Shown: positions 1 through 64,000 of the stretch, in pieces
Layout of the letters: the number at the start of each line of letters is the position of its first letter
Numbering within the stretch: position 1 is the first letter of the stretch
Source: Spirochaetia bacterium
Lineage (GTDB): Bacteria > Spirochaetota > Spirochaetia > SP-2023
Direction of reading: 5' to 3'
Length of the DNA: 64,000 nucleotides
Assembly: GCA_965225855.1 (NCBI GenBank)
Contig: CBDDCK010000005.1
Location: forward strand, 288,001 to 352,000
Translations under genes and position numbers: made by a program
Notes under the pieces: model-generated
Databases searched by the model: none
What the model was told of the DNA's origin: nothing
What the model saw: the letters and a program-made list of their open reading frames with translations, nothing else

Positions 1-577
<577 letters not shown>

Positions 578-617
578 ATTATTGCTTGTCTTTCGTGTCG
601 TGTTATTTATCAATAAT

Positions 618-727
618 GCCGGTGACGATAGCTAGTAGGAAACACCTGAACCCATACCGAACTCAGCAGTTAAGCTACTATGCGCCAATGGTACTAGCTA
701 AAGCTGGGAGAGTAGGGCGTTGCCGGC
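618..727 (+). rRNA. rrf: 5S rRNA
   Basis: GCCGGTGACGATAG...CCCATACCGAACTCAGCAGTTAAG...GGGAGAGTAGGGCGTTGCCGGC; the two ends pair; lies directly after 23S. Confidence 0.95.
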
Positions 728-1315
728 CCTTCTTTTTTATATACACTACCTAGAACATGCGTTATAATTGAAATGTAAAGTATAGATGGCGATAAGGAAG
801 GAGTGAAAAATGGCTGGATTTGGCTTTGATGCGAATGAAATTGCTGCACACGGTAAAGCAGGTAATATGTATGAAGTCCTGCAGGTTGTTTTGACTGAAA
901 AATTCTTAGGAACTGGTTCAGGAGTCTCAAGTCTCTCAAACTTGCAGGCGGTGATCAATAAGCAAGCAGAAAAGGGTTATAGGTTGCATACTATTTCAAC
1001 GACTTCATCAGGGTCTAAGGGTTTCTTGGGTGGTGATAAAATTCAAGCTACTATGATCTTTGAGAAGGTTGTTTAGATATTTAACGGTGAGGAGAGTACG
1101 CCAGACTTTTGTTTGACAGAACCTGCCCCCTTATTATTCGTAGAACTATGATTTAGACAAATAGGAGAATAATCTATAAGGCGAGTATGCGCTAGAAGTA
1201 GATTTTTTATACAGAATTAAGAGAAGGGGCAGCCACGTTGCAATAATGGACTGCGCCTTTCGTTTTTGTTTTCTTGCTGGGAGAGTAGGTCGTTGCCGGC
1301 TCTTTTTTATATACA
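703..1315. mobile_element. Small islet bounded by a ~40-bp direct repeat of the 5S rRNA 3' end (att-like)
   Basis: GCTGGGAGAGTAGG(G/T)CGTTGCCGGC(CCT)TCTTTTTTATATACA at 703-745 and 1276-1315; no integrase visible. Confidence 0.6.
810..1076 (+). CDS. DUF4177-like small protein
   Basis: YEVLQVVLTEKFLGTGS..L..VINKQAEKGYRLHTIST...IQATMIFEK resembles DUF4177; RBS AAGGAG upstream. Confidence 0.75.
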   Translation: MAGFGFDANEIAAHGKAGNMYEVLQVVLTEKFLGTGSGVSSLSNLQAVINKQAEKGYRLHTISTTSSGSKGFLGGDKIQATMIFEKVV

Positions 1316-1648
1316 AGCATATCGCAAAGTTACACATAGCACTTAAATAAAATCGATTACCTCGTTTGCCGACTACCAACAAACCAGCCAATGCGCAACG
1401 CTAAACATACTAGCCATATTATATTTTTGATATTTTGAAAAATTGTACTAGAAGGCACTGCGGCACTAAGCTATTTATGGCTAGCCTTGCTATTTTTTGA
1501 TAATTGCTTTAGTAATAAAGTTTTTACAGGCAAAATAATTTAGCCTTAAAACGCTCTACTATGACTATATAGATATAAAAACAAATCGCTATTTTCATTG
1601 GGATAGATCAATATAATCCCAAAGCTAATCATCAAAAATAAAACACCC

Positions 1649-2016
1649 TCCAAGCCTTCACAACAGAAACCAAACCGTAACCTAATTATGTACTTTTTAA
1701 AAGTAACAATTATGGATTAGGTCGGCCCATAGTTATCGACTTGTTGCGTCTATAACTATGGATTGGTTGCTTTGATTGTTTATGGATTCCGATAATATTG
1801 AATGCAAATTGATTGGCATTGATTTTTAACCACCTTACAACACTAAAAAACAACACTAACACACAAAAAAAGTGCCCCAAACATAAAAAAAGCACAAAAA
1901 AAGCTTACAAAAAGCTTATATAGGCCTTGACGCAACACCCCCCCTAGCAAAATAGGGATTTACAGACTAGCCCGTATGGGTTGGCCAATCTTTATCCCTT
2001 GTTGGAGGTATTGCTT
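1649..2016 (+). promoter_or_regulatory. Conserved leader of the lipoprotein family, copy 1: TTGACG, C7 tract, RBS GGAGG
   Basis: Near-identical to the reverse complement of 45395-45738 and, in its proximal part, 27217-27395. Confidence 0.7.
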
Positions 2017-4215
2017 ATGTATAAGCACAAACTACTTTTATTGCCTGTAGCATTGCTACTGGCATTTATGGCCTTGGCCTGCGCACCACCCGATGACGAT
2101 GATCGATCTTCTGGGCCGTCTAAGCCGACTATCAATAACGCCATCTACGACTTTGCTACGGCTCTGTTAACCGTACAAGGTACTGACTTAAGTCCTACAG
2201 AAGCGCAAATCCAAACCATCGTAGTAGATGGCATAGCTTTAGATTCCTATACTGCAGATGACCCAGCCACTGGGCCAGATAGTAACGGTCTTGCAAAAGG
2301 TAAGTACCGTATTAAAAGCGATGGCACAAAGCTTTGGCTGAAACTTAAAGATGAACATAAAGCTGCTCTTGAGGCCAAGGTGGGTAGCAATGGTCTAAAA
2401 AAAGGGTTGCTTACTAGCTCTGGTGCTTGGGCGGGTTTAGATACAGCCAAAGACTTAACCGTTAGCAATATACCCGATAAGCAGACCGAAACCGAAGAAG
2501 AGTCGCGTAAGCAAACTGAAGACGAACAAGCTGAAGAAGTCGAAGAGCAGTCGCCTAAGCAAGCTAAAGCCGAACAAGTCGAACAAGCTGAAGAAGAGTC
2601 GCGTAAGCAAACTGAAGTCGAACAAGCTGAAGAAGAGTCGCGTAAGCAAACTGAAGTCGAACAAGCTGAAGAAGAGTCGCGTAAGCAAACTGAAGTCGAA
2701 CAAGCTGAAGAAGAGTCGCCTAAGCAACCTAAAGCCGAACAAGTCGAACAAGCTGCAATTACCCGTGCAAGCTACCATGTTGGCACGGCGCTGTTAACCG
2801 TACAAGGTTCTAACTTAAGTCCTACAACTGCGACCCAAGCCCAAATCCAAACCATCGTGGTAGATGGGGTAGCTTTAGATTCCTATACTGCAGATGCCAC
2901 AGCCACTGGGCCAGATAGTCGTGGTCTTGCAAAAGGTAAGTACCGCATGAAAAGCGATGGCACAGCGCTTTGGCTGAAACTTACCGATCAACATAAAGCT
3001 ACTCTGAATGGCAAAACAGGTATGGATAGCAATGGTCTAAAAGATGGGTTGCTTACTAGCACTGGTGCTTGGGCGGGTTTAGATACAGCCAAAGCCTTGG
3101 ACGTTAGTGGAAACCCCGCACCCACAATTACCCGTGCAACCTATGATGTTACTATAGGCTTCTTAGTGATTACAGGTACTAATTTACCAAAAGCAGTTAC
3201 AGGCTGGGACTTTAGGAAATTGAGGTTTGTCGCAGGTGATGGTAGTAAGAGATACACATTACCACAGCACGACTCATTTTCAGGTAGAAACTCCGCCACA
3301 GGTTCTCGTGCAAGTGCAACAAGCTTACAGATTAATTTAAAGGGTAGTGTAAAAACGGAAGCCGATAAGATACTGGTTAACGATGGTGATAGTGATGCTA
3401 ATGGTGCATACAACCTGGAAGCAGCAGCAGGATTTGCAGGTGGTAGCGCAGAAGACACAACCAATCCTATTACCGTTAGCGGGTATACAGCCAGCATCAC
3501 CGAAGCAACCTACGATGCTAATACAGGCGAGTTATATATTACAGGTGTCAAGTTACCGAGAGCAGTTGCAGACTGGGACTTTAGCAAATTGACACTTGTA
3601 TCCGGTGATGGTAGTAAGAGATACCCATTACCCGAGCACGCAATAGGTGAAAACACAGCCACAGGTTCTAGTCCAGGTGTAACCTACTTAACGATTACTT
3701 TAAGCGGTAGTGTAAAAGCGGAAGCCGAGAAGATACTGGTTAACGATGGTGATAGTGATGCTAATGGTGCATACAACCTGGAAGCAGCAGCAGGCTTTGC
3801 AGGTGGTAGGGCAGAAGACACAAGCAACCCGATTACCGTTAGCGGGTATGTAGCCAAAATCACCTCCGTAATCTACTTTGCTAGTAGAGGCTTGTTACAG
3901 ATTGCAGGTGTTAGGTTACCGAGAGCAGTTGCAGACTGGGACTTTAGCAAATTGACGCTTGTATCCGGTGATGGTAGTAAGAAATACACATTACCACGGC
4001 ACGCAACCGCAGGTGAAAACACAGCCACAGGTTCTAGTGCAAGTGCAACAGGCTTAAATATTACTTTAAGCGGTAGTGTAAAAGCGGAAGTCAATAAGAT
4101 ACTGGTTAAGGCTGGTGAAAGTGATGATGCTGGTGCATACAACCTGGAAGCAGCAGCAGAATTTGCAGGTGGTAGTCCAGAAGACCCAACCACTGGTATT
4201 AATGTTATAAGGTAG
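2017..4215 (+). CDS. Modular surface lipoprotein/adhesin, paralog 1 (A-linker-A-B-B-B)
   Basis: ATG 2017 after GGAGG; signal peptide with lipobox MALA-C; repeated ~120-aa beta-rich domains; acidic linker. Confidence 0.85.
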   Translation: MYKHKLLLLPVALLLAFMALACAPPDDDDRSSGPSKPTINNAIYDFATALLTVQGTDLSPTEAQIQTIVVDGIALDSYTADDPATGPDSNGLAKGKYRIKSDGTKLWLKLKDEHKAALEAKVGSNGLKKGLLTSSGAWAGLDTAKDLTVSNIPDKQTETEEESRKQTEDEQAEEVEEQSPKQAKAEQVEQAEEESRKQTEVEQAEEESRKQTEVEQAEEESRKQTEVEQAEEESPKQPKAEQVEQAAITRASYHVGTALLTVQGSNLSPTTATQAQIQTIVVDGVALDSYTADATATGPDSRGLAKGKYRMKSDGTALWLKLTDQHKATLNGKTGMDSNGLKDGLLTSTGAWAGLDTAKALDVSGNPAPTITRATYDVTIGFLVITGTNLPKAVTGWDFRKLRFVAGDGSKRYTLPQHDSFSGRNSATGSRASATSLQINLKGSVKTEADKILVNDGDSDANGAYNLEAAAGFAGGSAEDTTNPITVSGYTASITEATYDANTGELYITGVKLPRAVADWDFSKLTLVSGDGSKRYPLPEHAIGENTATGSSPGVTYLTITLSGSVKAEAEKILVNDGDSDANGAYNLEAAAGFAGGRAEDTSNPITVSGYVAKITSVIYFASRGLLQIAGVRLPRAVADWDFSKLTLVSGDGSKKYTLPRHATAGENTATGSSASATGLNITLSGSVKAEVNKILVKAGESDDAGAYNLEAAAEFAGGSPEDPTTGINVIR
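2494..2757 (+). repeat. Acidic linker tandem repeats (39-bp unit, EEESRKQTEVEQA)
   Basis: Three consecutive exact 39-bp units at about 2590-2706 plus degenerate flanking units. Confidence 0.9.
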
Positions 4216-4485
4216 GGTTTGGTTGTTGCGGTAAGCAATGCTTGGTTGGCCTATTGTTCGCTTTTAGAACATAGGCTAAGTAGGCAAGCAAGGTTTGGGC
4301 TTTATGCCAAGCTTTGCTTGCCTTTTTTGTGGTTTTCTAGCAAGGTGCGGGACTGGTTTAATACAGCCAATTTTCTGGTGCGTAAATTGCCACCCAAACT
4401 AGCGTCTTCTTCTCGCATTTCCAAAGCCAAAGAAACTAAAGCAAAACCATTTACTAAAATAGACTTGAAACAGTTTTTATTACCA

Positions 4486-4632
4486 CCTTGGCTAAATACG
4501 GGAAGAGCTTTCGGTAAATACGGGGAGAGCCTTGGCTAAATACGGGGAGAGCCTTGGCTAAATACGGGGAGAGCCTTGGCTAAATACGGGAAGAGCCTTG
4601 GCTAAATACGGGAAGAGCTTTCGGTAAATACG
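4486..4632. repeat. 22-bp tandem repeat, about 6.7 units
   Basis: CCTTGGCTAAATACGGG(A/G)AGAG with variant CTTTCGGTAAATACGGGGAGAG; no spacers. Confidence 0.92.
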
Positions 4633-4659
4633 TTTTGCCTGAAAGGCTGCACTTTGGAG

Positions 4660-5766
4660 CTATAATTCAGGGTACTTATGTTCCAGTTCCAGCATGGTTT
4701 GGCATGCTTGGCGGGCAAGTTCTGCAGCGGGGTTGTTGGCTTTTTGCACTGTTTGGCTGTAGGGTGGGCTTAGCATTCGCCGCCAGTACTGCGCTTGGGC
4801 TAGCCCATACCATACAGTTAGCAAAGGCCATATTTGGGCTGCAATACTTTGCTCTTTAGGGTTCTGCTCCAAATAGTGGGCATAACGCTCTATCAGCTCC
4901 GAACGTTTGTGCACAGCTTGTACCCCGCTATTTATATTGAGGGGGGCTGATGGCAACATGGCTTGCGCCAGCATTTGTTTGCGAATATGGAATAACTCCC
5001 AAGTATTTTCATAACTCACACGTCCCAACATTACGCCATCGACATGGGGCCAAACTTGGGCAATTTGTTGGTAGTTTTTTAGCCCGCCATTGAGTTCTAT
5101 GGGTAGCGAAGGCTGTATTTCTTGGCGCAGTCGAAAGACTAGAGGGTAGTTTAGTGGCGGTATTTCGCGGTTTTGTTTTGGGTTGAGTCCATCGAGCACC
5201 GCTATACGGGCATGGACAATTAAGCGGTCACAGAAGGGGGCTACTTGCTGTAAAAATTGGTACAGTTGTTGTTTGCCCCAAGCAGCGATACCACGGCTTT
5301 TTTGTTCAATCCCCAAGCGGTGCTTCAGCGTTATTTGTGGCAAAGGTTGGGATTCTAAATAAAAGTGTTTGGTATCGCGCAGAGCTTGGCGCATGGCTGC
5401 TAGAATATCGGCCACCAAAGGCCCATCATTCATGAGCACCACACCGATATTGCGGTTTTGCACCCTATCACTGGGGCAGCCGGCATTTAAATTAAATTCT
5501 GCAAAATGGCTATTTTGCTGGGCGCAAAACTCGCGCGCAATCAAGACCGCTCGGTAAGCTTCTTTGGGGCAATGGCTGCCCAGTTGCAGGGCAACGGGAG
5601 ATTCGCAAGGGGCTAAACTGAAAAAACGTTGGGGCGGATTATTGATAATGGCCCCAGTGCTAAGCATTTCGGTATACAGCCACATTTCTGGGAATAGCTG
5701 CCGAATAAAATAGCGGAAGTGCGGCTCGGTTTTGTCGATCATCGGAGCCAAAGCGATGCGAGGCAT
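4660..5766 (-). CDS. dusA: tRNA-dihydrouridine synthase, DusA type
   Basis: LAPM, LYTEM, NLNAGCPS, VHARIA.L.GLNPKQNREIPPLNY, GVMLGR motifs. Confidence 0.9.
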   Translation of the reverse strand: MPRIALAPMIDKTEPHFRYFIRQLFPEMWLYTEMLSTGAIINNPPQRFFSLAPCESPVALQLGSHCPKEAYRAVLIAREFCAQQNSHFAEFNLNAGCPSDRVQNRNIGVVLMNDGPLVADILAAMRQALRDTKHFYLESQPLPQITLKHRLGIEQKSRGIAAWGKQQLYQFLQQVAPFCDRLIVHARIAVLDGLNPKQNREIPPLNYPLVFRLRQEIQPSLPIELNGGLKNYQQIAQVWPHVDGVMLGRVSYENTWELFHIRKQMLAQAMLPSAPLNINSGVQAVHKRSELIERYAHYLEQNPKEQSIAAQIWPLLTVWYGLAQAQYWRRMLSPPYSQTVQKANNPAAELARQACQTMLELEHKYPEL

Positions 5767-5772
5767 TATGCT

Positions 5773-6738
5773 CTATTGTTGGTGTTGGCGGAACGGGCTT
5801 TTTTGGCCTTCTTCAATTAGTTTTTGGTGAATCGGAGCCGCTTCGTTGTGGAGTTTATCCAGCTCTTGCATAATCGCTTCACAGACTTTATCTTTAATTA
5901 GTTTTTTATCGGCACCTTCAAAATCTAGCTGGTTTTGAGCCATTACCCTATCGCGGAATTGACGCCCCTTGACGATTGTTGCAGCACTCATCAATACTAC
6001 ATTTTCTTCTACTAGGTCATTTTCCATATTCTCATCTTTGGAAGGTATCAAGCAAAAACCGTTCAAGCCAACAAACAATATATTTTGAAATACTTTCAAA
6101 TAACTTGCTGCCTCGCGCACAGCCCGTTTGCTATCTGGGTTCCAAGGCCGATAGCGCGTGCCGGTAGGGAAAACCAAGATAATACGGCCACGGTATTTAT
6201 GCCGCGTCATCTCACCGATAGCATTTAAATTCATCGGAGTAGAAATCGCGCGAATTTTACGCCGCTCTTCCTCATCTTGGATTTGGTCAATATGGCGGCT
6301 AGGGTAAATGGTAATGGACGAATAAGCACTGGAGAGAATGGGGGTTGCGCGGTTGCCCAAAGTGAGCTTATATGCTTGTATCGGTAGCAGGGCATCGGCA
6401 GCTTCCTTGCCCAATTGGGGGCTGCGCTCAAAAAAGCGGAGCAAGGCCGGAAAGTCAAAATTGCTATAGTGTTCCATCATAATTAGGCAAGACTCACCTT
6501 TTTTACAGCGTTGCCATAACTCGGTAAACTGCTCTATATTGCGCAGGCCCGAGCCAGGCAGCATTAGCCGGTCGGCCATATTGCAAATAATATTGCGGTA
6601 AAAGGGAATGCCTGGGCTATAGACATTATCGGGAGTTATTTGTGGTATTTCTACATTTGGATTGTCGATGATCTCTTGAATGACTGGAGCAAAAAGCTCG
6701 ATAAACGTCATGCCTTGGCGGAGTTTTGTTTCTTTCAT
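5773..6738 (-). CDS. Glycerolipid acyltransferase (GPAT/PlsC superfamily)
   Basis: Catalytic HX4D (HYSNFD) and VFPTGTR block. Confidence 0.75.
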   Translation of the reverse strand: MKETKLRQGMTFIELFAPVIQEIIDNPNVEIPQITPDNVYSPGIPFYRNIICNMADRLMLPGSGLRNIEQFTELWQRCKKGESCLIMMEHYSNFDFPALLRFFERSPQLGKEAADALLPIQAYKLTLGNRATPILSSAYSSITIYPSRHIDQIQDEEERRKIRAISTPMNLNAIGEMTRHKYRGRIILVFPTGTRYRPWNPDSKRAVREAASYLKVFQNILFVGLNGFCLIPSKDENMENDLVEENVVLMSAATIVKGRQFRDRVMAQNQLDFEGADKKLIKDKVCEAIMQELDKLHNEAAPIHQKLIEEGQKSPFRQHQQ

Positions 6739-6949
6739 AACATTCCTTATCTTTTTATTTATTTGGAAAGTTTCCAGCCAAATTGGACAATACTACTCTG
6801 AATAAAACTGTCAAATGGTAACAGTTTTGCGACAAATTGCAACGGCTTAGCTAAGCGAATAAGCAATTATGGACAAATTTTATAGTATTTGCAAGCTAAT
6901 ATATAGCTTTGAGGCTCACTATATTACAATAGTTTATGGAGGTATTTAT

Positions 6950-7608
6950 ATGCGAGCCAATGTTATTTATATCTTTGTTGGTGGGGCTAATAGTAGCGTT
7001 ATCCTGTAGACTTTAGGCGATGATCAAGAAAAGAATAACACCATAACCCAAGCCCCAAAAGGTTATACCACCTAGTGCTTATGAACTAGGTTTCAGTAGG
7101 GTAGGATTAAAGACAAATCTGGCCATTATGTGCTTAGTAAAGTAGAACAAGGAAAGTCCCTTTACTTGCGCTTTATACTATATTGGGCTAATGGCTATTT
7201 AGCCCAGTACAATGACCGATCAATAATCAAAAGACTTAGTAGCCGGCCTTGCCATTGCCCAAGACCAAACGCCAAGACCAAACGCCAAGACCAAACGACT
7301 AAGCAAATCAGAGAGCGAACAGCTTCCCAAGCCCAAACCAGTCAGCAAGCACGAAAAACTACTGTACAAAAACTTTAAGATTGACATAGGGATTGCTTCT
7401 TTACATATCCATGATGTATTACAGCAGTGCCAGGACAACGGCTATGGTATTTTGTGGTTGTCGGGTAACAAACTGGAAGAACTGGATAACAAGCTTATCA
7501 CTCAATAGGGCCCCACTAGCGCAAATGGATAAGGATAAAGTCAACGTCAAGGCCCTACTACAATTAAAGCAGGGTGCTGGGGTTTGGGCTAAGGCCCTAC
7601 TCCAATGA
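6950..7608 (+). pseudogene. Decayed lipoprotein gene
   Basis: GGAGG + ATG 6950; lipobox-like LIVALSC in a shifted frame; several stops; 13-bp repeat CCAAGACCAAACG x3. Confidence 0.4.
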
Positions 7609-7673
7609 CGTAAATAAAAGTTATAGAGGCCAAAGCTTCCCATAATGTGGGCTTAGAATTACACTAGCGCGCC

Positions 7674-10600
7674 ATGAATCCTGATATATCTACCAAGCAA
7701 ACACCACAACGATTACTCGAATTACTACAGAAGCGAATCTTTAGAGAAAATACGTGCTGGGCAAAGCAACTATGGCGTGAAAGCACACAGCTTAACCCTG
7801 CAATAGCCATATCCCAGATTCTACAGCAACACAGTAAGCTATTAGTTGTATTGCCTAGTAGTGAAGAAATCCAGCAGATTGCCGATGACCTACAAGCCTT
7901 AGGCATAGAACCCTTAATCTTGCATAACTGGAGCAGCAGCCTATATAAAGGTATCCGTTCGCAAAACCGCTTATTTACCAAACGCAGCTCGGTACTAGCA
8001 CGTATACTGTTAAACACAAGCTCTGCGCCTCTGCCTATACTGTGTAGCTTGCGCTCCCTAGCGAAGGTACTACCCCCACCTGCAGAATTTCGTAAACAAA
8101 TCCTACAGTTGCAAGTAGGCAGCGAACTACAACCCAGCAATTTAGCCCAATTATTAAGCAGCTACGGTTACTACCGAGTACCGCGCGTAAGCCTGCCGGG
8201 TGAATTTGCCCTACGTGGTCAAGTGTTGGACTTCTACCCTCCTGAAGATGGGGCCAGTCATACAACCAGTGAAACCCATGAGGTCGGAAGACCAAGCAAA
8301 GTAGCAAGTCAACAAGCTGTACGCGTGATGTTTGGCTTTGATGAAGTAGAAATGCTAAAGGTTTTTGATATTAGCAGCCAAATATCACAATACAGTATAG
8401 CAAGCTTTTCACTATACCCCCTAAAAGAAGTCCTATGGCACCAAATACAGCTAGATAATCTGCGTCAGCACTTAGAAGAAACACTGCTTGGTGAACTGGA
8501 ACAAGGCAACATTGATGAAGAGTTACTAAATGCCCAGCTTGATGAAGTCAACCACCTATTGGGCCAGTTAGCCATACAACAAGAAGTAAAAGCCGAAGAA
8601 TTACTCTTCCCTTTTGCTTGGCAGCAGCCAGCCAGTATTTTGGACTATATAGCAGAAAGTCCTCTACTATTTTGGGGACACCAGCGTATAGAACAACAAG
8701 AGCAGAGCTATTTGCTAGAATTGGAAACATTATATGAGCAAAGCATGGCTGCATTCCAACAAGCTAACCATAGCAGTAAAGGTAGTAAGGGCAGCTCTAA
8801 GCAAGTAGAGAGAATATTCCCCGAATCACTGCAACGTAAACTGTTGCACCCCAAATACTTTGCTGTAGATTTAAGCGCATTGCTCAGTAGCTGTGCACAG
8901 CCTATTATCGTTGATGAATTTGAAGGTAGCCCGTGGCCCATAGAGTTTGAGAGTCCCCTACAATACTATGGTAACATCAATCGCTTTACAGAAGATTTAA
9001 GCCATTGGTTGGAACAAGGGTTTTGCATTTGCATAGGCTGTTCTTCCAAGGGGCAAGCGCAGCGTTTACACCATATGCTACAAGCAACTATTCAACCCTA
9101 CCTACCAGCCGACCATCAGGGCCAGCAGAGTAGTGGTCAAGAACAAGGAGTCCATTTCTTTCCATTCCAATTGAGCCAAGGCATGCTGTTCCCCAAGCAA
9201 AAGCTGGTATTGGTACAAGAATGGGAAATACTGGGTAATGCCTACAAAGGCAGGCATCAAGGGGGCCAAAAGGCTAGGAATAGCGAAAAGGCCGAGCGCA
9301 TAGCCAATCGTTTAAGCCAAAGCCAAATCATTAGCTCTTTTGTCGAGTTAAGGGAAGGAGATACTGTTGTCCATGTACAGCACGGTGTAGGCCGTTTTAA
9401 GGGGATAGAGCGCGTTAGCACTTCGCGCATGGAGCGCGACTACTTAGCCTTGGAATATGCCAATGGCAATACTTTGTTTGTGCCAATTGAACAAGTTAAT
9501 ATGGTGCAACGCTACATTGGTAGTGGCGGTGAGTCTAGCCCAAAGCTGGACCGCATTGGTGGTAAAGCTTGGCAAGAGCGTAAGGCTAAAACCCAGAAAG
9601 CCGTAGAAGATATGGCCGACCGACTACTGCGCCTGTATACCCGCCGTGCGGCTGTTGATGGCTTTGCCTGCGCACCCGATGATGAGCTAGTAGAAGAATT
9701 TGAAGCCGACTTTCCCTATGATCCAACCACAGACCAATTGCAAGCAGTAGTACAAATCAAGGAAGACTTAGAAAGCCCTAGGCCTATGGATCGCCTACTG
9801 TGCGGTGATGTGGGCTTTGGCAAAACCGAAGTAGCCATGAGGGCTAGCTTTAAAGTGGCCAGCCAAGGGCGTCAAGTATTAGTGTTGTGCCCTACCACCA
9901 TTTTAGCCGAACAGCACTACCAAAACTTTAGCCAGCGTTTTAGCCGCTTTCCCTTGCGCGTTGCCATGCTCTCGCGCTTTGTCGAACGCAAGCAACAAAA
10001 AGAGGTGCTCGATTCACTAGAACATGGCAAGGTCGATATTTTGATAGGCACCCACCGCATACTAGCCAAGGATATTCACTTTCATGACCTAGGCTTGATT
10101 GTGGTAGACGAAGAGCAGCGTTTTGGCGTCAAGCATAAGGAACGCCTAAAAATGCTCAAGACTTCGGTGGATAGCCTGACCATGTCGGCCACGCCGATAC
10201 CGCGCACGCTGCATATGTCTTTAGTGCAGATTCGCGATATTTCTATGCTGACAACGCCGCCACGCAACCGCCAGCCGGTGGAAACTTTTGTGCGCGAGTT
10301 TAACCCTCAAAGCATAGCCAATGCAATCCGCCACGAGTTGAGCCGAAACGGGCAGGTGTTCTACCTGCACAACCGTGTGGAAGGCCTAGAAGAAATCTTG
10401 ATATTCTTGCGGGACTTGGTACCCGAAGCCTTGATAGAAATGGCCCACGGCCAGATGGATAGCAAGATGCTAGAAGATATTATGTACCGCTTTGTCCACG
10501 GTGGTTTTAATGTTCTGCTGGCAACGACTATCATTGAAAACGGCATTGATATTCCCAACGTCAATACTATCATTATCGACCGCGCCGACCGCTATGGTAT

Positions 10601-11567
10601 AGGCCAATTGTATCAGCTTCGTGGGCGGGTGGGGCGTTCGGCTCAATTGGCCTATGCATATTTGTTCTATCCCGACCGCAGTGGCCTTAGTGATTTGGCT
10701 TTGAAGCGTTTAAAGATTATTTCGGACTTTACGGAGCTTGGTTCGGGCTTTAAGGTTGCCATGAAGGATTTAGAAGTGCGCGGCGCAGGTAATCTATTGG
10801 GACCAGAGCAATCTGGCAATATTATCTCGGTGGGCTTTGAAATGTATAGCACTATGCTGGCCCAGGCCATGAATGAGCGCAAGTACCAATTGGAGAGCGA
10901 AAACCAAGCGAGATCGAGAAAAGCACAACCAACCAATGAAGAGGTGTTACTAGAATTAGACTACAGTGGCTTTATCCCCGATACCTATATCCCCGATGCA
11001 ACCGAAAAGATTGAGCTATACAAACGCATTTCTTCTATTGACCGAGCAGAAACCTTGATTGCTTTTTATGAAGAATTGTTTGACCGCTTTGGCAATCCGC
11101 CCAGTGAAGTGCATTCGTTGTTGTCACTAGCGGAGGTGCGGATTCTCTGCTGCCAAGTGGGCATTAACTGCTTGAAGGAGCGGGGCCAGCAAGTAGAGCT
11201 GCAGTTTTCCAAAGCGCAGCCCTTGCCACTGGAAAAGATTATGCAGCAAATTCAACGGTACCCAAAAGTGTTCCGCATTGACCCTAAGCGCAGCAATGCT
11301 TTGTTGATAGATTTAGGTTCCTTTATGGAACAGGAACAACAGCAAATGGCTGGTAGCCACAAACAAACGCAACCCTTGGCCCAACAAGGTAGCAAAAGCC
11401 AAGCCAAGCGCAATGCTAACTACCTTGGTTACTTTAAGCAAGAGCAACCGCAGCAAAGCCCAACGGCCAAACAGCTAGAAAAGCAAACCACTAAGCGCAA
11501 GAGCGAAAGCCCCTTGCTACAAAAAACCACCGCCCTGCACAAATTGCTTAGCTCATTTCAAGGCTGA
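7674..11567 (+). CDS. mfd: Transcription-repair coupling factor
   Basis: UvrB-like GEFALRG, CarD/RID VVHVQHGVG, GDVGFGKTEVA, DEEQRFGV, QLRGRVGR, TRCF C-terminal domain. Confidence 0.97.
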   Translation: MNPDISTKQTPQRLLELLQKRIFRENTCWAKQLWRESTQLNPAIAISQILQQHSKLLVVLPSSEEIQQIADDLQALGIEPLILHNWSSSLYKGIRSQNRLFTKRSSVLARILLNTSSAPLPILCSLRSLAKVLPPPAEFRKQILQLQVGSELQPSNLAQLLSSYGYYRVPRVSLPGEFALRGQVLDFYPPEDGASHTTSETHEVGRPSKVASQQAVRVMFGFDEVEMLKVFDISSQISQYSIASFSLYPLKEVLWHQIQLDNLRQHLEETLLGELEQGNIDEELLNAQLDEVNHLLGQLAIQQEVKAEELLFPFAWQQPASILDYIAESPLLFWGHQRIEQQEQSYLLELETLYEQSMAAFQQANHSSKGSKGSSKQVERIFPESLQRKLLHPKYFAVDLSALLSSCAQPIIVDEFEGSPWPIEFESPLQYYGNINRFTEDLSHWLEQGFCICIGCSSKGQAQRLHHMLQATIQPYLPADHQGQQSSGQEQGVHFFPFQLSQGMLFPKQKLVLVQEWEILGNAYKGRHQGGQKARNSEKAERIANRLSQSQIISSFVELREGDTVVHVQHGVGRFKGIERVSTSRMERDYLALEYANGNTLFVPIEQVNMVQRYIGSGGESSPKLDRIGGKAWQERKAKTQKAVEDMADRLLRLYTRRAAVDGFACAPDDELVEEFEADFPYDPTTDQLQAVVQIKEDLESPRPMDRLLCGDVGFGKTEVAMRASFKVASQGRQVLVLCPTTILAEQHYQNFSQRFSRFPLRVAMLSRFVERKQQKEVLDSLEHGKVDILIGTHRILAKDIHFHDLGLIVVDEEQRFGVKHKERLKMLKTSVDSLTMSATPIPRTLHMSLVQIRDISMLTTPPRNRQPVETFVREFNPQSIANAIRHELSRNGQVFYLHNRVEGLEEILIFLRDLVPEALIEMAHGQMDSKMLEDIMYRFVHGGFNVLLATTIIENGIDIPNVNTIIIDRADRYGIGQLYQLRGRVGRSAQLAYAYLFYPDRSGLSDLALKRLKIISDFTELGSGFKVAMKDLEVRGAGNLLGPEQSGNIISVGFEMYSTMLAQAMNERKYQLESENQARSRKAQPTNEEVLLELDYSGFIPDTYIPDATEKIELYKRISSIDRAETLIAFYEELFDRFGNPPSEVHSLLSLAEVRILCCQVGINCLKERGQQVELQFSKAQPLPLEKIMQQIQRYPKVFRIDPKRSNALLIDLGSFMEQEQQQMAGSHKQTQPLAQQGSKSQAKRNANYLGYFKQEQPQQSPTAKQLEKQTTKRKSESPLLQKTTALHKLLSSFQG

Positions 11568-11640
11568 TTGCAAGGCCATTAACCGTAGGTACTACTCATG
11601 ACTAAGCCTCAACTTTGCTAGTCTTACGCCCTACAAGCTA

Positions 11641-11664
11641 TATTCTTGACGGCCGTCAAGAATA
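11641..11664. repeat. Perfect 24-bp palindrome
   Basis: TATTCTTGACGGCCGTCAAGAATA equals its own reverse complement. Confidence 0.9.
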
Positions 11665-11732
11665 GCTCTGGTAACTGAACTAATAGGGGTTCTCTAAGGG
11701 CAAATCACTCTGCTGCATGCCCGACTTACTGC

Positions 11733-12194
11733 TTAGGCTTGGGCTTGGGCCACTTGCTCCGCTGCTCGCGCTGCTTTTCCATTCCATTGGGCAACCATAG
11801 AACATGGGGAATCATAGAACATGCCGTGCATAGTGCTAACGCGGGAAGTGTCCCAAGCGTCAATCGCTTGGTTAAAGGCTTTGGCCCTCCAGAACATGCG
11901 TTCCATAGTGGCAACACGGGAGGTGTCCCAACAGCTAATATCGCCGTTAAAGCCTGCGTTGTCTTTGAACAGCTCGGACATATGGCTAATGGCAGAAGTG
12001 TCTATATGGTTGAGGTTGGCCGTATCGTCAGCTTGTTCAATTAGGGCCGTGTGGCTAACGGCCTTACAATGGGCCGGCCTTGTTTACTGCTTGGGCTTTT
12101 GGGCCGTGGACCCAGTTTGGCCAGCCACTAGCGCAAGGGTTAGCCAAGCCCAAACGATCGGCCCGGCTATTATCTGCTGTTTATTGCTATACAT
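11733..12194 (-). pseudogene. BspA/DUF285-type surface repeat protein, interrupted
   Basis: RBS AAGGAG, ATG 12194, in-frame TAA at about 12084-12086, then LNHIDTS and FNGDISCWDTSRVATMERMF repeats. Confidence 0.75.
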
Positions 12195-12401
12195 ATTGGA
12201 TATACTCCTTAGCTATAATTGCGCAGCATTATGCGGTTATCGGGTTATAGTGTCAAGCTAGGGGCAAAAAATTGTATGATTGCTGGGGCTAGTGTAACAT
12301 TTGTCTAAATACTGTATCATCACTGGCTGCTCTAGCTTTCTAGCTATCTTTGGGCCTAGGCTACCAAACTAGGCCCTATCCCAATTAACAGAGGTGTTAT
12401 T

Positions 12402-13493
12402 ATGTCTCGTAAATCTTCCGTACTTTTGCCCGATAGTATTGCCCCCGATCTGCTGCCGTCCATTGATGTGCCCCAGTTTCGCGGCGGTAGCCGTGGCTAT
12501 GATGTTTGGCGTAAAGCCGATGCCAGCCGTGTGACCCAGCCCCGCCCGATTATAATAGACTGTGATCCCGGGCTTGATGATGCAGTTGCCCTAATGTTGG
12601 CCTGTGCCCACCCCCACAGTATAGACCTACAATTAGTAACCACAGTCTGCGGCAACAGCCATGTGGCCCAGCTGACCAACAATGCTTTACGCTTGTTGCA
12701 TTTGTTTGATTGTAGCCATATACCTGTGGCTCAAGGGTCGTCCCGACCATTGCAGTCCAGCTTGGTAACGGCCGAGTGCGTCCATGGTGTGGATGGCTTG
12801 GGCGGGGTCAAAATTCCCAACAGCCCGGTGGCTGCCATTGCCGATGATGCGGTTTCGGCAATGGCCAAAGCCGTGCAAAGCTGCCCTGCAATCACGATTG
12901 TTGCTACCGGGCCGCTCACCAATGTTGCGTTACTGCTCGAGCAATACCCACACTTAAAGCCCCAGATAATCCAAATAGTTAGCATGGGTGGTGCTGTTTT
13001 CGGCGGTAATATCAGCCCCGCAGCCGAATTTAATTATTATTGCGACCCAGAAAGCGCAGATATTGTCTTGCGCAGTGGTATCCCTGTAGCTATGTTTGGG
13101 CTAGATGTAACCGTACGGGCTAAGTTTTACCAGCACCATATTGATAGCTTGGTAGACACTCCGGCCAAGCGCAAAAATCCCGTGGCCCGCGTGTTCCACT
13201 ATTTAAGTCAATATTGCTTTGACCGCGAGCTACCGCACTTCCTCTATCCCCAAAGGCCACATGGTATGAATATGCACGATGTAACTTGTATTGCCTATTT
13301 GCTGCGCCCAGAGCTTTTCACTCTAAAGCCTTGCCATGTGGTTATCGAGCTAAAGGGCCAGTATACCCGTGGCCAAACGGTAGTGGACTTTCTGGATTTG
13401 ACCGGTCAGCCCCACAATGTAGATGTCGCTTTCCGATTAGATGCCGATGCCTTTTGTTCACTAATTACCGATGCAGTGGCTTCTTACAGTTAA
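12402..13493 (+). CDS. Nucleoside hydrolase (IUNH/Rih family)
   Basis: DCDPGLDDA, VHGVDGLG, TGPLTN, AEFN, MHD motifs. Confidence 0.93.
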   Translation: MSRKSSVLLPDSIAPDLLPSIDVPQFRGGSRGYDVWRKADASRVTQPRPIIIDCDPGLDDAVALMLACAHPHSIDLQLVTTVCGNSHVAQLTNNALRLLHLFDCSHIPVAQGSSRPLQSSLVTAECVHGVDGLGGVKIPNSPVAAIADDAVSAMAKAVQSCPAITIVATGPLTNVALLLEQYPHLKPQIIQIVSMGGAVFGGNISPAAEFNYYCDPESADIVLRSGIPVAMFGLDVTVRAKFYQHHIDSLVDTPAKRKNPVARVFHYLSQYCFDRELPHFLYPQRPHGMNMHDVTCIAYLLRPELFTLKPCHVVIELKGQYTRGQTVVDFLDLTGQPHNVDVAFRLDADAFCSLITDAVASYS

Positions 13494-14238
13494 AATCACA
13501 AGCCATACGCTATAGATCGGCTAACCAACAAAGTAAAACTCTGATAGGCCGTCCAAAGACATTCTTATAGGCCTATCAGAGTATCACAGCCCAAGCTAGA
13601 ACTGCTAAATTACCCTGAATACAATATTCGATGGGGCCAGTCCGCAGATTCTTCAACATGCTAGCACTGCTATATTGGGCCATCACCTTAACAGTGTATC
13701 GATCCCCAGATTGAAGTTAGGCAAATTCACAATCATCTCGTTAGGGCGGTTCGGAATAGCGATAGTTACTTTGGTTTGGCTGCTACCATTCACAGCCCAA
13801 TCGATGGGCAGTCCAATCCTGCTCTAGCCAATGTGCGTTTGTTTTGGGCCAAACGATAGCACATTGGCCTAGCTATGTCTAGCCTTTTGGTTAGCAATAG
13901 GTAAAAATGGCTTACCGCTTTGAAAGTTTATCCAATTGCTACTCTTTTATTCGTTAGGCTCTATAATATCTATTCTTATCGGCCGTCCAGAGAATTACTT
14001 GTAGTTTGGATATTATTGTGTGGTTCGCTCTAAGATAGGTAATGTATAGTTTGAGTGGTATTTGTTGGCCTTTATCGATAAAAAAATGGCTCGCTTGCTT
14101 AAAAGATGGCTCCAATGGCTAATGTTTCATGGATTTTGCTCTTGAATAGACATTCTGCTAGGCCGTCGAGAAAGTTGCTTGACGGCCTAGCCTAGGCTAT
14201 CGCTTTAAGCCGATGGGCTTTATCTACATTGTGGCTTA

Positions 14239-15607
14239 CTAGCTAGTAACACTATCTAAGATAGCCTGCAATACAGCGCTAAGCACCCCCAGATTTTGGC
14301 AATGCTCGCGGATTTCATAGCTAGAGTTACTATCGTAGACCCGCCCGCCACCGCTGCGCACTAGGATTTTGTCATCATCAATCCAAGCACTGCCGATAAT
14401 AATGGCCGAGTCAGAACAACCATCATAATTAAAGTAGCCAATACAGCCACCATAACAACCGCGTGGGCTTTGTTGGTATTGGTCAATCAACTGAATGGCA
14501 CAGACTTTGTGGGGGCACCGCTCAAGGTAGCAGCAGGAAAGGTTTTGGCAAACAATTGATACGGCTTTTTATCGGGCATCAATTGCCCCTGCACTTGAGA
14601 AACAATGTGCACCACGTGCGACTAGACTTCCGGCGCAAACTCCTAGACGGTGCGTACCGAAGTAGGCCAACAATTGGTATATAAGTCGTTCCGAGCCAAA
14701 TCAATGAGCATTAGATGCTCTGATCGATCGTTTGGGTCTTGCAGCAAGTCCTCGATAACACTCTGCAATTCTTGTTGACTAAGATTTTCTGCCAAAGGCC
14801 TTGTGCTTGCAATCGGCTTGATGCAAGCCAAGCCATTATGGTAGCGCAAGTGCGTCTGGGGCGAGCTGCCCACCAAATGCTGGCCACCGTTTTTGCTGGT
14901 GCGCTATCGTTAGAGCCTCTGTACTGTGCTCGATGGCATGCCGGGCACCCAAAGGAGGCAAGGGCTGCAAATGCACAGCAAATAGCCGTTGCCCCGCATT
15001 GTCGATCACAAAGAAACGCTGCACCTCATAAAACAGCATTTCGGGCTGCTGGCCATAGATAGAACCATGGGTGCTAAGCTGGCGCAAGGGTTGGCCCAGT
15101 GCCCCCATGTGCCTCACCGCCTGATAGCCAAACATACCCACCAAGCCCCCATGGAACCCTTGCCATTGGGGGTTAGATCGTTCTTCCCGACTAATAGGCA
15201 ATAGCGATATTTGGCTACTGCATTGGAATAATAGTTCAAAGAAGTTAGGACTGTCCGCTAAAGTTTCCTTAGCCGCTAGGTAATGTTCGGGGGTTTTTTG
15301 CGGTAATCTGTAAGCCAAAACTCGGCCCCACCTTGAGTGGTTGTAAAGCAGCGGAACGCTTTTCCATCTGGTAACCAAAGAATGAATAGCGCGCAATAGT
15401 CTTTTCCGCTGTTGCGTTCTCTAGTAAAAAGAAGTGCTCTTCATGCTCTAAGGCCCGCAAGATGCTTACGGGATTGGCACAATCAAAGTCTAGTGAACAA
15501 CTCATAGCTATATGAGTGGCCTGTGCATGGGCTTGCAAAGCACTACCAACACTTTGGCAGAATTGTTCTAAGTTGGGGAAGCAAGTCAGTTTCATCTGCA
15601 TCTGCAT
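14239..15607 (-). pseudogene. trpE: Anthranilate synthase component I-like gene, fragmented by several frameshifts
   Basis: Fragments carry FLLE...ARYSF, GGLVGMFGY, VGSSP, EHLMLIDLARND and RG.YGG.IGY in different frames. Confidence 0.85.
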
Positions 15608-15660
15608 ATAGTTATCAAAGGAATTATTGATGATCGCTGCTAGAGGGCACTGCTAGAGTG

Positions 15661-16959
15661 TTACTCTCCTGCAAGAAATTCTTCAACACTAAGGCCCAGC
15701 CAATGGTAGAGCACCTTGCCGAAACAATCTTGGCGCAAAGCACAGCGAATATCGCGCATTAAAGCGTTGATCTGGAAGACGTTATTGAGTGTTAATATTT
15801 GGGCTCCCAGCATTTCATTACTGCGCAGCAGGTGTTGAATATAGGCCTTACTGTAAGCCAATTCCCCCGGCAGGGCATAAGATGCAGAAGGACAATATAA
15901 TTGTTCTGTGCTAAACAATGGGCTAGAATCATTGCGGAAGCGGTTTTGCTTTACACTCACTTGGGCTGCTTGAAAGCCAGCCTTATTGTGGCCACAAGCA
16001 TAAGGCAATATTGCACAGCCATGGCGCGCTAGCCTTGTGGGGTGCACACAGTCAAATGTATCAATACCTTGCAGCACGCCCCAAAATATATCGGGGATAT
16101 GGCCGATCCCTAATAAGTGAATCGGGCGAGCCAAAGGTAACAAAGGGGCTGTATTTGCCGTTACTTGCCACATTTGGTTGCGAGTTTTGCCCAAGCAGCC
16201 ACCAATTGCTGTACCAAAGAAAGGCAATGCCATTACGCCCTTGGCACTAAGCTGGCGCAGCTCAGGATAAATTCCCCCTTGGACTACTCCATATATCGCT
16301 TGCGAACCGTCATCGTGGGCTACAAACTCGGCCAATGAACGATTGCCCCAGCGCAGCGACATTTCCATTGAGGCCTTGGTATAACTTTGGGAAACGTGGT
16401 ATGGGGTGCATTCATCGAACTGTACCATAAAGTCTACTCCCAACTGCCGTTGTATCGCTACGGAAGATTCGGGCGATAGTGCAACTTTGGCACCGTCAAT
16501 ATAAGAGCCAAACAAAACACCTTCCTCACTTATTTTGAGTAGCTTTTCTGAAGTATAGCCTTGTTTACGGTTGCCTTTAACTTCTTCACTGACCGAGCCG
16601 TGCCCCATAGCAAAAACTTGGTAGCCACCTGAATCACTTAGCAAAGGCCCGTCCCAACGCATAAAGCGATGGAGACCACCCTGCTTGGCAATCAATTCTG
16701 CGCCGGGACTAAGCATTAAATGGTAGGTATTACTTAAAATAATATCGCTTTGCGTAGCCCGTAAAGCATCGCTACTCATGCCTTTTACATTGGCCTTGGT
16801 TCCACAAAAAATAAAATTTGGTGTTTCAATACTACCGTGCGGGCAAGATAATTTACCACTACGGGCTCGGTGATTTTTTAGACAAAACTCTGAAAGTTGG
16901 GCAAGATGGTAATGGTACTGAAAAACAGAATTGGGTTGGTTGTATAAAGGCTGATTCAT
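15661..16959 (-). CDS. tgt: tRNA-guanine transglycosylase
   Basis: ETPNF, NTYHL, DSGGYQ, FDECT, VQGG, HLLGIG, FDCVHPTRLARHG. Confidence 0.93.
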   Translation of the reverse strand: MNQPLYNQPNSVFQYHYHLAQLSEFCLKNHRARSGKLSCPHGSIETPNFIFCGTKANVKGMSSDALRATQSDIILSNTYHLMLSPGAELIAKQGGLHRFMRWDGPLLSDSGGYQVFAMGHGSVSEEVKGNRKQGYTSEKLLKISEEGVLFGSYIDGAKVALSPESSVAIQRQLGVDFMVQFDECTPYHVSQSYTKASMEMSLRWGNRSLAEFVAHDDGSQAIYGVVQGGIYPELRQLSAKGVMALPFFGTAIGGCLGKTRNQMWQVTANTAPLLPLARPIHLLGIGHIPDIFWGVLQGIDTFDCVHPTRLARHGCAILPYACGHNKAGFQAAQVSVKQNRFRNDSSPLFSTEQLYCPSASYALPGELAYSKAYIQHLLRSNEMLGAQILTLNNVFQINALMRDIRCALRQDCFGKVLYHWLGLSVEEFLAGE

Positions 16960-16974
16960 TGGGCTGAAATTTCC

Positions 16975-17730
16975 TTATTTCAATGTCAAACAAGCTTTTA
17001 ATAATTGTCGAAATTCAAGATAGTTACTTGAATCCAACAATCCCAGTAGCCCTTGGCGTTGCAACATCGTAAAAAAATTCTGCAATACAAAATAGTCTTC
17101 TCTGGTATCTAGTGTTAAACGCAATTTTGACGCTGCTAAAAATTCAGAATGTCTTAATAGTTTATCCAATTCATCATAACACAAACTATACTGCCCTGGA
17201 TTGCGATACAAAAAACGGGTAACATGTTCTCTATCTGCAAAATCTAATGGCCCTCCTTCAAGAGGATTATCCAGAGCATCTAAAGCCAACAAAACTTCGC
17301 TGCGAAACAACTCGGCTGCAACACCATAAGGCAGTCCGCTAATCCAATAATAATCAGGAGTTGGGCGTTTTTGTTGCCATTGCTCGGCCATAAAATCCAA
17401 TAACGAACCGAATAATAAGGGATTATCTCCTGTAGCACGAAAACAATAGCGGGAAGGATAATACCGCAAAGCCTTAACAAACCGTTGCAAAACATTTGCC
17501 TTAGAACCACCAAATAACTCAAAACCATAATCACGAGCATAGGGAGCCAATATTTTTGAATCTTGCTCTGGGCAAAGCAGTAAAAAGCGCTCGACTTTTT
17601 TACTCTGGCGCAAATGCCGCAATACCCAAACCAAGCAACTCTTGCCAGCTAATGGCAGTAAGGCTTTGCCCGGCAACCGCTGTGAATCCAGCCGTACTTG
17701 CAACGCAACTTGATAAACAACTTCAGACAT
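16975..17730 (-). CDS. SpsF-like cytidylyltransferase (CTP_transf_3)
   Basis: QVRLDSQRLPGKALL, RATGDNP, REHVT, RLTLDTREDY. Confidence 0.85.
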   Translation of the reverse strand: MSEVVYQVALQVRLDSQRLPGKALLPLAGKSCLVWVLRHLRQSKKVERFLLLCPEQDSKILAPYARDYGFELFGGSKANVLQRFVKALRYYPSRYCFRATGDNPLLFGSLLDFMAEQWQQKRPTPDYYWISGLPYGVAAELFRSEVLLALDALDNPLEGGPLDFADREHVTRFLYRNPGQYSLCYDELDKLLRHSEFLAASKLRLTLDTREDYFVLQNFFTMLQRQGLLGLLDSSNYLEFRQLLKACLTLK

Positions 17731-19863
17731 TTACATATTCAATAATTTTTCCAGCTCAATAATTTTAGAATATTTCGGGTCGGCACGGCGCAATCGCTCT
17801 AATGTAATGCGAGCTTTATCCCTTTGGTTAGCAGAAAGATATTCCTTTATCAATAAGTAATAAGCTTCAATCATTTTGCTATCAAAGGTCAAGGTTTTTT
17901 CCAAACTGCCAATGGCATCATCATGATGCTCTGTGGCCACATCGACCAAAGCCAAGTTAAACCATAAGTTACTATTGCTGGGGTCTTCTTCAATTGCCTT
18001 ACGGAAAAATATACGGCTTTGATCAAAACGTTCGGTATTCATGTAAGCCAAACCTAAATTATTAATAATTTTGCGATCTTTTGGGTTGTGCTCATAAGCC
18101 TTTTGAAAAATTTTTAAAGCATCGTCATAAGCTTTCGCTTTTAAATAAATATTACCTTGTGTCAATAAAAAGTCCACATTATTAGGGAATTGATCGGCTG
18201 CAAATGCAAGCGTTTTTTGGGCTTCTTCTTTTTTTCCTGAAGCAATTTGCGCATCCGCTAAACCCAATATATATTCCGGTCGCTTACTATCCAAATCGAC
18301 CGCTTTATCAAAAGCTGTTTCTGCTTTGGTAAATTGGGCACTATTATAATAGCTAAGCCCCATATTGTAATTGACTTGGCCCCGTTCTGTTTGCCCCCTG
18401 CTAACATTATCTGCCAACTTATACGTGTCGGCAGCCTCCTCGTAACGTTTTAAATCAAATAAAATCGCACCTTTTGTTTGTAGATAACGGCTATCGCCTG
18501 CTTTCAAAGCCAAAGCTGCTTCTACATGCTCCAAAGCTTCATTGATATTGGATTGCTCTAATTCCAATTTTGAAAGTTCCCAATAAGTTGCAGCATGCTC
18601 AAGCCCTTTAGCTATCGCCGTTTCAAAAGCCTTACGAGAATCCCGACTGCGCAACAATTGCTTGTAACTAAGACCAAGCGCATAGAATGCTCGCAAGTTT
18701 TGGCCACCGCTATCAATATACTCGTTAAAACTGTCTACAGCTTCCTGAAATCTTTTCGTGCGGTACAGAGCAATTCCTCGCAAGTAATTTAATTCGCTAT
18801 CAAAAGGATCTTCCACCTTTTCCAAAGCCTTATCATAGGCTTCTACCGCTTCACCCAGACGGTTTTGGTTATCCAAATTTTGGGCAAGGCCCGCTAAAGC
18901 TTCGGGCTGTTCTGGTTTTTTAGCCAATGCCTTGCGATAAGCACTCTCTGCTTCTTGCAAAGCTTTTTTTACTTCTGAGCTCTTGCTTCGTTGCTTACCA
19001 TTTTTTTGCCCAATTTGCTTTTCAATTTGCTTAGCCTTGGCAACGTTTGCTTCACTATCCAATGAATCTTTTTCTAATAATTTATCCACCAATTTCTCTA
19101 TAGCAGGATCGTCTCCTTTTTGGCGCGCTTTGACTAAAGCTTTGTGCATTTGTTCAATTTCATTGGCCGTATCTTCTCTCTCTTTTTGTTGCTCTTGGCT
19201 TTCATTTTTTCGCAAAGCAGCTTCTGCAGCTTCTAACAATTTACGTGCTGAAGGAAAGTTACTATTCAATTCTAATGCTTGCAATGCTTTATTTTTAGCA
19301 TCTTGCGCTGCAGTAATCGCATCTTCATCTGGGCTACTATCTTGGCTTTGACTATCCTTGAGTACGTCTTGCCCTTGGCGAACAAGTTCTTCTGCTTCGC
19401 GTTTGCGCTGCTCTTCTTGATTTTGTTGACCCTGCTGCTCACTTTTGAAATTTTCCAGCTGCTGCCATAAGTCATTGGTTCGGTTTTGCAATGCTGTATT
19501 CTGTTTAATTAAATTATCCACGAGATCGCGCTGATCATTATCCTGAGCGGAAACCATTTGGTTTCTATCGTATTCTTGCTTCCTGGCAAGAATACGTTCC
19601 AATTCCTGTTGCAACTCGGCATCATCAGGATTTTGTTGTAATGCCTGATTCAATAAACTGAATGATTCGCTAAATTGGCCTGCATCGACATATTTTTCCA
19701 ATAGTTTTTTCAAACCGGCCTTATCGGCTAGCTGTTCACTGTTATTTCCTGCCAATTGCTTCCAAAGCAAAGCCCCACCACCAACACCAGCTAAAGACGC
19801 AAATAATAATATAAGGACTAAAGCTTTTTTGCGTTTTTTTTCATTGTCTTTTGAGTCTGTCAT
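17731..19863 (-). CDS. Membrane-anchored TPR protein
   Basis: N-terminal TM helix, coiled coil, many C-terminal TPR motifs. Confidence 0.85.
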   Translation of the reverse strand: MTDSKDNEKKRKKALVLILLFASLAGVGGGALLWKQLAGNNSEQLADKAGLKKLLEKYVDAGQFSESFSLLNQALQQNPDDAELQQELERILARKQEYDRNQMVSAQDNDQRDLVDNLIKQNTALQNRTNDLWQQLENFKSEQQGQQNQEEQRKREAEELVRQGQDVLKDSQSQDSSPDEDAITAAQDAKNKALQALELNSNFPSARKLLEAAEAALRKNESQEQQKEREDTANEIEQMHKALVKARQKGDDPAIEKLVDKLLEKDSLDSEANVAKAKQIEKQIGQKNGKQRSKSSEVKKALQEAESAYRKALAKKPEQPEALAGLAQNLDNQNRLGEAVEAYDKALEKVEDPFDSELNYLRGIALYRTKRFQEAVDSFNEYIDSGGQNLRAFYALGLSYKQLLRSRDSRKAFETAIAKGLEHAATYWELSKLELEQSNINEALEHVEAALALKAGDSRYLQTKGAILFDLKRYEEAADTYKLADNVSRGQTERGQVNYNMGLSYYNSAQFTKAETAFDKAVDLDSKRPEYILGLADAQIASGKKEEAQKTLAFAADQFPNNVDFLLTQGNIYLKAKAYDDALKIFQKAYEHNPKDRKIINNLGLAYMNTERFDQSRIFFRKAIEEDPSNSNLWFNLALVDVATEHHDDAIGSLEKTLTFDSKMIEAYYLLIKEYLSANQRDKARITLERLRRADPKYSKIIELEKLLNM

Positions 19864-19914
19864 TATTGCTCCTAAATAATTTTTTCAATTGGTTATTCAT
19901 TTTATGATACCATA

Positions 19915-21810
19915 CTACTCATCAATACTTGAAAATTCTTCAACTTGCTCAATAATTTCAGGACGATCTCGGCTCAAGATTACTGCGCTTTGGTTCAATT
20001 GTTGTAGCGATTTGCGTACTCGATTTAATTGTTGCATTTGGGCTTCCGAATTGCCCCCTGTGCCTACCGTATTTCCACTATCGTCTGCAGGGCGGTTGTA
20101 CCCTCCACTTAAAGAGTTGTTAAGCCCATTTTTTAAAGAATCCGGAGCATTGCTATAGCCATCATTTTGTTCTTGATAAGCGCCTTCATTGCCAGAAGTT
20201 GGTGACGAGTTTGGTCTTACTTGTGTTTGAGAACTAGCTAAGCCATTGTTTGCTGGATTGTTGCCTTGGTTATTGCTCGCATTATTGCCACCCTCTAAAT
20301 CATTTTCATTTAACAAGTTAGTTGCATTTTTGCCTTGGTTATTGTCCCCGCCAAAGCTGTTGCCATTATTGCCTTGACTCCCGGCTAAGGCGTTGCCGTT
20401 TAACAAGTTAGTTGCATTGTTTGCTGGATTGTTGCCTTGGTTATTGCTCGCATTATTGCCACCCTCTAAATCATTTTCATTTAACAAGTTAGTTGCATTT
20501 TTGCCTTGGTTATTGTCCCCGCCAAAGCTGTTGCCATTATTGCCTTGACTCCCGGCTAAGGCGTTGCCGTTTAACAAGTTAGTTGCATTGTTTGCTGGAT
20601 TGTTGCCTTGGTTATTGCTCGCATTATTGCCACCCTCTAAATCATTTTCATTTAACAAGTTAGTTGCATTTTTGCCTTGGTTATTGTCCCCGCCAAAGCT
20701 GTTGCCATTATTGCCTTGACTCCCGGCTAAGGCGTTGCCGTTTAACAAGTTAGTTGCATTGTTTGCTGGATTGTTGCCTTGGTTATTGCTCGCATTATTG
20801 CCACCCTCTAAATCATTTTCATTTAACAAGTTAGTTGCATTTTTGCCTTGGTTATTGTCCCCGCCAAAGCTGTTGCCATTATTGCCTTGACTCCCGGCTA
20901 AGGCGTTGCCGTTTAACAAGTTAGTTGCATTGTTTGCTGGATTGTTGCCTTGGTTATTGCTCGCATTATTGCCACCCTCTAAATCATTTTCATTTAACAA
21001 GTTAGTTGCATTTTTGCCTTGGTTATTGTCCCCGCCAAAGCTGTTGCCATTATTACCTTGGCTCTCCGCTAAGCCGTTGCGAATTGGGTCATTGGATTGA
21101 GGAAATATTTTACCATTCTCAGGATATTGCCCATTTCCAGTAATGCGTCCCCCATCTTTCTGGATACGCCCTTGAGCACCCAATTTCATCAATTTATCAA
21201 TAACTTTTTCGATTTTTTCCCGCTGGGCGTCAAAAGGCTTACGGAATAAAAAATATGTATAATCATTGAGCGCATTAGAATAAAATCCATGACTCAAATA
21301 TAAATTGGCCCGATTTAAAAAAGCCTGAACCAGTTGTTTTTGGCCCCAAGTGGCTAGATTATAAGCATCTAACGCTTTATCATAGCGGCCTAGTGAATAG
21401 TAATAATTGCCCAATACAAACGCAATTTTTTGCATGTTTTCACCTTGGAGATTCACACCAGTTATCAAAGTTTGTTCTGCTAGGCTATTTTGTCCTAAAA
21501 TTTGATGTGCGGTGCCTAAATAAATATACAATAAGTCATTATCAGGGAATGAAAGCGCAGCTTCGCTAAGGTACTTTACCGCATCTAACCAGTTGCTTTT
21601 ATGGTAGGCTTGATAGCCTAATTGCAATAATTGCTCGGGATTCCAAGAATCGCGTTCAGCTATTTCATTTTGTTCTTGCGCAACAGTTTGCTTTTGCGGT
21701 TGTAATAGTAAAGTGAATGCGATAAAAACCAACATCAATCGAGTAAGACAAAATCGACTACCTATATTCCTACCAATAGAAAAACTCATTTTTTGTATTT
21801 TCGCATTCAT
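19915..21810 (-). CDS. Exported TPR protein with Asn-rich 57-aa tandem repeats
   Basis: Signal/TM segment, N-terminal TPRs, repeat region. Confidence 0.8.
   Translation of the reverse strand: MNAKIQKMSFSIGRNIGSRFCLTRLMLVFIAFTLLLQPQKQTVAQEQNEIAERDSWNPEQLLQLGYQAYHKSNWLDAVKYLSEAALSFPDNDLLYIYLGTAHQILGQNSLAEQTLITGVNLQGENMQKIAFVLGNYYYSLGRYDKALDAYNLATWGQKQLVQAFLNRANLYLSHGFYSNALNDYTYFLFRKPFDAQREKIEKVIDKLMKLGAQGRIQKDGGRITGNGQYPENGKIFPQSNDPIRNGLAESQGNNGNSFGGDNNQGKNATNLLNENDLEGGNNASNNQGNNPANNATNLLNGNALAGSQGNNGNSFGGDNNQGKNATNLLNENDLEGGNNASNNQGNNPANNATNLLNGNALAGSQGNNGNSFGGDNNQGKNATNLLNENDLEGGNNASNNQGNNPANNATNLLNGNALAGSQGNNGNSFGGDNNQGKNATNLLNENDLEGGNNASNNQGNNPANNATNLLNGNALAGSQGNNGNSFGGDNNQGKNATNLLNENDLEGGNNASNNQGNNPANNGLASSQTQVRPNSSPTSGNEGAYQEQNDGYSNAPDSLKNGLNNSLSGGYNRPADDSGNTVGTGGNSEAQMQQLNRVRKSLQQLNQSAVILSRDRPEIIEQVEEFSSIDE
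20243..21065 (-). repeat. 171-bp coding tandem repeat, about 4.8 near-identical copies
   Basis: GCCTTGACTCCCGGCTAAGG recurs at 20371 and 20542 (period 171). Confidence 0.93.
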
Positions 21811-21872
21811 GGCAAGCCTCCCAACAACAATAACAGACGAATACCTACTATCTTGCCTATTTTTAATCCTGC

Positions 21873-22721
21873 CTAAAATATATTATTTTTATGAGTTTCC
21901 AGCAAAAAACGCAAAGTAGAACGCAGTACACGGCGGTCTACTACTTTATCGATAAAGCCTTTGTTTTGCAAAAATTCCGCTGTTTGAAAGCCTTCAGGCA
22001 ATTCTTCTTTTATCGTCCCTTCAATTACTCGCCTGCCGGCAAAACCAATCATCGCTCCCGGCTCGGCCAAAGTAATATCTCCCAACATCGCAAAGGAAGC
22101 GATTACCCCCCCGAAAGTTGGGTCCATCAAAATAGTGATTAAAGGTACGTGCAAACTTTCTAATAAAGCAATTGCATTCGCGGTTTTCGCCATTTGCATC
22201 AGTGAAAAAATTCCCTCGTGCATGCGCGCACCACCAGAAGCTGTAAAAAGAATAGCAGGGATACCTTTATCTGCTGCATGCAAAATCAAACGAGTGATTT
22301 TTTCGCCAACAACCGAGCCCATGCTGCCACCCATAAACTCAAAAGACATCACGGCAATCACAACATCATTGCCGCAAACCTTACCTGTTCCGGTAATTAC
22401 GCCATCTTTTATCCCCGCTTTACGCCGACTCTGTTCTAGCTTATCTTCATAACCAATCATTTTAATAGGGTTTACACTCGCTATATCCGAACTCAATTCA
22501 ACAAAAGAACCTTCATCAAGAGTAATGGCAATTCGATCTTTTACGGGAATCCGCAAATGATAGCCACAATGTATACAAACCATCAAGTTTTTGCGCAAGT
22601 CCTCGCCCGATACCACCGTATGACACGAGCTACAATCCAATTCTTCTGTAATGCGCAAGCCAATAGAACCCTTGTTCCATTGTAAATTTTCTGCTTCTAA
22701 GATATTCACTTGCATAATCAT
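21873..22721 (-). CDS. accD: Acetyl-CoA carboxylase carboxyltransferase beta subunit
   Basis: C4 zinc finger, FMGGSMGSVVGEK, SGGARMHEG, GFAGRRVIE. Confidence 0.95.
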   Translation of the reverse strand: MIMQVNILEAENLQWNKGSIGLRITEELDCSSCHTVVSGEDLRKNLMVCIHCGYHLRIPVKDRIAITLDEGSFVELSSDIASVNPIKMIGYEDKLEQSRRKAGIKDGVITGTGKVCGNDVVIAVMSFEFMGGSMGSVVGEKITRLILHAADKGIPAILFTASGGARMHEGIFSLMQMAKTANAIALLESLHVPLITILMDPTFGGVIASFAMLGDITLAEPGAMIGFAGRRVIEGTIKEELPEGFQTAEFLQNKGFIDKVVDRRVLRSTLRFLLETHKNNIF

Positions 22722-22723
22722 TC

Positions 22724-24049
22724 CTATTTTTTCGCAGAGATAATTTTGCCATATATATCAGTACCAAATTTACCAACACGAAAAGCTGAACTTTGTAAAA
22801 TCGTCAACTGTTCTTCGAGGTTGACTTTTATGCCTTCAATCACCAATTCTTGTAAAGCTCTTTCCATTCGCTTTAAGCCTTCTTCACGGTTCATGGCCCC
22901 GACAATAATTTTTGCAACCATAGAATCATAAAATGGAGAGACATTGCAACCCGAATACAAAAACGTATCGGTACGAGTCATTGGGCCTTGCGGCGCTCCA
23001 AATTTCGTAACGGGCCCTGGCGTAAGAGCATTGATACGAGCTTCCAACGCATAGCCGCGCAAGCAAATATCTTGCTGCCGAATTTCCATATTTTCACCAA
23101 TGCAACCCAGTATCTGCTGGCGAATAATATCGACTCCTGTAATCATTTCTGTTACTGGATGCTCAACTTGAACACGAGCGTTCACTTCCATAAAGTAGTA
23201 TTGGCCTTCATGAACCAAAAACTCGATAGTACCAGCACCCGCATAATTTAAATGTTGGAACAAGCGAATGGCATCTTGGCCCATTTTTTCACGCATTTCT
23301 GGGCTAACTACATTAGAGGGACTTTCTTCCAGCAATTTTTGGTGATTTTTTTGCACAGAGCAATCGCGCTCCCCCAAGTGCAAAACGTTATCGCGGCCAT
23401 CACCCAATACTTGAATTTCCACATGGCGCGGAGAGCGCAGATATTTTTCCATATAGATGGTACCGTCAGCAAAATTACTTTCGGCTTCGTTGGCCGCTAC
23501 TTTTAAAGCGTTGGGCAATTCTTCTGGAGCTTCGACTATCCGCATGCCACGCCCACCGCCACCGGCTGCTGCTTTAATAATCACTGGATAGCCAATATTT
23601 ACAGCTAACTCTTTTGCTTTTTCTAGCTGGTTATTTATCGATTCTTTACTACCGGGAATGGTAGGAATCCCCACTTTTTGGGCTATGTGCTTGGCTTCCA
23701 CTTTATCACCTAAGGCACTGATCACTTTTGATTCAGCTCCGATAAATATTAGTCCATGCTCACGCACCAAGCCAGCAAATTTGGCATTTTCAGACAAAAA
23801 ACCAACCCCGGGGTGGATTGCATCACACTGCATATTCGCAGCAACTGAAATGAGGCTATCCATACGCAAGTAACTTTTAGCTGACGGTGGTGCCCCAATA
23901 CAAAATGCCTTGTCGGCCATTTGTACATGCAAAGCATCTTTATCGGCTTCAGAATAAACGGCAACGGTTTTTATACCCATTTCTCTGCAAGTACGGATAA
24001 TGCGCACGGCAATTTCACCGCGATTGGCAATAAGCAGGGAGCGAATCAT
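22724..24049 (-). CDS. accC: Biotin carboxylase
   Basis: IANRGEIAVR, GGGGRGMR, RDCS, EVNARVQVEHPVTE. Confidence 0.97.
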   Translation of the reverse strand: MIRSLLIANRGEIAVRIIRTCREMGIKTVAVYSEADKDALHVQMADKAFCIGAPPSAKSYLRMDSLISVAANMQCDAIHPGVGFLSENAKFAGLVREHGLIFIGAESKVISALGDKVEAKHIAQKVGIPTIPGSKESINNQLEKAKELAVNIGYPVIIKAAAGGGGRGMRIVEAPEELPNALKVAANEAESNFADGTIYMEKYLRSPRHVEIQVLGDGRDNVLHLGERDCSVQKNHQKLLEESPSNVVSPEMREKMGQDAIRLFQHLNYAGAGTIEFLVHEGQYYFMEVNARVQVEHPVTEMITGVDIIRQQILGCIGENMEIRQQDICLRGYALEARINALTPGPVTKFGAPQGPMTRTDTFLYSGCNVSPFYDSMVAKIIVGAMNREEGLKRMERALQELVIEGIKVNLEEQLTILQSSAFRVGKFGTDIYGKIISAKK

Positions 24050-24492
24050 ATACGCTTGACCTCGAATAATGGGGTATTAAATTCAACCATTACTCCATTA
24101 TCCACCAAAACTTTCACTACTTCACAATCAAATTCAGCTTTTAATTCATTCATGAGCTTCATCGCTTCCAAGATACAAATGGTTTGCCCTTTGGTAATAC
24201 GCTCCCCTTCGTTGGCAAAGTACGGGGCATCGGGTGCTGGTTGGCGATAAAAATTACCCACAATAGGGGCCCGAATCAATTCAGCTCCATCGCTAACGAC
24301 TGCACTATTTTCTACAGCTACTTCAGCTGCAGCTGTAGACGCATTTGCTGGTGCTGCAACCACCGTTGGTTGATGGGTTACGACTTCTGCTTTTTGCAAG
24401 CGGATAGTCCCTTGTTTACTTTCAAACAAAAGTTCATGAATATTACGCTTTTCAAATTCAGCCATCAATTCATACAAAAATTCTTTATCCAT
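24046..24492 (-). CDS. accB: Biotin carboxyl carrier protein
   Basis: EAMKLMNE biotinylation motif. Confidence 0.96.
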   Translation of the reverse strand: MDKEFLYELMAEFEKRNIHELLFESKQGTIRLQKAEVVTHQPTVVAAPANASTAAAEVAVENSAVVSDGAELIRAPIVGNFYRQPAPDAPYFANEGERITKGQTICILEAMKLMNELKAEFDCEVVKVLVDNGVMVEFNTPLFEVKRI

Positions 24493-25002
24493 AATGAAAG
24501 TCCTTATTTAAATACTACTCAAGGAAGCTATGCAAGAAACGAGCAGGAAGTTATCCTAGCAAAAATTCCAACTCTAGGGAAGGCAAGTACTAGAGTTTAT
24601 CAAGAAGCACATAGAACAAATAAAGAAATAATATCGTCTAGTCAATAACAATTTAGATTGGAATATTTTCAACTAAAATATTCGTGCTTTCTACTTAGGC
24701 CATAAGCCTATTGAAGAAATGACTGGCTATTGAATCAATAAGTCCAAAGATTTTAGCAAAAACATGATAATGCCTGCACTCTTTGCCCCTTTCTTTGCAC
24801 AGGGGCTTGTTCGGTTTGCGCCCATTAGCTTGGTTGTTTTAGCCTTTGGCTATATTGGCTTCCCGTATTTACCAAGGCTATAATTGGCCAATGCAAGCAT
24901 TGCAACAACAAGATACAGCCTAATAAGCCCAACAAAAAAGCCAACCAAGCATTGCTTGCAGCATTTACTTGGTTGGCCTGCCCGCTAGCTTTGACTTAGC
25001 TA

Positions 25003-27216
25003 CTATAAATTACCAACGATAATATAATTTGTTGTTGTGTCTGCTGGACTACCCATTACAAATCCTGCTGCTCCTTCAAGGTTGTAATAACCATCAGCAT
25101 CTTGAAAACCAGCTTTAACCAGTATCTTATTGGCTTCCGCTTTTACACTACCGCTTAAAGTAATAGTTACGCTTGTTATACTTGCTGCAGAACCTGTGGC
25201 TGTGTTTTCACCTACGGTTGCGTGCTGGGGTAATGTGTATCTCTTCTTACCATCACCGGATACAAGCGTCAATTTGCTGAAGTCCCAGTCTGCAACTGTT
25301 GTCGGTAAATCAGTACCATTAATCGTTAACACGCCTGTACCAACATTGTAGATTGCGTTGGTGATATGGCTTACACGCCCACTAACGGTAATAGGGTTAT
25401 TGCTTGTGTCTTCAGCGCTACCACCTGCAAATCCTGCTGCTGCTTCCAGGTTGTAAAAACCATCAGCATCACTATCACCATTCTTAACCAATATACTATC
25501 GGCTTTCCCTTTTTCAGTACCCTTTAAAGTAATCGTTAAGCTTGTTGCACTTGCACGAGAACCTTTGGCTCTACTAAAACCGAATGTTGGGTTGTGCCGT
25601 AATAATGGGGCACTCTTAGTACGACCATTACCTGCGACAAGCCTCAATTTGGTGAAGTCCCAGCCTTTAACTGTTTTTGGTAAATTGACACCTGTAATCA
25701 CTAACACGCCTGTAGCAGCATTGTAGGTTGCACGGGTAATTGTGGGTGGGTTTCCACTAACGGCCAAGGCTTTGGCTGTATTTAAACCCGCCCAAGCACC
25801 AGTGCCAACGCTAAGCAACCCATCTTTTAGACCATTGCTATCCATACCTGTCTTGCCATTCAGAGTAGCTTTATGTTGATCGGTAAGGTAAAGCCAAAGC
25901 GCTGTGCCAGCGCTATGCAGGCGGTACTTACCTTTTGCAAGACCGCGACTATCTGGCCCAGTGGCTGTGGCATCTGCAATATAGGAACTTAAGGCTAAGC
26001 CATCTACCACGATGGTTTGGATTTGCGCTTGGGTCGCAGTTGTAGCACTTAAGTGAGTACCTTGCAAGGTTAGCAGCGCCATGCCAACATGGTAGCTTGC
26101 ACTGGTAATTGCGGCTTCAGGCGACTCCTCTTCAGCTTGTTCGACTTGTTCGTCTTCTTCAGCTTGTTCGTCTTCAGTTTGCTTAGATGGCTGATTGTCA
26201 TCGGATACTTTAGACTGCTTATTTTCGGGTATATTCCTAACTTCCAAGTCTTTGGCTGTATCTAAACCCGCCCAAGCACCAGAGCTAGTAAGCAACCCTT
26301 TTTTTAGACCATTGCTATCCATACCTGTCTTGCCATTCAGAGTAGCTTTATGTTGATCGGTAAGGTAAAGCCAAAGCGCTGTGCCAGCGCTATGCAGGCG
26401 GTACTTACCTTTTGCAAGACCGCGACTATCTGGCCCAGTGGCTGTGGCATCTGCAATATAGGAACTTAAGGCTAAGCCATCTACCACGATGGTTTGGATT
26501 TGCGCTTGGGTCGCAGTTGTAGCACTTAAGTGAGTACCTTGCAAGGTTAGCAGCGCCATGCCAACATCGTAGCTTGCACTGGTAATTGCGGCTTCTTCGG
26601 CTTCGGTTTGCTTAGACAACTGCTTATCTTCAGCTTGCTTAGGCGACTGATCTTCGGCTTTAGGTTGCTTAGGCGACTGATCTTCGGCTTTAGGTTGCTT
26701 AGGCGACTCTTCTTCAGCTTGTTCGTCTTGTTCGTCTTCTTCAGCTTGTTCGGGTATATACTTAAAGACCAAGTCTCTAGGTGTATTTAAACCCGCCCAA
26801 GCACCAGAGCTAACGCTAAGCAAGCCTTTTTTTAGACCATTGCTACCCACCTTGGCCTCAAGAGCAGCTTTATGTTCATCTTTAAGTTTCAGCCAAAGCT
26901 TTGTGCCATCGGTTGCAATACGGTACTTACCTTTTGCAAGACCGCTACTATCTGGCCCAGTGGCTGGGTCATCTGCAGTATAGGAACTTAAGGCTACGCC
27001 ATCTACTACGATGGTTTGGATTTGGGCTTCTGTAGGACTTAAGTTAGAACCTTGTACGGTTAACAGAGCCGTAGCAAAGTCGTAGATGGCATTATTGATA
27101 GACGGCCCAGAAGATGGCCCAGAAGATCGATCATCGTCATCGGGTGGGGCGCAGGCCAAGGCCATAAAGGCCAGTAGCCAGGCTACTGGCAATAAAAGTA
27201 GTTTGAGCTTATACAT
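25003..27216 (-). CDS. Modular surface lipoprotein/adhesin, paralog 2 (A-linker-A-linker-A-B-B)
   Basis: Same signal peptide, lipobox and domains as 2017-4215; second and third A domains nearly identical in DNA. Confidence 0.85.
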   Translation of the reverse strand: MYKLKLLLLPVAWLLAFMALACAPPDDDDRSSGPSSGPSINNAIYDFATALLTVQGSNLSPTEAQIQTIVVDGVALSSYTADDPATGPDSSGLAKGKYRIATDGTKLWLKLKDEHKAALEAKVGSNGLKKGLLSVSSGAWAGLNTPRDLVFKYIPEQAEEDEQDEQAEEESPKQPKAEDQSPKQPKAEDQSPKQAEDKQLSKQTEAEEAAITSASYDVGMALLTLQGTHLSATTATQAQIQTIVVDGLALSSYIADATATGPDSRGLAKGKYRLHSAGTALWLYLTDQHKATLNGKTGMDSNGLKKGLLTSSGAWAGLDTAKDLEVRNIPENKQSKVSDDNQPSKQTEDEQAEEDEQVEQAEEESPEAAITSASYHVGMALLTLQGTHLSATTATQAQIQTIVVDGLALSSYIADATATGPDSRGLAKGKYRLHSAGTALWLYLTDQHKATLNGKTGMDSNGLKDGLLSVGTGAWAGLNTAKALAVSGNPPTITRATYNAATGVLVITGVNLPKTVKGWDFTKLRLVAGNGRTKSAPLLRHNPTFGFSRAKGSRASATSLTITLKGTEKGKADSILVKNGDSDADGFYNLEAAAGFAGGSAEDTSNNPITVSGRVSHITNAIYNVGTGVLTINGTDLPTTVADWDFSKLTLVSGDGKKRYTLPQHATVGENTATGSAASITSVTITLSGSVKAEANKILVKAGFQDADGYYNLEGAAGFVMGSPADTTTNYIIVGNL

Positions 27217-27395
27217 AAGCAATACCTCCAACAATGGATAAAGATTAACCAACCCATACGGGCTAGTCTGTAAATCCCCATTTTGCTAGGGGGGGTGTTG
27301 CGTCAAGGCCTATACAAGCTTTTTGTAAGTTTTTTTATGTTTGGGCACTTTTTTTGTGTGTTAGTGTTGTAAGGTGGTTCAAAATCCATGCCAAT
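27217..27395 (-). promoter_or_regulatory. Conserved leader, copy 2 (proximal part only; C7 tract)
   Basis: Reverse complement matches about 1810-2016. Confidence 0.65.
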
Positions 27396-28007
27396 CAAAA
27401 GGCTTGGGGGTATGCGATAGCAGGCGCAACGCCAACTATGCCAACCGTGCCAACCCAACCATGCCAACCATTGGGCGGTATCAATATATCGCAGTTGGGG
27501 TCATCGGCCCGCAATATATAGCCAGATATTGTGCAAGTCGTCTAAAATGCCAGCATTGACGCTGTGGGCTAAGGTCAAAGCATCGGCATACTGGCCCTAT
27601 TTGAGGTCGTCCCAGTTTTGGCTTTTTACGATGTTGTTGGGTTTTAGGAAGTCTATGGCCTGCTTATTTTTATGGTTTTTAGTGCCTTGCTATGATACAT
27701 CTTTCCGCCTTCGATCAAGGCCTTGATCCAAGGCGGATCAATACCTTACTCCAATGGGGATCAAGGCATTACTCCAATGCGGAAAGCTATATTGTAGCAA
27801 GACAGGCGATGACTTGTAGATTGGCATCGGCAAACCAATTGCGTTTGTATGTGCGTTTGTATGGCTATTTCGGTTTGTTGCTTTGGATTGTTGCTTTGGA
27901 TTGTTGGTTGGGGGTGGGTTATAGGGGCAATAACATCACTGACACCGATAAAACTTGCAATATAGATACTTGACAACTTGCTTCAAATCTATAAATTAGC
28001 CTAGCTC

Positions 28008-28946
28008 ATGAACAATACAATCACACCATTACAGAAAAATACCCATACGCTAGCATTTATTGCCACTCTTTTGGCTTTTTTGTGTTTCAGCTTAATGGAC
28101 TCGATTATACGCTATCTTGGCAATGAATTACCTACCATATATTTTAGCTTCCAACAAAGGGCCTTTACTTGCGCAATACTCTTTATAACCATGCTGGCTG
28201 TTAGTATAAAAAATCAATCACTAGCTATATTTAAAATACAGCACCCCGTTTCACTCTTTGTAATAGGGGTTTTATTGTATGCGATTACTATACTATTTGT
28301 GCGCACCTTTACATTGTTACCTTTAAGCAATGCCTATTCTATTATATTTTCTTTACCACTGTTTACTGTATTATTTGCCAGAGTTTTTATTAAAGAAACG
28401 ATCAGCATCATACAACTTAGCGGTATTATAGGTGGCTTTGTTGGAATCCTGATTATATTACAGCCTGGTCTGATCAGCTTTTCAATTGGTTATTTGTTTG
28501 CTTTACTTGGTGTTGGGATTGAAGCCCCCATGTTTATCATGATACGCCATTACCATAAAGAAAATCACCCATTCAGTGTGGCTTTCTATTCTAATCTGGT
28601 AGCACTATTATTGCTATACATTACAGAGCTAATATATAATACGGGTGAATCTGTTGTAATGGACTACCGAATATTTACTTTTATTACATTATTTGCCACT
28701 ATCTCTGTCGCCAATCAATTTTTGCTAAACTTTTCACTAAAATACTTAAAAGCTGGCTTATCGCTAAGTATGCAGTTTTCCCAAATTATCTGGGGGGCCG
28801 TCTTTGGCTACATATTCTTTAAAGATAAAGAATACAATACTTCTTACTTTATGGGTACAGCTATCATCATACTATGCAGCGTTATCGTCAGCACCAATAA
28901 ATTTCCTTTTACCAAAAAGAAAGAATCGCCACTCACGAAAGTTTAG
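28008..28946 (+). CDS. DMT/EamA family transporter
   Basis: About 10 TM helices, two EamA-like halves, GFVGILIILQPG. Confidence 0.85.
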   Translation: MNNTITPLQKNTHTLAFIATLLAFLCFSLMDSIIRYLGNELPTIYFSFQQRAFTCAILFITMLAVSIKNQSLAIFKIQHPVSLFVIGVLLYAITILFVRTFTLLPLSNAYSIIFSLPLFTVLFARVFIKETISIIQLSGIIGGFVGILIILQPGLISFSIGYLFALLGVGIEAPMFIMIRHYHKENHPFSVAFYSNLVALLLLYITELIYNTGESVVMDYRIFTFITLFATISVANQFLLNFSLKYLKAGLSLSMQFSQIIWGAVFGYIFFKDKEYNTSYFMGTAIIILCSVIVSTNKFPFTKKKESPLTKV

Positions 28947-28968
28947 CGAAAGGAGTTTCAAAGTATTT

Positions 28969-29442
28969 ATGGAAAGTAAGGACAAGCCACCCAAAAACAA
29001 CAGTACCCGCCAAAAAGTCATACGCATTTTGGCATACTCTACCGTCTACCTAGTGTTAAATTTAATCATGCAATGGGTGGTTTTAAGTATCTTAATGCTA
29101 GCAGACTCGCGCATGCTAAGCGGTATAGAATACCGCCACTATATTTTGGTTGCCCTAAATATGTTTATTACTGCTTCTTTATACAGTGGTATACTAAGTA
29201 GGCTAGAAGGTGGTTTAGAGAAGATCACCCTAAAGCTTATTGCAACTTTCCACAAACTAAGCAAAGCCTTTATAGGGGTTACAGGCTCACTGGGCCTAAT
29301 CTATTACCTACTATTTGCAGCCTATTACAAAAACATTTTTGGTCAAAACATATTACCAGACTTTGTCAAACAAGGCTGGCATTCCATAGCCTACTATTTC
29401 AACCTCTATATCGTCCAACCAATCCTAAATTGGCTAGGCTAA
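28969..29442 (+). CDS. Hypothetical membrane protein
   Basis: ATG 28969 downstream of AAGGAG; about three hydrophobic segments. Confidence 0.6.
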   Translation: MESKDKPPKNNSTRQKVIRILAYSTVYLVLNLIMQWVVLSILMLADSRMLSGIEYRHYILVALNMFITASLYSGILSRLEGGLEKITLKLIATFHKLSKAFIGVTGSLGLIYYLLFAAYYKNIFGQNILPDFVKQGWHSIAYYFNLYIVQPILNWLG

Positions 29443-29469
29443 AGCTATAGTACACTAAAGAGAGAAAAA

Positions 29470-29923
29470 ATGATATATGATGCAACAATGTCTTTAACAT
29501 TATAAGAAGAAGTTTCAGCCGGTATTCAACGAAATAGAACGCATAGAAAATAAAATTTACCAACAAAAAGGCTGGTGGATATTTACATCACATGTTTACT
29601 CGCAAGAAGATTTGCTGCAATCAGAACACCATGAAAGGATCAATTCCATAACAGAGAAGATTGGCGATGATGTAAAACATTGGGAGAGAGCCAAAGGGAA
29701 ACTTAGTAGTTTTGTACAAATAGCCTATTATTATAGATATAAAGTAGAATCTACCTTACATGATGTCAATAAAGCAATAGAAAATAGAGAACCAACTTGG
29801 TGGGAACAATGTAAAGATGCTTTGGGAGGTTTTGTAGTAAAGATCATGAACAATCTTCCAGAATTAGAAAGATTCTTGAAATTATTGCCTGCTTTAAAGA
29901 AAGGTATCAAATATATAACTTAA
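29470..29923 (+). pseudogene. Hypothetical protein, probably frameshifted near the 5' end
   Basis: Open frame runs from 29498 to 29923, but ATG 29470 is one base out of frame. Confidence 0.45.
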
Positions 29924-29970
29924 AAGAAATAATTAGTAAACTGTGTATTCAATAAAGGTCTTTAGAACCA

Positions 29971-30708
29971 ATGGCAGCCTTAAAAGATATAAAAGACACA
30001 AACAATACAGTGGCAAACATGCAATGGCCCTGTTCTGTAGTTATTGTTGAAAGCCCTTCGGCCAATCTCAATTCTATTTATATTGCCCTAAAGCGCATTC
30101 AAAACCTAAGCCAAACCCATTCGGAGCAGCCTAGTTTTACACTAAAACTTAGCCGCAATCCAGAGGAAATCCTTGCAGCAGAACGCGTAATATTCCCCGG
30201 TGTCGGCAACGCCAATTATATTATCAAAGAGCTAGAACAGACTGGCTTGGCCAAAACCTTACAACAAGTGCAAAGCCCCATCTTAGGCATCTGCTTGGGA
30301 ATGCAATTGCTATTTGAACAACTCAGTGAAGGCCAACAACAACCTGGCCTAGGACTTTTGCCCGGTTGCATACAACCATTGCGCCCAGCCTTACACAACA
30401 AGCTATCTGTGCCCCACATGGGTTGGAATACCATAGAAGCACAGCAACAAGCTAATTATCAAATACTAAAACCAGCCTATGCAGCTACAAGACAATGGCA
30501 AGCCTATTTTGTCCACAGCTACTATCTACCGCTAAGCTCTATAACTGTAGCCAGCTGCCATTACGGCAAAGTGCCGATTAGCGCCATTGTTCGTGGGCAA
30601 GGGGTGGCAAAACATATCTGGGGTTGCCAATTTCACCCTGAGAAATCAGGCTCTGTAGGTGCTACACTTTTGCATAACTGGCTACTATATGCCAACCAAA
30701 CAACTTAA
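29971..30708 (+). CDS. hisH: Imidazole glycerol phosphate synthase, glutaminase subunit
   Basis: FPGVG, LGICLGMQ, VPHMGWN, YFVHSY, QFHPEKS; start uncertain. Confidence 0.93.
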   Translation: MAALKDIKDTNNTVANMQWPCSVVIVESPSANLNSIYIALKRIQNLSQTHSEQPSFTLKLSRNPEEILAAERVIFPGVGNANYIIKELEQTGLAKTLQQVQSPILGICLGMQLLFEQLSEGQQQPGLGLLPGCIQPLRPALHNKLSVPHMGWNTIEAQQQANYQILKPAYAATRQWQAYFVHSYYLPLSSITVASCHYGKVPISAIVRGQGVAKHIWGCQFHPEKSGSVGATLLHNWLLYANQTT

Positions 30709-30730
30709 AAGTCAGGCCAAAGGAACCATT

Positions 30731-31477
30731 ATGCTAACACTATACCCCGCAATTGACCTAATCAATGGTTGTTGCGTGCGTCTAACCCAAGGGGACTTTC
30801 ATCGGCAAAGCAATTACCCAACACAGCCCAAAGAATTAGCCCAAGCTTACCAACAAGCAGGCAGCCAATGGCTCCATGTGATAGACTTAGATGCAGCAAA
30901 AAGCCGCGGGGCTAAGCATCAATTAGCAACAATTCAAGATATAGTAGAAACTAGCGGCCTTAAAGTCCAATGTGGTGGCGGTATCCAAAACCAAGAGCGG
31001 CTACAACAAATTTTTGCCGCTAGAATAGAACGCGCTATTGTTGGCAGTCTCTGCGTGAAGGAACCAGCAACAGTACAACAATGGCTGGAGAAATTTGGGC
31101 CCGAACGCATTGTTCTTGCTTTAGATATCAGCTACCGCAACGATACCCCCTACATGGCTATTCACGGTTGGCAAGAGCTTAGCGATAAAACGTTATGGCA
31201 ACTACTAGAACAATTCACCACAGCCAAGCACATTTTATGCACCGACATTGACAAAGATGGGACATTGCAAGGGCCTAATTTGGCTTTATACCAAAGTATT
31301 CGGCAACGCTTTCCCCAGCTTCAAGTGCAAGCGTCCGGCGGTATCGCCAGCCTCAATGATCTTGGGAATTTAGAGCAAAACCATATATCTGGGGCTGTAT
31401 TGGGTAAGTCCCTTTTAGAAGGACTGTTTACCTTGGAACAGGCGATACAGCAACTCAAAAGTGGCTCAACTAATTAG
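30731..31477 (+). CDS. hisA: ProFAR isomerase
   Basis: LYPAIDL..G.CVRLTQGD, HVIDLD, GGGI, TDIDKDGTLQGPN. Confidence 0.95.
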   Translation: MLTLYPAIDLINGCCVRLTQGDFHRQSNYPTQPKELAQAYQQAGSQWLHVIDLDAAKSRGAKHQLATIQDIVETSGLKVQCGGGIQNQERLQQIFAARIERAIVGSLCVKEPATVQQWLEKFGPERIVLALDISYRNDTPYMAIHGWQELSDKTLWQLLEQFTTAKHILCTDIDKDGTLQGPNLALYQSIRQRFPQLQVQASGGIASLNDLGNLEQNHISGAVLGKSLLEGLFTLEQAIQQLKSGSTN

Positions 31478-31517
31478 CTATATTTTTTATTGGTAAAAAT
31501 TTGTAACAAGGAATACT

Positions 31518-32294
31518 ATGCTTTGCAAACGCATTATCCCCTGCTTGGACGTAAAAGATGGCCAAGTAGTAAAGGGTGTGGAATTTCGCAACCATCAAGT
31601 GCAAGGCTCAATTTTGGAGCTAGCACAGCGTTATTGCAATGAAGGTGCTGATGAACTAGTATTTTACGACATTACCGCCAGCAGTGATAAACGCTGTGTT
31701 GAAAAAGCTTGGGTTGCGCGAGTGGCCGAAATACTCGATATTCCCTTTGCTGTAGCAGGAGGTATCCGCACTTTAGAACAAGGGCGTATTATCTTGGCTC
31801 ATGGGGCGGACAAAATTTCCATAAACTCCCCAGCCTTAGAAAATCCCCAGCTAATTGACAAGATGGCTGCAACCTTTGGTAGCCAATGCATCGTTGTCGG
31901 TATCGACAGCCACTGGAATTTAGAAAGTGGTAGCTACTGCATTAAGCAATATACTGGCTGCCCAGAGAAAATGCGTGATACCCAACGGAAATTACTCCAT
32001 TGGGCTCATGAAGCCCAAGAGCGTGGCGCAGGTGAAATTGTATTAAACTGTATGGACCAAGATGGCAAATGCAACGGCTACGATTTAGACCAATTGAAAC
32101 TATTGTGCGAAAATGTTTCTATCCCCATTGTGGCTTCCGGTGGTGCGGGGAACAAACAACATTTTTTAGAACTATTTCAACAAGTCGGCAATGAAGCTGC
32201 CCTTGCGGCTAGTGTTTTTCACCAAAAATTACTTACGATTACAGAGCTCAAACAATATCTACACAATCATCAAATCAAAGTTCGCTTACCTTAA
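31518..32294 (+). CDS. hisF: Imidazole glycerol phosphate synthase, cyclase subunit
   Basis: [36 protein letters not shown]. Confidence 0.97.
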
Positions 32295-32376
32295 AGAATA
32301 AAAAAATAGACAACAGCTTTACTTTTGTTAAATATTTGGCTAAGATGGCTATCTATGATTGTAGGATAAACAAGTA

Positions 32377-32637
32377 ATGAAAAAATTAATTACGATATTC
32401 TGTGTTCTTATAGCGTTCAATAACAATGCCTTTGCCGTAGATGTAGAAAAATTGGTAGAAACTAAGACCAGTTGGAACGGAAACAGGTGAGACTTTAGAA
32501 ATGCGATCTGTGGACCAAATAGTGGAAGTTGTTGATAAATGGCACTATGGTGAAAATAGGGGAGATACGGATAGCGAAATAGTTGTGGTCTATATTGGTG
32601 ATGGAAAAAACCGATAACGACAACAAAAAAACCTTAA
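32377..32637 (+). pseudogene. Exported cupin-domain protein remnant with an internal deletion
   Basis: Signal peptide + VEKLVETKTSWNG, then out-of-frame EVVDKWHYGENRGDTDSEIVVVYIG. Confidence 0.55.
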
Positions 32638-32759
32638 CCATACTACTTAAGTCTTTCTGAATGTTTTTTATTATAAATCAAGCTTTATGAAATTAAAAAT
32701 CTACAGAGCTTGGTTGTTCGTTACACTTTGGTTATTAACTGTTTTAGCCAGTTAGGAAT

Positions 32760-33857
32760 TTGTTACAAATAATGTTGTATTTATTCCAGCTTATTGACCA
32801 ATTGCTCAACCATCGCTGTATTCAAGCCACTCGGCTGTTTTTATCACTCATTTTTCTAAACATTTTATTCGGATCAATGTTTTATTGGGCCGAGCACTCC
32901 GCAGAAAACCAAATAAGCTGGCTGGACTCTCTTTGGTGGGCTATTGTTACCATGACTACCGTTGGCTATGGCGATATTAGCCCGTTGTCATGGCAGGGGC
33001 GTTTTCTAGTAGCGTATCCTGCGATGTTTAGTGGTATAGGCCTTGTTTCCTATATCATAGGCTCATTGACAGCAGGTATTATGAACTTTCGTAAAAAACA
33101 AAGGATGGGAATGCTTACAATGAAACTCAAAAAACATATCGTAATTTGCAATCAACCCAGCATTCGGAAAATAGCAAATATCATTACCGAAATTCGGCGA
33201 GAGTATGCCCGTTTACCTATTGTCATTCTCGGTGATAGCTGGAGTGAACTACCCGATGAGCTAAAACAATTGCAAATATATTTTGTTCATGCTGACTCTA
33301 GCCGCAAAACGGGGTTAGAGCAAGCAGCCGTATCGAAAGCTCGTGCCGTATTTATCTTACCGCGCAAACTTGATGAGCCACAATCCGACCACAGCAGTTT
33401 CATTACCGCTAGCTTAATACAAACGTTAAACCAAGAAGCCGTTAAAACAGCCACTCACAAAATTCGCTGTTTGGTCGAGTTGGTTTTACCTGAAAATGAA
33501 AGTTTGATTCAAGAAGCAAAACCAGATAAAATATTTGTACCTCAAGTTTTCAATGAAAATGTAATGGTTCAAGAATTTCTCAAGCCCGGAATTTCCGTTC
33601 TTCTTAGCAATTTAATTTCAACAGAAGGGGACCAGCTTTTTGCTACAGAGCAAAAATTAGCAGGCTGGAGTCTAAAAGATATTTACATGCAGCTCTTTGC
33701 TCTCGATTCAAATATCCAGTTATGCGGTGTCCATAAAGCCAATGGCAAATTTGATTTAGCTCCCCATTATTCTTATATACTCCAGCCAAAAGACAAATTG
33801 CTCTTAGTGGCCCGCGAATTACAAACGTATCAAAAATTTGAAAAAGAGCTTTTATAA
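32760..33857 (+). CDS. Potassium channel with RCK/TrkA domain
   Basis: WWAIVTMTTVGYGD selectivity filter; two TM helices; C-terminal RCK-like region. Confidence 0.92.
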   Translation: MLQIMLYLFQLIDQLLNHRCIQATRLFLSLIFLNILFGSMFYWAEHSAENQISWLDSLWWAIVTMTTVGYGDISPLSWQGRFLVAYPAMFSGIGLVSYIIGSLTAGIMNFRKKQRMGMLTMKLKKHIVICNQPSIRKIANIITEIRREYARLPIVILGDSWSELPDELKQLQIYFVHADSSRKTGLEQAAVSKARAVFILPRKLDEPQSDHSSFITASLIQTLNQEAVKTATHKIRCLVELVLPENESLIQEAKPDKIFVPQVFNENVMVQEFLKPGISVLLSNLISTEGDQLFATEQKLAGWSLKDIYMQLFALDSNIQLCGVHKANGKFDLAPHYSYILQPKDKLLLVARELQTYQKFEKELL

Positions 33858-34760
33858 AAATAATGGGCGCAAGCTACCTCTCATTTTTTTTTGCCTGCCT
33901 TTTGCAGTTTCGAGTAATAGTTCACCACAAGAACCCAAACCGAGCAATACTCCCCGAATACATGAAATGTTGCCGTCATTATCGGGTTCAAAAAATTCAA
34001 TTGGGCTACCAACAAAAATCATATTGTTTTCTATCTCTTGCAATAATTCTGACTTGGAATTTTCCTCCCAGTTCTGCCAAGTATTTTGAAGCTGTAAACT
34101 ACAATCCTGCCAGAATTCAATTAAATTTTCTGGAGCCGGCAAACTAGCAGCCTGTAACACTGGAAGATCCTTATCATTAGCTGCTAAATTACCAAAACAA
34201 AAATTATCGGAAAAATTTAAACCCAATCCGATCCTCAAAGAATTTTGCCGATGTTCCAGTAGTAAGCCCCCTACTTTTCGGATTTCATCATCGATAAATA
34301 ACACAATATCATTAGGCCACTTTAGAAAAACAGAAAAACCTTGGCTTTTTAATATACGTACGAAAACGGTTGCAATTAACATCGGCAACAGAGTTTGGTT
34401 ACCATTGCTGAACAAAGAGCAGGGGATTATTTGGCTTATGCATAAATTTCCCAGTGGACTTTTCCATTGGCGGCCATATTGTCCTCTACCTTGTGTTTGA
34501 TAACAAGCCATTACCCAATCCCAAGTAGTAAAACCTTGGAATTTCTCTAATTGAGTAAGAATATCAAATGTAGAAAGACAACTATCAACAATAGCTGCCT
34601 TACCATTGCCAGCAGGATATAACCCCAACTGACGAATACTGTCAAGAGGAAATATCTTCAATTCGGAAATATTGGGAATACTTCTTTGCCAAATAATAGA
34701 TTGACGACAAATCTCGTCAATGTTATAGCCAAAATATTGTAAAAAAGGTTTTTGTACCAT
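33852..34760 (-). CDS. birA: Biotin--protein ligase
   Basis: QTQGRGQYGRQWKSP, LKWPND, KVGGLL. Confidence 0.88.
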   Translation of the reverse strand: MVQKPFLQYFGYNIDEICRQSIIWQRSIPNISELKIFPLDSIRQLGLYPAGNGKAAIVDSCLSTFDILTQLEKFQGFTTWDWVMACYQTQGRGQYGRQWKSPLGNLCISQIIPCSLFSNGNQTLLPMLIATVFVRILKSQGFSVFLKWPNDIVLFIDDEIRKVGGLLLEHRQNSLRIGLGLNFSDNFCFGNLAANDKDLPVLQAASLPAPENLIEFWQDCSLQLQNTWQNWEENSKSELLQEIENNMIFVGSPIEFFEPDNDGNISCIRGVLLGLGSCGELLLETAKGRQKKMRGSLRPLFL

Positions 34761-35091
34761 TCTCTCTTTAAATAACGTTCACTAAAAAAGACTACTACCT
34801 CCACCACCACTTCCAAAACGATCGCTAGAGGAACTATTATCCAGATTAGGAGCCCCCTGTATTGTAGGGAGAATAATTACAACTAGGGTCTGAATTGGAA
34901 TAACGACCATCGGCTTCTTTCTCCGCATTTCCCTCAAGGCAATTTCACACTTGTTTTACAAATCAAGATTAGAACCAGTAAGTAATCCAGACCTCCGATT
35001 TAAAATGTCCATAGTACGTTTAATATCTTCAATTCTTTCATTGATTTTGCCCATATCGTGAAACAACAATGGCACGATTGAACTAAAGTTA

Positions 35092-35753
35092 CTAAATCTT
35101 CAGGTCGGATTCTAAGGCCATCTGGTAATCCATTAAAGCAGCATTATGATTCCCCATATGGTAATGGACAATTCTACGACCACTATATGCATTGGCATAG
35201 CGAGGATCGAGAACCAAAGTTGTAGAAAAATCTAATAATGCAGCTTGAGAGTTGCCTTTTGCGTAGTATGATAGCCCGCGATTTGAATAGATTACTGCAT
35301 TTTCGGGATCGAGGTTCAAAGCTCTATTGTAGTCGGCAATTGCTTTATCGTACTCTTGATTAGCAGTAAAGGCAGTGCCACGAGATGAAGAAACCATAGC
35401 TTACGCTTTGCTTGAAGATAATTCTAAAGCATAAGAATAATTGCGGATAGCTTGATTGAAATACTCGCTATTTTGTTGAGCGACACCTAAATTATAATAG
35501 GCTCGATTATCAAATTTCAAAGAAAAGTTAAGGAAAGCAATGCCATTGGTATACAAACCTTTGTTTATAGCCTCTATTCCTTTTTCAAAATATTCTTGCC
35601 CTTTTCGCTGAGCCTCAGAATTTGTCCCTGATGATTTTTGAGCACAAAGATTCATACTAAGCAAGCCCAAGCAAAAATACAAAATACAGCCATACTAACT
35701 ATTAACAAGCGCAAATTATCTTTGCTAAATCTCAATTCTATTTGCTTCATCAT
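35092..35753 (-). pseudogene. TPR protein gene split into fragments
   Basis: Consecutive TPR-bearing ORFs 35401-35682 and 35092-35397 separated by a stop; signal-like 5' part out of frame. Confidence 0.6.
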
Positions 35754-36022
35754 TATGGCCATCAAATATAATCCCCTAGTTATTCAAAATTCATAGTCGC
35801 AATATTCTATCTGAAGATGCATCTACATGCAAGTTTTTTATTTTTCTTGATCTTTATACAAACAGAACGCATTTTGCAGGAGCTATAAGGCAAAGAAAAA
35901 TGCTTAGCTTTACCTAAGACTTTTACCCAACAAAAGTACAAGCATGTGAGGTCAAGGCCAACTGGAGGGTACAACTCAAAAACAATAGTAAAAAATAGGA
36001 TAGAGGGACGGCGATAAATAAC

Positions 36023-36214
36023 TTGGTTGAAAGAAAGTCTAGCAGTTTAGAGAAAGCTACCCCCGAGTACAACGGGTATAAGATGTATTTTGGCTTTGAC
36101 ACTTTGATCACTGATGAGGAGATGATAGAACAAGTGCGGGCAAATGACATATTCTTACTAACTCAAGATGACGACCATATCGAGATAGTGAATGACCATA
36201 TGAGAGCGTATTGA
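36023..36214 (+). CDS. Small hypothetical protein or gene remnant
   Basis: 63-aa ORF with protein-like composition; no recognised motif. Confidence 0.3.
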   Translation: MVERKSSSLEKATPEYNGYKMYFGFDTLITDEEMIEQVRANDIFLLTQDDDHIEIVNDHMRAY

Positions 36215-36491
36215 TAATGTCTTTAGAAAAAGTAACTATAGGTATCTCTAAGTTCGGATAGATAAGAACTCCTAGCCCGTGAAGATAATACTTCGGTTCC
36301 TTGCTAGCTATACTATTGTATTGAGTAGGTAAAAGTCTTCTCGCTTATCAAAATTGCTCTTTATACACCAAACTAGGGTAGGGTAGGCGTCTTATTTTTC
36401 TTTGTTTTGTAGTAAATGCTTTATTGCTCTAGCGATTGTGTAGTAATTTCAATATAGTTAAGGCCCTATTATAATCGCTAAAGGAGCTACT

Positions 36492-38330
36492 ATGCGCAGT
36501 GAAATAAAAGAGCGACTGCAATTTATCTATGGCAGAGAGCAGGCCAACGCCGTCCTGCCTCAATTTCAGAAATTGCTTGAGAAGTGGCGGATAATACTAA
36601 ACGACCAAGCCATAACCGATAGCCAAGCTCGAAATGCAATTCGAGACTCAATCCGATATTCAGTCGGAAACCAAAGCCCATATCAAGCCAGAAGCGAGTT
36701 ACGAGGCGAATTTCTGCCTTTAGACCAAAGCCACGTGGTGATGATTACTTATGGTGATTCTATCCGCCGTCCCCAGCCCTTGCCCGATGGCAGTATTGCC
36801 TTTGAAGGCCACACCAAAGAGCCACCGCTACAAACCTTAAAAAAGTTTGCCGATCGCTATTTGTGCGAGCTAATCTCCACAATCCATCTACTGCCCTGCT
36901 TCCCCTACACTTCCGATGATGGCTTTTCGGTAGCTGATTATCGCACTATCGACCCCAACCTAGGCACTTGGAACGATGTGGACCAGCTAAAAAAGAATTT
37001 CTATCTAATGTATGACCTCGTGCTGAATCACTGTTCGCAAAGCATCAAATGGTTCCAAGGTTTTCTGGCTGGTGACCCTCAATATGATGATTGGTTTTGC
37101 ACTTGCTCCCCCGAAGAACCACGTTTAGCGCAAGTCTTCCGCCCCCGCGCCTTGCCCCTGCTTCACCAATTTGATTGCATAGACACCAACGGTCAGCCTA
37201 CCGCTGAAAAGAAATCCGTTTGGACGACCTTCAGCCCAGACCAAGTAGATGTAAACTTTGCCAATCCCAAGGTTATGCTAGAATACTTTGACATCTTCTT
37301 GGAATATATCTCCTACGGCGCCCAAATCGTACGGCTAGATGCCATTGGCTTCCTGTGGAAAGAGTTAGGTACAAGTTGTATGCACCATCCCAAGACCCAC
37401 GCCGTGGTGCAGCTCATGCGTTTGCTGCTCAAAGAGCTTGCCCCAGAGTCGGTATTGCTTACTGAAACCAACGTCCCACAAGCAGAAAATATTTCCTACT
37501 TTGGCAATGGCCACAATGAGGCCCAAATGGTCTACCAGTTTTCCCTACCGCCACTGACCTTAAACAGCTTTATGCAAGGCAACGCCAGCCACCTAACGAC
37601 TTGGGCTAAACAACTACCTGCCCCTAATCCGTACTATACCTTTTTTAACTTTCTAGCATCGCATGACGGCATCGGCATGTTGCCCGCGCATGATTATCTT
37701 AGCCAACAAGAGCAGGACTATTTGGTGGCCCAAGTTTTAGCGCGTGGTGGCAAAGTCAACTACAAATCCACCCCAGATGGAGAAATCCCCTACGAGTTGA
37801 ACATGAATTATCTGGACGCCATTGCCGAGCCAGAGCTTCCGCTTGCCGAACGGGCAGCTAAGTTTCTGGCTGCACAGTCTATTCTCATAGGGATGGCCGG
37901 TGTCCCCGGCATATACATCCACAGCATCTTAGGTTCAGGCAACTGGATAAGAGGAATGGAAGAATCGGGCATCAATCGCCGTATCAACCGCGAAAAGCTC
38001 GACTTAGACGAACTAATTGGTGAACTCAGACAAAGTGGCAGCCTACGCCAGTTAATCTACCATGGCATGAAAAATATGCTTCGCGTGCGCCGTGGCCATC
38101 GATCATTCGACCCCGCAGCGGATCAACGCATTTTGGAACTAGCTCCAGAGGTCTTTGCATTTACACGCGGTGGAACCGACAGCGAAATGGTGCGTTGTTT
38201 GGTAAACTGCTCATCGAAAGGGTTGAGCTTATCCTGCAGTGGTGGAAAGGACTTACTGAGTCTTCAAGACTTTGTCGCCAATCAAGAAGGGCTTTTCATT
38301 AAACCATACCAAGTTTTGTGGTTAGCCTAG
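36492..38330 (+). CDS. GH13_18 glycoside phosphorylase (sucrose/glucosylglycerate phosphorylase family)
   Basis: ITYGD, SDDGF, DLVLNH, WTTFS.DQVD, RLDAIGFLWK, TETNVP, NFLASHDGIG. Confidence 0.92.
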   Translation: MRSEIKERLQFIYGREQANAVLPQFQKLLEKWRIILNDQAITDSQARNAIRDSIRYSVGNQSPYQARSELRGEFLPLDQSHVVMITYGDSIRRPQPLPDGSIAFEGHTKEPPLQTLKKFADRYLCELISTIHLLPCFPYTSDDGFSVADYRTIDPNLGTWNDVDQLKKNFYLMYDLVLNHCSQSIKWFQGFLAGDPQYDDWFCTCSPEEPRLAQVFRPRALPLLHQFDCIDTNGQPTAEKKSVWTTFSPDQVDVNFANPKVMLEYFDIFLEYISYGAQIVRLDAIGFLWKELGTSCMHHPKTHAVVQLMRLLLKELAPESVLLTETNVPQAENISYFGNGHNEAQMVYQFSLPPLTLNSFMQGNASHLTTWAKQLPAPNPYYTFFNFLASHDGIGMLPAHDYLSQQEQDYLVAQVLARGGKVNYKSTPDGEIPYELNMNYLDAIAEPELPLAERAAKFLAAQSILIGMAGVPGIYIHSILGSGNWIRGMEESGINRRINREKLDLDELIGELRQSGSLRQLIYHGMKNMLRVRRGHRSFDPAADQRILELAPEVFAFTRGGTDSEMVRCLVNCSSKGLSLSCSGGKDLLSLQDFVANQEGLFIKPYQVLWLA

Positions 38331-38351
38331 CCTTAAGTACTAGAACATAAT

Positions 38352-38383
38352 AAAAAAGCCTGACGAAATCGTCAGGCTTTTTT
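38352..38383. terminator. Bidirectional intrinsic terminator
   Basis: AAAAAAGCCTGACGA-AA-TCGTCAGGCTTTTTT between convergent genes. Confidence 0.9.
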
Positions 38384-38399
38384 ATTATAAAGACTTTGC

Positions 38400-39584
38400 T
38401 TAGTTTTGGAATACTAAGTAGTAGGTATAACTTAGTATTAAAGCAGGAATGGTACTATAAAAGGTTGCGTACAGGGCTGCTTTAGGGGAAAGGCTCAATG
38501 CAGGGAATAAAGCATCACCATCATTAGAAATTGCATTGCCTAACAATGCGGACATAGGGATAGTGCCATTGACATATAAAGCCGTGGTTAAAATCTGGGG
38601 GCCACAGCCCGGAAGCCAGCCAATTAAAACCCCAAGCAAAGGAACTAGGGGCCCAACCGTCTGGAATAGAGCTTCCAAATCATACCCCGTTAGGTATATA
38701 GCAACATCATACAAAGCAAAACCCAACACAACCCATAGTGTGATAAAACTGGTTTCAGCCACTACACGCCGCCGAAGTTTAGTTTCAGGGTTCATATGAA
38801 CAATGTGGGGCATGGACTCTTTAGGTGCCGATAGGAACGTTATCATTGCCAGAATTCCTCCAAAGATAGCAATATTGTCGGCAATAGCCGTTTCTCCAGA
38901 AGGATCAATCACTAAGTTCATATCGTATTGCAAAGCTGCCCCTATGCCAAGAAAAACCCCGGGAATCATCAAGCCTAACCAAAGATAATCCAGCGGTTTC
39001 CAAAAAGCTGGATTCATAGGAGCAGGCATAGATTTATTGCGATTGATAGCTTCTTTTTCTTTTGATAAGACCTTGGGAACAGGGAACATGTCCGTAATGT
39101 AGCCTGTAATAATCCCTACAAAGAATCCAACACCGATAACAATAAAGCCCGTTCTAGGTTGAGCTGCTAACAGGATAAAAGCTGCATCGCCCATAGTTGA
39201 AACCAAAGTTGCCGTCAACGCTCCAAATGTTAAACCACCCTTTACATATTGGGTTACAACCATTACAGCACCGCCACAACCAGGCAAACTACCCAGAGCA
39301 GAAGCAATAATGATTTGAGCTTTCGGATAGCGGGAAATAAATGTAGCAAAATCTATTTTGGCAATTTTTTCAAGGCCATAGAGCAACCCTAAAGTTAGTG
39401 CAACAAAAGTTGTAACACCTATATAAGCATCATTGATAGAACCAGAAATAACATTCCACAATTCAGGGCTTACCAGCATGATAGCTGTGAAAAAGATAAC
39501 TACGTAAAACGAACGCCACAAAGGAACAGATATAGGAACATATATGTTTGAGCGAACATCTTTCCTAAAATATAAATTAGACAT
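38400..39584 (-). CDS. Putative manganese/heavy-metal transporter (DUF2899 type)
   Basis: LPGCGGA, TMGDAAF, LPGCGPQI, AISNDGDALFP; about 10 TM helices. Confidence 0.8.
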   Translation of the reverse strand: MSNLYFRKDVRSNIYVPISVPLWRSFYVVIFFTAIMLVSPELWNVISGSINDAYIGVTTFVALTLGLLYGLEKIAKIDFATFISRYPKAQIIIASALGSLPGCGGAVMVVTQYVKGGLTFGALTATLVSTMGDAAFILLAAQPRTGFIVIGVGFFVGIITGYITDMFPVPKVLSKEKEAINRNKSMPAPMNPAFWKPLDYLWLGLMIPGVFLGIGAALQYDMNLVIDPSGETAIADNIAIFGGILAMITFLSAPKESMPHIVHMNPETKLRRRVVAETSFITLWVVLGFALYDVAIYLTGYDLEALFQTVGPLVPLLGVLIGWLPGCGPQILTTALYVNGTIPMSALLGNAISNDGDALFPALSLSPKAALYATFYSTIPALILSYTYYLVFQN

Positions 39585-39868
39585 TAAATCTCCTAAGAAA
39601 TAATAAGATACAGGAATTAATAAAAATTCTGATGATGTTTTTATACCCCCTATATAAATATATAGTTATTGTAAGAATATAAAGACAGTCAATATTAAAT
39701 TATACTGTTTAAAATATATTGAGACAATAAAATTTAAGCTAAATAAATTTTTGAAGGCGTTTTTTCGTTTCAGTAAGAGAATATTGAAGAGTGTATAAAT
39801 TATGTGTATGTAATGAAAGTAAATAAAAATTGTGTGTAAAAAATAACTTGATTTTTTGAATATTGCGC

Positions 39869-39896
39869 TTGACATAAAATGGATTTAGGCTATAGT
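39869..39896 (+). promoter_or_regulatory. Sigma70 promoter of the 16S gene
   Basis: TTGACA-16 bp-TATAGT, AT-rich upstream region, GC-rich discriminator, boxA-like TGTTCATTGACA at 39961. Confidence 0.8.
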
Positions 39897-40091
39897 AGCG
39901 CACACATCGCAGCTATCTATGAATATGGCATTGTTTATGTCGAAGAGCAGTGTATGCGAATGTTCATTGACAATAGAGAAGAGTAGGGAAGACATGACGC
40001 TTGTGTAGCAGTTTTATTCATTTGTTTATGTATGGGAAATGAGTGGCTGTAACAAGATGGAACAAACTTGCTAGCTTCGGCTAGTGTTAAT

Positions 40092-41659
<1,568 letters not shown>

Positions 41660-41737
41660 AAAGTGAAAGGGTCTCGTAAGAGAAAATAGAGCTTATAAGC
41701 TCAACAACAGTCATGTCTTCCTTAGTCTTTTTTATAT

Positions 41738-41771
41738 AAGAATCCCCAGCAATTTGTTGGGGATTTCTTTT
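41738..41771 (+). terminator. Intrinsic terminator after 16S
   Basis: AATCCCCAGCAA-T-TTGTTGGGGATT followed by a T run. Confidence 0.8.
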
Positions 41772-41983
41772 GTCTAGTTATATATTTAGAATCAAGATAT
41801 TTTTTATGCGAACAAATATTTTTTACAATTTGATTAGTGAACAGTGAAGCTCTATAATTTTCTTTTAATTTTATTTTTGTTTTTAGCTCCTTTGGGTTTC
41901 GTTCTTCTTTTTATAGTTAGAAAACGTTCGGAGCTTTTAAATAAAATTGGTAATATGAGTTTAAATTCTCGAGGAGGAAAATA

Positions 41984-42523
41984 ATGAAAAGATTGTGTCT
42001 TTTTTATCCCATATTATTAGTTATTGTTGCTATGTTTATGCAAGGATGCGCTAGTATAGTTAGTAAGTCAGAATATATTGTTAGTATCGCTAGTGAGCCT
42101 TCTGAGGCTACTGTCACGGTAGAAAATAGAGATGGTAAGCTTGTTTTTACCGGTACTACTCCTGCACAGGTAACTTTGCAATCGGCTGCTGACGTTTTTA
42201 TAAAAGGAAGCTATACTATTACTTTTGAAAAAGAAGGTTATACGAAAAAAGTTGTATCTATTGTAAGTAAAATCGATGGCTGGTATGTTGCTGGAAATTT
42301 CTTTTTTGGTGGGTTGCTCGGTTGGTTAATCATTGATCCAGTTTCGGGAGCAATGTGGACTTTAAGAGATAATCAAAATGTCCATGCCGATCTAACTGCC
42401 ACTTCTTCTCTACCTGATGATGCTTCGACAAAAGCTGTCTCTTCTATGGATGTTGGTCTGCGCGTAATGGCTTACAATGATTTGTCTGAAGATATGAAAT
42501 ATAGGCTTGTGAGATTGAACTAA
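41984..42523 (+). CDS. Lipoprotein with PEGA-like domain
   Basis: Lipobox MQG-C, ASIVS, SEPSEATV, GTTPA, FEKEGY, GNFFFGGLLGWLIIDP; strong RBS. Confidence 0.8.
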   Translation: MKRLCLFYPILLVIVAMFMQGCASIVSKSEYIVSIASEPSEATVTVENRDGKLVFTGTTPAQVTLQSAADVFIKGSYTITFEKEGYTKKVVSIVSKIDGWYVAGNFFFGGLLGWLIIDPVSGAMWTLRDNQNVHADLTATSSLPDDASTKAVSSMDVGLRVMAYNDLSEDMKYRLVRLN

Positions 42524-42569
42524 TTTTGGTTAAGAGTATATGTCTCAAATAATTTCTTTTTATTTCCCT

Positions 42570-42839
42570 TCATCTACTACAGTTTAACACAAGCACTATA
42601 TAAAGATTACTACTAATTTGCGCAAAAGTACTGTGAATGGTAAAAAGCTGTTGTGGCTTTAATGGTTGTAAATACTGTAACTGGATTTCGGCAACAACCA
42701 AGTGAATACCTTGCTGGCTAAGTTTGGGTACACTGAAATATTGCTTTATGGCAGAGTGGCGGGCATGTTCTAAATAATTTTGGTATACAGCATTATTGAC
42801 CACGCCTTGGTAATCACATTCGTAATCACGGACTTCCAT
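42570..42839 (-). pseudogene. YbgC/4HBT acyl-CoA thioesterase, C-terminally truncated
   Basis: VRDYECDYQGVVNNAVYQNYLEHAR; only 89 aa. Confidence 0.7.
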
Positions 42840-43069
42840 TTCTAAAATATGCTTGATCTTGTCCCTTTTTTGCCCCTTTTTGTTTCTTTAACCATTCCCT
42901 ATACCTTGGCATTATCCCATTCTTGAGCCAGTACCTTGCCCCACACAGCATAGTTTATACAGCTCCTGCAATTTGTGCAATATAACCTTCGCCTTCCACC
43001 TTTAGCAGTCTAAAGCCTGTAATTCAATTCGGCTTCCAAATTTTTTTGTTCTTTTTAGCTTGGTTGTTC

Positions 43070-43290
43070 CAGCCTTGATAATAAAATTTACCAAGGCTAG
43101 AATTGGCAAAAGCAGCCTTAATAAAAAAATTTACAGCCTTGACAAAAAAATTTGTAGCCTTAATAAATTTTTTTCCAGCCTTGGTATTTTCTCCATACCA
43201 AGGCTATAACTTGGTAAAAGCAGCCTTAATAAAAAAACTTACCAAGGCTGCAATTGGCCAACTAAGCATTGCTTACCGCAACAACCAAAC
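43070..43290. repeat. Degenerate AGCCTT/CCAAGGCT repeat cluster in the trailer of paralog 3
   Basis: Repeated CAGCCTT(A/G) and TACCAAGGCT units in both orientations. Confidence 0.7.
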
Positions 43291-43291
43291 C

Positions 43292-45394
43292 TTACTTACT
43301 AACGAATATACTAGTGGTTAGGTCTTCTGCGCTACCACCTGCAAATCCTGCTGCTGCTTCCAGGTTGTATGCACCATTAGCATCACGAAGACCTTCCTTA
43401 ACCAGTATTGCATTAGCTTCCGCTTTTACACTACCGCTTAAAGTAATCCTTAAGAATGTTGCACGTGCACTAGAACCTGTGGCTTTATTTTCACCTGCGG
43501 TTGCGTGCCGGGGTAATGTGTATTTCTTCTTACCATCACCGGATACAATCGTCAATTTGCTAAAGTCCCAGCCTGCAACTGCTGTCGGTAACCTGTTACC
43601 ATAAATATTTAACTTGCCAGTATTAGGAAAGTAGTATGAGAGGTCGATCTGGCTTACGTAGCCACTAACGGTAATAGGGTTGCTTGTGTCTGCTGCGCTA
43701 CCACCTGAAAATCCTGCTGCTGCTTCCAGGTTGTATGCACCAGCATTATCACTTTTACCATCGTTAACCAGTATCTTCTCGGCTTCCGCTTTTACACTAC
43801 CGCTTAAAGTAATCGTTAAGCTGTTTCTACTTGCACCAGAACCTGTGGCTGTGTTTGCACCTATTGCGTGCCGGGGTAATGTGTATCTCTTACTACCATC
43901 ACCGGATACAAGCGTCAATTTGCTAAAGTCCCAACCTGCAACTGTTTCCGGTAAACCGCCACCATTAATATATAACACACCTGTGTTAACATTGTAGTAT
44001 AAGTCTTTGATAAAACCTACATACCCACTAACGGTAATAGGGTTATTGCTTGTGTCTTCTGCCCTACCACCTGCAAATCCTGCTGCTGCTTCCAGGTTGT
44101 ATGCACCAGCATCATCACTTTCACCATCGTTAACCAGTATCTTCTCGGCTTCCGCTTTTACACTACCGATTAAAGTAATCTTTAAGAATGTTGCACTTGC
44201 ATTAGAACCTACGGCTCTGTTTATACCGGTTAGGTTGTGCCGTGGTAATGTGTATCTCTTACTACCATCACCAGATACAAGCGTCAATTTGCTAAAGTCC
44301 CAGCTATTCACTGCTTTTGGTAAATTAGTACCTGTAATCTCTAAGAAGCTTAAAGTAACATCATAGGTTGCACTGGTAATTGCGGGTGGGTTTCCACTAA
44401 CGGCCAAGGCTTTGGCTGTATCTAAACCCGCCCAAGCACCAGTGCTAGTAAGCAACCCATCTTTTAGACCATTGCTATCCATACCGTCCTTGCCATTCAG
44501 AGTAGTTTTATGTTGATCGGTAAGGTAAAGCCAAAGCGCTGTGCCATCGCTTTTAATACGGTACTTACCTTTTGCAAGACTGCGACTATCTGGCCCAGTG
44601 GCTGTGCCATCTGCAGTATAAGAATTTAAGGCTAGGCCATCTACAGTGATAGTTTGGATTTGCGCTTGTTGCGCACTAGCTAAGTGAGTACCTTGTAAAG
44701 TTAACAGCGCCGTGCCAACATGGTAGGTTGCACGGGTAATTGTGGCTTTAGGCGAATCCTCTTCGACTTGTTCGACTTGTTCGTCTTTAGGTTGCTTAGG
44801 CGACTCTTCTTCAGCTTGTTCGACTTGTTTGTCTTTAGGTTGCTTAGGCGATTGATCATCGACTTCTTCGGTTTGTTCGGCTTCGGGTAACTTAGGCGAC
44901 TCTTCTTCGGCTTCGGTCTTAGACTGCTTATCGGGTATATACTTAAAGACCAAGTCTCTAGGTGTATTTAAACCCGCCCAAGCACCAGAGCCAACGCTAA
45001 GCAACCCTTTTTTTAGACCATTGCTATCCACCTTGCCATTCAGAGTAGCTTTATGTCGATCGGTAAGTCTAAGCCAAAGCGCTGTGCCATCGCCTTTAAT
45101 ACGGTACTTACCTTGTTCAAGACCGTTACTATCTTCACCAGTGGCTGGGTCATCTGCAGTATAGGAACTTAAGGCTACGCCATATACTTTGATAGTTTTG
45201 ATTTGCGCTTCTGTAGGACTTAAGTTAGAACCTTGTATGGTTAACAGAGCCGTGCCAACATCGTAGATGGCGTTATTGATAGTCGGCTTAGACGGCCCAG
45301 AAGACGGCGCATCGTCATCGGGTGGGGTGCAGGCCAAGGCCATAAAGGCCAGTAGCAGTGCTACAGGCAATAAAAATAGTTTGAGCTTATACAT
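43292..45394 (-). CDS. Modular surface lipoprotein/adhesin, paralog 3 (A-linker-A-B-B-B)
   Basis: Same signal peptide, lipobox and domains as the other two copies. Confidence 0.85.
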   Translation of the reverse strand: MYKLKLFLLPVALLLAFMALACTPPDDDAPSSGPSKPTINNAIYDVGTALLTIQGSNLSPTEAQIKTIKVYGVALSSYTADDPATGEDSNGLEQGKYRIKGDGTALWLRLTDRHKATLNGKVDSNGLKKGLLSVGSGAWAGLNTPRDLVFKYIPDKQSKTEAEEESPKLPEAEQTEEVDDQSPKQPKDKQVEQAEEESPKQPKDEQVEQVEEDSPKATITRATYHVGTALLTLQGTHLASAQQAQIQTITVDGLALNSYTADGTATGPDSRSLAKGKYRIKSDGTALWLYLTDQHKTTLNGKDGMDSNGLKDGLLTSTGAWAGLDTAKALAVSGNPPAITSATYDVTLSFLEITGTNLPKAVNSWDFSKLTLVSGDGSKRYTLPRHNLTGINRAVGSNASATFLKITLIGSVKAEAEKILVNDGESDDAGAYNLEAAAGFAGGRAEDTSNNPITVSGYVGFIKDLYYNVNTGVLYINGGGLPETVAGWDFSKLTLVSGDGSKRYTLPRHAIGANTATGSGASRNSLTITLSGSVKAEAEKILVNDGKSDNAGAYNLEAAAGFSGGSAADTSNPITVSGYVSQIDLSYYFPNTGKLNIYGNRLPTAVAGWDFSKLTIVSGDGKKKYTLPRHATAGENKATGSSARATFLRITLSGSVKAEANAILVKEGLRDANGAYNLEAAAGFAGGSAEDLTTSIFVSK

Positions 45395-45738
45395 AAGCAA
45401 TACCTCCAACAATGGATAAAGATTGGCCAACCCATACGGGCTAGTCTGTAAATCCCCATTTTGCTAGGGGGGTGTTGCGTCAAGGCCTATACAAGCTTTT
45501 TGCAAACTTTTTTTGTGCTTTTGTGTGTTAGTGTTTTTTAGTGTTGTAAGGTGGTTAAAAATCCATGCCAATCCATTTGCATTCCATACTATCGTAATCT
45601 ATAAACCATCAAAGCAACCAATCCATAGTTATAGACGCAACAAGTCGATAACTATGGGCCGACCTAGTCCATAATTGTTACTTTTCAAAAGTACATAATT
45701 AGGGCATGGTTTGGTTTTTGTTGTGAAGGCTTGGGGGG
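45395..45738 (-). promoter_or_regulatory. Conserved leader, copy 3 (C6 tract)
   Basis: Reverse complement matches 1649-2016; G6 at 45467-45472. Confidence 0.7.
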
Positions 45739-46353
45739 TGGGTTGTTGGTTAGGGGGCTATTGTTGCTTTTAATTATTTATCTGCTGTGGAGACCATATA
45801 AAAAGGTGTCGGGCAAGACTCAATAATTCTAATTTCTATAGAAATTAGATAAAACCAAAAAAGACGCAACAATTTATATCCCATATTGTTAAAAATTCTG
45901 CGTTAAAATCCTTTAAAGTTTTGACATCAATAAGAGCGCATTTTCAGCTCTATTTTATTTTTCTGTATTGTCGTTAGTTCCATTGTTCTAAAAGCCATGA
46001 AGTTTGCAATTTTTATAATTTATCCACAACAAAATAAAAATCATTACAAATATTTTGGCTAAAAAGCCTTGACCTGTCGGCCAAGGCTTTGAGATATGAA
46101 TCACTTTGGGAGGGGAACAATGAACTTCAAATCTCCATATCATTATCGTCTTTGGATTTAAAAAATTTATACATTTTTTCATGTTTTTTCATATCTATCA
46201 ATAAACGAAATAGATTGCTTCTTTTCGATTCTTTTATTCTTTTTTGGTTGACGGTTACAGGAAAATTTTCTAAGATACGACTCCCATTAGCAGCTCAATT
46301 TTAACTTTGTTAAGGGTGGCATTAATTTGATTTTTTATTAGGAGCACTGCAAT

Positions 46354-47625
46354 ATGAAATATTTCATGAAAAATTTCTTTGTAATTTTTATTTTCACTAT
46401 TCTACTAGGCGTTTCTTGCAAACCAGATCAAAAAAAGCTTTCACAGTTGATTTTTTTAGAAACTTTAACTAGTCCTGCTAGAACCAAACTTTTCCAATCC
46501 ATTATCGATGAATTTCAAGAGCAAAGAGCAGACGTTAGCATTGAATTGATCTCTCCTCCTTATGAACAAGCAGATAATAAATTGACGTTGATGCTCAATT
46601 CTGAGCAGCCGTTAGACATCGTCGAAGTTCGGGATCACACCTTAAAGCAGTTTGTCAACAATAATAAGTTAAAAGACCTTTCTTCCTATTTTGCTTCTTG
46701 GGGTGCTGAAGATAGTTTATTACCTTTAGCCAATACGGCAGCCAAAACAGTCAATAATACTCCATACCTCATTCCTGAATTCTTTTTTATTAAAGCTCTG
46801 TTTGTTCGTTCAGATATTCTTAACGATTTGGGATACAGTGAATTACCTACAACTATGGCAGAAATGTATCGCATTGCTGCAGAAATTACCAACCCTGCTG
46901 CCAATCAATATGGGTTTGGCTTCCGAGGTAAAGGGAACTCATTTAAAATTTCAGATACGATGATCTTTTCCGATTTGGATAATATTAGCCCAGATAATAT
47001 TTATATGACTGTCGATGGCGAATCTGTCTTCACCCAGCCAGAAATGAAGGAAGCGTTGCAAGCGTATGTCGACCTTTATAAAAATGCAGTTCCAAGTGAT
47101 GGTATTAACTGGGGTTTTAACGAACAGGTAAACGCTTTTATTTCTGGTACAACACCATTTTTAATTCAAGACCCTGATACAGTTGCTTTAGTGAATGAAC
47201 AGTTAGGTGAAGAAAATTATACAGTAATTCCTTTGCCTGTAGGGAAAAGTGGTAAAGCATATCTTGACTATGGCTTTGCCGGTTTAGGCATACCCAGTTA
47301 TTCAGAAAATGCAGATACAGCTTGGGATTTTATTGCCTACTTTAGTAGCCCAGAAAAAAATGCGCAATTTTGTAAAGCTTATGGCCCATTGCCAATTAAT
47401 AAAGCTAGCTATACCAATGATCCATATTTTAGCTCTGGGATTTACAGAGCTTGGGAAGCAACCATGAACGATTCGCCAGTACATGCTTTTGTTAAGTACC
47501 CGCTGGATTCTTCTAAATATCCAGGGTGGCCTCAGATTCAAGAACAGTATATGCAATCCCTTTTGTTAGATAAAATTACCGTTGATGAAGCTCTAGCAAA
47601 ATGGGCTGAATACTGGCAAGATTAA
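46354..47625 (+). CDS. Carbohydrate ABC transporter substrate-binding lipoprotein
   Basis: Lipobox GVS-C; SBP_bac_1-like sequence; followed by two CUT1 permeases. Confidence 0.9.
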   Translation: MKYFMKNFFVIFIFTILLGVSCKPDQKKLSQLIFLETLTSPARTKLFQSIIDEFQEQRADVSIELISPPYEQADNKLTLMLNSEQPLDIVEVRDHTLKQFVNNNKLKDLSSYFASWGAEDSLLPLANTAAKTVNNTPYLIPEFFFIKALFVRSDILNDLGYSELPTTMAEMYRIAAEITNPAANQYGFGFRGKGNSFKISDTMIFSDLDNISPDNIYMTVDGESVFTQPEMKEALQAYVDLYKNAVPSDGINWGFNEQVNAFISGTTPFLIQDPDTVALVNEQLGEENYTVIPLPVGKSGKAYLDYGFAGLGIPSYSENADTAWDFIAYFSSPEKNAQFCKAYGPLPINKASYTNDPYFSSGIYRAWEATMNDSPVHAFVKYPLDSSKYPGWPQIQEQYMQSLLLDKITVDEALAKWAEYWQD

Positions 47626-47703
47626 TTTGCAATTTTCATTTCATTGTGCAGCCTCTAATTTATTTTTGGGGGCTGCATCTTTTGTTTGATAAATCATTTG
47701 GTT

Positions 47704-48588
47704 ATGTTTTCAGAAAAATCAATTTATCGACTGATGCTTTTGCCGGTTTTGCTAGTTTTATCCATATTTGTATACCTACCTACAATACGTGGCCTAGTAA
47801 TGGCTTTCCAAAATTATCAACTCTTTGATCTTTCCGATCAAAGTTTTAATGGACTAGCCAATTTTTCTGCGATTGTGTTTGACAAAAATATTCGCTTCTT
47901 ACGGATTTTACTCAATACTTTGTTATGGGTTGTTGGCTCTTTGGTTTTGCAATTGATTTTAGGTTTTACTTTGGCTCTGCTCATGAAGCAGCCTTTTAGG
48001 GGACGGGGCCTTTATGCTGGATTTGTATTTTATTCCTGGGCCCTTTCGGGTTTTGCAATTGGCTTAATTTGGGCTTGGTTATTTAACGGTCAATTCGGCT
48101 TGATCAATGATTTGCTTACTAAAGTGGGCTTTATCAATGTGCCGGTTTCTTTTTTGTCCACCCCCAAACTGGCTATGGTTTCGGTAATTATTGCCAATAT
48201 CTGGTACGGTATTCCCTTTTTTGGAATTATGTTGTTGGCAGCTTTACAGTCAGTGCCCAAAGAACTTTATGAGTCCGCAACGATTGATGGCTGTAGTAAA
48301 TTAAACCAATTGTTTTTGATTTCAATTCCCTATATACAACCTACTATTATTAGCACGGTTTTACTAAGAACTATGTGGGTGGTTAATTTCCCCGATATTA
48401 TTTATGCAATGACGAATGGAGGGCCAGCCAATAGTACGAATATTCTGGCTACTCAAATGATTAACAAAGTTTTTAAAGAGTACAACTACGGCCAAGGTGC
48501 AGCTATTTCTTTTATGATCATTTTTCTGCTGTTTTTCTATGCAATTTTCTACTTAAAGATAAACTCAAAAAATGAAGAGACTTTATGA
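47704..48588 (+). CDS. Carbohydrate ABC permease
   Basis: EAA loop LQSVPKELYESATIDG; TNGGP; start may be 47686. Confidence 0.92.
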   Translation: MFSEKSIYRLMLLPVLLVLSIFVYLPTIRGLVMAFQNYQLFDLSDQSFNGLANFSAIVFDKNIRFLRILLNTLLWVVGSLVLQLILGFTLALLMKQPFRGRGLYAGFVFYSWALSGFAIGLIWAWLFNGQFGLINDLLTKVGFINVPVSFLSTPKLAMVSVIIANIWYGIPFFGIMLLAALQSVPKELYESATIDGCSKLNQLFLISIPYIQPTIISTVLLRTMWVVNFPDIIYAMTNGGPANSTNILATQMINKVFKEYNYGQGAAISFMIIFLLFFYAIFYLKINSKNEETL

Positions 48589-49418
48589 AAACATCAAAAG
48601 TTCAAGAATATTTGCGTTACTTCTTTTTGTTTGTATTTCTTTTGATTTCTATTCTCCCTCTTTACTGGATTCTTATAACAAGTTTTAAAGGCCCTAAAGA
48701 AATATATACTTGGCCATTGCAATATTGGCCAAGCGAATTTAGCCTAAAAAGTTATGAAAAATTATTTTCTTTCTCCAACTTCAGCAGATATTTTCGCAAC
48801 TCACTTTCTATTGCGTTCTATTCTTCTTTGATTGCAATGGCTATTTCTATTTCTGGGGGCTTTGCCCTTTCACGCTACAAATCTTTAAAAACGAAAAAAA
48901 GCTTGTTGCTCGCTTTGTACTTTACACAAACGATACCAACTTTTATTTTAATGGTGCCTCTTTTTACGGCTTTATCGGCAATGAAATTGGCCAATAATCT
49001 TTCTGTTTTGGGTTTGGTTTATGTTGCAACTGTTATTGCATTTTCGACCATTATGGCAAAAAGTTTTTTTGATCGGATACCTTCGAGTCTCGAAGAAGCT
49101 GCTATGATAGATGGTTGTTCTACTATACAATCCCTAATTTATGTTATTCTCCCTGTAACATTGCCGGGAATGTTTGCTCTGTTTAGCTTTGCTTTTATCA
49201 ACATTTGGAATGAGTTATTCTTAGCCGTAATTCTCATTTCATCGGATAAATATATAACTGTTCCCGTTGCTTTAAATTCCTTCATATCAAAAGCGGGTGT
49301 TAGCTGGGACGTGATGAGTTCGGGAATCGTTATCGCATTATTACCGACAATGCTTGTATTTGGTATTGGGCAAAAATATATTGTTTTGGGTTTAGTCGAA
49401 GGCGGAGTAAAAGGTTAA
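48585..49418 (+). CDS. Carbohydrate ABC permease
   Basis: IPSSLEEAAMIDG, WNE, C-terminal GGVKG. Confidence 0.92.
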   Translation: MKTSKVQEYLRYFFLFVFLLISILPLYWILITSFKGPKEIYTWPLQYWPSEFSLKSYEKLFSFSNFSRYFRNSLSIAFYSSLIAMAISISGGFALSRYKSLKTKKSLLLALYFTQTIPTFILMVPLFTALSAMKLANNLSVLGLVYVATVIAFSTIMAKSFFDRIPSSLEEAAMIDGCSTIQSLIYVILPVTLPGMFALFSFAFINIWNELFLAVILISSDKYITVPVALNSFISKAGVSWDVMSSGIVIALLPTMLVFGIGQKYIVLGLVEGGVKG

Positions 49419-49426
49419 ATAATTTT

Positions 49427-50596
49427 ATGGCAGAAAAATACACAACGGAAATTCTCCATCACATGAATGAGGAGCAGCTCCCCCTCAATGCCATTAGTCC
49501 GCCAATTTTCCAAACTTCAATTTTTCAACATTCTTCGTATGATGCTTTGGTGGCTGCCTTCGCCGATGAGGAAAAATCGTTATTATATACGCGGGGCAAT
49601 AACCCTACTGTCAATCTTGTGGAACAAAAAATTGCAGCCCTAGAACATGGCGAAAAAGCTAAGCTGGTTGCATCAGGGGTTGCTGCTATTTCACAAGCTA
49701 TTCTGGCATTTGTTCAGTCGGGCGACCATATTATTGCGGTGGAAGATTGTTATCCCCCGACACGCCATTTAATTGAAATTTATTTGAAACGTTTTGGGGT
49801 TTCGTCAAGTTTTGTTGAAGGTACAAAGTTAGAAGATTTTGAAAATGCTTTACAATCAAACACTCGTTTAATTCTTTTAGAAAGCCCTACAACTGTAACT
49901 TTTAAACTGCAAAATCTAAAGGAAGTAGCAGCCTTTGCCCAGCAGCACAAAATCAAAACGATTATCGACAATTCTTGGGCAACGCCGATATTCCAAAATC
50001 CCATTAAGTTTGGTATAGATTTGGTGGTTCATTCTGCTTCAAAATATTTGGGAGGCAATTCTGATATTGTTGGTGGCGTGATTATTGGCAACAAAGAAGA
50101 CTTAAGCCATATTTTCAAAAATGAATTTTTGATTACGGGCCCCGTTCCCGACCCATTCCAAGCGTGGCTAATTTTGCGCAACATGCGCACTCTTCATATC
50201 AAAATGCCCGTACATTTTCAAAATACTTTAGCGATCACAGAATATTTATCGACTCATGATAAAGTTGAAAATATTATTTATCCTTTCAGACCTGATTTTC
50301 CTCAACATAATTTAGCTCAAGAGCAAATGCGGGGTGGGGTCGGATTGTTTTCTTTTCGGCTTAAAACGCGTGAAATTGGCCATGTTAGAAATTTTATCAA
50401 TGCTTTATCATTTTTTAAAATTGCCATTAGTTGGGGTGGCTATGAAAGTTTAATTTTTCCTCTTGCAGCAAAATGGCAAGATGTTTTACAAATTCCCAAC
50501 GAACAAATTTCTTTGATTCGATGTCATGTGGGTATAGAAGAAGTTGGATTATTAATAGATGATTTAGACCAAGCGTTAGCGAAAATTAAAAGTTAA
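49427..50596 (+). CDS. PLP-dependent Cys/Met metabolism enzyme (cystathionine lyase-like)
   Basis: YTRGNNPT, ESPT, DNSWATP, HSASKYLGG, SWGGYESL. Confidence 0.92.
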   Translation: MAEKYTTEILHHMNEEQLPLNAISPPIFQTSIFQHSSYDALVAAFADEEKSLLYTRGNNPTVNLVEQKIAALEHGEKAKLVASGVAAISQAILAFVQSGDHIIAVEDCYPPTRHLIEIYLKRFGVSSSFVEGTKLEDFENALQSNTRLILLESPTTVTFKLQNLKEVAAFAQQHKIKTIIDNSWATPIFQNPIKFGIDLVVHSASKYLGGNSDIVGGVIIGNKEDLSHIFKNEFLITGPVPDPFQAWLILRNMRTLHIKMPVHFQNTLAITEYLSTHDKVENIIYPFRPDFPQHNLAQEQMRGGVGLFSFRLKTREIGHVRNFINALSFFKIAISWGGYESLIFPLAAKWQDVLQIPNEQISLIRCHVGIEEVGLLIDDLDQALAKIKS

Positions 50597-50615
50597 CTAC
50601 GTGAAAGGAAGAAAA

Positions 50616-52178
50616 ATGAAGAACATAACAAACATAGATTGGAATAGTATTGTTCCGCAGCCACAATCCTTGGAATTGCGGCAGGGCAGTATTCCAATAA
50701 CAAAACTTAGCCTTTTTTCCAAAACCAATCAGGCTAATTATGCGGAATTGCATGGAAAAACTTTTACAGCAGAGGCTCAATTATTTTGCCAGCGACATCC
50801 CGAATTGCAAAATAATCAAGCGCCTAATACCGATCGGATACCAATTCAATTTGCAAAAATATCTGGGCTGAGCGCAGAAGGATACCGCATTACCATAAAT
50901 CCCGAGTCTGTTTTGATAGAAGCTAGTAGTTCGGCAGGTGCTTTTTATGCAACCATGACATTATCCCAATGGTTATGGCAGTACGCAGCTTTGCCGGTAG
51001 CTCAGCTAGCAGACGAGCCTCGTTTTGTTTGGCGTGGCTATATGTTGGATGTTAGCAGGCACTTTTTTTCGGTCAGCTACATAAAAGAATTAATGCAGCA
51101 ACTTGCTAGTTATAAAATAAACCGTTTCCATTTGCATTTAACTGATGATCAAGGTTGGCGGCTGCCCATAGCAAAATATCCGAAACTTACTGAATTTGGT
51201 AGTAAACGATATTCAACTTTTGATCATTTTCACCAACAAGCTCCGGGCGAAATCAGTGAATTTTATAGTGCAGAAGAAATTGCTGAATTGAATCAATTAG
51301 CTGCTCAACTCCATATGGTGATTGTGCCAGAAATAGATTTACCAGGCCATGCCACGGCTGCGCTAGCTTGCTACCCTAAAATGATATGTGCGCCTTTCCA
51401 AAATGATGAATTAAAAGTTTTGCCAATTTTGGGTATTTCGCGCAACGTATTGTGTCTGGGTAAGAAAGAAACTTGGGACTTTGTATATGCTGTATTAGAT
51501 GGAATTATCGAAGTTTTTCCGGGTGAATATATCCATTTGGGTGGCGATGAAGTTATATTTGATCATTGGCAGCAATGCCCAGATTGCCAAAAATTGATTG
51601 AAATAGAGGACTTGAAAGACACCCGCGATTTGCAGAATTTATTTACCCAGCGCAGTCGTAATTACATTCGTTCAAAAGGGAAAATCCCTTTATACTGGGA
51701 TGAAGTGGAAGAAAATGGATTTAGCGAAGGTACTATTTGTTGTTTTTGGCGGAGCTGGCCTGATTCGGTAGATATTAGCAGCTGTTCTTGGGATGTACTT
51801 GCCGCATCAAAAGGGGTGCCTGTTATTTCTTGTCCTGTTACGGGCGCATATTTTGATTATAAACATACTAGCCACCCACACGAATCTGGCAATATTGGCA
51901 TACTTAGCGTTTATAATAGTTATCATTTTCTACCGTTGGCTGATAAAGAGCCAGAGCTGGCCAAATACAATTTGGGCGTTCAAGCCAATTTGTGGACGGA
52001 GAAAATAGATTCTGTCAAAGATATTCAATATATGAGTTTTCCGCGTGTGCTTGCTATGGCTGAACAAGGTTGGAATAAAGGCGGTTGGGAATTGTTCCAA
52101 AATAAATGGCCAATGCAGCAGCAAGTACTTGAAGCCCAGGGGGTTTATTACTACTACCGTGGCCCTTGGAGAGAATAG
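50616..52178 (+). CDS. GH20 beta-N-acetylhexosaminidase
   Basis: RGYMLDVSRHF, HLTDDQGWR, PEIDLPGH, catalytic HLGGDE, LWTE; no signal peptide. Confidence 0.93.
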   Translation: MKNITNIDWNSIVPQPQSLELRQGSIPITKLSLFSKTNQANYAELHGKTFTAEAQLFCQRHPELQNNQAPNTDRIPIQFAKISGLSAEGYRITINPESVLIEASSSAGAFYATMTLSQWLWQYAALPVAQLADEPRFVWRGYMLDVSRHFFSVSYIKELMQQLASYKINRFHLHLTDDQGWRLPIAKYPKLTEFGSKRYSTFDHFHQQAPGEISEFYSAEEIAELNQLAAQLHMVIVPEIDLPGHATAALACYPKMICAPFQNDELKVLPILGISRNVLCLGKKETWDFVYAVLDGIIEVFPGEYIHLGGDEVIFDHWQQCPDCQKLIEIEDLKDTRDLQNLFTQRSRNYIRSKGKIPLYWDEVEENGFSEGTICCFWRSWPDSVDISSCSWDVLAASKGVPVISCPVTGAYFDYKHTSHPHESGNIGILSVYNSYHFLPLADKEPELAKYNLGVQANLWTEKIDSVKDIQYMSFPRVLAMAEQGWNKGGWELFQNKWPMQQQVLEAQGVYYYYRGPWRE

Positions 52179-52330
52179 GGAAGATTGGTAAGTCTAAATA
52201 GGCGGCAGGGTTGTTTGTTCTTTGGGGTTGCTCAAATTCTTATAAGCCGCCCGCCCTGCTTGCCCTGTTATTTAGGTTTTAAAATACAACCGAACTATCA
52301 TTTATTTTTATAGTTGAGGAGCCAAAAAAT

Positions 52331-52636
52331 ATGATAAGTAGCCAGTATATAGCTAGACAGCCTGATGGCAATTTACTCACTTTGTGGCTAAACATTGGTG
52401 TTCCCGAGTTCGATAGCGAATCAAATAATGGGGACTATCGCTGTAAAATAGAAGTGCAGGAATTAGAATTTAGCAGATATTCTTACGGTATTGATACGCT
52501 TCAAGCTCTTTGTATGACGATTCATTGTTTAAAAAACTTTTTTGAACCATTGCTATCTGAAGGCTGGAAATTTTATCATCCTCAAGATTTAGAACATGAT
52601 ATTGCTATTTTGTCTTGTTACTTTCCGCAGATATAG
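52331..52636 (+). CDS. Hypothetical protein (DUF6968-like)
   Basis: IGVP...YRC.I......YGIDTLQAL pattern; RBS GAGGAG. Confidence 0.6.
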   Translation: MISSQYIARQPDGNLLTLWLNIGVPEFDSESNNGDYRCKIEVQELEFSRYSYGIDTLQALCMTIHCLKNFFEPLLSEGWKFYHPQDLEHDIAILSCYFPQI

Positions 52637-52658
52637 CAGAAAGTGCCTACTAACAGTT

Positions 52659-53432
52659 TTAGACATCAGTTTTGATCGATAACGTTGCCAGTAGCGTATG
52701 CGAAGACATATCTTGCCGCCAATTGGCCCAATTGGTAGGCGAAAGGCTAGAATTTTGGCTCCATTCACTACGCATTAGCATACGTTTTACAATGCGTTGC
52801 GGGCTTTGCACTACTGCAAATTGCCCTGCACCCACATAAGCTACAGATTCCCCTGCTGCTAGTTGGGCAGATTCACCCAAAATTTTCAAGACACATTGGA
52901 AATGCGCTGAAGTTTGCTCTGGAACATCATCGGCTTGGGTAAAAAATTCTCCGGTTAAAATCTCCAAAGCTTCTAACAATTCCACATTATCGCTAATGGT
53001 TTGGTTACAAATACCACAAACCAAGTCTTCAGGCTTTTGTGGTAAATTTATCGGGCAATATTCAGGGCGGTAACTTTTGTTGCTAGATTTGTTGCGCAAT
53101 TTATTTTGCACCCTGTCACCAAAAATATCATACAACTCATGATGGTTATTGCCTTTATGATTTCTCCGTCCAGCCTGACCCGTTTGTCTGCGCTGTGATG
53201 GAGAATGCTCTGCGTTCCCATTTCCCTTAGCGACCTTATTGTTGGCCCCATTTGCCGAGCGGTTTTTCTTGCCCCGCTTATGGAACGGTGTTTCACTAGC
53301 AACTTGTGCTGCCACCGTTGCTTTGGGCACATTGTTCTGACTTTTTGGGGAAGCACCACGAAAAACTTTTTGAGGATTTTTAGGGGAAGTTCTTTTATTG
53401 CGCTTATTCTGTTGGGTATGTTCACGATTCAT
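52659..53432 (-). CDS. Hypothetical protein with basic disordered N-terminus and CxxC...HxxC domain
   Basis: CGICNQTI...HFQCV...YVGAGQFAVV; directly downstream of lysS. Confidence 0.7.
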   Translation of the reverse strand: MNREHTQQNKRNKRTSPKNPQKVFRGASPKSQNNVPKATVAAQVASETPFHKRGKKNRSANGANNKVAKGNGNAEHSPSQRRQTGQAGRRNHKGNNHHELYDIFGDRVQNKLRNKSSNKSYRPEYCPINLPQKPEDLVCGICNQTISDNVELLEALEILTGEFFTQADDVPEQTSAHFQCVLKILGESAQLAAGESVAYVGAGQFAVVQSPQRIVKRMLMRSEWSQNSSLSPTNWANWRQDMSSHTLLATLSIKTDV

Positions 53433-53487
53433 TGAGAGTCTCTATTTAGTGTAGGAAGTTTAGGCAGGCCAGCAAATGTTTTGTAAT

Positions 53488-55137
53488 TTACTGTGTCTCA
53501 AGCGTTAATAAATTTAGCAAAGCCTCTAAGCCAATGGCCGAATGAATTACCTCAAGAAAACCAATCAAACGGGGGCCATCACTGCGACCAATTAAAAGCT
53601 GGTACACTTGCGGGAAAACTTGGGAACTTTCCAAACCAGCCTCTTTTAACAATTGATAAAAACCATTTCTAAGTTGCTTGCGATCGAATTCCCTAGCCCC
53701 AAATTGCTGCTGCAAATGAGCACACAATTTCGGTAAAAAATCCTTCATCTCTGGCGAAACAATGAAATGGGGAGGTAAAGGTTGTCTTTGTTTGTACAAT
53801 TGAAAACGGAATTCTTCCGGAGCATATTTTTGGACCCAATTCCAAGCACATGCAACCCAAGCCTCAAAACGTTGCAAACTATGCTCGGGCACAGGCATAC
53901 CTTCTTTTTTCAAAAACAAATGGACGGCATTAGAATCTCCATCATAAATTTGCAAAAGATTGCAAAGATGGCGCAAAGGCATGGCAAAAGGCCTCTGCTC
54001 TGCAGGCTTATCTACTTGCGAAAGCTCGTAGATACGTTTTAATTTTGCCTGTTTTTTCGCAGCTTTTCCCTCTTTTGCATCTTCATAAAAAGCTTGCTCA
54101 CAGCGCACAAAATCATCATAAATTTTCAAAACATCTAAATCAAAAGAAATAGCAAATTCAGTATTAGGCCGAGTACTAGCAAATAAAAAGCGAACCATTT
54201 CTGGAGGATAAATTTCCAACACATCATCTAAGCTTAAAACTTCACCCGAGGAAGAGGAGATTTTTCCGCTTAAGCCTTTGATACGCACAAAATCATATTG
54301 AAAAGTTATAGGGGCTGCATGACCATAAACTTTCTGGCAAATCTCTTGTGCAGTGGTAAAGCTTCCTCCTTCACTATGATGGTCTTTCCCTGCTGGTTCA
54401 AAATCTACTTTTTCGTAAGCCCAACGCATGGGCCAATCTATACGCCACGGCAGCTTGACTAAACCGGTAGCTCGCAAATCAATGAACTCATTGTGTTGGC
54501 AATGCTCACAGTGATAGCTTATTTGCCACTCACCATTCCAACTGGTACAAGTGGTCTCATCGCGATGGCAATTGCCGCAAAATAAACTCACGGGCCACCA
54601 ATTTTTGCTCAATGGTTCCTTGCGGTGTTTATTTAATTCTTCTTTAATAATTTCCTTATGCTCCAACGCTTTGCGGATTCCATTTGCATAAGTGGAAGTT
54701 TGGTATTGTTGGGCTTGGTAAATATATTCAGGCTCAATGCCTACTTTGGCTAAAGAATGCTCTAATTCTTTTTCGTTCGCTTCGGCATAAGAGGCTGCTC
54801 TACCTTTTACATCGGGAACATGGGTGATCGGTTGGCGCAAATATTCTTTTAGCCGTTCTTGCTGTGGCATGTTGGCAGGCACTTTGCGAAATACATCATA
54901 ATCGTCCCAAGAATAGACAAAACGAACGCTAGCCCCTATGTCCTTTAATGCTCGCAGAACAAGCTCTGTAGAAATAATCTCGCGAAAGTTGCCTATGTGA
55001 ACTGTCCCTGAAGGTGTAATGCCCGATGCACAGACAAACGGTTCTTCAGAGTCTTTCTTGCGTTCACGCACAATTTTCCTAGCATAAATATCAGCCCAGT
55101 GCTCGCTTGGGCCGCCTAATAGACTAAGATCAGCCAT
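53488..55137 (-). CDS. lysS: Lysyl-tRNA synthetase, class I
   Basis: HWAD, SGITPSGTVHIGNFRE, KLPWRIDWPMRW, GKISSS, GPRL. Confidence 0.97.
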   Translation of the reverse strand: MADLSLLGGPSEHWADIYARKIVRERKKDSEEPFVCASGITPSGTVHIGNFREIISTELVLRALKDIGASVRFVYSWDDYDVFRKVPANMPQQERLKEYLRQPITHVPDVKGRAASYAEANEKELEHSLAKVGIEPEYIYQAQQYQTSTYANGIRKALEHKEIIKEELNKHRKEPLSKNWWPVSLFCGNCHRDETTCTSWNGEWQISYHCEHCQHNEFIDLRATGLVKLPWRIDWPMRWAYEKVDFEPAGKDHHSEGGSFTTAQEICQKVYGHAAPITFQYDFVRIKGLSGKISSSSGEVLSLDDVLEIYPPEMVRFLFASTRPNTEFAISFDLDVLKIYDDFVRCEQAFYEDAKEGKAAKKQAKLKRIYELSQVDKPAEQRPFAMPLRHLCNLLQIYDGDSNAVHLFLKKEGMPVPEHSLQRFEAWVACAWNWVQKYAPEEFRFQLYKQRQPLPPHFIVSPEMKDFLPKLCAHLQQQFGAREFDRKQLRNGFYQLLKEAGLESSQVFPQVYQLLIGRSDGPRLIGFLEVIHSAIGLEALLNLLTLETQ

Positions 55138-55260
55138 GCTATACCCCTCTTTTTGAAAATAATAAGAACTCAGGCAATATATACAAAAATATTTTGTATC
55201 GCAATCAAAATTCCGTTATCTGTTTGAGAAATTGAAAGGGCTAGCCCCAATACAAATTCT

Positions 55261-55434
55261 CTACTCCGTGTAAATGCATTCTTCTGGGCAAACGCTAAGA
55301 CAAGCACCACAGTCAATACAAGAATTTGCATCTATATCATGGGCATCAAAATCTTCAGAAATTGCATCAGTTGGGCATTCGGAAATACAAAGCCCGCAAT
55401 TGATACAGGCTTCTGTTTCTATTCTGTAAGCCAT
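55261..55434 (-). CDS. 2[4Fe-4S] ferredoxin (57 aa; absent from the ORF track)
   Basis: MAYRIETEACINCGLCISECPTDAI...CIDCGACLSVCPEECIYTE; RBS GAGGAGG. Confidence 0.92.
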   Translation of the reverse strand: MAYRIETEACINCGLCISECPTDAISEDFDAHDIDANSCIDCGACLSVCPEECIYTE

Positions 55435-55545
55435 AAAACCTCCTCTAAATCCATTATCTTTCTATTGTATAAATCTTGCTTAAATTGACAACATGCTTAT
55501 GATGCATATAAATCTTTAAAGTCCGAATCAAGGAGGATATTTATT

Positions 55546-56545
55546 ATGTTGTTTCTATACAATACCGTAGTAAATAACGGGGGTAAGACTTAGCGTTGCA
55601 TTGCTTCTACTTGCAATGTTGGTTATTTCATGCGACCCCGATGTAAAGGAGGTAAAGGAAGATAAACCCAAATCCTCACTGCCATTAAATTCTATGGCAG
55701 ATATTACTACCGATAAAGATGCCAGCAGTACAGCATGGGGTTTTTCAAAATAAAAGCATCACCTTTACCACCCAAGCCCAATATCCTACTGATAACAAAA
55801 TAGATAATGCTCAATTTACTTGGGAATGGCGCAAACGCAGGTAAAGAGGTCACAAGCGACTTTGGCCGCACATGGAGCGAAATTGAAGGCGCAACAATCG
55901 CAACAGCCGAAATTAGCATACCACAAAGTGAAAGAGTGGGTGCTTATGAATTGCGGGTGCAGGCCACCTATGGTAGCAAAACTGTAAATAATTACAACAA
56001 GTTGTATCCATTTACCATGCGCAAAAGTGGCTGCCCAGCACCAGCCAATAGGCCCAAAACCGTTAAGGCGCTTAGAGCTTTGTTAATTTGGCAACAATAA
56101 CCAACCACTCGGTACTTAAACTGAATCCAATTATATAAAGGCTATAGATACTTCTTTGTTAAATAGACTTGGAGATTACACTTTAAAAGAAGATGGCTAT
56201 ATTGATTTCAAGAAAAGTCGTAATTTCGCACTTAATAACTATTTAGTCTCTGATAACGTTACCTTTAATGTAGATATTAGCTGCTGGGACGTTTCCAACG
56301 TTACGACTATGTAGCATATGTTTGTTTCAGCAGCTAAATTTAATAATGGTAGTAATGGTAATATTGCGAAATGGGACTCTTCTAAGGTTACGATTATGCA
56401 AGCAATGTTTACTGGATCTGCAGCTTTTAACCAAAACCTAAGTGATTGGGATACCTCGAAAGTTACTTCTTGTAATGAGATTTCCAATAGTTTTAATTTA
56501 TGGATTAATGCAAATCGCCCTAATTTTAAAGGTTGTACCCCTTAG
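55546..56545 (+). pseudogene. BspA/DUF285-type lipoprotein, fragmented
   Basis: AGGAGG + ATG, out-of-frame lipobox LVISC, later FNVDISCWDVSNVTTM* and FNQNLSDWDTSKV repeats with stops. Confidence 0.75.
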
Positions 56546-56566
56546 TAAATAAAGCGACTAAAGCGT

Positions 56567-56608
56567 AAGCCTTTTGCCAAAAGATAAATCATGGCAAAGG
56601 GCTTTTTT
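56567..56608 (+). terminator. Probable intrinsic terminator
   Basis: AAGCCTTTTGCCA...TGGCAAAGGGCTTTTTT. Confidence 0.6.
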
Positions 56609-56795
56609 AGTATAAAACCAATTCCTCAACCGTTTTGTTTAAATTCTAGTAGCCAATTTTACAAAATTCTTACACTACCTTTAGTTCGATATTCGCACTA
56701 TAGCTATCGAAAGGTTCGATCTAGCGTTAGTTTGAGGTTGGTACTAGTCTTTCCTACAACCTTTCGATAGGCTTAGCCATAAATTAGCACTAGGA

Positions 56796-56839
56796 AACAA
56801 AAGGGCCACTACCCATTGCAGAAGTGGCTCTTTTGTTTC
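56796..56839 (-). terminator. Probable terminator of tal
   Basis: AAACAAAAGGGCCACT...AGTGGCTCTTTTGTTT inverted repeat just past the stop codon. Confidence 0.7.
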
Positions 56840-56853
56840 CTAAATGCTAGCAA

Positions 56854-57789
56854 TTACAGTTTGGCGGCAATCATATCCTTTAATTTGAGCAAGTCTTGGT
56901 TAAACAAGCGGATACCTTCGGCCAACTTTTCACTAGCCATGGCATCTTCATTGTGCAACCACAAAAAGTCCTTTTCTTCTAAGTGCAACTTCTTATCATC
57001 AGACTTTTGATTGCTCTTCAATTTTGCAGGTAGCTCACCATCTTTGGCTTTTAATTCAGCCAGCAAAGTGGGAGAAATGGTGAGCCTATCACAACCGCAC
57101 AGCTCTTCAATTTCGCCAATATTGCGAAACGATGCACCCATTACAATGGTCTTGTAACCATAAGTTTTGTAATAGCGGTAAATGCGTTGCACCGAGAGTA
57201 CGCCTGGGTCTTCTTGCGGCTCAAAAGTACGGCCTTCGGCCTTTTTGTACCAATCCATAATGCGGCCTACAAAAGGGGAAATCAGCGTAACCCCAGCTTC
57301 AGCACAGGCAATGGCTTGGGCAAAAGAAAACAACAAAGTCAAATTACAATGAATGCCATCTTTTTCCAAAATAGCTGCAGCTTGGATACCGGCCCAAGTG
57401 GAAGCCATTTTTATCAGAATGCGAGCACGGCTGTAACCCAATTCTTCATACCAACTGATTATTTGGCGGGCAGCGGCAACAGAAGCATCACAGTCAAAAG
57501 ATAAAGAGGCATCGACCTCGGTAGAAACATAGCCGGGAATGATCTCCAATAGTTTAGAACCAAAGATGACCCCAAGGCGTTGGCAAACCAGACTAACATT
57601 GCAGTTTTGCTCTTTACCCCACGCTATCGCCTCATCAAATAACGCTTGATATTGCGGCATGGAAGCCGCCTTGAGAATCAAGGACGGATTGGTGGTGCAG
57701 TCTTGGGGTTTAAACTCTTTAATACTGGCAATATCGCCAGAATCAGCAACAACAACTGTGTGCTGTTTTAGGCTATCTAAACAAGACAT
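56854..57789 (-). CDS. tal: Transaldolase (large TalB type)
   Basis: [41 protein letters not shown]. Confidence 0.96.
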
Positions 57790-57894
57790 AAAACTCTCCT
57801 ATATATGTTGATTGAAATTTGCGAGTTATCATAGCATAAGCTTGTAATTTGAATAACTAGCTCTAGCGGTTTTGCTCTATTTTTTAGGCGGCTT

Positions 57895-60708
57895 TTACAA
57901 ATATTTGTTAGCCCATAATTGCAATATTTGCAAAGCAAACACCTCATTCAGGTGTTCTAAATTAGGGCCATGCTCTTTAGTTAGAGCCATTAAATCCTCA
58001 AATAATAAATCGGGCTCACTAAACAATAGGCTAGCAGATTGGGCTTGTTGCGATCGTCCCACTTCATAACCCCTTTGTTTATCCTCTGGCTTACTCTGTT
58101 GCTCGGATTCTCTAGTCAAAATTATTTGTGTTTGAGCATTTGCTAAAGCCGCTTGTGGGCTTTTAAGCTCTGTAGATTCTGTAGGATAGGCTCCTCTTAG
58201 TATAATTTCTTCAGCCCGCTTGGTAACCGCAGCCGGTATGCCCGCTAACGCAGCCACATGGATACCGTAAGAACTGGCAATCGCCCCTTCTTGCACATGC
58301 TTTAAAAAGCGGATTTTCTCACCATTATCATCTACTGCCAAGCACAGCAGTTGTAAATGTTGTTCTGAAAGCCTCGTAAGTTCATGGTAATGAGTAGCAA
58401 ATAACGTCATACACTGGATAGTATGCAAAATGTACTCACTAATACTTTGGGCAATGGCCAAGCCATCGCGTGTACTGGTGCCCCGGCCCACTTCGTCCAT
58501 AATCACCAAACTATAGCGGCTAGCTTCATGGAGAATACGGGCTGTTTCCTGCATTTCCACCATAAAAGTAGACTCACCACGAGAAAGATTATCGGAAGCC
58601 CCCACGCGGCAAAAAATGCGGTCAACAATCGGTATACAAGCCTTCCTTGCGGGAACATAGCAGCCTATCTGGGCCATCAACACGATCAAGGCATTTTGGC
58701 GCAGATAAGTGGACTTTCCTGCCATGTTGGGCCCAGTAATCAAGGCAAAAAAACGCTTTCTGTCTAAAACTAAATGGTTGGGCACAAAATCATAATCTTG
58801 CAAGTAGTGCTCTACTACAGGGTGGCGGCCCGCTTCAATGGAAAGTGAAGAACCTTGTTCCAGTAATTCTGGCAGCACATAATTATAGCGTTCTGCAATC
58901 TCGGCAAAATTAGCCAGCACATCGAGTTCGGCCAGCCCTTTTGACAAACGCAGTACTAAAGATGTTTCGGGCAAAATCGACTCTCGCAAAGCCTCAAATA
59001 GCTGACGTTCCAGTTGCACTATTTGTTCATCTGCACTATTTAACTTAGCTTCCAATTCTGCCAGCTCTTCTGTGCTATACCGCTCATTATTCACTAACGA
59101 TTGGCGGCGGATAAAGTGCTGTGGCAATTGAATCTGTGCGGCTTGGGCTTTGGTGATCTCAAAATAGTAACCAATAATTCGGTTATACTTTAGCTTTAAT
59201 TTAACAGTGCGGATTTGGGCTTGTTCCTTAGCAACATAAGCATCAAGAACTTCTCGGCGGTTGCCTAACATCGCGCGCAGCTCATCTAATTCTTGCGAAT
59301 AGCCGTCTGCAATCATACCGCCTTCATGCAATAGCACAGGGGGCGTTTCGGTAATACTGCGTTGAAGCAAATTGGTTAACTGGGCCACACTGTTTTTTTG
59401 TTTATCGTTTACAAATAAGCTTTGCAATAGCTGAGCATTTTCGCTTTGTCCTACTTTGGTATAAATTTGCTGATACAATGCTAGCGATTGGCGTAAAGCC
59501 ACCAAATCACGAGCGTTGGCCTTAGCGGTAGAAATACGGCTCATTACTCGTTCTAAGTCGCTAAGCTGGGACAGCATTTCACGTATATCGCTGCGCAATA
59601 GAGTATCGCTTAGCAAAACAGCAACTTTTTGGTAGCGTTGTTCTAGCTGTGTTTTATCCAACAAAGGTTGGCGCAGCCAGCGGTGCAAACAGCGCGAGCC
59701 TATAGAGCTTTGGCATCGGTGCAACACTTGGAACAAACTGTAATTCTGGCTACCATCTTGCATGTTTTGGAAAATTTCCAAATTGCGCAAGGCCGCTGAA
59801 TCGAGCTGCAATTGTTCTTTGCGCTGCAATGGCAGCAACCGTTGCACATGGCCCAAGACATGGCTAAAGACCTGCTGCTGGTTTTGATGCAAATATTCAA
59901 GCACAACCCAAGCCGCACCAAAAGCTGCGCCATAAACAGAATTAGTAGATTTTGCTCCTGTAGTATGTTTTACTCTTGCCTTGTTGGGAGCTTTGACTGC
60001 CTGCTCTTCAAAGCCAAAACCTTTTAAGCTTTGAACGCCAAAAAATTCCAGTAACTTGCGCTCTGCACTCTCGGGATTAAAGCACCAGAAAGGAATGCGG
60101 TTGCAGAGTCGAGCTGTATTGCCGTGGCTATTCCCTTGATTCCAAAACTCATGACTAAACTCATCGTGCAATTCTTCCATCAATAGCAATTCGCGAGAAT
60201 GGGCTAGCAATAATTCACGCTGTAATATTTCGCTACGCAATTCTATACTAGGAGCATAAAAGCTGCCGGCAATAAATTCACCTGTAGAAAAGTCGAGCAA
60301 AGCCATTCCTAGATTTTGGCCTAAATTGCAAAAAGCCTGTAAGTAATTATTGGCACCCCTGTCGAGAAATTCTTCCTGCAGCACCGTCCCGGGGGAAACA
60401 ATTTCCACAACTTCGCGTTTACTGATACCACGACCCGCTTTTTGTGGCAATTCGGTTTGTTCACAAATGGCAATGCGTTTACCACATTGGAGCAGACGCG
60501 GCAAATAATTTTGCAAAGCATGGTAGGGGATACCTGCCATGGGAATACCTTGCCGCTTAGTTAGGTTCAGATTGAGCAGCTGGCTAATTTCTTCTGCATC
60601 GCTAAAAAACATTTCATAAAAATCACCCATGCGAAATAGCAGTACCGAATTTTGGTGCTCTGCTTTGATTTCTTTGTATTGCTTAATCATGGGTGTATCA
60701 TTGTCCAC
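57895..60708 (-). CDS. mutS: DNA mismatch repair protein MutS
   Basis: TPMIKQY, GDFYEMF, TGPNMAGKST, STFMVE, DEVGRGT, FATHYHEL. Confidence 0.97.
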   Translation of the reverse strand: MDNDTPMIKQYKEIKAEHQNSVLLFRMGDFYEMFFSDAEEISQLLNLNLTKRQGIPMAGIPYHALQNYLPRLLQCGKRIAICEQTELPQKAGRGISKREVVEIVSPGTVLQEEFLDRGANNYLQAFCNLGQNLGMALLDFSTGEFIAGSFYAPSIELRSEILQRELLLAHSRELLLMEELHDEFSHEFWNQGNSHGNTARLCNRIPFWCFNPESAERKLLEFFGVQSLKGFGFEEQAVKAPNKARVKHTTGAKSTNSVYGAAFGAAWVVLEYLHQNQQQVFSHVLGHVQRLLPLQRKEQLQLDSAALRNLEIFQNMQDGSQNYSLFQVLHRCQSSIGSRCLHRWLRQPLLDKTQLEQRYQKVAVLLSDTLLRSDIREMLSQLSDLERVMSRISTAKANARDLVALRQSLALYQQIYTKVGQSENAQLLQSLFVNDKQKNSVAQLTNLLQRSITETPPVLLHEGGMIADGYSQELDELRAMLGNRREVLDAYVAKEQAQIRTVKLKLKYNRIIGYYFEITKAQAAQIQLPQHFIRRQSLVNNERYSTEELAELEAKLNSADEQIVQLERQLFEALRESILPETSLVLRLSKGLAELDVLANFAEIAERYNYVLPELLEQGSSLSIEAGRHPVVEHYLQDYDFVPNHLVLDRKRFFALITGPNMAGKSTYLRQNALIVLMAQIGCYVPARKACIPIVDRIFCRVGASDNLSRGESTFMVEMQETARILHEASRYSLVIMDEVGRGTSTRDGLAIAQSISEYILHTIQCMTLFATHYHELTRLSEQHLQLLCLAVDDNGEKIRFLKHVQEGAIASSYGIHVAALAGIPAAVTKRAEEIILRGAYPTESTELKSPQAALANAQTQIILTRESEQQSKPEDKQRGYEVGRSQQAQSASLLFSEPDLLFEDLMALTKEHGPNLEHLNEVFALQILQLWANKYL

Positions 60709-60745
60709 CGTATGCTTACCCTCTTATTTGGCTTTTGACTAGCTC

Positions 60746-61765
60746 CTAGCAAATTTCATAACTCTCATATTGCCATTCACCCAAACGCTGTACTTCGGCT
60801 TCTAGGGTAAATCCTGTGCGCCGGTAAACTTCTGTGCAAATGGCGCAGGCCAATTGCCAAATTTCACTAGCGCGGGCTTGGTTGCAATTGACGATAATAT
60901 TGCCATGCCATGGGGCTAATTGAGCTTTGCCACAACGCCTGCCTTTTAGCCCTAGCCCATCAATAATTTTGCCTGTGGGTGCACCAAAATTTCGATTGTT
61001 TTTAAAAAATGAACCGGCGCAAGGTAGGCGAAAATGGCCTTTGACAATGCGGTCTTCTAAAAAATTTTGCATCTCACATTCCAAGCTAGCTTGTGGCTGC
61101 TCACGCAAACCAAACTCTACTGCTACAATCAAAGCCCCCGCTAATTTATGGCCAGATTTCTGTTGAAAATGAGAATATTTATAATTCCAATCAGAAGGCC
61201 CTAGTTCAACCCAATGCAAGTCGGAACAACGATAAACATTCCCCCGCTCATTTAGTGCTGAATGGTTTAAAGGTAAATTGTGCAAAGCAGGCGGAATGCA
61301 TAGCACCCGTTGGACAATTTCAGCCATTTCCCCTTCGTAACAACGGGCATTCATATACACCGCACCTCCGAGGCTGCCTGGCATACCGTAAAAATAGTGG
61401 AGCCCCGCAGCGTTCTGTTTGGCACTATATCTACAGATTTCAGACATATCCCAGCCAGCTTCAGCCCTTAATCGGCCCGATTGCCATTCAATGCCCTTTA
61501 AATAACGCAAGCTCAACACAACACCCTTAACGCCCTCATCGGCAACCAAAATATTGGCACCGCCTCCCAAAATATGTAGCGGAATATTTTGGCGTTCGGA
61601 GCACTTGAGCATCACAAATAATTCTTCGCGATTGCGCGGTAGCAATAATAGCTGGGCATTACCACCAGCTGCAAATGCGGTAAAAGGAGCTAGAGATATA
61701 TCACAAAAGACCAAGCAGCCCAACTGCTCTAAAGATTGGCCAAATTCGATAAGTTTCGCAGACAT
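60746..61765 (-). CDS. murB: UDP-N-acetylenolpyruvoylglucosamine reductase
   Basis: LGGGAN, PGSLGGAVYMNA, AGSFFKN, HGN, LEAEV. Confidence 0.93.
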   Translation of the reverse strand: MSAKLIEFGQSLEQLGCLVFCDISLAPFTAFAAGGNAQLLLLPRNREELFVMLKCSERQNIPLHILGGGANILVADEGVKGVVLSLRYLKGIEWQSGRLRAEAGWDMSEICRYSAKQNAAGLHYFYGMPGSLGGAVYMNARCYEGEMAEIVQRVLCIPPALHNLPLNHSALNERGNVYRCSDLHWVELGPSDWNYKYSHFQQKSGHKLAGALIVAVEFGLREQPQASLECEMQNFLEDRIVKGHFRLPCAGSFFKNNRNFGAPTGKIIDGLGLKGRRCGKAQLAPWHGNIIVNCNQARASEIWQLACAICTEVYRRTGFTLEAEVQRLGEWQYESYEIC

Positions 61766-61956
61766 ATATCAATATCCAATAACCAAATAACTATGCAGGC
61801 AATAAAAAAGATACCCGATCTATCACTCAAAAAAGCAATAGTCTAGCATACAGCAATGATAACTATTGTGCTGAATGGGTAATAAGGTATCTTTAAATGG
61901 TTTACTAAATTTATTTGGAGTTTACAATACACCACTAATTTTATATAATATAAAAA

Positions 61957-62178
61957 TTAGCGATTGTAATTTTGTTTCCTCGCTTCAAGGCGTTCTTTAC
62001 GCATTTGCCTGCGAATCAATGCCTTGCGTTTGCGACTACGGATTAACGAAGGTTTTTCAAAATATTCATGCCTTCTCCATTCGCGAATGATACCTTCTTT
62101 CTCAATCAGCCTTTTAAAACGTTTGATTGCTTTTTCCAATGGTTCATCTGGTACAACTTTTACTATTGCTATATTCAT
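61957..62178 (-). CDS. rpsU: 30S ribosomal protein S21
   Basis: [21 protein letters not shown]...EYFEKPS; RBS AAGGAGG. Confidence 0.95.
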
Positions 62179-62289
62179 CACCTCCTTTAGCTTCATTTGT
62201 AAGGATTTATTTTATGTAAAGCTATGTTTATGCTAGTGGTCTTGCTTTCATATTTACAAATTTCACCAGCTGTTCCCACTAAACGCGGG

Positions 62290-63288
62290 CTACTGCTCGG
62301 CTATCATAGAAACAATTTGATTTGTGTCAATTAAAGGGTTATCAAAATACAAGCTAGGGTCTACCCGCTGGGACGAAACCCAAAGTTCTGTATGCAAATG
62401 ATTACCGTTTGCAAAACCTGTTTTTCCAACTTCGCCAATTAAATGGCCTTTTTTAATAATAGCTCCTTCTCGAACGTTCATGGTGCTTAAATGTTGATAT
62501 TTAAGGTAAACCCCAGGCAATAAAGAAATCATAACAGTTTTGCCCGTAACAATTCTATCTTCAGCCATTACCACCAAGCCATTGCCTGAAGCCATAACTT
62601 TAACCCCCTCGGGCGCAGCCAAATCGTAACCTTTGTGAATACTGTTGACAACTTTGCCATTGGGATAGACGTATTTGCGCACATAGCCATAGGGGGCAGA
62701 GGTCCAACCTTTACCTGTTTTAAGGGGCCGTATCAAAGAGCCACTGTAGTATAAGTCTTCAGAGTTTTTGCGTTTCAGTATCGCCCACAACCGGTTGGAC
62801 TGGGTTCGTTGCTTGGCTATTAATTCGGGAGCTTTGGGGTTGAGAATATCATTCATTTTTTGGCTCAATTTAATGGTCTGCCCGGGATATTCGTGCTTTT
62901 GGATATAAATCGGGCGTTCCAATAATTGGCTGCGAGAACTTCCTTTGGCCAAAGTGGCACGAAGCATATAGTTACCAGATTTTTGAGTAGAAATAATTCC
63001 CAATAAGCCAATATAGGCCCAATCTTTCATGCGCCCGTCTAGCTGTTTGGCCAAGATACCGCGCTCATAGTTGAGCAAAAAGCCATTACTTTGAGCAACA
63101 ACTTTGCCTTTGGCATTGAGCAAGGCAAATTCCACGTTTTCTAAATTGTTGACCGGATAAATAAAAGATTGTAGGATTTGGCCCTGTTTCACACGGTCAG
63201 GAGCGTATAATTGTTGGGACTGTAATTGTAAGGCTGGCAAAATCAAGCCTATTGTCAATAATACAAACCATACCTTCCTATTATTCAT
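62290..63288 (-). CDS. M23 family metallopeptidase
   Basis: HKGYD (HxxxD), YQHL, HLH motifs; signal peptide. Confidence 0.9.
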   Translation of the reverse strand: MNNRKVWFVLLTIGLILPALQLQSQQLYAPDRVKQGQILQSFIYPVNNLENVEFALLNAKGKVVAQSNGFLLNYERGILAKQLDGRMKDWAYIGLLGIISTQKSGNYMLRATLAKGSSRSQLLERPIYIQKHEYPGQTIKLSQKMNDILNPKAPELIAKQRTQSNRLWAILKRKNSEDLYYSGSLIRPLKTGKGWTSAPYGYVRKYVYPNGKVVNSIHKGYDLAAPEGVKVMASGNGLVVMAEDRIVTGKTVMISLLPGVYLKYQHLSTMNVREGAIIKKGHLIGEVGKTGFANGNHLHTELWVSSQRVDPSLYFDNPLIDTNQIVSMIAEQ

Positions 63289-63333
63289 TAAAAACGATCC
63301 CCCTCAATTGTAACAGCAAAATGTAAATTCTTT

Positions 63334-64000
63334 TTATGTTGCATGCTGCCGTATATCCACTATTTCCAGCTGAAATTTCATTTGGCCTTGGTAGTAATTG
63401 GCTTTAATGCGGTAGAGAATATCGACTATATCCCCTTTTGTAAAATCTTTTGTATGCCTTTCTGCTGAATTCCAGAAAACAGCAAAAAGGTTTTGTTCTT
63501 CATTTTGCTCTGCTGATGATTTATTGAGTATAAGGCGCAGATGCCCAGCATCGCTGCGTCCAATAGGTTGAACATCTTCGAGCAGTAAGCCTTTACTAAA
63601 CAGCAGGAGCTCTGGCCATGTTATGCCATAAGGAGCTAACGGTTGCCATAGCCGCTGCAATAGAGATGGGCCCAAGATTGCCAAAGGGATTTCGGCATCA
63701 ATATCATAAGTTTCTTCGCTTCTATGCACTTCCGTTAAAGGGAGTAATTTGAGTAATTCTGGCCATAATTGTTCTTGTTTTTCAGGATGGAGCCAAAAAC
63801 CGCCAGCAGCTTGGTGCCCACCATAATTGCCGTCAAACAATCCCAATTCGGCAAGGGACTCCATTAAAGACAGTACCGATTGCTCGCCGTTAGAACGTAT
63901 AGAGCCAGACCAAGTACCATTGTTTTCGCATAGGACAATTGCGAGAATACCTTTGTATTGCTGGCTTAAACGGGCGGCAATAATGCCGGTAATCCCTCGC
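63334..64000 (-). CDS. recJ: ssDNA exonuclease RecJ, C-terminal part (5' end beyond the window)
   Basis: GITGIIAARL, GSIRS, GGHQAAGGF (DHHA1), LAPYG..WPE, OB-fold tail. Confidence 0.88.
   Translation of the reverse strand, partial: RGITGIIAARLSQQYKGILAIVLCENNGTWSGSIRSNGEQSVLSLMESLAELGLFDGNYGGHQAAGGFWLHPEKQEQLWPELLKLLPLTEVHRSEETYDIDAEIPLAILGPSLLQRLWQPLAPYGITWPELLLFSKGLLLEDVQPIGRSDAGHLRLILNKSSAEQNEEQNLFAVFWNSAERHTKDFTKGDIVDILYRIKANYYQGQMKFQLEIVDIRQHAT

Follow-up and report, generated by a model that had tools for sequence, protein, structure and literature searches.

The window, that is, the whole 64,000-nucleotide stretch of spirochaete DNA analysed here, holds three open reading frames lying 20.8 and 16 kb apart from one another, each encoding a protein that begins MYK(H/L)KL...LAFMALAC, as a preliminary description of the sequence had proposed in attributing a common signal peptide to them. 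The mature parts are strings of two domain types, ordered AABBB in gene 1, AAABB in gene 2 and AABBB in gene 3, and repeated DNA extends from about 200-700 bp upstream of the ATG to about 100-300 bp past the stop. The shared trailer box noted earlier, GCAATGCTT(G/A)GTTGGC, does lie behind all three genes, at 4235-4250, 24940-24955 and 43257-43272. The features of the three loci, in window positions, are as follows.

1814..1830, plus strand: sigma-54-like box (TGGCAT-N5-TTTA type) of the gene 1 upstream module
1927..1953, plus: candidate sigma-70 promoter of gene 1, TTGACG, a 15-bp spacer with C7 (1938-1944), CAAAAT
2004..2008, plus: gene 1 Shine-Dalgarno site GGAGG, 8 nt upstream of the ATG
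2017..4215, plus: gene 1 coding sequence, 732 aa, AABBB
2017-2082: gene 1 signal peptide and lipobox; 2476-2757: acidic E/Q/K linker
2131-2475 and 2758-3120: gene 1 domains A1 and A2
3127-3489, 3496-3852 and 3859-4212: gene 1 domains B1, B2 and B3
4235..4250, plus: gene 1 trailer box GCAATGCTTGGTTGGC
4282..4333, plus: gene 1 terminator-like hairpin, 17 pairs and then a T run
24940..24955, minus: gene 2 trailer box
25003..27216, minus: gene 2 coding sequence, 737 aa, AAABB
26755-27099, 26233-26586 and 25747-26109: gene 2 domains A1, A2 and A3
25372-25740 and 25006-25365: gene 2 domains B1 and B2
27214-27229, minus: gene 2 Shine-Dalgarno site and ATG
27280..27306, minus: gene 2 candidate promoter, C7 at 27289-27295
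27377..27393, minus: gene 2 sigma-54-like box
43216..43251, minus: gene 3 terminator-like hairpin GCAGCCTTGG...AAGGCTGC, then TTTT
43257..43272, minus: gene 3 trailer box (GCAATGCTTAGTTGGC)
43292..45394, minus: gene 3 coding sequence, 700 aa, AABBB
44936-45280 and 44387-44740: gene 3 domains A1 and A2
44018-44380, 43655-44011 and 43295-43648: gene 3 domains B1, B2 and B3
45392-45407, minus: gene 3 Shine-Dalgarno site and ATG
45458..45483, minus: gene 3 candidate promoter, C6 (45467-45472) giving a 14-bp spacer
45554..45570, minus: gene 3 sigma-54-like box

The neighbours are housekeeping genes, as described: dusA, mfd, tgt, accC/accD, hisHAF, birA, lysS, mutS and murB. A scan of 35 window ORFs gave no transposase match at E<=1e-10, and no recognisable cassette end (see below) accompanies any of the three genes.

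A dispersed family with conserved modules and two domain types

These three are part of a far larger set. The genome contains 116 ORF matches to the family, covering 234,597 nt, and 104 of these qualify as intact (at least 500 aa with the MYK.K...AC signal), so that the family comprises at least 104 intact paralogs including those of the window, together with only about 11 fragments. Intact coding sequence amounts to 216,312 nt, or 8% of a 2,712,625-nt genome, which, as for a spirochaete, yields three FlaA matches and a class I LysRS and also encodes Lgt and LspA. Contig C5 alone accounts for 82 copies (43 plus-strand, 39 minus-strand), at a median spacing of 18,178 bp. The preliminary description was therefore right about three related, dispersed genes but not about a family of three; its suggestion of a chromosome-wide repertoire was surpassed by the whole-genome count, and its "exactly five" domains hold for the window genes but not across the family, where A domains number 1-8 and B domains 2-4. 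In short, the original observation was correct but far too small in scale. Searches of 250 further genomes from this class, three of them congeners, gave no member of the family.

Every copy comes with a conserved promoter and leader of its own, a Shine-Dalgarno site, a lipoprotein signal peptide and terminator-like trailers, and is likely a separate transcription unit. The shared leader reported earlier was confirmed, with a median pairwise DNA identity among family members of 0.917 at -120..-1 and 0.58 at -400..-201. A candidate sigma-70 promoter element is conserved in 100 of the 104 copies, and a sigma-54-like box, which lacks the GC of the -12 element, lies upstream of 75 (median position -197; 78 copies genome-wide). 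One of two trailer boxes, both nearly restricted to family trailers (43 and 39 copies genome-wide), is present in 70 of 104 trailers, and the hairpin type of gene 3 in 40 (42 genome-wide).

The signal peptide and its Cys are conserved throughout, and the Cys would anchor each protein by lipid; the lipoproteins are predicted to lie at the surface. No sequence match to the family was found in Pfam, NCBIfam or PDB. Structure models (pLDDT 85 for an A-B didomain, 93 for an A-only construct) predict that both domain types are Ig-like sandwiches, and Foldseek returns tandem-Ig matches at E about 1e-4. By VIA-align the top match is an SbsC S-layer domain (Z 7.6, rmsd 2.8 over 94 residues), with Bacteroides SGBP-B at Z 5-6; all of these scores are below 8 and name only the common Ig-like fold. 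Aligned to each other by hhalign (probability 75%, E 2.6e-5), A and B are two related Ig-like types. The likeness of B to repeats of giant proteobacterial adhesins, proposed earlier, was also recovered: B domains are 34-38% identical to the ~124-aa repeats of giant DUF4347 proteins, as in Litoribrevibacter albus, and a B profile found 522 matches, many in proteins of 1.5-5.5 kaa that carry 5-31 copies along with DUF4347, Cadherin_4/5, Big_9, Calx-beta and RTX domains. By sequence, then, the B domain is kin to the repeats of these adhesin-like proteins.

The mature parts are variable, and the variation is graded. By simple Nei-Gojobori counting over 49 disjoint pairs, which as paralogs share history and are not fully independent, dN/dS is 0.47 in the first 30 codons and climbs toward the C-terminus, from 0.84 in the first A domain to 1.24 in the penultimate B and 1.96 in the last B; pN exceeds pS in 15, 42 and 49 of the 49 pairs, respectively. 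Sampling 300 random pairs left this picture unchanged. The strands of B show an alternating pattern of variable positions and invariant core residues. On these codon comparisons, the outer domains evolve under positive selection.

Cassette ends and the resident Mu-like prophage

The 14-mer AGGAC(G/A)TGATAACT has 118 matches in the genome, 97 of them in a bracketing inverted configuration beside family genes. The cassettes that such ends delimit, 2.6-3.9 kb long, run from TG to CA with two 14-bp repeats at each end. Both ends are found at 17 of 104 genes, the upstream end only at 13, the downstream end only at 10 and neither at 64; 40 genes thus retain at least one. Of the 18 pairs of ends, 17 have a single family gene between them; the polarity of the ends relative to the gene is constant, and end-bearing copies span all architectures. 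Of 15 complete cassettes, 5 are flanked by perfect 6-bp target duplications, where chance would yield 0.004, and the other 10 have none.

New here is the apparent source of these termini, for the TG...CA ends beside 40 of the 104 genes match, in sequence, the ends of a resident 36-kb prophage (C5:~1257680-1293766) with Mu-type genes, including those for an rve transposase and a MuB-like ATPase. Its right end, of which the assembly holds at least three copies, matches the downstream end of the cassettes without a difference for about 56 nt, and about 270 nt of its left arm are nearly the same as in their upstream arm, although in the C5 copy the outer 11 nt of the left terminus differ. Across cassettes, left arms show a median identity to the prophage arm of 0.71 over 275 nt, a divergence that makes mobilisation an old event. 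It is because 40 of 104 copies keep Mu-like prophage ends, some with 6-bp target duplications, that the genes can be said to travel with their flanks, as the preliminary description put it; its remark that no transposase or recombinase was in view holds within the window but misleads as to the family.

Taken together, the locus is probably best explained as part of a set of at least 104 dispersed predicted surface lipoprotein genes, built from two Ig-like domain types and likely spread as "mini-Mu" cassettes. The transposase of the phage would have acted in trans to move the cassettes, and most copies, the window genes included, would later have lost their ends; to hold that the 64 end-less genes, those of the window among them, also spread by transposition is an extrapolation. 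In the encoded proteins, the A domains and acidic linkers would form a stalk holding the tip off the membrane, and the fast-evolving B domains would make up this diversified, outward-facing tip with a binding or antigenic role.

Alternative readings and known systems

Ordinary duplication and homologous recombination, with the phage-like ends as unrelated insertions near some copies, would account for the 64 genes without ends, for the 10 of 15 complete units lacking target duplications and for flanks that are mosaics of several repeat modules, yet it seems distinctly improbable given that ends bracket exactly one family gene in nearly every pair with constant polarity, that five perfect duplications sit at exact termini and that all architectures are represented among end-bearing copies. 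It is also rather improbable that the lipoprotein gene belongs in essence to the phage, serving lysogenic conversion or superinfection exclusion by masking receptors and being carried on selfish mini-phage cassettes. The cassette arms are phage DNA, the prophage right end recurs, the lack of the family in all 250 relatives that were searched would be expected had a mobile element brought it in, and the distal domain is the fast-evolving one; however, the prophage copy examined has no family gene between its ends, no phage protein family in Pfam or NCBIfam matched the lipoprotein, and 104 intact copies far exceed the need for exclusion. Positive selection would, on this phage-gene reading, stem from a phage-host arms race.

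What the repertoire does is a separate matter. The copies may be contingency loci in which slippage of the poly-C tract in the promoter spacer toggles each gene independently, so that a cell displays few of 104 coats, a tentative and on balance unlikely reading that would add to cassette spread and is compatible with it. This tract sits precisely in the gap separating TTGACG from CA(A/C)AAT, is one of the two sites where indels are commonest in a leader that is elsewhere 92% identical, and varies in length (C6 in 17 of 101 copies, C7 in 82, C8 and C9 in one each); the spacer measures 13-15 bp in all but one of 100 copies, the exception (C5:803129) having 17 bp, two divergent members combine a 17-bp spacer with a better -10 element, and the 16S promoter of the same organism is a canonical TTGACA-16-TATAGT. 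Tracts of C6-C9 are nevertheless short for a slippage switch, the candidate -10 is a 4/6 match placed by inspection and by aligning it with the divergent copies, and an activator could offset the short spacer; the tract is a candidate switch only. Alternatively, the proteins might form a constitutive, co-expressed coat or capture ligands, as SGBP-like glycan binders or S-layer-like proteins diversified for substrates and not for escape. That reading, too, is somewhat unlikely. Promoter, ribosome-binding site and signal peptide are complete in every copy and fragments are few; the structural neighbours include SGBP-B lipoproteins of Bacteroides and Prevotella, at Z 5-6 and, for the didomain, a Foldseek probability of 0.97-0.99, as well as SbsC, EA1 and Sap S-layer domains at Z 5.2-7.6, though a Z in this range denotes a generic fold; and the organism is known only from metagenomes, with nothing to tie it to a vertebrate. 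Against it, the window genes adjoin housekeeping genes and not transporters, and a domain-wide dN/dS of about 2 fits an arms race better than substrate specialisation.

Among the closest known systems are natural and engineered mini-Mu elements, the Mu/B3-like phages and the transposable prophages of Leptospira, which share TG...CA termini and repeated transposase-binding-like sites with the cassettes; a published account gives TG-CA ends and 6-bp scars for the Leptospira prophages and 6-bp duplications for phage B3, as at the family cassettes (PMC8705779). Unlike Mu-like elements, the cassettes hold, in place of the internal phage genome, a single host-type surface lipoprotein transcription unit, at tens of sites, and a literature search returned engineered mini-Mu only, with no natural amplified form carrying cargo. 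The Erp/Mlp "upstream homology box" lipoproteins of Borrelia, about ten in number, lie on cp32 prophages, one locus per plasmid-prophage. They too are spirochaete lipoprotein paralogs with conserved promoter, leader and signal peptide, differing mature parts and phage-derived DNA, but their folds are unrelated, whereas the present family consists of 104 chromosomal copies in transposon-like cassettes encoding Ig-like domains. Borrelia vsp/vlp and vlsE are likewise large repertoires of variable spirochaete surface lipoproteins, as predicted here, and rely on one expression site, promoterless archives or silent cassettes, and gene conversion; in this family, by contrast, all copies are complete genes that keep a promoter and a ribosome-binding site, and near-identical tracts of the kind left by conversion are few, an HSP of at least 99% being shared by just 3 pairs.

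Neisseria opa genes, which switch through a repeat in the coding sequence, are similarly complete, dispersed round the chromosome and each a possible independent switch (a candidate one here), and opc, porA, Bordetella fim and Mycoplasma hyorhinis vlp are switched by homopolymer tracts within the promoter spacer that are longer than those of the family. Leptospira Lig and Bacteroides SGBP-B resemble the predicted proteins in having an N-terminal lipid anchor, a string of Ig-like domains and a functional distal part; Lig, however, is encoded by 2-3 genes and SGBPs sit in polysaccharide-utilisation loci, and the family lacks Big_2 or any other Pfam match. Finally, the giant DUF4347 or "tandem-95 repeat" adhesin-like proteins of Pseudomonadota (Litoribrevibacter albus WP_284381991.1, Undibacterium sp.) share the B repeat, which falls outside Pfam coverage, but they are single proteins of 2-5.5 kaa with 5-31 tandem copies, some with RTX repeats and none with a lipobox, whereas in the spirochaete family 2-4 B copies follow lineage-specific A domains within a small lipoprotein.

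A chromosome-wide family of lipoprotein genes

The preliminary description of the window set out three dispersed lipoprotein genes sharing a leader (the conserved DNA 5' of each gene) and a trailer (the shared DNA 3' of the stop), and it is borne out in its ORFs, signal, domain orders, leader, trailer and housekeeping neighbours. The three window ORFs, 2.1-2.2 kb long, have a common N-terminal start, MYK(H/L)KL...LAFMALAC, and encode predicted Ig-like domains of two types, A and B:

2017-4215, plus strand: gene 1, domain order AABBB
25003-27216, minus strand: gene 2, domain order AAABB
43292-45394, minus strand: gene 3, domain order AABBB

The same leader stands 5' of each, and on the 3' side terminator-like hairpins accompany the trailer box GCAATGCTT(G/A)GTTGGC. 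Given that the adjoining genes are housekeeping genes (dusA, mfd, tgt, accC/D, hisHAF, birA, lysS, mutS, murB), that none of the 35 window ORFs scanned matched a transposase, and that leader and trailer are shared, that description is correct. The rRNA genes of the window are split, the 23S 3' end and 5S lying at 1-728 and a lone 16S gene 39 kb away at 40092-41658, behind a canonical promoter (TTGACA-16-TATAGT, 39869-39896); genes 1 and 3 are each at most about 1.6 kb from one of them. Three matches to FlaA (PF04620), together with a class I lysyl-tRNA synthetase, identify the host as a spirochaete; the synthetase, encoded at window 53488-55137, is of the archaeal type found in other spirochaetes.

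The chromosome-wide copy count for which the preliminary description called returned far more than three genes. Across the assembly (five contigs, 2,712,625 bp), all ORFs read from stop to stop were scanned with phmmer, giving 116 matches over 234,597 nt, 104 of which are at least 500 aa long with the conserved signal peptide; their coding sequence totals 216,312 nt, or 8.0% of the genome. A further 11 pieces are fragmentary, belong to split genes or are cut by a contig edge. All five contigs carry copies, and the 82 on C5, the contig whose positions 288001-352000 form the window, lie on both strands (43 plus, 39 minus) at a median spacing of 18,178 bp (range 1,562-119,424 bp). The claim of five domains per gene holds for the window genes and fails family-wide, domain number not being fixed: among 115 ORFs the commonest architectures are AABB (36), AABBB (20), ABBB (15), AAABB (14) and AAAABB (9), with rarer forms of up to eight A domains. 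Successive A domains are joined by E/Q/K-rich linkers with a median length of 39 aa (range 1-158), and B domains directly adjoin one another. For 211 of 248 B domains and 168 of 244 A domains the nearest relative is the same-position domain in a different gene, and in 28 cases it lies within the same gene; whole-gene duplication is therefore the dominant process and internal duplication an occasional one.

Two members, both on C5, diverge from the rest, with an N-terminal domain of a third type, A and B domains that alternate irregularly (ABAABABB and ABBABA respectively), and a promoter with a 17-bp spacer and a poly-C run of five only:

C5:353640-357602: divergent member, 1,320 aa, 1.6 kb past the window end
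C5:571721-574801: divergent member, 1,026 aa

A family-related lipoprotein at C5:206266-209289 has its stalk replaced by about 850 aa of mucin-like Pro/Ser/Asn/Gln/Thr repeats (PSANNQQSTTN) before a single terminal B domain. Tandem arrays of a ~28-bp unit with the palindrome ATTAAGAGAGTCTCTTAAT lie 3' of many family genes (e.g. C5:1904475, C5:147428, C5:742290). Next in size among the paralog groups of the genome come 19 TPR proteins, 13 coiled-coil proteins that are ~293 aa long and bear DKRFEQV repeats, and seven ~669-aa proteins of unknown type.

The 104 copies share, as judged by motif, the signal MYK(L/H)KL(L/F)LLP..LLAFMA(L/F)AC with an invariant Cys, the residues at -3 to -1 (A-L/F-A) forming a relaxed, spirochaete-type lipobox. 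Both processing enzymes are encoded in the genome, LspA matching PF01252 (E 5.7e-30) and Lgt matching PF01790 (E 3.8e-58). The proteins would be lipoproteins, with a predicted exposure at the surface and a putative binding or antigenic role.

A single assembly's artefact does not explain the family, since its sequence is also piled up in contigs of separate runs, all of which break at the repeats: in the probable source run and two runs of another study, summed depth on the gene is far above that of single-copy flanks, a measure that is not a copy number, and the two latter runs contain a ~98%-identical strain that also has family sequence. The paralogs, at ~80% nucleotide identity, are moreover too diverged for assembly duplicates.

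A family protein query had no match in 40 other genomes of the class and an A-B profile none in 250 others, three congeners and two members of the same order among them, and the leader DNA was not found in the five relatives searched. Scans of genome contigs (family protein, B alignment) and metagenome contigs (A-B alignment) yielded pattern matches and no relative, and a 5.8-billion-protein collection gave 93 matches, 87 from this genome and six on ENA contigs. Around accC, the order accD-accC-accB is kept in the three congeners and nothing beyond it, so that no empty site can be read there. Literature searches, made without a name for the organism, turned up neither an account of this family nor one of naturally occurring swarms of cargo-carrying mini-Mu elements.

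Cassettes and the resident Mu-like prophage

High-copy 18-mers make up 35% of the 1-kb flanks of family genes, against 2% of the remaining genome, and walking outward to the repeat boundaries reveals recurrent sharp termini. A 14-mer, AGGAC(G/A)TGATAACT, occurs 118 times in the genome (at most two mismatches), usually as a doublet 23 bp apart, and in 97 of the 118 cases in one configuration, on the gene strand upstream (median about 820 bp before the ATG) or on the opposite strand downstream (median about 270 bp after the stop) of a family gene. Both ends accompany 17 of the 104 genes, 13 have the upstream end only, 10 the downstream end only and 64 neither; of 18 end pairs, 17 bracket a single family gene each. 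The resulting units, or cassettes, are 2.6-3.9 kb long, begin with TG and end with CA (the ends start with TGAAAG/TGATGC), and carry at each end two 14-mers 23 bp apart, in inverted orientation between the ends. Perfect 6-bp direct repeats flank five of the 15 units with both 20-nt termini (GTTATG, TATAAT, TATAGC, GTTAGG and CTTTAA), where 0.004 would be expected by chance; the other ten complete units lack a target duplication.

The ends match those of a prophage in the same genome:

C5:~1257680-1293766: Mu-like prophage, 36 kb

Its genes include an HTH repressor, an rve transposase, an AAA_22 MuB-like ATPase, DUF3164, GemA, Mor, protease I, gpT, Portal_Mu, Mu F, Gp27, terminase, DNA_circ_N and Baseplate_J, and the rve match is the only one in the genome; among genome ORFs of at least 150 aa there is no other expanded IS or transposase family. 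The gene order is unusual, a Gp27-terminase-portal-F block lying left of the repressor. The right end is identical to the cassette downstream end over about 56 nt, and the left arm (the DNA inside the end) is near-identical to one cassette upstream arm over about 270 nt, the outer 11 nt differing, so that the prophage pairs transposase and ATPase with matching ends, the left tip being degenerate in this copy. Because the same right end recurs at two contig ends of the assembly, at C4:334785 (beside tail genes, C4:334785-343005) and at C3:768 (C3:1-768), the assembly is probably interrupted by no fewer than two or three copies of the prophage. On the contig ends that bear these solo phage ends lie tail genes of a prophage, a Type ISP restriction-modification enzyme and housekeeping genes, and no extra transposase; the restriction-modification enzyme (C4:331035-334562) directly adjoins a prophage end. 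Between the phage left arm and the lipoprotein leader of cassettes, for instance those of C5:803129, C5:1724833 and C5:1592100, recurs a small ORF of about 100-117 aa (MLSKYHGNGPRSQKASKV...), which may be a real gene or merely conserved DNA.

According to PMC8705779, Leptospira transposable prophages are 36-39 kb long with TG-CA ends and 6-bp scars, and phage B3 makes 6-bp duplications. The shared phage ends, the 6-bp duplications and the resident prophage together confirm, at the level of sequence, that the cassettes are naturally occurring mini-Mu-like elements, each carrying a single lipoprotein transcription unit, a mini-Mu origin that would hold for a substantial subset of the family. Their mobilisation would have fallen to the phage transposase. 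Identity to the prophage has a median of 0.71 in the left arms and 0.917 at the right ends, and end-bearing copies span all architectures; the cassettes are, on these figures, old. The three window genes have neither end: in the window the 14-mer has three matches at three mismatches, none near a family gene, with 3.18 expected by chance. That the three window genes and the other 61 end-less genes also transposed would be an extrapolation from their 40 end-bearing relatives.

Domain folds and selection on the distal domains

Searches of Pfam, NCBIfam and PDB sequences with the three window proteins gave no match above cut-off. Membership of Leptospira Lig and other Big_2-type Ig-like lipoproteins was rejected, since no Pfam family, Big_2 and other Big domains included, reaches its cut-off at E<=1, and newness of the family at the sequence level is confirmed by these searches. 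Confident AlphaFold models (pLDDT 85 for the A-B didomain, 93 for A alone) make each domain a beta-sandwich; Foldseek matched the didomain to tandem-Ig proteins at E about 1e-4 and gave no significant match for A alone. Against 48,161 chains VIA-align reached a best Z of 7.6 for B (rmsd 2.8, 94 residues) and 5.8 for A, both domains matching the same S-layer Ig-like domains (SbsC, EA1, Sap), with Z 5-6 for the SGBP-B lipoproteins of Bacteroides and Prevotella; such values indicate no more than a common fold. A and B, aligned by hhalign at 75% probability (E 2.6e-5), are probably distant homologs.

The likeness of B to repeats of giant adhesins, drawn in the preliminary description, is confirmed. 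An A-B junction profile run against 1.84 billion representatives retrieved 522 proteins at E<=1e-3, many of them of 1.5-5.5 kaa with the B part repeated 5-31 times; DUF4347 occurs in five of eight top matches scanned, individual ones also carry Cadherin_4/5, Big_9, Calx-beta, RTX or OmpA, and no Pfam model covers the B-like stretch. The repeat is carried by Litoribrevibacter albus, whose copies are 34-38% identical to B, and among others by an Undibacterium sp. and by MAGs of Pseudomonadota and Bacteroidota. ENA metagenome contigs encode a few small proteins that resemble lipoproteins and have A and/or B domains (one has two A domains at 44-46% identity), and a protein atlas returned unnamed clusters only (best score 0.93). 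An Ig-like repeat of ~124 aa, as yet unannotated and widespread among giant adhesin-like proteins, thereby gains a context and a testable role, and domain A is a second type so far known only from this lineage and those few metagenome contigs.

Among the copies, median pairwise DNA identity is 0.917 in the leader (-120 to -1) and 0.924 over the first 105 coding nt; for the first A domain it is 0.853, and for the last B domain 0.783.

Selection along the gene: Nei-Gojobori dN/dS on 49 disjoint gene pairs, a simple method applied to paralog pairs that share ancestry
First 30 codons: dN/dS 0.47
First A domain: dN/dS 0.84; pN>pS in 15 of 49 pairs
Penultimate B domain: dN/dS 1.24; pN>pS in 42 of 49 pairs
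Last B domain: dN/dS 1.96; pN>pS in 49 of 49 pairs

Values from 300 random pairs agree, and positive selection on the distal domains is confirmed as far as such paralog comparisons reach. The divergence is not decay, given 104 copies with intact reading frames. In the first strands of B, hypervariable positions alternate with invariant hydrophobic ones, the pattern expected of exposed faces over a conserved core. Ongoing gene conversion, which would leave long near-identical tracts, is by this evidence not the main force, since such tracts are rare (HSPs of at least 99% in three pairs only).

Promoters, alternative systems and known analogues

The core leader runs from TTGACG through a spacer with a poly-C run to CA(A/C)AAT, followed by about 50 nt, GGAGG, 8 nt and the ATG. 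The tract, a simple repeat between TTGACG and CAAAAT, ranks among the top two positions of the core leader for indel variation, with lengths, in 101 copies, of C6 (17), C7 (82), C8 (1) and C9 (1); the spacer measures 13-15 bp in all but one of 100 copies, that one having 17 bp, compared with 16 bp in the 16S promoter and 17 bp in the two divergent members. A switch through poly-C slippage is conceivable, and would act on a promoter whose candidate -10 is weak. At about -197, 75 of the 104 copies carry a TGGCAT-N5-TTGA/TTTA box (78 in the genome); reading it as a sigma-54 promoter (GG-N10-GC) was rejected, the -24 element being present and the -12 GC absent, in a genome that encodes RpoN. The leader RNA fold is not significant (z -1.4), and an Rfam scan of the window matched rRNA only.

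Under variation from silent cassettes into an expression site, as in vlp/vsp or vls, most copies would lack a promoter or start; here a promoter stands before 100 of 104 copies and a Shine-Dalgarno site, ATG and signal peptide are found in all 104, and an expression-site system is rejected because every copy is complete. Invertible promoters, as in the lipoprotein families of the Mycoplasma penetrans mpl type, are rejected likewise, all 100 recognisable promoters facing their own gene, and a diversity-generating retroelement appears unlikely since no reverse transcriptase (PF00078) was found in this genome, which is 94% complete.

Large families of variable surface proteins are central to the persistence of spirochaetes and mycoplasmas, and their route of dispersal is rarely visible. 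In this one genome the footprints survive, as phage ends, target duplications and a donor prophage, and they point to phage transposition having amplified a host-facing gene to 8% of the genome. A joint reading, tentative and as a whole rather doubtful, is of a transposable phage as an engine of surface diversification, joined to more than 100 coat genes with selected tips and individual poly-C promoter switching. The phage transposase would copy and paste a complete surface-lipoprotein transcription unit around the chromosome as a natural cargo-carrying mini-Mu; the resulting repertoire of more than 100 coat genes would diversify at its tips under positive selection, and promoters would switch one by one through the poly-C tract of the spacer. 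If these tracts do switch, the repertoire would be among the largest contingency repertoires relative to genome size. The closest analogues each share a part of this: the Borrelia Erp/UHB families a common upstream module and carriage on phage, Neisseria opa the dispersal of complete genes, and Lig and SGBP-B the form of Ig-string lipoproteins. Together with mini-Mu these are the nearest known systems, and none of them combines all these features.

Follow-up and report, generated by a model that had tools for sequence, protein, structure and literature searches.

The Spirochaetia bacterium studied here carries a family of about 110 predicted lipoprotein genes in which the outer A-B-E sheet face of the middle and last B domains is probably kept hypervariable by diversifying selection, and the variants are probably spread by short-tract gene conversion. 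In the mechanism that we propose, diversifying selection would keep this face hypervariable in both domain classes and short-tract gene conversion would reshuffle the variable patches among paralogs. The variable face would act as a recognition surface, either binding or antigenic, and poly-C slippage in the promoter spacer would set each gene on or off. Within the window, the whole stretch of 64,000 nucleotides that was analyzed, eight B domains are distributed over three paralogous lipoprotein genes.

Paralogs in the window and the genome-wide family

Paralog 1 occupies the open reading frame 1981..4215 (+), with a likely start at ATG 2017 and a GGAGG sequence upstream of it at 2004–2008. 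The features of the three genes are as follows.

1927..1953, + strand: predicted promoter of paralog 1 (TTGACG 1927–1932; 15-nt spacer with a C7 tract, 1938–1944; CAAAAT 1948–1953)
2017..4215, + strand: paralog 1, predicted lipoprotein gene, 732 aa (signal peptide, A1, acidic repeat linker, A2, B1, B2, B3)
2017..2082, + strand: paralog 1 signal peptide with a lipobox-like end, MYKHKLLLLPVALLLAFMALAC; Cys codon 2080–2082
2131..2475, + strand: A domain 1 of paralog 1
2494..2748, + strand: acidic linker of paralog 1, 39-nt tandem repeats (EEESRKQTEVEQA units)
2758..3117, + strand: A domain 2 of paralog 1
3127..3495, + strand: B1 of paralog 1, first-type; A-B-E face conserved, variable patch in columns 43–57 and 71–80
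3496..3858, + strand: B2 of paralog 1, middle-type; hypervariable A-B-E face; domain used for modeling
3859..4212, + strand: B3 of paralog 1, last-type; most variable class
4282..4323, + strand: terminator-like hairpin past the paralog 1 stop codon, 17-bp stem followed by a T run
25003..27216, − strand: paralog 3 (A, A, A, B, B); B domains 25366–25740 and 25006–25365; promoter tract C7
43292..45394, − strand: paralog 2 (A, A, B, B, B); B domains 44012–44380, 43649–44011 and 43295–43648; promoter tract C6

TRF detected the B array of paralog 1 at 3136–4192 (period 363, 2.9 copies, 83% matches). A 732-aa database entry was 100% identical to paralog 1 over the part searched, and the closest genes within the same genome had 76–86% identity to it over their full length. 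Genome-wide, 260 B domains of approximately 120 residues were found in 107 ORFs, which make up 8.3% of the 2.71 Mb, and 257 A domains in 110 ORFs; the family comprises 112 genes of A(n)B(m) architecture, and some B domains are identical between different genes. When the A and B profiles were compared with hhalign, only the first 25 columns aligned, with a probability of 46%.

A signal peptide of the form MYK[LH]KL[LF]LLPVA.LLAFMA[LF]AC, ending in the lipobox Cys, was present in 105 of the 112 genes. The same number have a promoter, ribosome-binding site and signal peptide of their own, and only six copies lack a recognizable N terminus. Judging from the lipobox motif, the proteins are probably lipidated; they would be anchored at the cell surface through the N-terminal Cys, and the B domains at the C terminus would face outward.

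The family had no match in 40 other genomes of the class, three of them from the same genus. A search for homologous proteins returned 89: the organism itself encodes 84 of them, and the other five, from ENA assemblies, had 47–52% identity over the B region; no one-to-one identical orthologues were among them. When the three complete proteins were scanned against Pfam and NCBIfam, all hits were sub-threshold noise. Neither the three whole proteins at E ≤ 1 nor any of 85 single B domains at E ≤ 10 matched a Pfam family of the bacterial Ig-like, cadherin-like or SWM_repeat (PF13753) kind. SWM_repeat had been an Atlas feature lead (score 0.92, 155–157 shared features), and the HMM gave it no confirmation. 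A PDB sequence search with the B profile produced a single chance-level row (E 0.71).

B domains vary at fixed positions on a near-invariant scaffold

The first-pass annotation described B domains that vary at set positions on an almost unchanging scaffold, and the alignment of the eight window domains agreed. Forty-two columns were invariant in all eight, and every string quoted in that description was recovered: WDFSKLTLVSGDG, LSGSVKAEA, YNLEAAAGFAGG, four strands of the ITEATYDANTGELYITG type, and ATSLQI, VTYLTI, ATFLKI and RNSLTI. The codon changes that it reported between B2 and B3 of paralog 1 were likewise found in columns 1–17, where nine codons changed, all nonsynonymously (GAA>TCC, GAT>TTT, GAG>TTG and TAT>CAG among them), and the codons between were identical. 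The first synonymous change was GTC>GTT at column 18, and over the whole domain there were 36 nonsynonymous versus 4 synonymous codon changes. The suggestion that terminal domains diverge most could be refined: mean entropy was 1.17 bits in last, 1.00 in first and 0.84 in middle domains, and the variable patch of first domains differs from that of the other two classes.

Genome-wide, the variability pattern is far above chance. Across 257 B domains the same columns reached 2.5–3.2 bits, with I1, Y6, L13, G17, W27 and L32 near 0. Within middle and last domains, entropy was 2.9–3.5 bits at columns 3, 5, 7, 12, 14, 16, 18, 60, 65 and 67 and at most 0.2 bits at columns 6, 13, 15, 17, 68 and 70, and hypervariable columns alternate with invariant ones along strands A, B and E. 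Variation also occurs outside the sheet face, in the loops at 47–53 and 85–91, columns 22–26 and the linker, as another patch in first domains, and at the edge of strand G in last domains. The face of middle and last domains is enriched in Tyr, Arg and Asn, with Tyr at 7–9% on the face versus 3% elsewhere. In last domains, 20% of face residues are aliphatic, and 98 distinct 12-residue face signatures were counted among 105 domains.

The variable residues map to one predicted sheet face

The AlphaFold model of B2 (pLDDT 93, pTM 0.87) placed strands at residues 3–7, 12–16 and 64–69; the A-domain model was poor (pLDDT 54). Mean-field DCA of 978 foreign repeats (described below) yielded a B-E ladder (15-66, 13-68, 12-69, 14-67), an A-B hairpin (5-14, 6-13) and core contacts (29-68, 13-45, 27-66), and mutual information inside the organism's own family identified the pairs 14-67, 16-64 and 12-67. 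Columns 3, 5, 7, 12, 14, 16, 18, 63, 65 and 67 are predicted to point away from the core, and the variable loop at columns 85–91 adjoins the A-B-E sheet. The variable residues, which had been assigned from the sequence to one exposed beta-sheet face, were not scattered: they are the outward alternate residues of strands A, B and E, which the contacts from the foreign homologues pair into one sheet. This mapping to a single surface is indirect, as it combines secondary structure with inferred contacts.

The strand order of the B domain and the inferred A-B-E pairing are compatible with an Ig-like beta-sandwich. Foldseek detected no PDB match to the B2 model at E ≤ 0.001, and the best hits were antibody light chains (E 5.8e-3, TM approximately 0.4). 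The best matches from VIA-align were SbsC domains (4uj6 and 2ra1; Z 7.6 and 7.0, rmsd 3.0–3.1 over 94 residues), the top one having an rmsd of 3.1 and a Z below 8, within what the tool calls a "common arrangement"; Sap and EA1 of B. anthracis followed at Z 5.5–5.6. Sequence identity between these S-layer Ig-like domains and B2 was 10–16%, a resemblance at the level of the fold only. In the best explanation, the B domains are probable Ig-like beta-sandwich repeats.

B domains are homologous to repeats of giant adhesin-like proteins

A profile of the B domain matched 440 representative proteins at E ≤ 0.001; the match reached E ≤ 1e-30 for 100 of these, and single proteins contained as many as 19 repeats. 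An earlier two-motif pattern scan of genome contigs had given 43 stretches, none of which was confirmed; that scan was too narrow, because the exhaustive profile search later found relatives. From the best 145 proteins returned beyond the 89 homologues described above, 979 near-full-length repeats were collected. Their source records call these proteins "tandem-95 repeat protein" or "DUF4347 domain-containing protein" (for example, WP_284381991.1 from Litoribrevibacter albus), and they also contain DUF4347, Big_9, cadherin-like, Calx-beta, RTX and OmpA-like parts. The relationship is one of true sequence homology, with a common core of I..A.Y...TG.L.V.G..., YNL.AA and ITVS. The foreign repeats form tandem arrays in single giant proteins, whereas the B domain is distributed over approximately 110 small lipoproteins.

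The two groups also differ on the A-B-E face. The foreign face is a conserved Thr/Ser ladder (T at column 16 in 850 and S at column 3 in 800 of 974 repeats), and in the family described here it is the most variable part. Across 974 repeats of 136 foreign proteins, the ten face columns had a mean entropy of 1.82 bits and a median rank of 56 out of 117, compared with 3.09 bits and a median rank of 111 in the organism's own middle and last domains. Since the face is conserved in the foreign homologues, its hypervariability is specific to the lineage of this Spirochaetia bacterium. The homologues offer a natural control: a structural adhesin repeat was turned into a hypervariable module in this lineage.

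Nonsynonymous change exceeds the neutral expectation in all B-domain classes

Diversifying selection had been put forward from the sequence alone, and the whole-domain dN/dS values, which lie above 1, support it. Compared pairwise over the whole domain, the eight window domains gave 28 values, all within 0.86–1.95. In 120 disjoint nearest-neighbor pairs of B domains from the whole genome, pN/pS was 1.45; 35 of 122 codons had a nonsynonymous excess at p < 0.01, with 19 passing Bonferroni correction, and 15 were negative. Under the GY+F3X4+G4 model in IQ-TREE, omega was 1.81 for first, 2.26 for middle and 2.73 for last domains (2dlnL versus omega = 1 of 53, 83 and 134, respectively), in likelihood tests that the recombination clearly present here inflates; the pair-based and per-segment analyses lessen this inflation but do not abolish it. 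With a separate tree for each segment, omega in column order was 3.9 (columns 1–26), 1.5, 6.9 (columns 60–93) and 0.87. In pairs less than 3% divergent, 17 of 56 changed codons were multi-nucleotide events, which can bias omega upward.

The A domains of the same genes had an omega of 1.01 (2dlnL 0.02). The whole family is thus fast evolving, and part of the signal may be relaxed constraint. Taken to its limit, this would mean that a young, quickly expanded family is drifting neutrally at solvent-exposed positions with no positive selection at all. The A-domain value is as expected under such drift, family-wide dS is low (0.12–0.33), and the family looks recently expanded because it has no match in the 40 other genomes of the class. 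However, omega was significantly above 1 in all three B classes and reached 3.9 and 6.9 in the segments that bear the face, and pN was 3–5 times the global pS at many columns. The face columns are also only average in variability among 974 foreign repeats that are far more diverged, so these positions are not intrinsically unconstrained. Relaxed constraint on its own is therefore an unlikely explanation.

Variable patches recur in distant paralogs

In 27 close pairs of domains, 93 gaps between neighboring differences were observed, compared with 34.3 ± 4.9 expected from the column rates. For 24 such patches, both alleles were found in other paralogs in nine cases, one allele in ten and neither in five, so that at least one allele recurred for 19 of the 24. 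The paralogs that carry both alleles of a patch otherwise differed by 3–30%, mostly by more than 10%. Clustered differences together with patches that recur in distant paralogs point to short-tract gene conversion. Gene conversion among more than 250 copies as a spreader of variants was absent from the first-pass annotation.

If conversion had acted alone, it would have homogenized the scaffold and left old, diverged islands behind, and the nonsynonymous excess would be a by-product of mosaic ancestry. The strong clustering, the patches common to distant paralogs and the domains that are identical between some genes are all what this would produce. Conversion, however, copies synonymous and nonsynonymous differences alike and cannot push their ratio above 1. 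Synonymous change inside the patches was low, and third positions accounted for 22% of changes at the 31 hottest columns versus 34% elsewhere. We consider conversion alone improbable; gene conversion is a component of the best explanation, not a substitute for selection.

A poly-C tract lies in the predicted promoter spacer of most family genes

A poly-C element was found upstream of 105 family genes, as C6 in 19, C7 in 84, C8 in one and C9 in one, and was missing from one of the 106 upstream regions read. The predicted −35/−10 spacer is 15 nt at C7, 16 nt at C8 and 17 nt at C9, and spacers of 16–17 nt were present in only two of the 105 copies. A promoter scan for a 16–18 nt spacer detected none upstream of paralog 1 (C7) and was positive for the C9 copy at C5:800631–803198 (spacer of 17 nt) and for the C8 copy that begins at C5:1508576 (16 nt), both predicted promoters. 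Poly-C slippage in the spacer may toggle each gene on or off, and individual switching would leave few of the approximately 110 variants displayed per cell.

In the population reads (Logan contigs), the family region consisted of 943–1866 short fragments per run, with mixed paralogs and not specific to a locus. The unique flank at 4603–5600 matched at 100% in X2 and had 11 differences in 635 bases in X5; four of the seven differences listed for X5 were synonymous in the Dus gene, too few for a control. No RNA runs of the source were found.

The variable face as a candidate recognition surface

In our reading, the variable face would serve in recognition, either by binding or as an antigen; the first-pass annotation had proposed ligand binding, or escape from immunity or phage, as a possible cause of the variation. 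A different role would be an internal interface, with neighboring domains or with copies in a lattice, that co-evolves with its partner. S-layer domains lead the fold matches (SbsC with a Z of 7.6, then Sap and EA1), and aliphatic residues make up a fifth (20%) of the last-domain face, both of which would fit a contact surface. The Z below 8, however, falls in the range of common arrangements, there is no domain after the last B to pack against, and 98 signatures in 105 last domains are hard to square with a common lattice contact, so an internal interface is very unlikely.

Comparison with known variable surface-protein systems

The family appears to work like the vlhA (pMGA) genes of Mycoplasma gallisepticum, which occupy a comparable share of their genome; there is no sequence relation, and the likeness is an analogy (no Pfam or NCBIfam hit was obtained here). 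In the portions of PMC6258824 drawn on here, vlhA is a large lipoprotein family whose genes have their own promoters and a simple repeat that governs expression, with immune escape as the presumed function. A hypervariable sheet face with omega above 2 belongs to the B family and is not among the vlhA features in those portions (PMC6258824). The repeat of vlhA is GAA and lies upstream of the promoter, whereas the poly-C tract lies within the −35/−10 spacer. Genes here share with vlhA and with Mycoplasma hyorhinis Vlp a signal peptide ending in a lipobox and an own promoter with a simple repeat of differing length. Vlp lipoprotein genes are set on or off individually by a homopolymer tract within the spacer of the promoter; the family has few members, which differ chiefly in how large their tandem repeats are and not through a hypervariable domain face.

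Cassette-type antigenic variation is known from TprK of Treponema pallidum and pilE/pilS of Neisseria. VlsE of Borrelia is described as a within-host antigenic variation protein (PMC9604149). In VlsE, TprK and pilE, as in the B family, short patches move between copies through gene conversion. These systems have one expression site and promoterless silent cassettes, in contrast to the family here, where 105 of the 112 members each come with a promoter, ribosome-binding site and signal peptide.

Diversity-generating retroelement targets such as Mtd of Bordetella phage and TvpA of Treponema denticola, which have a C-type lectin fold, are surface or lipoprotein receptors that likewise vary at set residues while the rest of the scaffold stays the same. 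Targeted hypermutation of fixed codons by such a retroelement or a similar dedicated mutator would account for that resemblance and for the common multi-base codon changes, but it is the least probable explanation: RVT_1 (PF00078) had no match in the 94% complete genome in a search that was positive for three of 14 control genomes, the 31 hottest codons showed much the same replacement rate for every consensus base (A 0.29, C 0.36, G 0.38, T 0.28) with no adenine bias, and the variation is spread over more than 250 separately encoded domains and not over one variable region with a template repeat. With neither a reverse transcriptase match nor an adenine bias, a diversity-generating retroelement is unsupported; no template repeat was found either, and the predicted B fold is Ig-like, unlike that of Mtd and TvpA.

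Significance of the family

The B domain is a widespread, uncatalogued repeat, present in 440 representative proteins and without a Pfam or NCBIfam model or a solved structure. Large switchable families of variable surface proteins are known mainly from pathogens, among them mycoplasmas, Borrelia and Neisseria. The family reported here stands out by its scale, with 112 genes and 260 domains packed into 2.7 Mb, and a small domain with a confident model allows selection to be followed down to single residues.

A more speculative possibility, offered tentatively, is that the family is a germline-encoded repertoire resembling an antibody library. More than 250 Ig-like domains, approximately 150 of them (middle and last) with a paratope-like face enriched in Tyr, Arg and Asn, would be built on a giant-adhesin scaffold, diversified patchwise by conversion, scattered by phage-derived cassettes and switched per copy by promoter slippage, so that each cell would show one or a few specificities. 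Such a repertoire might bind changing ligands, be they host, prey, particle or kin, and not merely serve to hide from immunity. The B domain is also of interest as a candidate scaffold on which binding surfaces vary in nature, and the family offers a tractable system for examining how conversion between genes, slippage in promoters and mobile cassettes jointly build a repertoire.

Gene family and architecture

The window contains eight B domains, the number given in the first-pass annotation. Each is a C-terminal repeat of about 120 residues in a lipoprotein family whose genes also encode a second repeat, the A domain. The features of the three family genes in the window (paralogs 1–3) are as follows.

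1927-1953, forward strand: predicted promoter of paralog 1 with poly-C between −35 and −10; the same upstream of 105 family genes
1981..4215, forward strand: paralog 1 ORF, with B domains filling the C-terminal half
2004-2008, forward strand: GGAGG, followed by ATG at 2017, the paralog 1 start as read from the sequence
3127-3495, 3496-3858 and 3859-4212, forward strand: paralog 1 B domains (B1, first; B2, middle; B3, last), from the alignment
4282-4323, forward strand: 17-bp terminator-like hairpin downstream of paralog 1
25003..27252, reverse strand: paralog 3, two B domains
43292..45430, reverse strand: paralog 2, three B domains

The paralog 1 protein begins with MYKHKLLLLPVALLLAFMALAC, a predicted signal peptide with a lipobox-like Cys at its end, and continues with an A domain, an acidic linker made up of 39-nt tandem repeats, another A domain and three B domains. 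The linker (window 2494-2748) holds 4.3-5.9 repeat copies with matches of up to 96% and is a likely source of size variation among the paralogs. Neighboring genes are ordinary housekeeping genes (Dus, 4660-5766; nucleoside hydrolase, 12402-13493), near a Mfd-like transcription-repair coupling factor at 7674-11567, identified by motifs in the translation only.

HMM searches of the whole assembly (2.71 Mb, 5 contigs, 94% complete) detected 260 B domains in 107 ORFs (8.3% of the DNA) and 257 A domains in 110 ORFs. The family comprises 112 genes, most commonly with the architectures AABB (36), AABBB (20), ABBB (15) and AAABB (12), and some domains are identical in different genes. The repeated unit around paralog 1 spans about 1600 to about 4300; its outer flanks (1600-1800 and 4200-4300) are common to about 23 genome copies, well beyond the gene. 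In two long members (G000, the window's own genome, contig C5:353640-357602, 1320 aa, and C5:571721-574801, 1026 aa) the A and B domains are interleaved, in the order ABAABABB and similar, and no signal peptide is recognizable; these may be fusion or recombination products. The organism is a spirochete, and its AccC is closest (57-59% identity) to MAGs labeled Sediminispirochaeta or Spirochaetaceae.

Variation at fixed positions on a near-invariant scaffold

The first-pass annotation described B domains that change radically at set positions on a near-invariant scaffold, and the eight-domain alignment confirmed this. All of the quoted peptide strings were found, and 42 columns are unchanged in all eight domains. 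When B2 is compared with B3 in paralog 1, nine codons differ in columns 1–17, all nonsynonymously, and the intervening codons are identical; four codons differ by two or three bases (GAA>TCC, GAT>TTT, GAG>TTG and TAT>CAG). The earliest synonymous change is at column 18, with a whole-domain tally of 36 nonsynonymous versus 4 synonymous codons.

Across 257 domains, hypervariable and invariant columns take turns over stretches the length of a strand: 3, 5, 7 and 9 versus 6; 12, 14, 16 and 18 versus 13, 15 and 17; and 60, 63, 65 and 67 versus 66, 68 and 70. The variable patch is not the same in first as in more distal domains, a distinction that the earlier reading did not include. First domains have an almost fixed A-B hairpin (0.1-1.2 bits) and vary in columns 43-57 and 71-80, whereas middle and last domains reach 3.5 bits in the A-B hairpin and the 60-67 stretch. 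Columns 113, 115 and 117 vary too in last domains. Mean column entropy is 1.00 bits in first, 0.84 in middle and 1.17 in last domains.

Evidence for the proposed diversifying selection

Whole-domain Nei-Gojobori ratios for the 28 pairs of window domains ranged from 0.86 to 1.95, with dS of 0.12-0.33. So that tree assumptions could be avoided, 120 disjoint nearest-neighbor pairs were drawn from 257 B domains. These gave a global pN/pS of 1.45, with a nonsynonymous excess at 35 of 122 codons (p<0.01; 19 surviving Bonferroni correction) and a deficit at 15; 59% of all nonsynonymous differences were concentrated in 31 columns. The same procedure applied to A domains gave 0.84, with positive sites at 16 of 116.

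Each class was also fitted by maximum likelihood (IQ-TREE, GY+F3X4+G4) with 44-45 unique sequences, drawn at random except for the middle class (all 44). Omega was 1.81 for first, 2.26 for middle and 2.73 for last domains and 1.01 for A domains (2dlnL versus omega=1 of 53, 83, 134 and 0.02, respectively). Because recombination is present, middle and last domains were also cut into four segments with one tree each. Omega was 3.9 for columns 1-26 (2dlnL 73), 1.5 for 27-59 (5.1), 6.9 for 60-93 (86) and 0.87 for 94-112 (0.4). These analyses support the proposed diversifying selection, with dN/dS above 1 in the B domains.

Location of the variable columns

An AlphaFold2 model of B2, built from an alignment of 85 B domains (mean pLDDT 93, pTM 0.87), shows a beta sandwich that includes one helix, with strands at residues 3-7, 12-16, 32-35, 42-44, 55-58, 64-69, 94-97 and 112-116. 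Foldseek returned weak Ig-like matches alone (best E 5.8e-3, TM about 0.4). Exhaustive structural alignment placed Ig-like domains of S-layer proteins at the top, with SbsC (Z 7.6, rmsd 3.1 over 94 residues) followed by Sap and EA1 (Z 5.5-5.6), and then archaeal pilins and IPT-type domains, all with Z values in the range that the aligner treats as a possible common arrangement.

Contacts were derived by mean-field DCA from 978 unique homologous repeats of foreign origin (effective number 795). The strongest signal was an antiparallel B-E ladder (15-66, 13-68, 12-69, 14-67 and 12-67); there were also A-B hairpin pairs (5-14 and 6-13) and core contacts across the sheets, linking columns 13, 66 and 68 to 27, 29, 32 and 45. 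Mutual information within the family independently recovered 14-67, 16-64 and 12-67, as well as 5-117 and 7-115. Opposed residues of an antiparallel ladder lie on the same side, which groups columns 3/5/7, 12/14/16/18 and 63/65/67; from this indirect mapping we infer that they occupy one side of sheet A-B-E, away from the core. Loop 85-87, in contact with column 8 by DCA, would thus adjoin the variable face. In first domains, variable columns 43, 46-49 and 71-74 are in mutual contact, which indicates a second patch. As mapped indirectly from inferred contacts and the model, the variable residues do not scatter over the structure, consistent with the single exposed face that had been suggested.

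Foreign homologs as a control

In narrow searches the family looked unique to this genome. When 1.84 billion representative proteins were searched with a profile, however, 440 matched at E<=0.001; of these, 262 reached E<=1e-10 and 100 reached E<=1e-30. The foreign proteins, giant adhesin-like proteins of other bacteria, are mostly 2,000-5,400 residues long and carry as many as 19 B-like repeats, each of about 120 residues; a named carrier is WP_284381991.1 from Litoribrevibacter albus. Of nine foreign proteins scanned, four gave no domain match and two had known adhesin-type parts. Of these two, P0092 has DUF4347, Big_9, cadherin-like, Calx-beta and TSP3 repeat regions and an OmpA-like end, and P0095 has DUF4347, DUF4214 and RTX repeats. 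In database searches the B-like repeat, a candidate new domain family, was covered by neither a Pfam or NCBIfam model nor a solved structure. By homology, the B domain belongs to an adhesin-repeat family that has no annotation.

From 979 near-full-length repeats, five with >55% identity to a domain of this genome were dropped (three from P0094, which this genome encodes), leaving 974 from 136 proteins. In these, the ten face columns have a mean entropy of 1.82 bits versus 1.80 elsewhere (median rank 56 of 117), with Thr at column 16 in 850 and Ser at column 3 in 800. The same columns in this genome's middle and last domains have 3.09 bits versus 1.01 elsewhere (median rank 111 of 117). Both the ancestral repeat and this family's first domains thus carry an unremarkable, fairly conserved Thr/Ser ladder on this face, which has become hypervariable only in the distal domains of the family. 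Generic relaxation of a surface is hard to reconcile with this distribution. As an addition to the earlier reading, the homologs show that the face was conserved before this lineage diversified it.

Origin and spread of variants

A diversity-generating retroelement (DGR) is not supported: no reverse transcriptase matched in the 94% complete assembly, and replaced consensus bases showed no adenine bias. In the hottest columns, codon positions 1 and 2 take 78% of changes. Thirteen pairs <3% divergent differ at 56 of 1552 codons, 17 of them by two or three bases, with almost no synonymous change. In 27 pairs <6% divergent, differing codons are clustered (93 neighbor gaps versus 34.3 +/- 4.9 predicted from column rates; none of 2000 simulations gave a higher number). 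Patches with at least three clustered differing codons numbered 24. For 9 of them both alleles occur at other places in the genome, in domains otherwise 3-30% (mostly >10%) different; for 10 one allele does, and for 5 neither. Such clustered, paralog-shared patches carry the signature of short-tract gene conversion among paralogs, which would also help to keep the scaffold uniform. Conversion alone cannot lift dN over dS, so in our reading conversion spreads the variants and selection filters them. Distribution of variants by conversion is thus a probable addition to the selection proposed at first.

Three sequencing runs of one study contained 70-72% of sampled words, and two of another about 20%. 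The population data are short contigs, with the family region in 943-1866 fragments and all paralogs mixed. The unique flank was 100% identical in run X2 and about 98% in run X5. Five lipoproteins from ENA assemblies share 76-86% identity with genes of this genome, and 73 of their 149 differences from the nearest B domain fall in the 31 hottest columns (25% of columns), which suggests repertoire turnover between strains.

Predicted promoter and expression

The upstream region is almost identical in 105 genes: TTGAC(G/T), a poly-C spacer and CA(A/C)AAT, then a conserved hairpin-forming 5' leader and GGAGG. The hairpin-forming stretch CTAGCCCGTATGGGTTGG lies at about 1968-1985, downstream of the predicted promoter and ahead of the ribosome-binding site of paralog 1, and such an element is present in nearly all family leaders (e.g., L111 63-80, minus strand). 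The poly-C tract is C6 in 19 copies, C7 in 84, C8 in 1 and C9 in 1. C7 copies have a 15-nt spacer, and a consensus scan yields no promoter; the scan finds TTGACT-17-CACAAT in the C9 copy and TTGACG-16-CAAAAT in the C8 copy. Only these two of 105 copies in this assembly therefore have a canonical 16-17 nt spacer, which predicts that nearly all copies would be off in the sequenced state.

Discussion

With dN/dS >1 and variable residues that do not scatter, the first-pass reading of diversifying selection on one exposed beta-sheet face is supported. The family works like mycoplasma phase-variable lipoprotein families and resembles cassette-based antigenic variation in its patch exchange, although it is homologous to neither and, unlike cassette systems, does not have a single expression site. 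If the N-terminal lipid anchor is present, the last domain would lie farthest out; last domains have 98 distinct 12-residue face signatures among 105. Tyr (7-9% versus 3% elsewhere), Arg and Asn are overrepresented on the face in middle and last domains; in first domains the face consists of Thr/Ser/Val/Ala. We infer that the variable face is a recognition or antigenic surface, the variation of which may be driven by binding of a ligand, by escape from immunity or from phages, or by kin recognition.
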